A DNA stretch of 64,000 nt from Aplysia californica (lineage: Eukaryota). The stretch is from contig NW_004797763.1 in NCBI RefSeq assembly GCF_000002075.1, positions 447,515 to 511,514 on the forward strand, given 5' to 3'. Below the pieces are notes generated by a model, which was given only the letters and a program-made list of their open reading frames with translations, was not told the origin of the DNA and made no database searches. The position numbers and the translations under genes were made by a program. This document shows, piece after piece, positions 1 through 64,000 of the stretch (position 1 is the stretch's first letter; each line of letters opens with the position of its first letter).

Positions 1-13294: not shown

Positions 13295-13442
13295 CCTTTG
13301 GAAGATAGCCTCCTGTCCAGCAAAGGCGAGTGGCATGTTGATCCCGTGCAGAGCCATCCAGTCGATCTCCTGCTCCCACCTGTCCCACTGCCAGAAGGCA
13401 AAGCTGTAGCTCTCAGTGCATACGTTCTTGTAGTAGCGGAAC
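13295..13442 (-). CDS. NAGLU: NAGLU exon 4 (start of GH89 TIM barrel)
   Basis: ccctag|(R)[49 protein letters not shown]|GTCAGT; hallmark GH89 motif. Confidence 0.97.
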
Positions 13443-14291
13443 CTAGGGAGGTGGTAGAATTAGTAGTCTATACTATGCTCACAAAGGTATGCCACTGCTG
13501 TCTCAGCCTTGAAGTACACTCACTCCTCTCTTACCCTCCACCATCCCCTACTCCCCCCCCCCCCAAGCCCCCCAAAAGTGACAAAAACAAAACAGAACAA
13601 AAGAACAAAACAAACAAGCAAAGAAATAAAAACAGACAAATGAACCCCCATCCCACCACACCCACCCCCACCAAAAAAAAGAAAAACTAATTTTAAAATA
13701 AAATAAATAAGTAAATAAATAAATAACTAATAAAGAAAAACAACACAAAAAAACCTCACGCCCACAACAAATCATAACAAAACAAAACAATGCCACTCCA
13801 GAACAATACAGCCCAACAGAAATGACAAAATAAGTTAGAAGGGGTAAAACCAATGCTTGTGGTGTAAAAGTTAGGCTATTTGCTGTTCCACGCAGGAGGC
13901 ACTTGCTCAGTTGTAGAGTTGGGAATTTTATGCTATATCGGATGCCTCAAAAAGTAGGTAAAACAAAGCTTTCTCACTTCACCAAGCGAAATATTTTGTC
14001 AGTTTGTTAGCCTGTCCCCGTGGTTTTATGCACCCCGCATAATTTAGCAAAATTTGATAATTTTTTGCATAATTTCTGAATATTTTTCTTTATCTGTCTT
14101 TGTTGAAATTAACAGAATCGCATAATTTAACATTTTTGGGCTCACTGTGCATAATTTCAGAATAGTTTCCTTACATAAAACGACGGGGACAGGTTAGCAT
14201 TTAGGCGCTTCATCGGCTGCTTGCACTTTGTGCCTTCCCGAGAAGCCGAGAATTTTCTGACTGTTTCAGAGTCTGCTGAGTGTAAACTCAC

Positions 14292-14476
14292 CTGTCATTG
14301 CTTGTAATGACCACTGGCTTTTCGATGACCGGGAGAGTTGGTGGTAGCTCCGTCTGTTGTCCAGCCCATGTCCTCTGAGCGTTGCACCAGTATTTGATGT
14401 AATAGTATAAGCCCATTGACACCGCTACGCCAGTCGTACCCTCGATCAGGATTTTTCCATCCTTGGTAGAACTTAG
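14292..14476 (-). CDS. NAGLU: NAGLU exon 3
   Basis: gcacag|LSSTKDGKILIEGTTGVAVSMGLYYYIKYWCNAQRTWAGQQTELPPTLP..SNDR|GTGAGT; matches the GSTGVA..GL..YL..C..W.G.Q motif; phase 0 to 2. Confidence 0.93.
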
Positions 14477-15141
14477 CTGTGCACAACAGAAATATTGCAA
14501 TACTAATAGCTTAAGCATTCCTTTTCATTCTTTTTAATGTATGTGTTACTAGCTGGGTCCTCTTTCGATGAAAGGAATGATCGGTGCGTTAACATCAACT
14601 GAAAGTCATTAGCCTACTATATTTACACTCTACTGGAATGAAGCAATAAATCTTGAGAGATGCAAAAAATTAGAATGTCTAGATCTATACTCTCAAAGCA
14701 AATGTGCCTCGCAAAATATCACTTCTGCTCCGGATTTTCTAAAATTATAGAGACAAAAGCGTCGGAATACAAAAGCGATCGGCGAAATAAAGAAATTTTG
14801 CTTTTTGCAGCAAAATTGTCTCAAAACTGAAAAAAAACGAAGGGCGTCATGATCTGGAGAGTATTTCAAAGAATCTTTTGGCGAAAACCGCATGTCGATC
14901 GAAGCAGATATTACAAAGCCTTTTGAATAGCAAAATTCGGCCTCCAAAAATAGATAATAGATCTAGATGTGGCTCCATAGAGACAAGTTAGATGATTTAA
15001 GAGGTGGGCTTTATTCATTTCTCAGCTTGGATACTCTTAGAAATCTAGACTATCATGATCTGTCCACAAATAAGTAAAAAAATATCTTCAGTAGAGCATA
15101 GTATGACCTTGTACGATATAGACAGTATGTTCATCAAGTAC

Positions 15142-15299
15142 CCTGAACGTGTCTCTCTCCTTGGGTCCCAGGTCTGGGTTCACGTCCACATCGAAGTCCG
15201 CGGCTCTGTCCTTGACCAGCCTGGAGATGACCCCTCTGGCCGCCTCTCTCTGGACATCTGGGGACGTCTTGGTCTTCAGGTGGCTCAGTTCAGGGAAAT
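15142..15299 (-). CDS. NAGLU: NAGLU exon 2 (N-terminal domain)
   Basis: Acceptor tgtccag|; DFPELSHLKTKTSPDVQREAARGVISRLVKDRAADFDVDVNPDLGPKERDTFR resembles human REAAAVRALVARLL..AADFSVSV..DTY; donor |GTACTT, phase 0. Confidence 0.9.
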
Positions 15300-16067
15300 C
15301 TGGACACAACAGTGGACATAGTGGAGTTGGGGTTTGGAGAGGGGGTGATGGCTTTCAAACACATACGATTTGCAGGTCATGTTGGGGGGGGGGAGAAAGA
15401 NNNNNNNNNNNNNNNNNNNNNNNNNNNNNNNNNNNNNNNNNNNNNNNNNNNNNNNNNNNNNNNNNNNNNNNNNNNNNNNNNNNNNNNNNNNNNNNNNNNN
15501 NNNNNNNNNNNNNNNNNNNNNNNNNNNNNNNNNNNNNNNNNNNNNNNNNNNNNNNNNNNNNNNNNNNNNNNNNNNNNNNNNNNNNNNNNNNNNNNNNNNN
15601 NNNNNNNNNNNNNNNNNNNNNNNNNNNNNNNNNNNNNNNNNNNNNNNNNNNNNNNNNNNNNNNNNNNNNNNNNNNNNNNNNNNNNNNNNNNNNNNNNNNN
15701 NNNNNNNNNNNNNNNNNNNGGAGGGGGTGTCAACATGTAATGAATGAGTTTAATACCATATCTTATTGTGTGTGTGCTCGAGAGCACCTGACTTTTGTAG
15801 CATTTGCTGCCAAGGTAAACGACCAATTTCTCCCTGAGAGATGAAAGAAAAAGAATTGTCATTTCCATTGTTGGTGTGATACGGGGAAAGCGAGAGACGG
15901 AGAGTTTGACAGAGGGTTTGCAACTCCATGCAAGTGTACATTCTCTGATAACGTACTTGTTATAATAATCAATGGGACATTATAGTTTAAATAAATTTTA
16001 AAAATCAAAAACAAAACAAACCATGAAAAAAGAACACAATTTTTGTTGATTATGCCAAACAACGTAC

Positions 16068-16146
16068 CACGTACGGCCGCCGTAAGTTTCACAGTGCTTA
16101 GCACAGCCAAAAATACCAGAGGTAAGAGCATTGCTCTACTCGCCAT
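16068..16146 (-). CDS. NAGLU: Alpha-N-acetylglucosaminidase coding exon 1 (signal peptide)
   Basis: ATG at 16146 reads MASRAMLLPLVFLAVLSTVKLTAAVR, a hydrophobic signal peptide. Donor G|GTACGT is phase 1 and matches the next acceptor. Confidence 0.8.
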
Positions 16147-16260
16147 TTCGGATTTTCAGTTCTGAAAAACCCCCACCAAAAAATAGTTTTAAAAACTGTC
16201 TGGGCAATTTTTAAAAAGTAACAAAGTTATTAAAGAACCATTATGTAAGTATGAATAAAA

Positions 16261-16506
16261 AATATGTGAGGTGTGCTGACAAAATGAGTTACTTCTCGGA
16301 TTTCAGCCTTATGGAAATTGATACATCAACTTGGTAGGTGAAGTTTGTACAATTTGTGAGCATGGAATAGTAACAGACGCAGTCAACTTGAACAAAATGG
16401 CATCAATCGAAAATTTATAAATCTGACCCCACTGTCGATTTTCAGCCGATATCTCCATTCTTGGATCTTTAGAAGTAACTCATTTTGTCAGCACATCTCA
16501 CATATT
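16261..16506. mobile_element. MITE with 36-bp terminal inverted repeats (Tc1/mariner-like)
   Basis: aatatgtgaggtgtgctgacaaaatgagttacttct (16261-16296) versus the reverse complement of 16471-16506: 1 mismatch. Confidence 0.8.
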
Positions 16507-16944
16507 ATACAATAACACAGCTGTATTTTATTATAACATTGATCTAAATGATTATCCCATGATCAGTAGGGGAAAAAACGATATCAGTGGATTGTAATAC
16601 CACGACCTCCGTCTATTGTATGATATGGCTGGGGGTCNNNNNNNNNNNNNNNNNNNNNNNNNNNNNNNNNNNNNNNNNNNNNNNNNNNNNNNNNNNNNNN
16701 NNNNNNNNNNNNNNNNNNNNNNNNNNNNNNNNNNNNNNNNNNNNNNNNNNNNNNNNNNNNNNNNNNNNNNNNNNNNNNNAACTATAATAATGACAATAAC
16801 AAATATAATTTGTATAGCCCTTATCTCGGCTCAATAGCAAACTCTAAGTGCTTTACAATCAATGATATTCTAATTATTCAAGGAGAATCTAGAACATTCC
16901 ATAACATTCTTGGTTTGTGGTTGGCTACATTAAGAGACTACTTA

Positions 16945-17312
16945 TAATAATGAATAATAAATAGCATTTGTATAGCGCATATCCCCGCTCAACAGCAGGC
17001 GCTATGCGCTTTACATTATATTATTAACCCAGCAGACCATAGAACACTGCGAAACATTCTCAGCTTCCCGGGAAGCATACAGTGCAAGCAGCCGATTAAG
17101 CGCTCAAACACTAACAAACTGACAAGATCTTTCGCTGTCATAGCCGGGTACCTAGAGCCTACACACTTCGCTATCTCTGTGGGCCTAGCGGGTACCCATT
17201 CCCACCTTAAGTGCCTTTCCCAAGGACACAACGTCGGGTACCTGACGGGATTTGAACCTACGACCGTACGGTTGCGAGTCCGAGAGCCTAGCCACTAGGC
17301 CACCGACGCCAC
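16945..17312 (-). mobile_element. tRNA-derived SINE
   Basis: A box TGGCCTAGTGG, B box GGTTCAAATCC, core GTTGTGTCCTTGGGAAAGGCACTT, tail GTAAAGCGC...GCGCTATACAAAT followed by (TAT)n. Confidence 0.8.
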
Positions 17313-18600
17313 TTAACTGCGTTTTAAATCAACTTTTAAAATTTGCCCCCCAAAAGTTATGTATACATCTCCCTGCTCCCAGCCAAAGACCTAGGTAGAC
17401 ACTATACATATCAAATAAGCTTTCTCTTTCAGAACAGTAAGTGTATTTGTGCTATTTTTTCATCACTAGTAGGTAAGCATTGCTGAAACAATGACAATGC
17501 GACGCAAATATACAAAAACACAATGCAAATAGAAATGTTTAGAAAAGAGATAAAAGTAAAAAATACAACAGCATGTAAATAGAACAGTTAAGAACAGAGA
17601 TAAACAGGAACACACTGAAAATAGAACAATTAAGATTAAAGATAAATATAAACATGCTGTAAATGATATATTAAAGAACACAGATATACTAAACCACATT
17701 GCAAGTTCAGTATATAAAAAAATGCTGCAAAGAGAAAAGTGATGAAAGAAGATAAATTAAAATACGATCTGTAAATAAAACAGTTTAGAAAAAAGATAAA
17801 CCAAACCGCAGTGTAAATATAATTATTAAAACGAAGATAAACTAAAGCAGGCTGTAGAATTATAATATACAATGAATATCCATGAATAATCAACACATTT
17901 CTCCAACCTCCGTGAACGTAGTCAAGTCACACAAACAGGTTCTCCAAATGTAGTAAAGACTCCTCTTTGTGTTTCCTCTGTCTCCTCTCTCTTATACTGG
18001 AAAAAAGACACTCACTATCAGGCATACAGTATACTCAATACTGCAGAGTACTCTGTAATCTTCGACAACATTGGGTATTGTAAACTTCAAGATCTTAAGT
18101 CCACTTTGTTATCTGAGCCGTTCTTTGATCAGTTACATGTATGAAGGACCCACTTTGCAACACAATAAATGAGTGCATGTTTTGGTAAAAGTATAAACTC
18201 CTCCTCCCCCCCCNNNNNNNNNNNNNNNNNNNNNNNNNNNNNNNNNNNNNNNNNNNNNNNNNNNNNNNNNNNNNNNNNNNNNNNNNNNNNNNNNNNNNNN
18301 NNNNNNNNNNNNNNNNNNNNNNNNNNNNNNNNNNNNNNNNNNNNNNNNNNNNNNNNNNNNNNNNNNNNNNNNNNNNNNNNNNNNNNNNNNNNNNNNNNNN
18401 NNNNNNNNNNNNNNNNNNNNNNNNNNNNNNNNNNNNNNNNNNNNNNNNNNNNNNNNNNNNNNNNNNNNNNNNNNNNNNNNNNNNNNNNNNNNNNNNNNNN
18501 NNNNNNNNNNNNNNNNNNNNNNNNNNNNNNNNNNNNNNNNNNNNNNNNNNNNNNNNNNNNNNNNNNNNNNNNNNNNNNNNNNNNNNNNNNNNNNNNNNNN

Positions 18601-18653
<53 letters not shown>

Positions 18654-19417
18654 AAAGTCTAATGATATATCCATTGCTATAGTGTGGTTAAAGATTAGGG
18701 GCGTAACGTATTTCCAATCTCCTTAACTATTATTGAACATAGATTCTCCAACGTTTGCAGAATGGCTTAAAGCAATTTGTCATAACTGATGAATATTAAT
18801 TTTTCAAACACCTGTACCCTGTATTCTAAGAAAATTCCTAAATAAATACTTATGAAAAATACCAGTCTATTGTTTCTACAACTTTTTAAAAGTTTACAGC
18901 CCGGCGATATTGCTTTCTAAAGCAAGGCCGTCGTTGTTTTCTAATCGTAACTTAATGCTTATTGAACAAATGTTTTGAGAACCTTTGTGCTAAAATGAGC
19001 TCACTATAAAGAAACATTCTTTGCAACAAGTTTTGCCACTAAAAAGTGTCATTGATGGCGAGCTTTGACGTAGGCCATACAAAATGTGTACAAGAAGCGG
19101 GAAGTGCCGTGAACAATCCCATTTTCCGCGTGACGGAGTATTTTATATAGACTTATTTAAAAAAAAAGATTTTTTGATTTAGCCTCAATTGTTGTGAAAA
19201 AAGGTTGTTATGATTAAGTTAAGACAAATTGATACAAACTACTGTGGCAAGTATGAGTGACAGCGATTCTCCCGTTTAAGAGATATTTGTGGATAACTTG
19301 CACCACGAATTTTTGACCGCCCTAAAATATAATAGTTTTTGCAGGAAATCAAACTCGATATCATGTCTCCTGCAGGCAGCAGCGATGAGTATAATAATAC
19401 AATATGAATATATATTA

Positions 19418-19807
19418 TGAGGCAGCGTGGTGGAATCAGGCTCTCGTCCATTTTTGGGCATGTAGGGTTATTGGTATCATCTTAAAGCTTGATCATTTGT
19501 CTTTATTTGGGTGAAACAAATATCTATTTATCTTGAATAGAAGTCGAGATATTTGCGAATGAAGGGGGTGGGGGTCATCTGTTTTCAGAGGTAAGATTAG
19601 TGAAAAAATGGCCGCCAAAGATTAGTTATTTTCTTAGCTTTACATTTTTTGTGCCTTTAATCAACGTTTTTCAGAAAAATCTATACAGAAATGAGTTCTT
19701 TAATAAACAAGGAAGGGTTCAGACAAAAATTTGAAAAAAATTCACAAAATGCAAGTTTCTTCACTTTGATTATTTTGACGAGAGCCTGATTCCACCACGT
19801 TGCCTCA
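19418..19807. mobile_element. MITE with 31-bp terminal inverted repeats (partial copies near 4780-5050 and 54815-55217)
   Basis: tgaggcagcgtggtggaatcaggctctcgtc ... gacgagagcctgattccaccacgttgcctca, 1 mismatch. Confidence 0.8.
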
Positions 19808-20824
19808 CAAATAACCGTTATAAACCCAAACATCAGTAGTTTACAAATTGTGTTCTACAAAGACTTTAAAGTACCAAGGTAGTTGACGCCGGGATGACTG
19901 CAAGTACACGATATCTTGTTACAACGAGACGATTTTTATCATATACCGGAGTGATAGTAACGCTTTTTCTTCTTCTCCCCAAGAACGAGACTCAAACAGA
20001 TATCGGCAATCACGGTTCGCCATTAATTTCTCAGCTGGGATGCTCTCAGAAAAGAAAAAACCCAACCTGTGGATGATTGGAAGGTGCTCTGGTATGATTT
20101 GCTCCTTTTCCCCTTTCAAACATCTGTCGTCCTCAACTAAGTACGTCACTCTTTAATAATATCTCAAACCTTTTACATGTGTGCATATAACATTTATTTA
20201 TGTTACAAGTGCCGTAAAACTCTCAGGAAAAACTAAGAGGAAAAAAATCTTTATACTTATTATCTTGGTCATTTCCGCCACCCATACTGTTCGCGTTATT
20301 CTAGTCTAGGACTTATAATTTAAGTGTTTTGCGTCCCCTTGGACACAATTTAGATTATTAAGGAGTAGAGCTGCCTCGACGCCAACACGGACTAAGACTA
20401 CTAAGAGTGTACAACTTCCCAGCAAATAGGTGAGGATACTCAACAAACATCCTTTCCAAACAGGAATCGAACTCACATCTTCCGCGTACGATGATAGGGA
20501 AGCCCCAAAACTACATCACAGACGGCGGTCAATTTATTCTAGGCCTACTACTCCCATCACACATGCAGCAACCATGTCCTTGATAAAGGGCCATACTATT
20601 ATGATAAACATTGTTATTGTTATCACTGTTACACCGACGAGAGTGGCGAAACGTTTTGCTGCAATCTAAAAATTGGAATGAAAGAGGATCACCTGATACT
20701 GATAACGAACTCCATTAGCTTTTATACGGTGGTATAGGTTGTTTTTTTCCACAGCTCATAATTAGGTTTATCATAATCCTTACCATAACCATTATTGTAA
20801 GCATTCTTCTTCTTCTTCTTCTTC

Positions 20825-20856
<32 letters not shown>

Positions 20857-21214
20857 CTTCTTCTTCTTCTTCTTCTTCTGGCAGGGCCAAAAACCAATGA
20901 AGAAGGTATAGCATTAAATCTATAGTGGTTAAGGTAATTTCTGAGGGTTTTCAGAGTTCGTTTTCTTTCCACTTTTTATGAGAGACTGATTGAGCATAAC
21001 GTTGTTGGTATTGTATACACGATACTTGCCCTTAATCCATCAAGGCACGTTTCCGGATAGGGCACCCACTGCCATACCTTCTTGTTCATAGACTCTGACT
21101 TGAGTAGAGATTTAAGTTTTTACAAATCCACGGAAACCCCCATAGGCTTGTAATATGATACCATCCTAGATCGTTTAATGTGGTGTGTGTCCGCTTCTCC
21201 GTATAGCGCACTAC

Positions 21215-21605
21215 TTGTTGTTGTTGTTGTGTGTGTGTGGTAGCCTATCCGTTCGAAATGTTCTGAGCCCCGAAGAGTGTGCTCTTCGCCAGGGCCACCG
21301 CCTCCCTTGGGTAGCGGGTGAGGCAGTCCAACCTCCCTGAATCCTCCCCGAAGAGATGCCACCGCCGGGCCTCCGTGGCGGGGCATCTCTGCAGCCAGTG
21401 CTCCAAATCTTGGGGCTCCTCGCTGCACAATGGACATATTGGGTCCGATATTTTGTCTATTCTATTTTTGTAGGCCCGAAGCCCAGAGAAATGACCGGTC
21501 CTGATTTTTGCCAGTATTGACTGGTCACTGCGGGACATAATAAGAGCCTCTCGTTTTAAGGAAAATGCCCTGTATACTTCCTTGAGACTTCCGGTTGGCA
21601 AATAA
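21215..21605 (-). mobile_element. 5'-truncated 3' end of a second I-group-like LINE
   Basis: LAKIRTGH...CPLCSEEPQDLEHWLQRCP C-terminal motif with its own (CAA)n tail near 21215-21230. Confidence 0.85.
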
Positions 21606-21692
21606 TCATGGCGTCAGGTTTTATTTACTCTCTACAGTGAACCTCATTTTTTCTACTTAATCTGAGGCAGAGGCTCGATCTACGATTCAAGA

Positions 21693-24600
21693 TTGTTGTT
21701 GTTGTTGTTAGCGATCCAGTAGCATCTGAGCGTTAACTCTTCTGCATGATGCCATTCGGTAATAGTTGCATGTTTGTTCTAATTGTTGTCTTGAGGAGTA
21801 GAGTCAATTAGATGTGTGGGGTAGCTTGGGAAGAAAACATGCTCTTAAATCAGTTAGTTTTCTACAGAAAAACAGATGATGTTCCACTGTCTCTGAAGGG
21901 TAGTCACATAGTGGGCAGGCAGCAGACTGCTTTACTCCAATTCGGTTAAGATGTTGGTTGAGGGGTACATGTTGTGTTCTAAGTTGGAAGATTATGGATT
22001 GATCTCCCCTCCTCAACTCATTGATTGGATCTTTGACCAGTGGTTTATTCATGTGGCCATACATCCTCCTTCATGTCGTACCTGTGGCCCAATCATTCAT
22101 CCACTCTTCCTTGAGGTTTGACTTGATCATTTGGCAGCAGGTGGTGTAATTCGTAGGAATTTCAGGCTGAGGGAGGCTAGCTCCTTTCTTTGCCAGAGCA
22201 TCAGCTCTTTCATTTCCCGGTATCCCAGTGTGGGCAGGAATCCATTGTAGGACTGACTACTCTGACGTGGTGCCTACTTATCAAGTTATGTAGACTCCAA
22301 ATCAAATGCAATATATCTTTGTTCACATCAGTCCCACTCTCAAGTGTCTGTAGTGTTGAAAGGCTGTCTGTAAATATAACGATGTCTGTGGTAAGTAGTT
22401 AGTGTAGTTTGCTGTGTTGGTGATAGCCTGTTGTTCGGCAATGAAATTGGAGCAGAAGGACCCGCTGGAGTCGAAGACTCTTTTTTTCCCCCACTGGGCA
22501 AGTTGATCACTGACCCATATCCAGCGTTGATTGTTGCCTTAAAGGCAGATCCATCAGTGTATGAGTGGATCCATGTTGGTGGATAGGAATCAATTGTTTC
22601 AAGGGCAGAATGTTTTAGTGCTACAGGATATGTGTTTTTATTGCTCTTGTCCAAAAGTGTTTTCCTAATTTCTGGCTTTGCTATGGTGAGATGTGGTGGG
22701 AGAGTTGAGGGAACTCTTTCCAGAGGTTCTCGTCTTTCAGGGAGGTGATGTTTTTCTTGGAGATTGAGAACAGTGTCAATTACAGATTTTGTATTTTTTA
22801 GTCTTTGATTAGGTTTCCACTTGCCAACAAGGACTCTATTAGGGTGGTTATTTTCTAGCCTTTTAGATCTTTCATATATTTCTAAAGCTGCCCGTTTTCT
22901 TCGAGTTTCTAATGACTCAATATTTGTGTGGATTTCACAGGCAGCAGTCGGTGAGGATCTCATTCCGACAGAGATAAGACGAAGAGCTTGGTTTTGGATG
23001 GTGTCCATTGAGTTCTTTGAAGTTTTATTGCAAATGTTTTGTAGAACAAGATTATAATCAAAAACAGCTCTGGTATATCCCAAATAGAGGCCTCTCAAGG
23101 TGTTCTTGTCTGATCCCCAGTTGGTACTGGCAAGTCGTTTGATGAGATTAAGTCTCTTCATAGCCTTCTTCCTAAGGTTGTTGGTGTGTTGTTTCAGGTT
23201 GAGCTTGCAGTCAAGTTGTACTCCAAGATACACTGGGTCATTCTCCTTTTTCAAGTTGGTACCATCTATTTTGAGAGGGATTTCTGCATTTGCAAGGTTA
23301 TAGCTTCTCGTAAAAACAGAGTAGACAGTTTTTTTCGCAATTTACTTTCATCTTCCATAAACGGCAATAGGTTCCTAGGGAATTTAGATCATCTTGTAGT
23401 CTTCGTCTGCTTATTGTTGTCGAGTTTCCAGTGTGCCAAAGGAACAGGTCATCAGCAAAAAGGGCTTTTTCTGTTTTGAGAACATCTGAAACATCATTGA
23501 GGAAGACAAGGAATAAGGTACAGCTGATAGAAGATCCCTGTGGGAGTCCTTCCCCCAGTACTGCTTTTGAAGATAGGGTTTCATCCATCTGGGTCTGGAC
23601 AAGTCTATCTGTAAGGAATGATTTAATCCAGGAGTACATGTTTCCCTTGATTCCCATGTTCTGCAGTTTTAAGAGTAGTCATTTCCTCCACACTCTATCG
23701 TAGGCTTGTTGGAGATCCACAAATACAGCCGTTGTCTGTTCCCCTCCTTGAAATCCATCAATGGTTTTCTGTGTGAGCCTGAAGAGCTGGTCTTCTGTCC
23801 TGCCTTTTGACCTGAACCCTGCTTGACACTATGATATCAGACCTGAAGACTCAAGCCACCAATAAAGACGAGAATTGAGGATTCTTTCACAGAGCTTGCC
23901 AATACAGGACGTGAGTGATATTGGGCGGTAGTTTTTAGGGTCCTTGGCCTTCTTTCCTTTCTTTAAGATTGGGTTTATAGTAGCTAGTGTCCATGCTTTA
24001 GGCAGATTTCCCTCGGTCCATGTTCTGCTGTAGAGCTTAAGAAGTAGCAGTTTGGCTTTTTCACCAAGGTTTTGTAGCATCTCATTGTGTACTTTATCAG
24101 GACCTGGGCTTTTTTACTTCTTTAGTTTCTTGATTGCACAGTCCAACTCTCGCTTTGTTAAGAAGTCCTGGAAGATACTCGGTGTCATCAAATCTCTCTC
24201 TTTTCCTTTCAGAACACTCTGTAGACCCCTGTCCAGGTCATTCCTTTTGCTGCTCTTGTTAATGGAGGCAAAATGTTTATTGAAGTGTTCGGCCTTTTTT
24301 TAACTTGCTGGTGAGAACTTCGGTTTCTGTATGTAGTGGTTTGGGTTTTCTTTCCATTTTTCGCCAGTGAGGTTATTTAGAAGTGTCCAAGCTTCACGCC
24401 CACCTTGATGTAAATTGAGTCCCTCACACTTCTGCGTCCAGGCTTCCTTCTTAGATTCCTTGGTGACAAGTTTAGCCTCTGCTACGGCCTTTTTGTATCT
24501 AATTTTCTTGTCCATATTTTTTAGATCTTTCTCATATTCATGTCTGGCATCATTTTTAGTTTTTGTAGCTTTCTCCAAGCGCTCGTTCCAAAAGGGTTTA

Positions 24601-25621
24601 TAGTTGGTTCTGCACCCCTGTGGGATACTCTTCTTTGCAGCATCTAAGATGGTGGAGGTGAGTTCACTATACTTTTATTGTCTAGATCATCCAGTTTAAC
24701 GGTGTCCTCAGCTGTTTTCTGAAGAGATCCCAGTTTGCCTTCTTGAAGTTCCAACGGGTTTTTCTTTTCCTTTGTCTGTGTTTCAGTATACTGATTTTGG
24801 TGAGAACGGGACGATGGTCACTAGATATACAGTCTAGCACCTCTTCACTGCAATTGTTGTGTAAATCAGCAGAGACCAGGGTGAGATCTGGTCTGTGGAG
24901 GGTACCATGTCTCCTGTGAAGAAGTGTTTTGGTTGAATCCTCATCTTGAAGAAGGATGAGGTTAGAGGACAGACATAGTTCTTCAATCCTCTACCTGTGT
25001 TGTTTTGGTCAGCATAGACCCAAAGGGGGGAGTGTCCATTAAGGTCACCAGCTATGACCGTCTTCTTAAAGATAGTGCTCTGTTCCAAGAAGTTCAGATC
25101 AGAGTGCTACTTTGGGGACAATAGATGTTATAAAGTATGAGCTTGCTGTTGCCATACCACAGGGTGACTTTATGTGCGTCTGTGGGGTGCCAATTAAGGA
25201 GCTCTACTTCACCCTGGATGTCATTTCTGATATAGGTTATAATCCCTTGGCAACCTTCACATTTACATGGATAAGGGGTATACCCAGTGATGTTTATGTC
25301 GCAGGATGAATGGAGAGTTTCCTGTAATAGAGCAATGTGGACTTTCCTTTCATACCAAATTTTCCCCAATTGTGTTTTCTTCTTGTCCAAGCCACAGACA
25401 TTTGCCTGAAGAATATTGAAGTCTATAAGCTTTTCTTTTCCGTTACCAGTTGTAGGGGGTGTTTTCTTCTTGTTTTTCCATTTTCTCTGCTTTCTGCTTT
25501 TCTTTTTCTTCCAATAACCATCCACCAGGCCAGCTTGGTTGCCCACTAAGACCTGGGGGAGACCTTGATTACCGAGGCGGCGTCTCAGCTCGTATGGGAT
25601 TCTATCATTTGTGAATAGCAT
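21693..25621 (-). mobile_element. Near full-length degenerate non-LTR retrotransposon, I-group-like (APE + RT + RNase H + Cys/His finger)
   Basis: Fragmented ORFs: ILQANVCGL..LLQET and AGDLNGHS (endonuclease); NYRPISLTSCIGKLCER, GLPQGS, LFADDL (RT); YTDGSA (RNase H); CPLCDYPSETVEHHLFFC. (CAA)n tail near 21693-21709. Many frameshifts. Confidence 0.92.
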
Positions 25622-26419
25622 CTAAAACTAGTGGTTCTGTGATTTTCCTTCCATCCCGGGGTAGGAGATAAAGCAGTGGCTGTAGGTGCAATGCCACAAA
25701 CAAAAACTCAACTCCATCACAGAGAGATTGTAAGAAAAATGAATGGGTATGTTGGTGTCTGTTGTATTATATTGAGAAGTTGTTTGAGGAGATAAAGAAG
25801 AGAAAGACGCTATTAAGAGCATAGTTGCTGTGTGTTGCTGAAATACAAAAATTATAATATAATAATAATAATACTAATAGTAACAATAATACCAATTGGA
25901 AGCTAGATTTCCTCCCCCCCCCTCCCCTCCTACCCGAGCAACCAAGTCCTCTCATCCGACAGATGGGGGCAGGGGAAGGCATGGCAGATCCCAGAGGGTA
26001 AATGTTGTCAACAAGCAAGACGCAAATGGTCTCTGCACCTTCTCCGCAGTCATAGGGCTCTCCGATATGTGCATGTTTAATACATGTATGTAGCTGGGTA
26101 TTCTCTACGTAAAGCCACATCCAGTACAATGCTGAAAATGAACCTCTGCTTTCCACCCCACCAATACCCATCCCAACTCCAGGTCAAAGAAAGGTTGTCG
26201 ATGGAGAGAGGAGAAAAGAAAAGTTAATAAATGTAATAAAGTAAAACAATAAAAACAATAAATAGAAAGAGTAAGAAACATAGTAAAGTAATATGTCTCT
26301 TTTCGGGGTCACCCCTTGACCCGTTAGCTTCCTCTTTTTCTTTTCCTATTCGAAGAGTACTAATCCCCCCACCACGAAGAGGTGGGTCTATTTGGGGGGG
26401 GGGGGGTAGCGCACTACTT

Positions 26420-26610
26420 AAATGTTTAGTTTAGCTTTAGTAAGAGTTTTACGGCACTTGCAACACAATAAGGTCATACAAGTGCCCAAGAATAAAGATT
26501 TACATGAGAGTAACATACACAAAAAAAGAAGGACGAGAGACAAGGGGGACAGATGTTTGATAGGAAAGAAGGAGCAAACCACACCAGAGCACCCGCCAAC
26601 CACCCACTTT
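26420..26610 (-). mobile_element. Abundant retroposon 3'-end family, about 180 bp (copies near 20067, 43160, 43605, 44280, 55430, 55775, 58155, 61690; tail only at 7347, 8048, 46007)
   Basis: Consensus gtggttggcgggtgctctggtgtggtttgctccttctttcctatcaaacatct...gaccttattgtgttgcaagtgccgtaaaactc recurs at least 9 times. Confidence 0.75.
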
Positions 26611-28157
26611 TGGCGCTACTTAAATGGAGGGAATGATTTCTTGGGAATGTTGTCGCATGCATTCGACTACAACGATACTGGAGTTCTGCTCCGTTTATAA
26701 TAATATCCTAGAGTGTTTACTGCCATGGACACCGCTATTTATTCTATATAAAAATTTCGCAGCACACCCTTCTCACATTGAGAGCCCAAATGCAGAGCAA
26801 AACACCAGTCTCGTGTTCGCAGCACATTTCCCATCCTCCCTTTCATCAAAGATAATAAATAACAAGATGGGCCACTCAGCCAAAAAAGTGTCCGCAGGAA
26901 GTATGCACTTTGCTTCAGATGGCGCTGCAGTCTGTTTTGAAGCTCTCTTTCGTTTTTCCAGAAGAAGAATAGGAATAGCACCTCCTTGCGTGCGCAGATC
27001 GACTGCTGTTCATCAGTAGTTCGGGTTCGTTCAGTGCGGAGTTTTAGGTTATTTATATTTTAATGACCTCTCGCCTTTCATTCTAAAGTCAAATTAAACG
27101 AAGAAAACAATCACCCTTTCCTCCGGAAGAGGATTTTGTCAGCGTAACCATTTTAAAAAAGCGTTCTTCCGAAATTCATTCAAAAACTTGCTAGTTTCAC
27201 TTTGATTTTTTAAAACTCAAGTAGGATAACTCTGTTCGCTAAAGGTGCGCTTTTGTGAAGAGGGCGCCACCGAAATTTGAGGACACTTTTTTAATTGGCT
27301 CAAAGAGAGAAGTGGCCCCTCTTGTTATGTAGACTCATTGCTTTCATTCAGCTACAAATGGATTGAGAGAACTGGTGTGCATCACAGTCGACCGAAATTA
27401 CGCCAGAAGGCACAATTTAGGATACCATAATATAATTCTATGGTATTGCTCGTAATTTAGGCCTAATGGCATTGCCCTTGGGTGCAAACCTCGCAACGAA
27501 GTTTTTTCTTACAGAGCACAAATCTTGGTGGCCATCGGCGTGTACATTCTAATTAAAATTTAAGGAGAAAAAGGGGGGGGGGGGTACCACGAAAAGCAAC
27601 AGATTATCTCGTATCTTCGAAAACTACTGTCCGGGAATATCCGCTCATCATATAGAGGAATGCACAATTCTTGCATTTTGACGCCGACATAATATAATAC
27701 TATTTCCTGATGACTGTGGTAAGTTTCCGAATAGGTTACCACCCCTATCACATAAGCATAGATAAGACGTACTTTAAACGCAAAAAAAATTTAATGTAAA
27801 TGAAATTGTACTAAAAGCGTTTTAATTTGAATAATATACTACCTGGAAATTTACAAATTTTTAATTGAAGCACAAAAACAACAGACTACTTCTTTTCTTT
27901 GTTTCTGAAGAAGTAATATCATCGATCTGATGTGTACAAGTTCTAATGTGATATAACTCTCTTTTAGTTGAAGTGCGTAACCTTCTCTTGAACGGATGTG
28001 GTTGGTTTCAACACACGTATCTGTGAACTTCCAACCAAAAGCTGACTCAATTGTTAATTGAGACCGGATCTCAAGAAAGGATTTTTTCTGTTAATAATGG
28101 AAATGTGAAATAACCTAACTGCTCATATTTGTCGCTTACGGAGCTTCAAGCGAAATC

Positions 28158-29316
28158 ATGATTGTATGTTGTAGAACTTCTCCCAAATTTATCTCACTGT
28201 ACTTTATTTGGTTTACTGCCATTGCGTGTGTCATTATAAGACACAGCATGAGTCAGTGTCTAAGAGGTTCTGGCCGCATTCCTTGTACAGTTATTGTGGG
28301 TCAAGTTGATATTAAACAAAGTGTTGAGAAACACAAGGCCACGTGTAAATCGTATGGTATGCGTCTTCTAGAATTACTGTCGACTGAAGACAAATATGCC
28401 ATGAAATATTTCTATAAAGTTGCTAAAAATAGTCTGCAAAGTAGGAGCAACACCGTTGGAGTTTTGAGATCCAAAGATTCCGATGATGCATACTATCGGA
28501 GCTTTTCCGGCCCTGCCTTCATAAGTAAGTCCCCTCTATGGCTTGACGGCCAGCCTGATGAGGATGTTCGATGTGTGGCCATTACCAGTGACAAAGTAGG
28601 AGAGGTAGGGTACGAAGACTATTCGTGCGCATCCCAAAAGTATGCGCTCTGTGAGGCCTGTTTTGTGCCCAATCCTACCTGGACGTCCTGCTATTTTCCC
28701 TATAAATGCCAGTTTAGAAACGATTTGGTGTGTAAGATCTTTAGAGAAGCTAAATGTATACCGGTGTTTTTTACCAACAAGACGGACTACCTCCCTTGTC
28801 CGTACAACCGGTACGGCTGTGAGTGCGAGTCCCAGTGTCACTGCGCCGACAACGTGCCGTGCGATCTGTACACGGGAGTATGTCCGGCCGGCTGCAAGAA
28901 AAATTGGCAGGGCCCTAACTGCAATGTCACTAAATGTCGTGTGAACAAGTTCGGGGAGAACTGCGACAAGTTTTGTTTATGTGCAGGCGACCTTCAGTGT
29001 GACTTGGAGACAGGCCAATGCATTAACGGGTGCCCAGAAGGTATGAGTGATCGTTATTGTACCAAGTCTGAGTGTCCGCCCGGCAAGTACGGAGCCGAAT
29101 GTACACTAGACTGTCCTTGTGCCGAGGGGGCAACTTGTGACAAGAATTCCGGTCGGTGCCTCTCAGATTCTTGCCTTATAAAGACTAGAACACTGCCGTT
29201 TTGCACCAACATCTCTGCGTGCGAAGTAGGCACCTACGGTAAAGAATGCGAAGAGAAATGTCCTTGTCTAGATGGAAACGCGTGCGAGAGGAATCTTGGT
29301 ATCTGCAGCAACGAAG
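28158..29316 (+). CDS. Variable exon V1: signal peptide + C-type lectin-like domain (QPD) + about 4 MEGF10/SREC-type EGF repeats
   Basis: Intact ORF with hydrophobic N-terminus. CTLD pattern C..GMRLLEL.STED..W.DGQPD...C...YED.SC.....CE. EGF repeats C....YG..C...C.C.....C....G.C. Donor AAG|GTATGT at 29317, phase 1. Confidence 0.88.
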
Positions 29317-30059
29317 GTATGTGATATTGAAAATACCTCCGTCCCCCCCCCATGTTTTTTTGCTAGCACAACCTTCATACTCCCCCTCCTCCTACATTCC
29401 TCATCCTACCTCACTTCCTCCTCCTGCTCTTCCTCTTTTTCTTCTTCCTCATCATTTTCCTCCTCATAGTCACCACCGTAGTCGTTGTGAGGTATTTAGG
29501 AATAAAGTGCAGTACAGAATCCTTTAGAGAAAATAAACTCATTTCATAGCAGTTTAATGCAATATTGCTTCCTAACGTATTGACCAACCGTACTTTTTTG
29601 GTCTTCTCTCGAGACACATGGGTAAAACACACCCTGTAAAGGGGGGGGGGGGTATCATACATTAAACATACATTTCACTCACAGATGTGAATCAGTGCTA
29701 TTAACTTTGATATATCGTCTTTAAAATCTGCAATTCCCGTTTTCGCCTTCTTTAGATTTTACATATCGCCACCTTACAATAAAAAATTATATCTGCCCAG
29801 TACCTAGTTTTGAGAAAGTTGTTTAAAATAATATTGAGTTACAAAACGTATCAAGCTTTTTACGAATGCAATTCTTTGAATATCTTGATAATGATTCCGA
29901 GTAATCTTACGATTTTGCTAGCGCAGATAAAGCATTTGGTTTCTGACCTCATGGTATTTGTAACTCAAAAAGCCAAAAATGTCAGATAGAACCTTGTAAC
30001 TTTAAGGTAACGTTATTGTCTGTATCAGTATTATGTATGTTTGTCAATCATGATGGAAA

Positions 30060-30580
30060 ATAATAACAATAATAATAATAATAATTTAAAAAATAAAAAA
30101 TTAACAAAAATAAAATAATAATAATAAAAATAATCATAATAATAATAATAATACTATGGCTCTTTTCGTCTATGCAGACGGTCAATTTAGCTTAAGATGG
30201 TCGCAAGGTTGTCTTCATGCAGCTTCTTTCATGGCTAATTCTTCCTGTTTGAAGCGCAGATTCTGTCGCAGTGCTTGCATGTCCGTGTCGTAGATCGAAG
30301 CTCTGTATTTCCGCTGTTTTCCTTTCGTCGTTGGCGCTTCTCAGCCTGGTTGTTTCTAAGGCTGTTCTCTAACATTTTAATTCTTTCCTTTATACTTTTC
30401 CTCAATGTTTTCCGGTCCTCAGCTATTTCTTCTCAGATGTTAACATCTACTCCAAGCTAAGATAAGCTGTTTTTGCAGGTGTCTTTTTTGTACCTCAATT
30501 TTGGACTTCCTCTTTGTCTCTTTCCCTGGGCAAGTTCTCCATAGAGAAGTTCCTTCGGAATCCGGTTGTCATCCATTCTC
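30060..30580 (-). mobile_element. RTE-like LINE 3' fragment with (TAT)n tail
   Basis: Minus-strand translation RMDDNRIPKELLYGELAQGKRQRGSPKLRYK. Confidence 0.7.
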
Positions 30581-30904
30581 TTAATAATGATGATGATAAT
30601 AATAATAATGATGATAATAATAATAATAATAATACCATAATAGTAATTGCTTCATTGCACTTCTGGTAAAATAAATCCACAGATATTTAACTCGAAATAT
30701 AAGATGCTATCTCACACGTGAAATATAAAAAATTGCCTACGTTTCTCCGAGCACTTTCCTCGCCCTCTAACCTACTGTAAGCAAGGTATAGACTTGAATC
30801 ATAACATTCCCAAACCGTGCAATGTTAAGCCAGCCGCTCTTTGCCCTCTGTAAAATCTTCGTCGCAAGTGTGCTAACAATTACAGGCGCCTAAAATTTTA
30901 ATGA

Positions 30905-31860
30905 AGATTGGGGATCCGTCGGACTGGTCCGCACAGATGGCTGTGTTTCCTTTCTCCTCTTTGGATCCCTTTCTCCTTCGATCTACTTAGACTGTGGGAA
31001 CCGCTATTCACCCTATTCTCCCTCTAATTTTCCCTTACAGCGGTTAGGACGGTTGGTGGGTCCAGTGTCAAATTCCCTCCTGTTTTTGCTTCTCCAGCCA
31101 GCTTGTCTGCTCTCTCGTTGCCGGTCCCCCCGCGAGGTCCGGGCAGAAGACCCAGGCCACTCTTTCCAGGCTGCTCTCTCTGATCGTAGCCTTCCAGTCC
31201 ACATGCAGCATCCCTTTCTGTACCTTCTGTAGTGTGCTCATAGAGTCAGTAATGATTACTGCTCCCTGATGGCTTGTTTTCTTGATCCAGTGTAGAACCT
31301 CACTTATGGCTTTTATCTCCATACACATACTTGATGTTGTCAATGCAGTTGTTCCACTTTGCTCCTTCACTACTACCCCGTCAACTGACACTGAAGGCCC
31401 AGCCTGATTTGACTTCTCTGTTGACTGATCCATCCCTGAAGATCATAGTATCTCCATGTACGCTATGCTCTTCTATCAGGGTTTCAATTTCTGCGTTTGT
31501 AGCTCCAAGTGGCCTGTTGCGACATTCTCTACCCAATGTTGCCTTCACTGTTGTGTACTCTCCGAGCGCATCATCGACCACGACCCAATCCCTGCCTCTC
31601 CTGATGTCTTGTATCTGGCTGCACTCGTTGATGGTGTTCGTGGCTTGAGTCATCCATTCTGTGCCCCTCTTTAGCCTTGATGTCATCTGCCGTCCCATTT
31701 TCTTATGTAGAGGGTTCGTCTCGTCTGCGCTGACTCGCAGAAAGGCATGGACGTGTGCCAGTTTGTGCCTCTCGTCTGCACATGGGAAGTCTAGGAAGTA
31801 TCTCATTGCCTCAGCTGAAGTGTCTCGTGTGCACCCCAGGATTGCCCTCATTCATTCATT
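30905..31860 (-). mobile_element. RNase H-bearing LINE fragment
   Basis: MRAILGCTRDTSAEAMRY..., IFRDGSV, EIKAI, IITDSMSTLQ, WVFCP: RT C-terminus plus RNase H motifs across frameshifts. Confidence 0.8.
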
Positions 31861-33989
31861 TTTAATGAAGTGCTAAACACAAGTCTCCAATAATTGTACC
31901 TATAGTAGAGAGTAGGCATGGCACAACTCTCTACGTTGCCCTTAGTTGTGTTCCAAATTGAGTCAAATGGTGGGCACCATAGTGAAATGGGATTGTGTCC
32001 GAGTGCGGCGATGTATTTTACTGTGCTAGCAAACGACTCCCAGCTTTTGGTTTGCTTTGGTTGCAAATTTTAAAACCAAAGTCATCTCTATTCTCAAGAC
32101 AACATTATGTCACATAGATTTTAATGCAGTTTCTGAACTTTTCACTTTTTGAATCGTACGTCTTAATAGTCTTATGCTTTCTTTTCTTATACTTCCGTTA
32201 GTATTGGTTTGTTTGTGGTTTATTTCGTGGAGGGAGACATACGGATGGCACAGCATATAAATTAGCCTGGCTAACAACGATCCAGATTTTTTCTAATCCT
32301 TACTCTGACTCCAACGGGCATGAGCATTTTGTTTTTATATGAGACTGTAGAATATATCCTCATGTCCACTTGGCTGGTCATTTGAACTTTGCAGGTCCGG
32401 ATTTATGTCACCGGCTGATATCAATATGGTATTTAAAAAATTATAACATTCGTTATGGTGTTAGACCATGATTTATCCTACTTGTGAAATTGCCAGTTTT
32501 AATCACTTGTTGAAACTCGTGATTACAACTTGGCAATGTCACTCATAGGATAAATCATGATCTATAGTGCAGTCAAAAATTCTTGGCGCAACTTTTTGTC
32601 GAATATCTCCTACACTATTGAAACATAAACTCTCCAGCTTTTGCACAGTGACTTGTATCAATTTGTCTTAACAAATCAATATAATTTTTGTAAACCACTG
32701 TTAGCTCTATTCGAGAAAATTCCTTATTAAATACTAATTTTAAAATCCCAGAGGGTGGTTTCTACAGATTTTAAAAAGTTGATAGCTAGGACAAGGTCAC
32801 TTCTAAAAGCAAGTCCATCATTTTTTTAAATCGCGGGATTATGTTTACTGAAGCCATGTTTTCATAACTTTGTTTGCAAAAAAGTAGGTCACATGCGTAC
32901 GCAAAATGTGTGTGAGAAGTGGGAAGTCCTGTGAGCAATTCCATTTTCTGCGTGACGGAGATTTATAGTATTTTACACAAATTTATGAAGCAAAGATTTT
33001 TTTAAAGCTAGCTTCGATTGTTGTGAAAAAATATAGTATAGCGGAATAGAGAATCTATCTAAACATCATTTATATATTTGGCAACTTGGAAACACATGTG
33101 TCACTCACTTCATCTCAAGATTTATTGCTCCATTCCAGTTGACTTTCAGTTGATGTAAATGCACCGATCATTCCTTTCATCGAAAGTGGGCTTAGCTAGC
33201 ATATTATTTGTGAAAGTTCGTCACTTTGGCCGCCTAAAACTTCCAAACCACTTAACTTTCGAATGTGAACAAAAAATCACAATAATTTAAAGAGTGCACA
33301 GTTTTATTGAGAAGTCTGAAGTCACTGTAGCTTAATTTTCAGTTTTTCATTAGTTTCTAATCTTTGGAAAGTCCGTCTTCTAAGACGCCATTGTACACAA
33401 GTGAGACTTCCGTTCACTAGCTGTGCGCACTGGTCCCACAATGACTTGAGGATCAAGTCCGTTCATCGAACGGTGTATCCAGCTAGATTTTATAAATATA
33501 CATTCTCACCAGGAACACATATTTATACAACAAGAATTCCCGAACACCCTTGACACACCTGTTAGCACCGCCAAAGACCGTACAATTTAATTAACTCATC
33601 CTCCGCAACAATATCGTCTGGCTGTTGGCCACTTTTCGACAAAGGCCGCTTGACTCAATCCAACTATTAAAATTAACGAAAGAATCTGGTCAGACAGATA
33701 TCTATCTCTACGAAGATCTTTATTACGAAGAAGAATGCTGCATAATAATTTATGTATCACTACTCAGGCCTGTTTGTTTCTTTGTCTTTCTTTGAAAGGG
33801 TGTCTTTTCTTTGACTGTGCATTGCTAGCCAGAGAGATCTAGATCTAGATCTAGATTCTACATCGTTTCACTGTGAGGCAAACACTACAGTGAATCGTTT
33901 TGCCGAAAACGAGACATGCTTACCAGTGAGTTTTCATTTCCAAAGGGACGTAAAGTACACACTGGTATCAGTTTGGTCATACAACATTT

Positions 33990-34217
33990 NNNNNNNNNNN
34001 NNNNNNNNNNNNNNNNNNNNNNNNNNNNNNNNNNNNNNNNNNNNNNNNNNNNNNNNNNNNNNNNNNNNNNNNNNNNNNNNNNNNNNNNNNNNNNNNNNNN
34101 NNNNNNNNNNNNNNNNNNNNNNNNNNNNNNNNNNNNNNNNNNNNNNNNNNNNNNNNNNNNNNNNNNNNNNNNNNNNNNNNNNNNNNNNNNNNNNNNNNNN
34201 NNNNNNNNNNNNNNNNN
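33990..34217. other. Assembly gap just upstream of V2 (other gaps: 15401-15719, 16638-16779, 18214-18600, 45058-45209, 49473-49692, 51470-51785, 56986-57348, 58731-59017)
   Basis: Runs of N. Confidence 0.99.
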
Positions 34218-34271
34218 TTAAATCTAATGACTTTGCAACCAACAGTTTCCGTTCGAGAACAGGAATGAAAC

Positions 34272-35427
34272 ATGACTCTAAGTAGAATACCTCCGGGAGC
34301 TGTTTCAATGCTTGACCTATTTTTGTTCGCTGTCGTAATTTGCCACACCGCAATTATTTGTGATGCCAAGTGCTTAGTTGGTTCAGGTCGAATACCTTGT
34401 ACAAGATTTATAACTCATACTAAATTCCCCGTCTTGCTGTCTTCACTCAAAAAGGCATGTGAACGTATTGGTACTCGTCCTTTGGCAATGACGTCTTTGG
34501 AAGAAAAATATGCTTTGAACTACATATTTTCAACCAACAACTTTAAAACTGATACCACTCGGATTGTAGGAGTTGAGAGAATGTTTCCTCATAATGACAA
34601 GTATCAAATTATGGGAGGACCAGATTTCGGAACGACTTCCCCTTTATGGTTACGGAATTATCCGCAACAAAACAACAACTATTGCGTGGGGATTGCACTA
34701 TCCTCCGGCCAGAACACAGTGGGTTATAAAGACGTGGACTGTTCTAAATTAATGACGGGACTCTGCGAGGGCTGCCAGGTTTTCGATCACGTTTTCAACA
34801 ATTGTACCCATGTTGTCAAGTGCAACAAGGCGAATCCAGTTTGTAGAGAGGCTGACCAATACTGTCTTAGAGTGTATTTTTCTAACTTGACGGACTACCT
34901 CCCTTGTCCGTACAACCGGTACGGCTGTGAGTGTCAGTTCCAGTGTCACTGTGCAGAGAACGTGCCGTGCGATCTGTACACGGGAACATGCCCGGCCGGC
35001 TGCAAAGAGAACTGGGAGGGGCGACAGTGCGATCGAACCCGGTGCCCTTTAAACAAATACGGGGCCAGCTGTGAGAAGGGTTGTTTCTGCAAACACAGCA
35101 TGCAGTGTGACGTTATCACAGGTCATTGCCTCAGCGGCTGCCCACATGGAATGAGTGGACCTGGCTGTAATCGGAGCGACAGCTGCGACCGTGGTAAATA
35201 CGGCCCCGAATGTGCGGCAACCTGCGCATGTGCTGCTGGAGCGTTCTGTGACCAAGGCACAGGTCGATGTCTGTCAGATACGTGCTTGGAAAAAAGTAAG
35301 AGCCCGCCGTACTGCAATGATGTCTTCTGTCCTGAGGTAGGCAAATACGGCCCGGACTGCGATCAAAAGTGCATGTGCAAAATGGGTGAGCCATGCCATT
35401 CGATGACCGGTGTTTGTGCCAGTGAAG
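34272..35427 (+). CDS. Variable exon V2: signal peptide + C-type lectin-like domain (YPQ) + EGF repeats (alternative ATG at 34308)
   Basis: Collinear paralog of V1 (CLVGSGRIPC, SPLWLRNYPQ, TDYLPCPYNRYGCEC). Donor AAG|GTATGG at 35428, phase 1, same homologous codon as V1. Confidence 0.88.
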
Positions 35428-35444
35428 GTATGGGATGTTGTGGG

Positions 35445-35507
<63 letters not shown>

Positions 35508-35529
35508 CATCATCATCATCATCATCATC
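35445..35529. repeat. (CAT)n microsatellite just after the V2 donor
   Basis: Read directly from the sequence. Confidence 0.95.
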
Positions 35530-36379
35530 GTTGTCGTCGTCGGTGTTGTTGTGCAGTACAAAAGTATGTAACGAAGAAATTTTGTCAGGTAGGTTAAGTG
35601 TAATCAAAACAACGGTCAACTGAAGGTTTGGTTCAATGCAGTTTGTCATGAAATATATGAATTGTACTTCAGTTCAGGAGCTGATGATGAAGGAAAGTTT
35701 TTTTTTCAAGATCAAGCCTGGAGTCTGTTCGATTTTTTACTTCCAGTATGGAAACTCGTGATCTCAAAGCAAGCTTTGTCCGTGAAGATGAGGAATTCCA
35801 AGACTGCAAATATTTTTTGCAGAGCATGTCAAAATACTCTTTTTAAAACATTACATCATTCGTCGGTGGGACTTCGTATAGATCTATATGCTAGACGTCC
35901 TGTCAATGTCTGAAAAGTCGTATGTCCACTACGCATCCTTTAAGCATCGAAAGGCGGCCAAGAGGAAATGTGGAATTAATCCAGATAAGTGGTCTGTGTG
36001 GTTTCGATCCAATTTCACCACAAACTTTTGTGCACAGCTGAGAGAAGAAAAATAACCACACAACGTCATGAAACAAAAACCAGAAAATGTAGTCTCATCA
36101 AGTCTCACTCCGTGAAAGTTTGTGGTGAAATTGGACAGTGAAAGAGGAAAAGAAGCAGGACATGGCGTACCAGTGGTGCCCACCAACCATCCACAGGGTC
36201 GTCATTACCACTGGTACACCATGTCCTGCTTCTTTTCCTCTTTCACTGTGTTCTTTCTGTCTGTCTTCCATGCTTTTTCCGAACACTTGAAGATCAGCCA
36301 TGGTTTTATTGATTTTTTGCTCCGTACTCAATTAATATCTCCCAACCCATACATATAGATGTCATGAACAACATCGTGC

Positions 36380-36995
36380 ACTTTTCAAACTCGTAATTTT
36401 CCGTACCGCCTTCTGCTGTATAAAGATAAGGCACTTCGCCAGCGCAACCAGAAGACCCGACTCCGATTAAAGCGTTGAGAGATTTTTTTAATCAAGTATG
36501 CCAAGAGGGGAGGGGGGGGGTGTCTGGCATTACTGACTTCATTATGTTGTTGACTTGTATTTAATTCTGTACCAGTAACCCGCTGCATTTCATTGCATAT
36601 ATAAGCACAAGCTGGCCTGGACATGAGCCACTGTGTTCTCTGTGTATCTCCCATGCCTCTACCACGCGTCAGTCCTCCAGCAAACTAGGTTTTTCATTAA
36701 GACTTGCTCAATCCCGAGATCAGTACTCAGTCCAGCTCAGAAGCGATCACTTCGACGCAGAACGTGAAAGCCACACGAGAAGGCATTGAAAACTGATGGG
36801 TGCTGTTCTTCAAGCTGTCTCATCTTCTGAAGGTAGATATAGACCGACTTGGTGTACTGTGAGAGCCCGGCAGCAGCAAGGAAGGGGAGCATATCTTGCA
36901 AGGATTGTAAATGTAACCACCAGTCACCTGTACGTGCGGCTTTAAAGAAGCATTTCAAAATGTCAGTCATATCCATGTACTGAAGCCAGATACGA
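36380..36995 (-). mobile_element. DNA transposase remnant (Academ-like, tentative) between V2 and V3
   Basis: ARTGDWWLHLQSLQDMLPFLAAAG..Y.KSVYIYLQKM..F..GFHVLRRSDRF*AGLSTDLGIEQ..GGLTRGRG. Family assignment is from recollection of the motif; stops and frameshifts present. Confidence 0.55.
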
Positions 36996-38946
36996 AAAAT
37001 AAAGAGAAAGAAACAAAACTATTTTTAAAAAAACAGAAAAAAATGCAGCTAAGAAAATAATTTCAAAAAGAAAAAATACAGTGAACCCTTGTAAAAAGTT
37101 TTACACCTAGTCAAAAAAGTCTGGCGCCTTTACCACTAGGCTACAACGCCAACGATATAAATACTGATGCTAACATTACATACAGTAGGCCTACATATGC
37201 ACTTGATAAAATTGAACGTTCTTTCATTCAACTTCTGTTTGAATACACCCCGAGTTTGTTTGTTTGTTTGTTTGTTTGTTTGTTTGTTTGTTTGTTTGTT
37301 TGTTTAGTCTGCTGGGTAGAAGAGCTCTGATGCAACAATTATAGACCACAGATAAAGTAATTTACTTAATAGTATCAGTTTCCTTTAACATTTCTTCCAA
37401 AACACAGTTGTTTTCACATGGTGCGGCTATCGCGATCATTCCGCCGACGATGTGTGCACACTGCTAATCGAGCCACCGCGAGAGGAAACGGAGTTCGCGT
37501 TTTCAATGAAAATTTAAAAAACTTTCCAATTCGTACATAATTGTACATTTTGAGTATTTTAGATACGATGATTTACTCTATCAACTGTTTTTCTTTTGCT
37601 TTTATTTCCTTGCGATTTCTTAAATCTGCCAGACTATTTCTGGGACTTATTGTGCCACACGTCAACAAACTTCAAAAGGTTTCTGTGCCACAGCTTGCCC
37701 CTCCCAATTCTGACTTTAGGGGTAGATCTATATGTAGGCTATGACGGGATTAGTTAAAACCGACAGGTGCCCTTCCTCTTTGTGGTTAAAAGAAATGTTA
37801 CATGATGCAATCTTTATCTTAAACAAAAACAAAAGCTTCTTTTTGTGATCTTCCAAATCCAGCAAGAAAAAGAGTCACATGTGAGAAATGTCAATTTTGA
37901 TACGCTGATTCAGAATTTAATATTATTTTTACTAAAGAACATAACATTCAATAAGTCTACTAAACAACATTATTATCGTCGGCGGGCCCCATCAATACCG
38001 TCGACACGAGATCATCGCTTGGCCCAGTCGCTGTTCCCCGGACGAATTTTTTTCGCTTTAAAAAAATAGAGTCGCTGTTCTCCGGTCCTCCGAGCCCGTG
38101 GCGGGCAGTGAGTTATTGTCTTATTCTGGATTGAGGGTAAACAAAACTTCGTTGGCTTGTCCCAAATGCTATAGCTTGTCCAACTGTATGTTGTCGTTGT
38201 TCTATTTTTTTTTTTTTCGAACAATTTTTGAGTCAAATAATAACTGAAGATTTCCAAATTCTGAGAATCGCGCACAAGCATGAAGCAGCATAGAAAGGGA
38301 AGGTTCTTATACCTCCAAAATACACATTTTAACTACATGGATTATTGTAAGCCTTGATGTACCGTTAGTCATCACATTTGTAACTCATTGACTCAGTAAA
38401 TTACTATTTAACAAATGAACTTAGAAAACGTTGCCAGCTAATACTCGGGCGAGACAGTCAATAAAGACAAAATATCGGTTCATGCTAAGCAAATTGGTAC
38501 ATTATTATGGTGCAGAAAAACATTGTCAAATACACAACGGAATGTATTGCTTTGTGGATTACTCAAAAAGGTTAACAATGATCAGTAATAGCTAACGGCA
38601 ACACAAGCAATCTTTTCTAAAGTGAAGTGAAGTTGTATTGGGAAATTTTTGGAGTTCACGCCAAATGCCCTTTTTGTGAAAAGGGAAATCCCAAGAAAAC
38701 GTAAAAGTTGTATACGTGCACCGGTAGTGGGAAGTACTATTTCGACACATAAAGGACTCGTACAAATTCTACTCGCAATGCCACTGTTCGTGTGTGGGTC
38801 ACTTGGTTGAGTTGGCATTGCCCAGGTAGTTGTTTCATCTTTACAGAAGGAAAGGGATAACGCTTTTCCCCTTTCGTGGTTAGTTCTAATACTAACTCCA
38901 GTTACATAGGTGTGTAGTGTGTCTTTTGAGGCTTGCCAGCGCAATA

Positions 38947-40072
38947 ATGATTTACCTACTCGGGTTTGCTATCCTACTTTCCTCAAGCATTCTAAAGAGT
39001 GTCACTGCTAGCGACCTTCAGTGTTACAAAGGCGCCGGTCGAATACCGTGTATCCATTTCTTCGCCACCATAAATGAGAGACGCCCTTTTATAAATCAAA
39101 ATAGGATGTGTAACAAATTTGGTATGAAAATGTCGGAATTTCACTCCAAGGAAGATGCAGATTACATCTCTTATGTCTTCAAGATAAATGGACTTCCTGG
39201 CAATGTCCCAAGGTTACTTGGTGCTTTTTCTAAAAAAACACAGTACCCCGGCGTGTACAGGTACATGTCTGGCCCAGCCTTCACCAAAAATTTCCCTTTT
39301 TGGGCAAAGGGTGAGCCGAAGAATCAGAATGACTGTATTCTCTACACGATTGACAGTCAGGGAAATATTGAGTTTAGGACAGTCTACTGCAGCACGAGTA
39401 ACAGAGCGACCTGTGAGGCCTGCTTAATATCGAGACCGATGTACAAGACATGCTCAACTCTGTACGCGTGCCCCAATCTAGGGTTAGTGTGCAGAGAGAA
39501 TCCGGGTCCTGGCTGTGAGAGAGCGTTCTACAGCAACAAGACGGACTACCTCCCTTGTCCGCACAACCGGTACGGCTGTGAGTGTCAGTTCCAGTGTCAC
39601 TGCGCCGACAAGGTGCCTTGCGATCTGTACTCCGGAATATGTCCAGCCGGCTGCGAGAAGAACTGGCAGGGACCGAAATGCGACCAGACGCTGTGCGCGC
39701 TGGGCAAATTCGGTTCGAAATGCGACCAGTTTTGCCTTTGCGCTAACCAAGAGCAATGTGACGTGGAGACAGGGCAGTGCGCCCAAGGGTGTGAAGCAGG
39801 CATGGACGGATTGAACTGTTCTCAGTCCCTCTGCAAACCTGGATTGTATGGCTCTTCGTGTAAAAAAATGTGCCCCTGCGCCGCAGGAGCGTATTGCGGT
39901 TATCGTTCTGGGCGATGCCTCTCAGATATTTGCAAGGAAAAGATGAAAGTCGCCCCTCGCTGCACCGAGTCCTCGTGTCCCGTGGGAAAGTACGGCTCCC
40001 AATGTACCGAAGATTGTTCTTGTGGAGAAAATGAGCCGTGCCACTGGCAGAGCGGCATTTGTGAAACTGCAG
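38947..40072 (+). CDS. Variable exon V3: signal peptide + C-type lectin-like domain (EPK) + EGF repeats
   Basis: First ATG at 38947 reads MIYLLGFAILLSSSILKSVTA. Motifs CYKGAGRIPC, WAKGEPK, TDYLPCPHNRYGCEC. Donor CAG|GTACTA at 40073, phase 1, homologous position. Confidence 0.88.
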
Positions 40073-40988
40073 GTACTAACTCTTTTTATCCAGGCTATGA
40101 GTATACTGGTAACGAGGACCAGTCCGATTCTATACTGTCACGTCAAACCGCTAGTTCTGCTTGTAATTACCAAAATACGCAAATTCGGCGATTTTAGCTC
40201 TGTCTGAATATCCAAATTTTCCAATGAACAGCGGTTTCTTTGTTTTTGATGGGTGTAGAAACTTGAAAGATATCTCGAAAACGCACGTTCACGACCGACA
40301 AAGTACTTCTTGAAGTGGCGCAGGGTTGTAGGGGGAGGGGGGGGGGATGAGACTAATTTGATGAAAGTGACTCTTAATCAAGTTCCATAAATTCCGTTGT
40401 GTGTGATAACATAACTGCCAAATGTCCTTAAAACCTAAGAGTAAATAATGAAAGAAATACCGCACTTTGAAATACACACACTGAATCCCAACTCCTACGG
40501 CGCGGCAGCCTAAGGACGGATACGGAGTCCGTGGGGATACGGCCAGGATAAAAAGATAAAAAGTCACATCATCACTATTGTCTTCGTCGTCGTCTTTATA
40601 AGCACAACAAGAAAAGAAAAACAAATTTGGTGGAGACTTGAGTATTTGAAGTTTTATTGCATAATGAATAATTCATTGCATAAGTTGCGGTGTTAGATAG
40701 ATCAGGATTTATCCTTCGAGTGAAGTTGCCAAGTTGTGATCACGAATTTCAAAGAGTGATTACATTACAACAGTCAATTTCAAAAGTAGGATAGTTCATG
40801 GTCTACCACCGTAACGAGATCCAGACCAACAAGGTTCAAATGACCAGCCAGTTGGACAATATGATCCATTCTAGAGCCTCATATGAAAACAAAAGGAAGT
40901 TGTTAGCGTTCCGCACTGGGGGACTGCAAAGAAACAACATTTGACATTTGGGTCCAGGTCATCAAGCCACCATCAACATTTCCTCCTA

Positions 40989-41041
<53 letters not shown>

Positions 41042-41175
41042 AGCCTAGAAGTAGTAGTAGTAGTAAGCCTAGAAGTAGTAGTAGTAGTAGTAAAAGTAGT
41101 AGTAGTAGTAGTAATAGTAGTAGTAGTAGTAGGAGGCGGAGGAGGAGGATCAGCAGCAGCAGCAGCAGCAGTAGC
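40989..41175. repeat. Compound (AGT)n/(AGG)n/(AGC)n microsatellite
   Basis: Read directly from the sequence. Confidence 0.95.
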
Positions 41176-41814
41176 TCTTTTCAAAGCTCCGACACTTTTT
41201 TAATCAAAACTTTTTAAAATGTGATTTTTTTTTCTCTGGAAATGTGAAAAATAGCTTGGATTTGGGGGGGAGTATGAGAAAAGTAGTAAAACTCGTTACC
41301 GGGGTGGGCAAGTCTGTGATAGGCCTATGTTGGTGGTCTTGTTGTTTTCTTGTTGATGTTGGTGGCGATCCGAGAATTGTGATAAGATTAAGACTAGCTC
41401 TTTTAACCGGTCAGTAATATTAGTCTATCAAGTAAATTGAGTTTTAAACTGATCGTTGATGATTTAAAATTGAGAATTTTGACCGAAGTACTTCATATTG
41501 TATATGAATATCGGTAAATGTATTCAAGTGTACCATTTAAAGCAGGATCCTGGATTCTTCAAATTAAAAAGTATTCTTCAAATCTTTGAAAATAGAATTG
41601 AAAATGATTGAAAAATAACTTTTTTGAAGACTAAAATCAGAAAACGTCGACATCTCGGAATCAGCTTTTTCCTGTTTATAGCGTTTTGTCATAAAACGCA
41701 GTAACAGTCCCCTAGTAAGTAGCTCTAAGGGACTTTACAGGCCTCGCCCAAAACAAAATTTTCCTACCCGTTGGAGTCAGAGTGATGATTGAAAAAAATC
41801 TGGATTGTTTTCCT

Positions 41815-42205
41815 TTACTTCTCTCTCTTGCCCTTTTTAACTCCCAGTGGAGCACAGGCCATCAATAACATTACTCCAGCGAAGCCTGTCCTGAGCATCC
41901 TTTTCAATCTGTTTCCATGATGTCCCCGCTTTTTCAATTTCCGCTTGTAACGCTTGCCTCCATGTCATCTTTGGTCTTCCCTTCTTACGCTTTCCTTGTG
42001 GGTTCCACGTTAAAGCCTGTCTGATGATGCTTGTCGGGGATCTCCTCAGGGTGTGTCTAATCCATTTCCATTTCTTCACCTGAATATCTCCCTTTACTGG
42101 CCTTTGGCTTGTTCTCTCCCACAGTTGAGCATTCGTGACTCGATCGTACCACTTGATCCCCACTATCCTTCGTAGGCATCCATTTACGAAGCTCTGCAGT
42201 TTCCT
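41815..42205 (-). mobile_element. RTE-like LINE 3' fragment
   Basis: IKWYDRVTNAQLWERT..KKWKWIRHTLRR..ALTWNPQGKRKKGRPKMTW. Confidence 0.85.
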
Positions 42206-43417
42206 ATTTTACTTCTAGCCTCGCAAATTTAGATGTAGTGTTATCCTTATGTCTCCCTCCGCGAAATAAACCCTAGACAAAACAATAATAATGTAAGCAT
42301 AGGCAAAGCAAGCAGAAAACGTAAGATTCAAAACTTGAAAAATTAAGAAACTGCAGTTATGTGAGATGTTGTAGTGAGAATATCGATGACCTTGATTTTA
42401 AACTCTACAACCAAAACAGACCAAAGGCTGGGAGCAGCTAAAATATATCGCCGAACTCTGACGTAATCCTGGTTCACTATGGTACCCAGCATTTAATTCA
42501 ATTTGGAGCCAAATAAGAAATGGGCAACATAGAGAGTTGGGTCTACTCTCTACTATAGGGACCCTAGGAGACCGGTGTTTGGCACTTCATTTGGACGCCT
42601 ATGGTGAGCGCGCTTTGCAACGAAGTTTTGACAGGGGGCAAAGAGCGACTTCCATAACATTGCACGGTCTAGGAATATTATGTTTCAAATCTGTACTTTG
42701 CTTACAGCAAGTTAGACAGCGAACATAGTGCGCGGAGCAATTTATGCAAAGGTACATATTCTACGTGTGAGATATCAGCTTATATTTGTGAAATATAAGG
42801 ACTTATTTTATCGGCAGTGAAATGCTAAAACAACTGCAAGAATGGTATACGAGGTATAAGAAATGTGTTCACCTTTGCACCTTTATGGACTTCCTCAGGA
42901 ACATAATAAAAAAACAACAACAACAAAAAACCAAAAAACACTGTCTTCATCATCATCAGGACCATCATTATCATTGCTGCTGTATAGACTGATATAGATA
43001 GAACAATTTTAAGGACACACGGATATTTTGGAAATGTTGTGACAATAGATTTTAAAAGACTTAAATTCTGGGCATGTCGCCTATTTCGGGCTTCATCAGG
43101 AACATAATATTAAAATCATGAACATCATAACGATCATCAGTTGCAAAGTAATCCAAAAGAAAGAATCTGATGGGGTTTGCTCCTTCTCTCCTATCAAACA
43201 TCAATCTTTTTTTTTAAATCTCGGCTTCTCCTTTTCATTGTATGTTACTCACTAGAAACATCTTAAATCTGAATCATCTATCTAACCTATTTGTGTTGTA
43301 AGTACCGTACAACTCTCGCTAAAACTACAATAATGGACGACATACGCTCTCATGAGGACAAAATAAAGTGGTGTTGTTGTTTTTATCCCTTTCTCTCTCT
43401 TTGTTTTTCTTAATTAG

Positions 43418-43567
43418 TGTGTCCCGCTATTGGCAAAGGAGGCCTAGACTGCTACGACGAGTGCCCGAAAGAGTTGACCTGCAAGAGGTGTCTGAGGCTG
43501 AACATGACGAAATGCGGGGAGTGTGTGGAGGGATTCAGGCTCACGCCCAACAACACCTGCGAGAAAG
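43418..43567 (+). CDS. Constant exon C1: membrane-proximal Cys-rich (EGF/furin-like) module
   Basis: Long polypyrimidine tract and attag| acceptor; 150 nt, phase 1 to 1; (V)CPAIGKGGLDCYDECPKELTCKRCLRLNMTKCGECVEGFRLTPNNTCEK; donor AAG|GTGACG. Confidence 0.85.
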
Positions 43568-44157
43568 GTGACGGTCTAACACAGCTTAAGTTGAACCCCT
43601 TCTCTGTGGGTGGTTGGCTGTTTTCTGGATGTGTGTTGCTCCTTCTCTCCTATCAAACATCTATCGTTCTTATCTCTCCTTCTTTTCTTTGCATTTAGCT
43701 CTTTAGTAACACGTCTAATCTATATATGACTACTTGTGTTGCAAGTGTCCTAAAGCTCTGGCTGAATCCCCTTTGCGGCCAGACGTGCTTTATAAGCTAA
43801 AAAATAGCTTACACTTTCGAAAGATGCAGGGAATGAGTTAAAGCGGTTTGCATTCAAGGCAGCACGCCGAAGATAAAAGTCTTGTGTCGTGATGTTATTC
43901 GACATCGACAAGTTCACAGAAAGCTGTACGTTGTCAAGCAGAATATTTTAAATTGTAATGATGTTGAATAGACTTCATAGGATGCATGCTAATGAACTCG
44001 ATTTCGACTCAGTTCAATCGTCTGTACACCGGTACAAGCGTATTAGCAGCACAAAGAGTTTGGTTGAGAGACATTACATTTAGTTCCATGTATTTTGTTG
44101 GGTTGTTGTTTTTTTGTTGGGTGGGGGTGTTGTTGTTGTTGTTGTTGTTGTGGTTGC

Positions 44158-44201
<44 letters not shown>

Positions 44202-46759
44202 GTGACTGGTGCTTTTGGTGGATTATACTTATACTAACCTGGCTTTTCTAAAAACCTGAATTTGAATTCCACTGTCAATGGTTGGCGGTTGCTGTGGTAT
44301 GGTTTGCTCCTCCTTTCCTACAAACCATCTGTCGTCTTTGTCTTTCCTCCTTCTTTGTATGTTTGTTTCTCCCTTGTAACACCTCTAGACTTCGGCACTT
44401 ATATGACATAATTGTGTTCAAAGTGCTGTAAAAAAAAACTTCCCTTGTTTTCAGGCCGCTCCATCTTACTTTGTATTAACTCTTAGTATACGGTAGGCTA
44501 GTCCTCCTTTGTTCGCAGCCAACTTTGTCATCCAAGTTTTCAACATCACAAAGTCCCATATAATTCAGCTACCATTTAACTTTTTTAACTGAGAAGAGGC
44601 CCCATCAAACTCAGCAGAAATGAATGATCCAAGTAGCTGACATAAAGTTTGATAATAGATTAGATGAATTTGATGGAGGTTGACAGATTTTTGTATGACT
44701 GTAAACAACCGAGTGATTCTGTGACCCAGATGAACTGGCTCGCCACATTAATTAAATAAGAGTAGACTTAAATGCAAAAATATAAATAAAATAGGGAGCT
44801 CAAGTTCATCGTATTGTTCCAGGTAAAGAGAAAAGTGATTTAATATTCTTTTCAACCGAAACACATCTTTGTTAAAAACGTATTCTAACATTATAAAGCC
44901 TTAACCGCTTATAATTTTCTCAAACAAATAAAATGCCAATAACTCAGATTGGAAGTTCTTATCATTAAAATTAGAATCTAGACCAATTTAGAAAAAGACA
45001 TGGTTGAGATTTCAAAGATCAAGTAACAAATCTGTTTAACTAGATTAAATCTATATGNNNNNNNNNNNNNNNNNNNNNNNNNNNNNNNNNNNNNNNNNNN
45101 NNNNNNNNNNNNNNNNNNNNNNNNNNNNNNNNNNNNNNNNNNNNNNNNNNNNNNNNNNNNNNNNNNNNNNNNNNNNNNNNNNNNNNNNNNNNNNNNNNNN
45201 NNNNNNNNNTACCTCTTTAAGAAAACTAGAATATATACCTGTTTTATTTTTTATTAACTTTTTCTTTTAAATCGGTTATCGAAAAAGCTAATTCCTTTTT
45301 CCGTTTGAAAACAAAATGTGTTCTTTATCGGTCTATCGTTTTTCAATTAAAACATTTTAATCTTCTTCTCTCTTATTTGTCTTGATCGTATACAAGGGCA
45401 ATGGAGTTACAAAGGTCATATTATGCACTCATCCATGCACACAACAAACGAGAACATAACTATTACATTATTATTACATGTTTTTCAATTGTCAATTTAT
45501 TTATTTATATATTTGTTTATTTATCAATGGGGAGCGGATAAACACTAGCTCGGCAGCGCTTGGCTAAAGAACAACCTCCAGTGGCCACAGGATCACGACC
45601 ACAGCAAGCCACCTAGTTGTAGGATATTTACTGTAGATATCTACTGTGGGCCAACTACACAAAAGTATGGACTGGACTAAACTATATTGTACCCCTGCGG
45701 CAGTGCCACTGACACTCTTTAGGCCTTTCCCAAAAGGGGGGACATTTCACGTTCAAGCGTAGTAGAATTGTAAATGGGCTGACTCATGTCACGCTCATAA
45801 CTGTGCCTGATCTATAACAGGGAACTGCTGCTTTTTCTTTCCTGATCCTTACTATTGCCATTTTCCTCTACTTCTGTTGTATGTTTGTCACTCTTTTGTG
45901 ACCTGTTATTTTGGTGTGCCTTGATATTCGAAGCAGACCTTGTGCTGTTGAAGCTAGAGAGGTGAGCAGTCTAAGTCTGATTCCCTGTAAAGACCCACCC
46001 CTTGGCGCTCATATGACCTTATGCAGTTGCGAGCGCCGTAAAACCCTCTACTATTAAAAAAAAACTATATTAGGACAAAATGCTCGGGAACAGCTGGCGG
46101 GTATTTACACTTCAACCTTTGGGCCAGAGATGACAAATTCAGGTACTCGGAACTAACTTGAAGATGGGTAGGCTCGGCTAGGGTTTTTTTCCCCCGTTTC
46201 AATGACACACCTCAGGATGAGTACAATTGGAGACAGTGTCATTTCGGAATCTGTTAGTGGTGCGCTGCAGGGTGAGTAAAGAACTAACAGATTTCGTCAG
46301 AGTCTGTCGTCGCTCGAAAAAATAAAATTGCAGAAAAGAAGGTCAGTGCAAAAAGAACATTCCGATGGCCACTCGGAAACTCATGCTACACAGGAGGCTG
46401 AGGAGTGCTTAAAAGGAGGGGGGGGGGGTTATGGTGCCATTGTATAAGTCTAGTGTATTTCCCCCAAGGTGCGTCTAGCGAGGGACACCCTGTGTCTGAT
46501 TGCGTTCATGTGGACGGTTGTTTATAGCTGGAAAAAAACCTACGGAACCTAGAACCGAGAAAAAATTACTGAAGGTAGTTCAAAGACCAAGCTAAGTTTC
46601 TATCATGTCAATAAAAGCTTACATTCGCCTAAAAATGTTTAGGAAAATTTAAAACACTATTAGCCGTTTACAATTTTCCCGTTCGTCATTTCAATGCACT
46701 GTTCAAGACATATTTCGTTTTCCATGATATAAAAATTGCTCTTCCGCGGGAAATAAACA

Positions 46760-47184
46760 AATTTTCTAAGACGCCATTGTAAACAAGTGAGGCTTCCGTT
46801 CACAAGCAGTGCGCACTGTACCCACAATTACTTGACGATCGATTCTTTTGAGTCCGTTAATCGAACGGGGTGCCCAGCTAGTGTATTATGTTTGTGAGAG
46901 TTCGTCATTTTGACTTCCGAACCACTTAATTTTCTATTTCGAAAAAAAAAAATGATAGTTCAGAATCAATTAAAGGGTGCCCAGTTATACTAAGGAGTCT
47001 GAAGTCAGTGTACTTTAACTTTTAGTTTTCATTAGTTTCGTTTAGATCTAATCTTGAGAAAGTCCGTTTTCTAAGGCGCCATTGTAAACAAGTGAAGGTT
47101 CCGTTAACAAGAAGTGAGCACTGGTCCACAATGACTTGACGATCGATTCTTTTGAGTCCGTTCATCGAACGGTTACCCAGCTAG
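46760..47184 (+). mobile_element. Helitron-like 3' ends in tandem (also 33100-33486; reverse at 14549-14660)
   Basis: Short hairpin ccgttc-atc-gaacgg about 8-10 nt before a terminal CTAG at 33483, 46878 and 47181; variant at 33196 and 14549. Confidence 0.55.
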
Positions 47185-47189
47185 TTGAT

Positions 47190-48900
47190 ACCTATGCGAA
47201 GGAGAGACACAACTGCGTGCATCCTTCTTTTCTTCTTGGGTTTTATGAAATAAGACGGTACACTATTGAAGAAGCTATGGCAACAGGGGCGTAAAATACC
47301 TACAATTTTTTTAAAGGCTGGAGAAGTGCAAATTGGTGGAAGGTATACATCGTACACATGTTCTACTATTCCGCAACATCAATAACCTGAGATACGCAGA
47401 TGATTCAGTTCTGCGGGCAAACACAAACGAATATATTTCTAAAATTGTGAAAGTAGTAAAAGTGAACAGCAGCAAGGCAGAACTCGACATGAACACCAAG
47501 AAAACATAAACAATGGTCTCATCAAAATCTTCTGGAAAAACAACAGACATAACCAAAGATGGGGAGAGAATAGAACAAGAGCACCAATTCAAGTATTTAT
47601 GGGGCAACAATCACAGATGATGGTAGAAGTGAAAAAGAAATAAACATAAAAACAGCAGCTGCAAAAACAAGGTTCAGCCAAATGTACAAACTATTTAAAT
47701 CCAGGCAACTGTATCTCACTAAGAAAGAAAATACTGGATTGCTACATCTTCCTCATATTTCTATATGGCACAGAGGCCTGGACTTTGACAAGGAAAGAAG
47801 AAGTGGTGCTACTGTAGAATGGCCAGAATAAGTTGGAAAACTAACACCCCCCCAAAAAACAAAAAAACAAAACAACAACAACAAACAAACAACAACAACA
47901 ACAACACACACAAAAAACAACCAACAACAACAAAGAGGTGTGTCAAATTCCCTCGCAATCGGATTGTCATGAGCCTTGTTGAAACTGACGAGCATACACC
48001 GCCGAGTTCCTGAAGTATTTCGTTGACAATTGTGAAAATAAATAACTCTATTATAATCACCTTGTGTAAATTTGGCTAACAATGGCAAACAGACATAAAA
48101 TACATAATTGATTCACCCCCCCCCCCCCTCCACCTTTCCCTCGTTCTACTTCGTAAATTCATAATTTCTGTTGGTATTTTTTTTTGTCTTATGTTTTGTC
48201 GTTTTAATATGTCTGTTCTACTTTCTTATTTCATCTGTGTGGCTTTTTTTTTTCCTAGAATGACCAGAATAAGTTGGAAAACAAACATCCTCTCCCCCCC
48301 CAAAAAAAACAAACAAACAACAAACCCAACAGCAAACAAACAAAAAAACCAACAACAAGAAAGAGGTTTGTCAAATTCTACACCCAAGACAAACCCTGCC
48401 GAATAAAATTAGATGTAGAAAAATACAAAACTGTGGCCTCTTAAAACGACACGACACTGTTGTGAAAGGGGTGCTTAAAGAGAAAAACGTAGGGCAGGAG
48501 AGCCAGAGGAAGGCAAAGAATAACATTGATGGACAACATAAGGACATGGACTGACCTGGATATGGCAGAATGTGCAACGGCAGCTCGCGTCCGTGAAAGA
48601 TGGGGGTCATTACACGTAAACTTCTGAGTCATAGATGACACCTTCAGCTATCCAGTTATACCGGAATAGAGAACAGGCACACTGGTGTCGTGGGTTTCCT
48701 TGTCAACGAAATACTTCAGGAACTCGGTGGTTTATGCCAGTCAGTTTCAACAAGGCTCATGACAATCCGATTGCGAGGGAAAACATTCAACGTCACAGTG
48801 ATTCAAGTCTACGGCCATTCATTAGACTACGCAGATACATACAAATACGTACAATACAAAAAAGCTGCATGATTATATGTATTCCATATGATAAACACAA
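47190..48900 (+). mobile_element. Rearranged RTE-like fragments (RT C-terminus and endonuclease pieces)
   Basis: NNLRYADDSVL and FKYL(G) near 47380-47610. Endonuclease piece GFLVN...RLMTIRLRGKTFNVTVIQVY at 48690-48830, with an inverted copy at 47945-48035. Confidence 0.7.
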
Positions 48901-50134
48901 AGATCGTGGTGCAGCAGTTAGGTGCTTGGCTGTCGCATGCTGAAGACGTGATTTCGATTAGTGTGTGGGATTTTTTTTTTCCACAGGAGTAGACCCACTC
49001 CGTCTATCTGCTTGAGTGATTACTTTTTCCATGTCTGCCTGGGTTGGCCCTGGCGGGCAGGGTTGAAACGGCCGTCTTCAAAAAGATCCAAAGTGTGTCA
49101 ATGGACGCGTTGAACATCCGCAGCTATTACTACTCCGTATACTAAAAAGAAATTATAATACTATAGGCCGACTGGAATTTTGGAAGGGAGAGACATTGAA
49201 ACACCTTCTCGAACCTTCTTGTTTCAATTCAACAGACACATGAGTGTTACGCTTGTTTGTAATCTTCAGTTTCATCAGCATCATTCCGTCGAAATAACTT
49301 GGTCAAGACAGACCACCCCGTTATAGGGAAAAGATAATATATTTATGCTCTCAACGTGATGTCGGTGGTCTTGTGGTTAAGGTGTTGAGCCCGTAGTGTT
49401 CTTGGGTCCGCAGGGGTATTAACAGTAGTAAAGCGTATAGAACATGCAGTAGAGCGTGGATGTGCGCTACATNNNNNNNNNNNNNNNNNNNNNNNNNNNN
49501 NNNNNNNNNNNNNNNNNNNNNNNNNNNNNNNNNNNNNNNNNNNNNNNNNNNNNNNNNNNNNNNNNNNNNNNNNNNNNNNNNNNNNNNNNNNNNNNNNNNN
49601 NNNNNNNNNNNNNNNNNNNNNNNNNNNNNNNNNNNNNNNNNNNNNNNNNNNNNNNNNNNNNNNNNNNNNNNNNNNNNNNNNNNNNNNNNNNNATTACTAT
49701 TATTATTGTTTTTATTATTTTTCCGCGTATTATTATATATATAACTACTGAGAGAATCACCAGTTTTCTAACAAAAAATGAGTAAATAAACAATAAATAA
49801 ATAAACAGATAAATAAATAAATAAATGAATAAATAAATAATACTTTTATAATCACCTTGTGGAAATTTGGCTAATAATGGCAAACAGACATAGAATACAT
49901 AATTGATCACCCCCCCCCCCCCCTCACCTTTCCCTCGTTCTACTTCGTAAATTCATAATTTCTGTTTTCTTTGTTTTTTGTCTTATATTTTGTCGTTTAA
50001 ATATGTCTGTTTTCCCTTCTTATTTCATCTATGTTTTTTTGTTTTTTTTCCTATTTGCCTCTTTTTGTTTATTTACATTTTGTCATTCCTAATTTCTGAC
50101 TGTCTTTCTTTCTTAGTATGCGCAGTATAAATGC

Positions 50135-50175
<41 letters not shown>

Positions 50176-50222
50176 TTTAGTTCATTTTCAATTTCAATAT
50201 CTGACTTTCTCTATTCAGTTTT

Positions 50223-50223
<1 letters not shown>

Positions 50224-50308
<85 letters not shown>
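50224..50308. repeat. (CT)n microsatellite; also (TTG)n at 44129-44199 and (TA)n at 62401-62460
   Basis: Read directly from the sequence. Confidence 0.95.
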
Positions 50309-50311
<3 letters not shown>

Positions 50312-52489
50312 TTCTCGCTAGTTAGTTTTTTAAGGGGTGAAGGGTCTATCCTATAACAAAAATTTTCTTTTTTTATTTATCTCTCTCTCTCTCTCTCTCG
50401 ACTCCGCCTCTGTCTCTAGGGCACTCTCTCACCCCCCCACTCTCTCTCGCTCGGTGTCAACAAAGAAAGGGGTGGTCTAGGTAACAGTTTGGTGGAATAG
50501 GTAAGACCAAAGAATGGACGCCGGGCCGGGGGGAGTAGGCGGGGATGATAGCAGAGTTTCTTGAAAATCCTGACACCACGAAAGAGCTGGGGGGCTGAGA
50601 GAAGCTGGGTAATTTACTACATTGTATTCAGTCATAATCTTTTTTCAAAGGACCCCCAGTTTTGTTTCATGCAAAAACTCCAAGTTCCTGTAGGGGACCT
50701 CCTGCTGCCTGGTAACTGAGAATGATCATCTGACACCTTGTTTATGATGAGTTGTAATATTATATATTACCCCCCCCCCCCGCCCCAATAACTTTCTGTT
50801 CATATAAAACTTCTATTAAGATTATTCTACCGACATCTGTGATGTAGCAGTTTGGAGGTGTATCAGTTTGGAGCCTTGCTGTCGCATGCAAGGGGGCCGA
50901 GTTCGATTCCGGAGTAAAGAGAATTTTTTATCAAGTCTTAGTATCTCTGTCTTTCTGCTGAGATGTTGTATCCCTCTCAGGCTGGATCAGATCTGGCACA
51001 TAAGGTTGAAACCCGCCTCCTATAATCTGATCAAAACTGTTTCGATGGGGACGTAAAAACATATCTTCGTTTAAAAAATTTGTCAGCGGGGGTAGGTAGA
51101 AGGCTCTAAAGTACTTAATCGATGCTGAATTTGATACCACCGAATAATTATGTTTGATAACATGTATTCTTTCTTCCTTTTCCGACCGTGTCCGAGTTTT
51201 TGTGAATTTTGTCTTATTTTATTTTATTTTATTTTATTTTATTTTATTTTATCACACCTCTTTTATTTCTTTTTTAAAAAATTTAACAATTTTTAATTTA
51301 TAGATTTTTAAAAACATTGTCAAGAAAAGCAACTCAGATCTTTCTAACGACGAACCGATCCGTTTCACCCCAGGACAACAGGGGCCAACTAAACCATGGG
51401 GCTCAGGTAAGCCAGCGAGCTGAGACGTGGAAGAGGGCAATTTGTTGTTCCCAGTACTCAGGAGTGGGTNNNNNNNNNNNNNNNNNNNNNNNNNNNNNNN
51501 NNNNNNNNNNNNNNNNNNNNNNNNNNNNNNNNNNNNNNNNNNNNNNNNNNNNNNNNNNNNNNNNNNNNNNNNNNNNNNNNNNNNNNNNNNNNNNNNNNNN
51601 NNNNNNNNNNNNNNNNNNNNNNNNNNNNNNNNNNNNNNNNNNNNNNNNNNNNNNNNNNNNNNNNNNNNNNNNNNNNNNNNNNNNNNNNNNNNNNNNNNNN
51701 NNNNNNNNNNNNNNNNNNNNNNNNNNNNNNNNNNNNNNNNNNNNNNNNNNNNNNNNNNNNNNNNNNNNNNNNNNNNNNNNNNNNNTGTTGATTGAACACC
51801 CCTGCTTGAATAATGTCAGAGTCAAAATTTTCTGTTATGCCTCTTTGAATGTTTGAACCTCTCTACGATACTTTTGGTGCACCCGTTGATCACTGTGGCG
51901 GCCTAGGTTTAGAATTGTCCTAACATTTTAGAAATTTGGGGGTAGCTTAGACAAATTTTGTAAAAATTAGTTATCGAAAACTGATTTGCTTTGCTTACAC
52001 ATTTTTTGACTCGTCGACTTAAAATGGGTGCAGGACTTTTTTTGTTTTTACCTCGATTTTGAATGTGTGATAATTTGTTTATCGCTTCTTATCCTAACCC
52101 GCCAGGCATTTCTAATGGAGGACCATGGAATAGCGACAATGCCTTGCCAACATCTCATCTTGTCTAATGTTTTTATTATATCGATACTCAATGTACTCTT
52201 TGTGTGTTTGCAGCTTTAGGAGTAAGTTATAATGATGAATGGAATTTGACTCTCAATAAGATTGGGGATGCGCTTGTAACCACACGTTAAAACGCATGGT
52301 CCTTAAAAAATGTTATTGTGTCATCTCCTTATGACTGTAGACAGTGAACAATTTCGGTCGTTTTTATCCCTTGCCTAGATACATTATTGAAGAGGTCGCC
52401 TCTTGTCCTTTTCTTTAGTTCCATCAATTACACTCCAGATTCTCAAGAGCGTGTATGTAACATGTGTATGTTAGTGCGAGTGCGCGCGC

Positions 52490-52566
<77 letters not shown>

Positions 52567-53625
52567 GAGAAATGATATGTTTGAAATTAGCCGAAAAAAC
52601 TGAACACATTTGTATACAGTTTTCGAGAGAATTTTAGGTATTCCATCCAGAGAATTTCCATAATCATAGAACCTGACTCTAATCATAAACTAGCTTATGG
52701 CCAAGAAAAAGATGTCGGACACCTAGCTGTGACATTTTAGCGTAATAACGATGGTGTGCTTTGATTTGTTATTAAGATTGTATTGTTTGTCTGTGTTAAT
52801 TCATATCATTGTTTTAAAAACGGTTACGTTTACCACTGCTCTGTGAGTGTTTATCCAGTTCAGCTGTCAGCCTTGAGTGTAACTTGAGTGTGGGCCCTCG
52901 CACGATTGAGTTTGTCATCCCTGACCTAAAAGGCTGCTGCAAGTTTCTGAACTCTGAGAAGTCTGAGGTTCCGAAGACACGTTACACCAAATGACCAGAA
53001 GAACTGCCTCCAAAAGGAAATGGATCTACGACAGGACTTTCTATCGTGCCAAGAGATTTCTTTATCGCGTTTGGGGCTATTCCCAGGCTTGTGGAAAGAG
53101 CATACTTATAAAAACGTCAAAAAATGGTTATCAGAAAACATGCACTTGATTGGTCAAAATGTCCTCTCCTTTACTGCCCGTTTTTTTTCAAAGGAGACGA
53201 AACCTTCAGTGACAGGAAACGTTTTGAGACGAATGTGCAGAGCAGATGAAAACCTTCCCCGCCATCCAAAGCACGATGTTTGAGTCTCCCCTTTGAAGAC
53301 AGGAAGCTGGAAGAAAGAACTCTATAAGGAAATCAGATTCAACCTTCCTTGCTACAAAGATGCGAAGAGTGACAGAAATATGTAGCCACTAGATACACCA
53401 TAGATCTAATCTAAGATTTGGAGGGAGGTTTTTTTTTAGCGTCCGAGCAGTAAGCTGGGAAGTGAACCATGTTCCCCGACGTCTGGGCTGTTCCAGATCT
53501 GGGCTGCACTTGGAGAAAAAGGACCTTGAGTCTGGAGCGAGGTCTTGGGCGACTCGCCTGGAAGGGAGAATGACTCAAACCCAAACCACACCTAACCCAT
53601 GTCTTCTACCTTCTCTCTTCCCCAG

Positions 53626-53734
53626 TTGCCGGGTTCGTTGCTGTCTCCGCCTCCAACATGTGGGTGATCATCCTCATCGTCGTCCTACTGATCGTCATTC
53701 TCGTGGCTCTCGTCGACATCTATATCTTCTTGCA
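53626..53734 (+). CDS. Constant exon C2: transmembrane helix
   Basis: Branch point CCTAAC at 53591, pyrimidine tract, cccag| acceptor; 109 nt, phase 1 to 2; (V)AGFVAVSASNMWVIILIVVLLIVILVALVDIYIFL(Q); donor CA|GTGAGT. This frame is not in the supplied ORF track. Confidence 0.87.
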
Positions 53735-53822
53735 GTGAGTCACTTAGTTCTTAGTCTGTCAAACTATCGCTTGTGATTTTTTTTTTAAATTATTTTATTT
53801 ATTATTTTCTTTTTTTTTAATT

Positions 53823-53853
<31 letters not shown>

Positions 53854-54199
53854 GGTTACCCGTAGGTACTACTTTGTTTTCTTGTTATTTCTCTTTTTTT
53901 CTGTCTAACTATGTTCCATGATGACAATCGTGGTCAGAGATGGCTGGAAACCAGTAGTTTTAGGGAAAAGAAGTTCTCTGAATGTTTAGGATTGACCGGT
54001 CTCCAACACGAAGATAATTTATAGATAGGGTGAGTTTCAAAGGCCAGAAAAAATGGGCTTATTGTTCAAAGTGTAGAACTAGACTTCCCTCTATCTCAGA
54101 CAAGTCACAAGGAAACCGTGAAGTTTGTGGATGAGCAGGGAGATAATTCTAGACATAGTGATTCGGCTTTTGATTGCTACGGGCAGAACTGTTTGCGAG

Positions 54200-54800
54200 A
54201 AGACAAATTATGTTAATGGCTTCCTAATGTCAAATTACGTGTAGACAGTGACAATGCAAACCTGACATTTCAGACTGACACGTGTGCAACACTATCAATG
54301 GTGAATCATGCTGTGTTTCGGTCGTTTTGGCCAAAATCGTTTTTAAACTAGAACAATCACCAAAATGTCAGTGTGAATAGGCGGACCAAACTGTTGAACA
54401 CATCCTTCAGCACTGCAAGACTCACAGGGCAATGAGACGGGAAACGTGGCCAACCCCACTGACACTGCAGGAGAAGCTATACGGGCCGACAGATGAACTG
54501 AGCAGGATGGCCCAATTTATGACAGATACCAGACTTCAAGTGTGATGCGATCGAGGAAAAGAAGAAGGCCAAACCGACCTTTAGAAAAGACAGGAAAAGC
54601 TGAAAAAATACACCGGTAGAAAAACTGCACAATTATCATTAAGCTAATGGGAAAGTGGAAGCCAGGTACAAGTCTCAGACAAAAATCCTATCTCTCGTCA
54701 TCTTGGAAGAACAAGACCCCCGCTTGTTAAGTAGAAATTGGCTTCATCAGTGCATGAACTTGAATTGGGAAATGTGGAGCGGTCCGGTGGAATCAAGCGC
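54200..54800 (+). mobile_element. Gypsy-like protease-region remnant interrupted by an I-group LINE 3' end (about 54380-54567)
   Basis: FQTDTCATLS and VEARYKSQTKILSLVIL..PRLLSRNWL...LNW resemble the LTR aspartic protease region. Insert reads EHILQHC...W...L.EKLYG with a gaagaag tail. Confidence 0.5.
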
Positions 54801-57348
54801 TCGACAATATTTGGGCATGTTGAGTTATTGGTATCATTATCACCTGAAAACTTATTCGTTTGCTTTGCTTTCGATTCAACAAATACCCATTTGTCTTGAA
54901 TAGAAGTCGAAATATTTGCGATTGAAGAAGATGAGGTTGCGTGGTTTCAGTAGCAGAATTAGTGAGAAAATGGCTACCAAAATTTGGTAAATTCAATTGC
55001 TAGAGAGTCTTTGAAAACTGAAAAGTACATATGTTCTGCCTTCACTCAACGTTTTTCGGTAACATTCACATGGAAATGTGTTTTAACTGGACAAGTTGTT
55101 GAGCCAAAAAACAAAAATCATCGGACGCCATTTGAAGATTCTGTTGCCGCCTCGAAATGCCTGTTTCTTCGATTTCGTTATTTATTGACGAGCGCCTGAT
55201 TTCACCACGGTGCCTCACACATGTCATTTTCACAGTGAAGGTACAAGACAAGAAAGTGAAGGAAGTCAGATCTCTTGAGACTCTCCTACATGACCACAGA
55301 GATTGTTTATTGACGAGCTAGGAGTCCTTGAAGGTTATAGAAAAAAAAAAACTCGCATTGAGGAAAATGGAGCTCTAACGTTTTGCAAAACTAGACAGAT
55401 GTCTTTTTCCCCTTAGAGAAGGCATACATTTTAGTAAGAGTTTTACGGCACTTACATCATAATAAGGTCATAAAACTACCATAGATTAGAGTTATTACAA
55501 GAGAGTTAAAAAAAACAAAAAAGGAGGAGAGATTCGGACGATTGATGTTTGATAGGAAAAACGGAGCATACCACACCAGAGCACTCACCAACTACTCTCA
55601 GAGAAGGCAGAGAGCAAGAGCTTGATAAACTTGAGCGAGAAAATGTCGTAAAGACTTTTCCGATAGGCCTGTCACTAAAGACACCTTTACACCTTCTGCA
55701 CCCTTCACTTACAACGACGGTTCAAAGCCAAACAACTGTGCCATAAGAACCATCACGCCCAATCAGTTGTGAGTAGGTGGTTGGTGTTTGCTCTGATGTG
55801 GTCTGCTCTCTCTTTCTTATCAAACATATTATACCGTCGTTATATCTCCTCTTTCGCTTTCGTATTTGTTACTCTCTTGTAACACATCTTCGGCCTTTAC
55901 ATGTATATGATCTTATTGTGTTGCAAATGCCGTAAACCACACACTAAAACATAAAAAGAACTGTCGTCTGTAGAATGGATCATTGAGCCGAACACAGGGG
56001 TGTTTTGTATTTTTTAACTCAATTTAAGTACTTAAGGGGCGAGACGGCTACCAGGTTCCGCTGTCGAGAAAACCGGTCCAAGTACAAACTTAGGGGGCAT
56101 GGCATCATCACCAATTGTCGTCATCAAGACCAATAATTGCGACCGATGATTTCCAAACCACCAGCTACACAGACACCACTACCCTCTGCAGGCGTCTGAG
56201 GGGTAGCAGTTAGACGTTTCGCTGTCGCACTCAAGAGACCCAAGTTCAATTCTCTAGTGGGTAGAAAGTGTTTTTTTTAATCGAGTATCTTGGTTTTTCT
56301 GCTGGGATTCACCCCTCTCATCCCGGGTTGGCCCTGCCAGGCAGGGTCAGAAGCCAACCTCCTAAATTATCAAAATTATGTCGGTGACGACGTGAAAATG
56401 CTGAAAAGACCACCATTCAACAAAAGAAAAGAAAATCATCAGACGCCATTTCAAGATCCTGTTGCCGCCTCAAAACCTGGAGAAGCACGAAGTAAGCCGT
56501 GTTGTAACCAAGGTGGAGCCACACCTGACACTGCCCGATCCCCGCACTCCAGCGCAACGCAGATAGACTGTTAGCTATCAGGAAACCTCCACAGAGATGA
56601 GAACCTTACATTTGTGACAATATAAATGTACAATCAGTTATAAACCAGGAGATGGTCTGCGTAATGTCTGGTAAGAATCTATTTTTGTTAGATGTTTTGA
56701 AGAAGGGGGGGGATTGGGGGGGGGGGCGGTTACGCGATAGAGAGTGGGTTTTTTTAATGAAGGGTAGTAACTTTGAATCATCAGTCATTAAATATCTGTC
56801 TGATGAGTGAATGGTTGACTTGATCATCTCTGTAACTGCAATGCTGTCACAACGTAACAATGATCGCGGTGTTACAATAGGTCAATTTTTTCTGCTTTAG
56901 TTAGGCGTGTGCTGAAAATCCAGTATTATATGTTTACCATTGTTAAGCTAGCATCAAAGAAAACGTGTGTATGTGTGTGTGTGTGNNNNNNNNNNNNNNN
57001 NNNNNNNNNNNNNNNNNNNNNNNNNNNNNNNNNNNNNNNNNNNNNNNNNNNNNNNNNNNNNNNNNNNNNNNNNNNNNNNNNNNNNNNNNNNNNNNNNNNN
57101 NNNNNNNNNNNNNNNNNNNNNNNNNNNNNNNNNNNNNNNNNNNNNNNNNNNNNNNNNNNNNNNNNNNNNNNNNNNNNNNNNNNNNNNNNNNNNNNNNNNN
57201 NNNNNNNNNNNNNNNNNNNNNNNNNNNNNNNNNNNNNNNNNNNNNNNNNNNNNNNNNNNNNNNNNNNNNNNNNNNNNNNNNNNNNNNNNNNNNNNNNNNN
57301 NNNNNNNNNNNNNNNNNNNNNNNNNNNNNNNNNNNNNNNNNNNNNNNN

Positions 57349-57386
<38 letters not shown>

Positions 57387-57467
57387 ATTTGTGAGTGTAA
57401 TATATTATGTGTACTCATATATAATATGCGTACGAGTGGAACAATACTATCTGTGATGCTTCCTCAG

Positions 57468-57804
57468 GAAAAAGGATGAGCACTCGGAAGCGAGCCAAGA
57501 TGGAGAGAAGGGACTCGAGGAGCAATCTGAACAAAGTTCTGAGAAACACGAGGGAGCCAGCGATAAGGATGAGGAGGAATCCATGCAGGGCTCCGAGGAT
57601 GAGGAGGGAGACGAGAATCCCCAAACAGGGGAGAAGAAAGAATCCAGCGCATCATCCAAGAAGCACTCCAGCGCATCATCCAAGAAGCACTCCAGCGCAT
57701 CATCCAAGAAACACTCCAGCGCATCATCCAAGAAGCAGTCCAACGCGTCTAAGAAGCAGTCCAACGTGTCTAAGATGTCCACAGTCTCAGAGAATCTTGA
57801 GTAG
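57468..57804 (+). CDS. Constant exon C3: cytoplasmic tail (acidic, then Ser/Lys-rich repeats), stop TAG
   Basis: Acceptor cttcctcag|G, phase 2, completes CAG. Reads KKDEHSEASQDGEKGLEEQSEQ...SSASSKKH repeats...SENLE*. In frame with ORF 57583-57804; KK follows the transmembrane helix as a stop-transfer. Confidence 0.82.
57643..57759 (+). repeat. Coding 24-nt tandem repeat x4 (SSASSKKH/Q) plus a 21-nt variant unit in exon C3
   Basis: tccagcgcatcatccaagaagcac at 57643, 57667, 57691 and 57715, with single-base variants in the last two. Confidence 0.92.
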
Positions 57805-57879
57805 ATGTGCACGCGAAAGTGCACGCCGAACGCAAATTTTCCTGACTTGGCGGAAACAATACTATAAGATCGATGTGAT

Positions 57880-58649
57880 TATAGCGCGATCAAAAATTCG
57901 TGGCGCAACTTATCCTCAAATATTTCTTTTACCGGCGAACCAATGTTATCTTCATACATTTATATAAATTACGATAAAACTCCGTCACGCGGAAAATGGG
58001 ATAGTTCACAGCACTTCCCGCTTCTCACAAACATTTTGCATGCGCGTAATATATGGCCTACGTCATACCTCACCAACAACACTTTTAATGAGCAAAACTT
58101 GTCAAAAAGATTAATTTCATCGTTAGCACATTTTTTTGCACTAAAGGTTCTCAATTGGGTGGTTGGCGGGTGCTCTGGTGAGGTTAGCTTCTTCTTTCCT
58201 ATGAAACGTCTACTGTCCTTATCTCCCCTTCTCCTTTTTTTATGTTTGTTACTCTCTTGTAACACCTCTAATCTTTTGCCGCTCATATGACCTTATGCAG
58301 TTGCGAGCGCCGTAAAACCTCTATTAAAACTAACTAAAAGGTTCTCAAACATGCGTTCAATAAAAATAGTGTCATGATCAGAAAACAATAATGGACTTCC
58401 TTTTAAAAGCGATATTACACCTGCTGTAAACCTTTTAAAATCTAGACAAACAACCCACTTGGATTTTTAAAAATTAGATTAGTATTTATTAACAAATTGT
58501 CTAGAAGACTGCTAACATACGTTTGCAAAAATATTGATCTGTTAAGACAAATTGATACCAGTCATTGTGCAAAATCTATAGAGTATATGTTCCATACCTT
58601 AGGAAATATTTGACAATAAGTTGCACCACCAAGTTTTGACCGCACTATA
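57880..58649. mobile_element. TA-flanked TIR element with nested retroposon (related copies at 18678-19326 and 32562-33050)
   Basis: tatagcgcgatcaaaaattcgtggcgcaactt ... aagttgcaccaccaagttttgaccgcactata. The internal ctccgtcacgcggaaaatgggat block is shared with the other copies. Confidence 0.75.
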
Positions 58650-60049
58650 ATGTTTACTATCCAGACACAGGCGCTTGGCGTTCGTTGTTTTATTACACGC
58701 GCGCGCACACTCGCACAAACAAACACACATNNNNNNNNNNNNNNNNNNNNNNNNNNNNNNNNNNNNNNNNNNNNNNNNNNNNNNNNNNNNNNNNNNNNNN
58801 NNNNNNNNNNNNNNNNNNNNNNNNNNNNNNNNNNNNNNNNNNNNNNNNNNNNNNNNNNNNNNNNNNNNNNNNNNNNNNNNNNNNNNNNNNNNNNNNNNNN
58901 NNNNNNNNNNNNNNNNNNNNNNNNNNNNNNNNNNNNNNNNNNNNNNNNNNNNNNNNNNNNNNNNNNNNNNNNNNNNNNNNNNNNNNNNNNNNNNNNNNNN
59001 NNNNNNNNNNNNNNNNNCATATCCTCTCTTCCACACATCTTTTAATAAGCTACATATTTATGCACTTGAAATATAACCGTACATCAACAAACAGACCCAT
59101 CATTACACGTGTAATATGATAAAGTTCAACAAATGTTAAAAACAATAATGTTCAAACAAAATACTGCACATAACCGGCATTCTTATAATAACAAATTCAT
59201 TGAGAAGTAGGTTTATTGTGTCTTATTTGGTTGAGAAGTCAGTATTGTTATAGTGCCAAATTTCGTTGAGAAGTATTCCTACAATATTTATTTTCGTACA
59301 TACTATGTTCAGCGAAATTTTGTAAACCCGAGAACACAGAAAAAATGAAAGCTTTTACCATACGCTCTTATACTATCAGAGCGTCTGGGCTTTACCCAAT
59401 AAATTAAAGGTGGTCAGAGCAAGCAAGAGCACCAAGCGCTTGTTCGCCGACACCAGGTTGTTTGGTTTTTTTTTGTACAACAGGGTATAATACTCTCGGC
59501 CAAAGACGATCACCTTTCGTAATTCTAATACCGAGTGCACACAGCCAATGGAATTCATATCATCAGGTCCAGCCCATGCACATTAAGTCTCCATACAAGG
59601 GGCCAACGTTGCCATTTTTATCGCAATACGACCAATTCGATTTGCGACCTTAAAAAACAAACGCGTTTGATTTGAAGGTCACAGTAAGTCGAATTTGGCC
59701 GATTTGTGCCAAAACGGTAGCTTTTGCCCCATTCATGAAAAAAGAGTCAGTCTGCTTTGGCTGTGAATTTTGCTCGTTCGGGGTCGGGGGGGGGGGGGGG
59801 TAGTTTTTTGTTTTTTGTTTTTGTTATTTTTTCCTTTGCTTTGTTGCTGTTGTTTTTTCTTTTCAAATTCTATTAACTAAATTACGTCTCAACGAATTGC
59901 AAGTTCAGTGTTACAGTCCACTAACAGGCGGCTGCATGTGTTGGGGCATCGTTTGCGAACCTTTTTACAGCCGACGTCCATTTTCGCCATAATAATTGAG
60001 AGATTAACATTTTTGTACCGCTCACATACATGACGTATATATTCAATTC

Positions 60050-60515
60050 CCATCGGGACATTGGCATGATCGGTTCGGTTCGGTTCGATTTGGTAGCCCG
60101 ATTGAGGGCGCAAAGCGGCTATTGTGGCACAAACCGATCGCCCGACTCGTTGCCTCAAAAACAAAAGCATTTGAAGACTACACGGGAAGAACGACAATAG
60201 TCACAAACTGAAAATCATGAGGGTACAAATTTTGAACGCTTGTTGACTTATCATAACTGTATTTCTGTTCAACTGTTGGTTAGTTGATTATTGTTGTTTG
60301 ATTTCCCATTCAACAACACATAACAATAAACCACGAGTCAAAACAAATATGAAGTTATAAGTCCACAAGCTTTTAAAATTGGCACCCTTACAATTTCCAT
60401 TTCCAGTTTGTGACTACCGTTGTTTTCCCCTGTGCTCTTCATTTGTTTTCAGACGACAAGTCGGGCGATCGGTTTCTATTAGAGAACCGATCCCACCAAT
60501 GGGTACGCCGTATTA
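60050..60515. mobile_element. Foldback/MITE-like element with internal inverted arms; shorter reverse copy at 4115-4320
   Basis: aaaccgatcgcccgactcgt...gtcacaaactg (60130-60215) is inverted at 60400-60475; the same motifs occur in the NAGLU intron copy. Confidence 0.6.
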
Positions 60516-62397
60516 GATACAGTCTATCACTACCCGGGTGATCTCCGCCGTCCATCAAAATTATTAGAACCAAACTATCGCTCACTAGTCTAGCCCAGGA
60601 TAGAGAAAGGTGAAAAATGTTTGTTCGTGGCCTATATCCTGATCCAAGGTGAGAAAGGCAATGATGAAGATGATTGCTCTCAAGCGGGCGATACCGTACA
60701 GGTTGGCATTGACCGTGTCGGTGTCAATAAGATGATGGTGATCGGCCTCTTGAGAAAATTATGTTTTGTGGTTTCAGTCATGGGGACCGGAATCTGAGGA
60801 GAGGCGATTAGGCGCTTCGCTGTCTCACGCAGGAGACCCGAATTCGATTCCGGAGTGGGAAGAATTTCTATCTGGGCCTAGTATCTAGAATGTTGTATCC
60901 GTATGAGCCCGGGTTGGAGTTGGTTCTAGCTAAATTTTGAAGATCTAAATTTGTGTGCCGACAGGGGTGTAAAAAACACCTACGTCTAAAATATGATTTT
61001 ATTTCCACAGGTTTGACTGTCTTATTATCATAAATGTCTATTTCTTTAATAGCGTTGTTTCCTTATGCTCCAATTCTACAAAGGGGCAGAGTGTGGAAGA
61101 GGTTTTAAATGATATGATGAGGGATAATAGATGCGTAAAAAAATTGTTATAATCTGTCGCACGCAGAAGACGTGCGTTCGATTCCCGCAAGAGGAAAGCT
61201 TTTTTTTAAATCGAGAATTTCCATCTGTATGCTGGAACTCGAATGCAGTATCCCTTTCAGGTACGGTTAGCCCTGACAGACAGGATCGAAGCAGCCCACC
61301 TCCTAAAATGAGTAAATTGTGTCGATGGGGGCGCAGCCTTAAAACATTTAAACTAAAGTACATAATTTCATTCATTAAATTAATAATAAAGCATGCATTA
61401 CATGATTGTACTCTTGAATATTATTATTATAGGGGGGAGGGCGGGGGTGGTGGTGGAAGAAATGCGTTCCGTTTGCTATTTTGTGACGTATTGGAGGGGG
61501 GTTCATCCCTCTGTCGCTTTTCTGTGTTCCCTTCCTTCTGTTGTTTATGTCTATCCGTCTGTCTTACTACTTTTTTTTTGGTACCAAATAACATTCAACG
61601 AGTCGATGTGCTTCTCTTTACTTAAAAGAACGTACAAACAAACAAACAAACAAAACCGCTTTGGCGGGTCGTGTCTAGATTCATAATATGCGGGCGGTTG
61701 GCGGGTGCTCTGGTGTGGTTTGCTTCTTCTTTCCTATCAAAGATCTATCGTCCTGATTTCTCCTACTTCTTTTCTGTGATTGTTACTCTCTTGTAACACC
61801 TCTAATCTTCGGCACTTGTAATATGACCTTATTGTTTTGCAAGTTTCGTAAAACTCTAAACAAAACAAAAAAACCCAAAAAAACAAAAACAGATTCTTGA
61901 TGTGCCCGGAGATCGTCACAGTATTACAGCAGTCAGCGTCAAACCAGAAAACACAAAGAATCTGCTCCGGGTGGAAAAAATTCTGCCAGTCCACAGCTTA
62001 CTACTGGTACTGTTTCAGGTCTTCGCCGGGCACATTAAAATTTGGTTTGTTTGGTTTTATTAGTTTTATTAGGCCAATAGGCTACATAATGTTTTCTTCT
62101 CCGTTCGAATTTGTGACTTTTTGCAATGATTTGTTTAGTAGGCTATTTTGAATAAAACCCAACGTTACGCTTTGTTCCTGCTTGCTTCTATTCGGAACAG
62201 AACATTATTATTTTCCGATTGTTATTTTCTCGCATTGAGATTGCGTTTACCTAAGAAAACAGGACAACGTTAGTTGCATTTTAAAAATCGTTTCTTAATT
62301 CATTTTAAAATAGATACTTCATCAAATAAAATGTCCTGTATAAACCACAGACAAGGGCTTGCAGTTAGGTTTATTGATTTTTGTGTGATTTGTTTTT

Positions 62398-62474
<77 letters not shown>

Positions 62475-63201
62475 TGTATATATGCCTAGTCGTATATATC
62501 GGTTTGCTAGTCTGTCTCTCTGTTTATTCTAAGTCTGCCCCTGTCTTCACACGGTTGGCACAGTAAACATCATGCTGGGCTATAATTCAGATAACCCTAT
62601 TTGAATATACAATACAGTCAAACTCGGATATATAAGGCCAGACGGATCCGGCCATTTTCCCCCGTTATGAGCGAGTCATATTATAACCGTTAACAAGGGA
62701 AACTACCAGTACCATAGCACCTTCAGCTTACTATAATATATATTCGATTATCGCAGATCCTTTTCCAGTGGACTGTTTTGTTGACACAGAGACCCAATCG
62801 GTCAGTGACCCCAACACAAAAGGGGGGTGGGGGTATGCGCTTGAAAGGTTGTGTTTAGGCAAGCAATCATACAAAATGCCTTGGTTGTGACAAATTTTAA
62901 GAATTTGACAGATCGAAATCAAGTTCATGCGCTGCAAGATCACTGTTATTTCCGAGTCTGCGCAAATTGAACCCTGTTATAGCCAGGTATATATTACTTA
63001 TACTTATATAGAGAAAAATCAGGGATTTGATTTATCACTGTCCAAGTTCCTGTAATAACACAGGCTGTTATTTATCGACAGGAGTGTATTATTAGAATGT
63101 TCTTGAATTTGGTTGTTGGTTTTTTTTTTTGGCAGTTAACAAAACTCATCTCCAGTCCAGTAGGAAACGTACTTCTATGTTAAATTCGTAGGGCCTGGCT
63201 C

Positions 63202-63442
63202 TTAACCCTATCCTACGCCTGGGGCCATTTTGTACCCCAGGTGTTGTATTCTTGACATTTTAGAATACTTCTAGAGCGAAGATCTCTTTTAAACTTTCAG
63301 TATTCCTCAAAAAAATGATTTTGATAGACTGCTATGCAAAGCGTACGGATTGGATTAACGAGTAAATTTCCTCTTAGGAAAGTGGAGACACAGACTTCCC
63401 CATGACGCATGGATATGATAGTAAAACAACGACGTACGGAGA
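63202..63442 (+). mobile_element. Non-autonomous DNA element end (TTAA|CCCT, piggyBac-like); second copy at about 215-435
   Basis: About 220 bp of clear similarity between 215-435 and 63220-63442; TTAACCCT at the left boundary. Confidence 0.55.
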
Positions 63443-63459
63443 AAGATACGTTTAAGCCA

Positions 63460-63975
63460 TCGTCATCATTGACTCTCTCACGTATCTACTTCAGGGTATA
63501 GGCCACGAACAAACACTTTCAACCTTTCCCTATCCTGGGCTAGCCTCTTGATGTTATTTCATGTTTTCCCACTTTTCTGCACATTAATTTCTGTGATTCT
63601 TCCCCAGTTTCCATGCAGTCTTCCCCCTTAAATTGTTATTTTACCCTGTGGATTCCAATCCCACACTTTCTTTGTTATGCAGCTGCCTGGCTTCCTCCTG
63701 AGAGCATTTCCAATCAAATGCCACCGCCTTCTTCCTACCTCATCTCAGACTGGTATCTGTCTTGTTTTCAATACTTCCTCGTTGGCGGCCTTGTCTGTCC
63801 ATCTGATCCTCAGTAACTTTCTTAGACACTTATTCAACAAAACACGGATCTTCTTAACGCAAATCTGAGATGCGTTCCATGTCTCACATCCATACAACAG
63901 GACTGACTTCACATTTGAATTGAAAATCCTCAGCTTTGTTCGAAGCGTTAAAGCTATACCACATACCATAGCCTA
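63460..63975 (-). mobile_element. RTE-like LINE 3' fragment
   Basis: RTKLRIFNSNVKSVLLYGCETW..NKCLRKLLRIRW. Confidence 0.85.
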
Positions 63976-64000
63976 CGGATATGACACAACACTTTCAAAG

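Follow-up and report, generated by a model that had tools for sequence, protein, structure and literature searches.

Introduction

In the vertebrate clustered protocadherins (Pcdh) alpha and gamma, tandem, co-oriented and paralogous first exons, each encoding a signal peptide and an ectodomain, are spliced to shared 3' constant exons. These clusters contain 14–22 variable exons, which have a conserved promoter element in common and are chosen stochastically in a CTCF-dependent manner. In UGT1A, the N-terminal half of the protein, which recognises the substrate, comes from one of 9–13 first exons, each under a separate tissue-regulated promoter, and the C-terminal half with the membrane anchor comes from the shared exons. 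The sDscam alpha and beta genes of chelicerates have tandem 5' cassettes with alternative promoters, and their constant exons encode extracellular domains, the transmembrane segment and the tail (PMC4835542).

Here we describe a locus of Aplysia californica that lies in a window of 64,000 nt (all positions refer to this window) and is very probably a single gene on the multiple-variable-first-exon plan, with V1–V3 as alternative and C1–C3 as common exons. It joins the Pcdh/UGT1A/sDscam kind as a small-scale new case. No publication on this gene, or on any lectin-EGF receptor with variable first exons, came up in a full-text search of the literature.

Gene structure

V1, V2 and V3 are intact single-exon paralogous ORFs on the + strand, each open from the ATG to the donor and each with its own ATG and signal peptide (Table 1). 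Their lengths are 1159, 1156 and 1126 nt, respectively, all of the form 3n+1. The three exons matched each other in tblastn over their full length with 40–44% identity (E 1e-80 to 1e-98), a similarity far above chance. The GT donor of each is in phase 1 and falls at the homologous codon, which is true of all nine members of the family, and the phases of the constant exons are 1-1-2. The C1 acceptor is preceded by ...TTAATTAG, and the acceptors of C2 and C3 by ...CCCCAG and ...CCTCAG. The six exons that a first-pass annotation had placed here were thus all present, and the open V frames, the same-codon donors and the constant phases were confirmed in the sequence. Its exon list was incomplete, however, as it had overlooked the small cassette exon Cm, which we located by a peptide match (flanks ...CCCCAG and GTAAGC).

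Table 1. Exons of the Aplysia gene (positions in the window)
Exon	Position	Strand	Description
V1	28158..29316	+	Alternative first coding exon: signal peptide, C-type lectin-like domain (CTLD; QPD loop), Cys-rich linker, EGF array; open ORF; donor AAG/GTATGT
V2	34272..35427	+	Alternative first coding exon, domain order as V1; open ORF; donor AAG/GTATGG
V3	38765..40072	+	Alternative first exon; 5' UTR from ~38765–38791; ATG 38947; donor CAG/GTACTA
C1	43418..43567	+	Shared constant exon, 150 nt, phase 1-1; 49-aa 8-Cys juxtamembrane module
Cm	51374..51406	+	Optional 33-nt cassette microexon, 11 aa GQQGPTKPWGS, phase 1-1
C2	53626..53734	+	Shared transmembrane exon, 109 nt, phase 1-2; hydrophobic segment
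C3	57468..57804	+	Shared cytoplasmic tail exon to TAG stop

The module encoded by C1 gave no significant match in Pfam or among solved structures and is an unclassified 8-Cys module. The tail encoded by C3 is acidic, Ser/Lys-rich and devoid of tyrosine, and therefore has no NPxY or YxxL motifs; a tandem repeat of 24 nt (x4.3, at 57643–57746) encodes SSASSKKH. No Rfam families were found across 28000–58000.

A search of the 927-Mb genome assembly showed that C1, C2 and C3 are each single copy, and low-stringency tblastn revealed no paralogs of them in the window, in agreement with the first-pass annotation, which had seen none in the V2–V3 interval or in the sequenced part of V1–V2. Its view that V1 and V2 have no private transmembrane or tail exons was also borne out by tblastn and by a hydropathy scan of the V1–V2, V2–V3 and V3–C1 intervals, which gave simple-repeat or weak segments, none of them C2-like. 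Neither an in-frame continuation nor a C-like exon was found behind V1 or V2 in the window.

The scaffold is gap-rich, and one gap (33990–34217) lies between V1 and V2. The locus could on that account be read as three ordinary tandem genes, whose near-identical constant exons were collapsed in the assembly or lost in gaps. We find this hardly credible. The gap is estimated at 228 nt, too small for three exons with their introns, and since the V2–V3 interval (35428–38946) is gap-free and contains no C-like exon, V2 must splice across V3. Moreover, identical constant exons behind heads of such low mutual identity would require selective homogenisation, and the genome has one copy of each constant exon. 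The gap and the V2 ATG are 54 nt apart, and this stretch includes a TGA, in frame and two codons ahead of the start, so the V2 ORF remains intact. The remaining four gaps are all intronic, and no obligatory exon is concealed between C1 and C2, because one RNA contig joins the two directly.

RNA evidence and public annotation

In RNA-derived contigs of two different studies (X4, 2011; X5, 2022), the GT..AG joint between V3 and C1 (40072>43418) was exact. Both sets are labelled 'RNA? (a guess)', and we infer their RNA nature from the spliced joint and from the emptiness of unique intron sequence. The V3 contigs were collinear with the genome over 38765/38791–40070 and began 156–182 nt upstream of the ATG with no upstream splice; the motif ATAAAG lies at ~38749, immediately upstream of their starts. 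The C1>C2 junction (43567>53626) was present in an RNA-derived contig, and the free end of the C1 contig matched 53633–53662 (C2) exactly. The V1 letters 28745–28774 were likewise found in an X4 RNA contig as an exact match, and V1 and V3 were co-expressed in one sample at comparable depths. The raw reads of the polyA RNA run X13 gave no coverage of V3 or C1, which indicates that expression is tissue-restricted and makes these reads uninformative on splicing; in run X12, the matches were only to repeats and flanks of the window.

RefSeq holds one gene, named "cell death abnormality protein 1", in which isoforms X1 and X3 carry V1 and isoform X2 carries V2, followed by the common C1-C2-C3. V1 corresponds to residues 1–386 of XP_005105859.1 and XP_005105855.1, and V2 to residues 1–385 of XP_005105856.1, all with a 100% match. 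The C-terminal parts of X1/X3 and X2 are identical, and C1 and C3 occur in all isoforms, while Cm is included in isoforms X1 and X2 and skipped in isoform X3 and in the X4 RNA contig. The 584 aa that the first-pass annotation had predicted for the V1 form agreed exactly with XP_005105859.1. Its expectation that automated annotation would miss the design proved wrong, as the design is already partly in public annotation, where X1–X3 are listed as one gene; only a model for V3 was not found, with no 100% protein match in the protein database searched. The RefSeq gene thus apparently lacks a V3 isoform, although V3 is expressed.

The claim that all V heads are joined to common C1–C3 exons was upheld, on evidence of different kinds: V3>C1 and C1>C2 were seen in RNA, whereas the V1>C1 and V2>C1 joins rest on RefSeq models, contig depth and a graph break, not on junction reads. 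The contig depth of C1 was 84.5 and 96.7 in two runs, as compared with 27 and 17 for V3, i.e. 3–5 times higher, and most C1-containing RNA therefore appears to start at non-V3 exons. The C1 contig terminated at 43416, exactly at the acceptor, which is the pattern expected because a de Bruijn graph would branch there into several upstream exons.

V1 and V2 might nevertheless be essentially independent genes (encoding, e.g., secreted lectin-EGF proteins through intronic polyadenylation), with their joins to C1 being minor read-through promoted by prediction. The absence of both joins from the reads examined would fit this, as would the hydrophobic open segments of the V1–V2 and V2–V3 intervals, although none of these is C2-like. 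It is, however, very improbable in view of the excess depth of C1 in both runs, the retention of the phase-1 donor at the homologous codon in V1–V3 and throughout the family, and the sequence behind V1 and V2, in which neither an in-frame continuation nor a C-like exon was seen. A second Aplysia locus, on contig C816, also speaks against it. This locus has an identical layout with two heads, is also in RefSeq, and its splicing likewise skips the proximal head; its proteins P0007 and P0160 are identical over the last 152 aa and differ in their heads.

A third Aplysia locus (C93) is a candidate for the same design, with two heads. The heads cluster by locus, which indicates that each locus duplicated its exon 1 independently; the layout is the product of repeated exon 1 duplication at separate paralogous loci. 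The closest homolog in Biomphalaria is an intronless single gene, and no tandem heads were found within 10 kb of it; the evidence for the design is therefore confined to Aplysia.

The lectin head and the EGF stalk

The head is a genuine CTLD, as had been proposed from the sequence alone. A profile of nine family heads matched solved CTLDs (mannose-receptor family, DEC-205, PLA2R and DCIR) with E values of 1e-23 to 1e-16, and the AlphaFold model of the head (pLDDT 72) matched DCIR2, mincle and langerin (target TM 0.55–0.69). Pfam searches with single V exons gave no Lectin_C and only a sub-threshold match to a stabilin-type EGF; the family profile and the fold search were required for recognising the CTLD, because single-sequence Pfam misses Lectin_C. 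In the loops, which were modelled with low confidence, the aligned EPN/QPD position reads QPD in V1, YPQ in V2 and EPK in V3, and the residues at the WND position are YED, YKD and FRT, respectively. A plausible Ca-dependent carbohydrate site may thus be kept in V1 only.

The identity among V1–V3 was 27–35% in the lectin head vs 56–59% in the EGF stalk. By this measure, the head is diverging about twice as fast as the stalk, as one would expect under selection of the heads for different ligands. The dN/dS ratio among V1–V3 was uninformative, as the synonymous sites were saturated.

Discussion

The most probable explanation of these results is a single gene with alternative heads. Each V exon would most likely have a separate promoter, although for V1 and V2 we infer this. 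Transcription would start at one V exon, the phase-1 donor of which would be the sole cap-proximal 5' splice site and would join the first acceptor available, that of C1; downstream V exons would be spliced out as intron, because they have no acceptor. The products would be type I membrane receptors in which the ligand-binding head differs, and the end of the stalk, the anchor and the tail are common. The choice of head is probably regulated rather than random, and the heads may recognise glycans or other ligands with a specificity that differs from head to head. The first-pass annotation saw in the design a putative role in immune, self/non-self or gamete recognition. No 11-mer (≤1 mismatch) was common to the three 800-nt regions upstream of the V exons, of which that of V2 is partly in the gap.

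The same structure could also be used for stochastic choice of a head in each cell, as in Pcdh and sDscam, which would provide cells with individual identities at their surface, for use in neuronal, gamete or self/non-self recognition. The architecture is formally equal to that of Pcdh and sDscam, one sample expresses at least two heads, V1 and V3, at similar depth, the design is found again at a paralogous locus, and evolution is faster in the head than in the stalk. Yet, with three heads at this locus and two at C816, the combinatorial capacity is small, far below that of Pcdh or sDscam, and the upstream regions, as far as they could be read for V2, share no conserved promoter element. Heads of the CTLD type point to the binding of a ligand or glycan more than to homophilic matching, and different cell types explain co-expression in a bulk sample equally well. 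We regard stochastic choice as unlikely. Much the same holds for the wider proposal that Aplysia evolved lectin-head swapping several times in one receptor family (three heads at the present locus, C493, two at C816 and possibly two at C93), with promoters chosen cell by cell. If true, haemocytes or neurons would have individual recognition repertoires, a lectin-based counterpart of the clustered protocadherins and sDscam. The scale is small, with two or three heads, and the evidence for the single gene with alternative heads goes no further than ordinary alternative-promoter regulation.

As to protein families, CED-1/Draper/MEGF10 and SCARF1 (SREC-I) are type I membrane proteins with EGF-type repeat arrays, like the Aplysia receptor, and are the source of the RefSeq names; the EGF part of the model matched the human SCARF1 N-terminal fragment 8hna. 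Membership in the CED-1/Draper/MEGF10 group was rejected on the grounds of a CTLD instead of EMI at the N-terminus and of the tyrosine-free tail. The resemblance is limited to the type of repeat, and the RefSeq names CED-1, MEGF6 and MEGF10 are misleading, as it is the CTLD that defines the family. Group XIV CTLD receptors (thrombomodulin, CD93, CLEC14A and CD248) and selectins have the same order of N-terminal CTLD, EGF repeats, transmembrane segment and short tail, and the E-selectin lectin-EGF was among the fold matches. The likeness is one of domain order; unlike the Aplysia gene, the vertebrate genes have no alternative head exons.

With Pcdh, the Aplysia gene shares tandem large first exons, common 3' constant exons and the loss of downstream variable exons as intron. 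In Pcdh, however, the transmembrane segment is in the variable exon and the constant exons are cytoplasmic, whereas the constant exons of the Aplysia gene also encode the last extracellular module and the transmembrane segment; the many Pcdh exons and their promoter element contrast with three exons and no shared element found, and the protein families are unrelated (cadherin repeats vs CTLD and EGF). UGT1A is the closest analogy in logic, since the recognition part is swapped on a common anchor under deterministic regulation, but its product is an ER enzyme of unrelated fold and not a surface receptor. The sDscam genes are similar in being invertebrate genes with 5' cassettes joined to shared constant exons, but their cassettes, ~50–100 in number, encode one or two Ig domains of a larger ectodomain (PMC4835542), whereas the three Aplysia exons each encode nearly the whole ectodomain. 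Thus, the locus adds a mollusc lectin-EGF receptor to the few genes that swap a whole recognition ectodomain via first exons on a shared anchor.

Exon organization of the locus

The first-pass annotation had proposed three tandem alternative first exons (V1, V2 and V3, here "heads") that share one set of constant exons (C1, C2 and C3). Translation and splice-site reading placed all six exons, with their donors and phases, where they had been predicted. V1, V2 and V3 (1159, 1156 and 1126 nt, each 3n+1) translated without a stop from the ATG to the end of the exon, where the donors are AAG/GTATGT, AAG/GTATGG and CAG/GTACTA, respectively, and they matched one another over their full length in tblastn searches (E 1e-80 to 1e-98, 40–44% identity). 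The constant exons have pyrimidine-rich AG acceptors and GT donors in phases 1-1-2. A check of their copy number, as had been recommended, found one copy of each: there was no second C1, C2 or C3 in the window or in the whole 927-Mb assembly, and the further genome matches of C1 were weak and all lay at paralogous genes.

No private transmembrane or tail exons of V1 or V2 were found. The gap-free V2–V3 interval contained nothing resembling C1, C2 or C3, nor did it offer a convincing transmembrane exon, the only candidates being a (CAT)n repeat and weak stretches; outside its single gap (estimated length 228 nt), the V1–V2 interval was likewise devoid of such exons. Since no anchor exon lies between V2 and V3, V2 can gain a membrane anchor only by splicing past V3. 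Five of the nine N runs in the window fall within the locus. One of them stops 54 nt 5' of the V2 ATG; because a TGA stands in frame two codons upstream of this ATG, the V2 reading frame is independent of the gap, and promoter and 5' UTR sequence of V2 may have been lost in it. The other four are intronic (C1–Cm, Cm–C2 and C2–C3, where Cm is a cassette microexon). A (CAT)28 microsatellite begins 18 nt past the V2 donor, and trinucleotide arrays of a similar kind follow V1 and V3.

Features of the window and related loci
Feature	Sequence	Coordinates	Strand	Remarks
V1	window	28158-29316		head
V2	window	34272-35427		head
V3	window	38947-40072		head
C1	window	43418-43567		150 nt
Cm	window	51374-51406		33 nt, phase 1-1
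C2	window	53626-53734		109 nt, transmembrane
C3	window	57468-57804		tail, TAG at end
N run before V2	window	33990-34217
Array behind V1	window	30059-30153		trinucleotide
(CAT)28	window	35445-35529		microsatellite
Array behind V3	window	40989-41132		trinucleotide
Tail repeat	window	57643-57746		24-nt unit, 4.3 copies, 95% match
Intronic repeat fragments	window	41820-42205, 43000-43300, 43636-43690
Open frames	window	22340-23254, 24300-24578	minus
Two-head locus	C816	147600-178349	minus	L005, L007, L033, L024
Candidate multi-head locus	C93	1428749-1491598	plus	L006, L008, L038, L031; two head exons 48 kb apart
Single-head gene	C816		plus	ordinary, own constants
Single-head gene	C827			ordinary, own constants
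XP_055872633.1 gene	Biomphalaria glabrata OX365790.1	L042:10001-11704
C816, C93 and C827 are other Aplysia contigs; L numbers are locus handles.

RefSeq isoforms and a microexon

A protein search with V1 retrieved RefSeq entries of Aplysia californica that bear the name "cell death abnormality protein 1". Isoform X3 (XP_005105859.1, 584 aa) consists of V1+C1+C2+C3 and is exactly the 584-aa V1 product that had been predicted. Isoform X1 (XP_005105855.1, 595 aa) has the same composition plus 11 residues, and isoform X2 (XP_005105856.1, 594 aa) is V2+C1+11 residues+C2+C3. The 11 extra residues are encoded by Cm, which lies between C1 and C2 with the flanks CCCCAG/ and /GTAAGC; it is skipped in isoform X3. 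Cm had been overlooked in the first pass.

Since the three isoforms carry V1 or V2 on common exons, the public annotation already assigns V1 and V2 to a single gene whose alternative first exons they are. The expectation that automated annotation would miss the design was therefore wrong for these two heads. For V3, no identical protein was present in the collection searched, where the best matches were the V1 and V2 isoforms (43% and 40%).

RNA evidence for V3 and for splicing to C1

RNA runs were mapped on positions 38600–44599, 6 kb around V3 and C1. Two contig-assembled runs from separate studies, run X4 (2011) and run X5 (2022), each contained about a quarter of the words of this stretch, which is the exonic share. 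Both behave as cDNA, since their contigs covered V3 and C1 and left unique intron sequence empty. One contig in each run joined 40070 to 43416; a shift by two places fits equally well, gives GT..AG ends and is the predicted V3–C1 junction 40072>43418. A C1 contig continued into letters identical to C2 53633–53662, so that the predicted junction 43567>53626 was seen directly, Cm being skipped in this run X4 contig. The V3 contigs began at 38765 and 38791, 156–182 nt 5' of the ATG, and ran collinearly with the genomic sequence, with no upstream splice; ATAAAG lies just upstream of these starts. V3 is a first exon.

The end of a run X4 contig matched V1 28745–28774 exactly, and so this sample expressed V1 as well as V3. 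Contig depth was 84.5 and 96.7 over C1 versus 27 and 17–21 over V3; the majority of C1 RNA starts elsewhere than at V3. The C1 contig ended exactly at the acceptor and was overlapped by the V3 contig by 30 letters, a break that a k=31 assembly graph produces where several upstream exons converge. The V1–C1 and V2–C1 joins rest on the RefSeq models together with the C1 depth and this graph-branch evidence. Raw reads of the polyA run X13 gave zero coverage of V3 or C1 and were hence uninformative on splicing.

In each of the three contig runs, contig depth over the three intronic repeat fragments was between 130 and 68,000 per 200-nt bin; polyA raw reads covered them as well, with many loose ends and joints that go back about 40. 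The fragments probably represent copies of an abundant repeat that is transcribed; no Rfam match was found for them. Elsewhere in the window, the two minus-strand open frames resemble the C-terminal reverse-transcriptase/RNase H junction of a non-LTR retrotransposon (motif YTDGSA), and neither had a Pfam match at E 0.01.

Head choice

The best-supported reading is that alternative promoter use would pick the head, the cap-proximal donor would then be spliced to the first acceptor, C1, and the downstream heads, for want of an acceptor, would be spliced out with the intron. Joining of the cap-proximal donor to the first constant acceptor is the established rule for the Pcdh and UGT1A clusters. 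No shared promoter element was found upstream of V1–V3. Given three heads, their use is most likely regulated in a tissue- or state-specific manner; stochastic choice of the Pcdh kind would be a minority possibility.

Domains of the encoded receptor

Pfam Lectin_C missed the single V sequences. A head-region profile built from nine Aplysia family members matched solved C-type lectin domains (E 1e-23 to 1e-16), including the mannose receptor family, DEC-205, PLA2R and DCIR, and V1 as modelled by AlphaFold (mean pLDDT 72) matched DCIR2, mincle and langerin (target TM-scores 0.55–0.69); the EGF part of the model matched the human SCARF1 fragment 8hna. The EPN/QPD position reads QPD, YPQ and EPK in V1, V2 and V3, and the WND position YED, YKD and FRT. 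Of the three heads, V1 alone retains a plausible calcium-sugar site, in a loop that is poorly modelled.

Identity among the heads was 27–35% in the C-type lectin-like domain (CTLD), about 25% in the linker and 56–59% in the EGF array, where dN/dS was about 0.25; synonymous sites in the CTLD were saturated. It is the recognition head that evolves fast.

The 8-Cys module encoded by C1 is unclassified, with no significant match in Pfam or among solved structures. The shared tail is acidic, Ser/Lys-rich and devoid of tyrosine; its tandem repeat encodes four SSASSKKH repeats, a segment that from its sequence could be length-polymorphic and phosphorylatable.

Related loci

At least nine exons in the Aplysia genome combine signal peptide, CTLD and EGF array, and all those that are readable have a phase-1 donor directly after the last EGF. 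On the minus strand of C816, two such first exons have a single C1-like exon and a single transmembrane/tail exon in common. The RefSeq protein P0007 ("MEGF6 isoform X1", 542 aa) carries the distal head and skips the proximal head 17 kb downstream, which is used by P0160 ("MEGF10 isoform X2", 540 aa). The last 152 residues of the two proteins are identical, while identity between their heads is about 21% for the CTLD and 73% for the EGF part. RefSeq thus gives two names, MEGF6 and MEGF10, to isoforms of one gene. On C93, constant exons (C1, transmembrane and tail, at 1487329-1491598) were found behind the second head only, and gaps follow the first; because of these gaps it stays a candidate, possibly a third multi-head locus.

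In a maximum-likelihood tree, the heads clustered by locus (supports 99/99, 96/95 and 97/96), and therefore each locus underwent its own, independent duplication of exon 1. In Biomphalaria, the closest relative that could be detected (XP_055872633.1, 567 aa, identity about 30%) is encoded by a single, intronless gene with its own C-terminal hydrophobic anchor, and no tandem heads were found within 10 kb of it.

Comparison with known systems

Neither this gene nor a lectin-EGF receptor with this build turned up in the literature searched. Two of the three heads were already known as RefSeq isoforms. New are the RNA-supported third head V3, the microexon, the identification of the head as a CTLD, the recurrence of the design at a second locus through independent exon-1 duplication, and the pattern of head-versus-stalk divergence.

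CED-1, Draper and MEGF10 have an EMI domain and NPxY/YxxL motifs, whereas the Aplysia receptor has neither; the name "cell death abnormality protein 1" reflects EGF-repeat similarity and nothing more. Selectins and group XIV CTLD receptors have the same order of CTLD, EGF repeats and transmembrane segment, a likeness in domain order. The variable-first-exon design itself is well known from Pcdh, UGT1A and sDscam (PMC4835542, PMC1885805).
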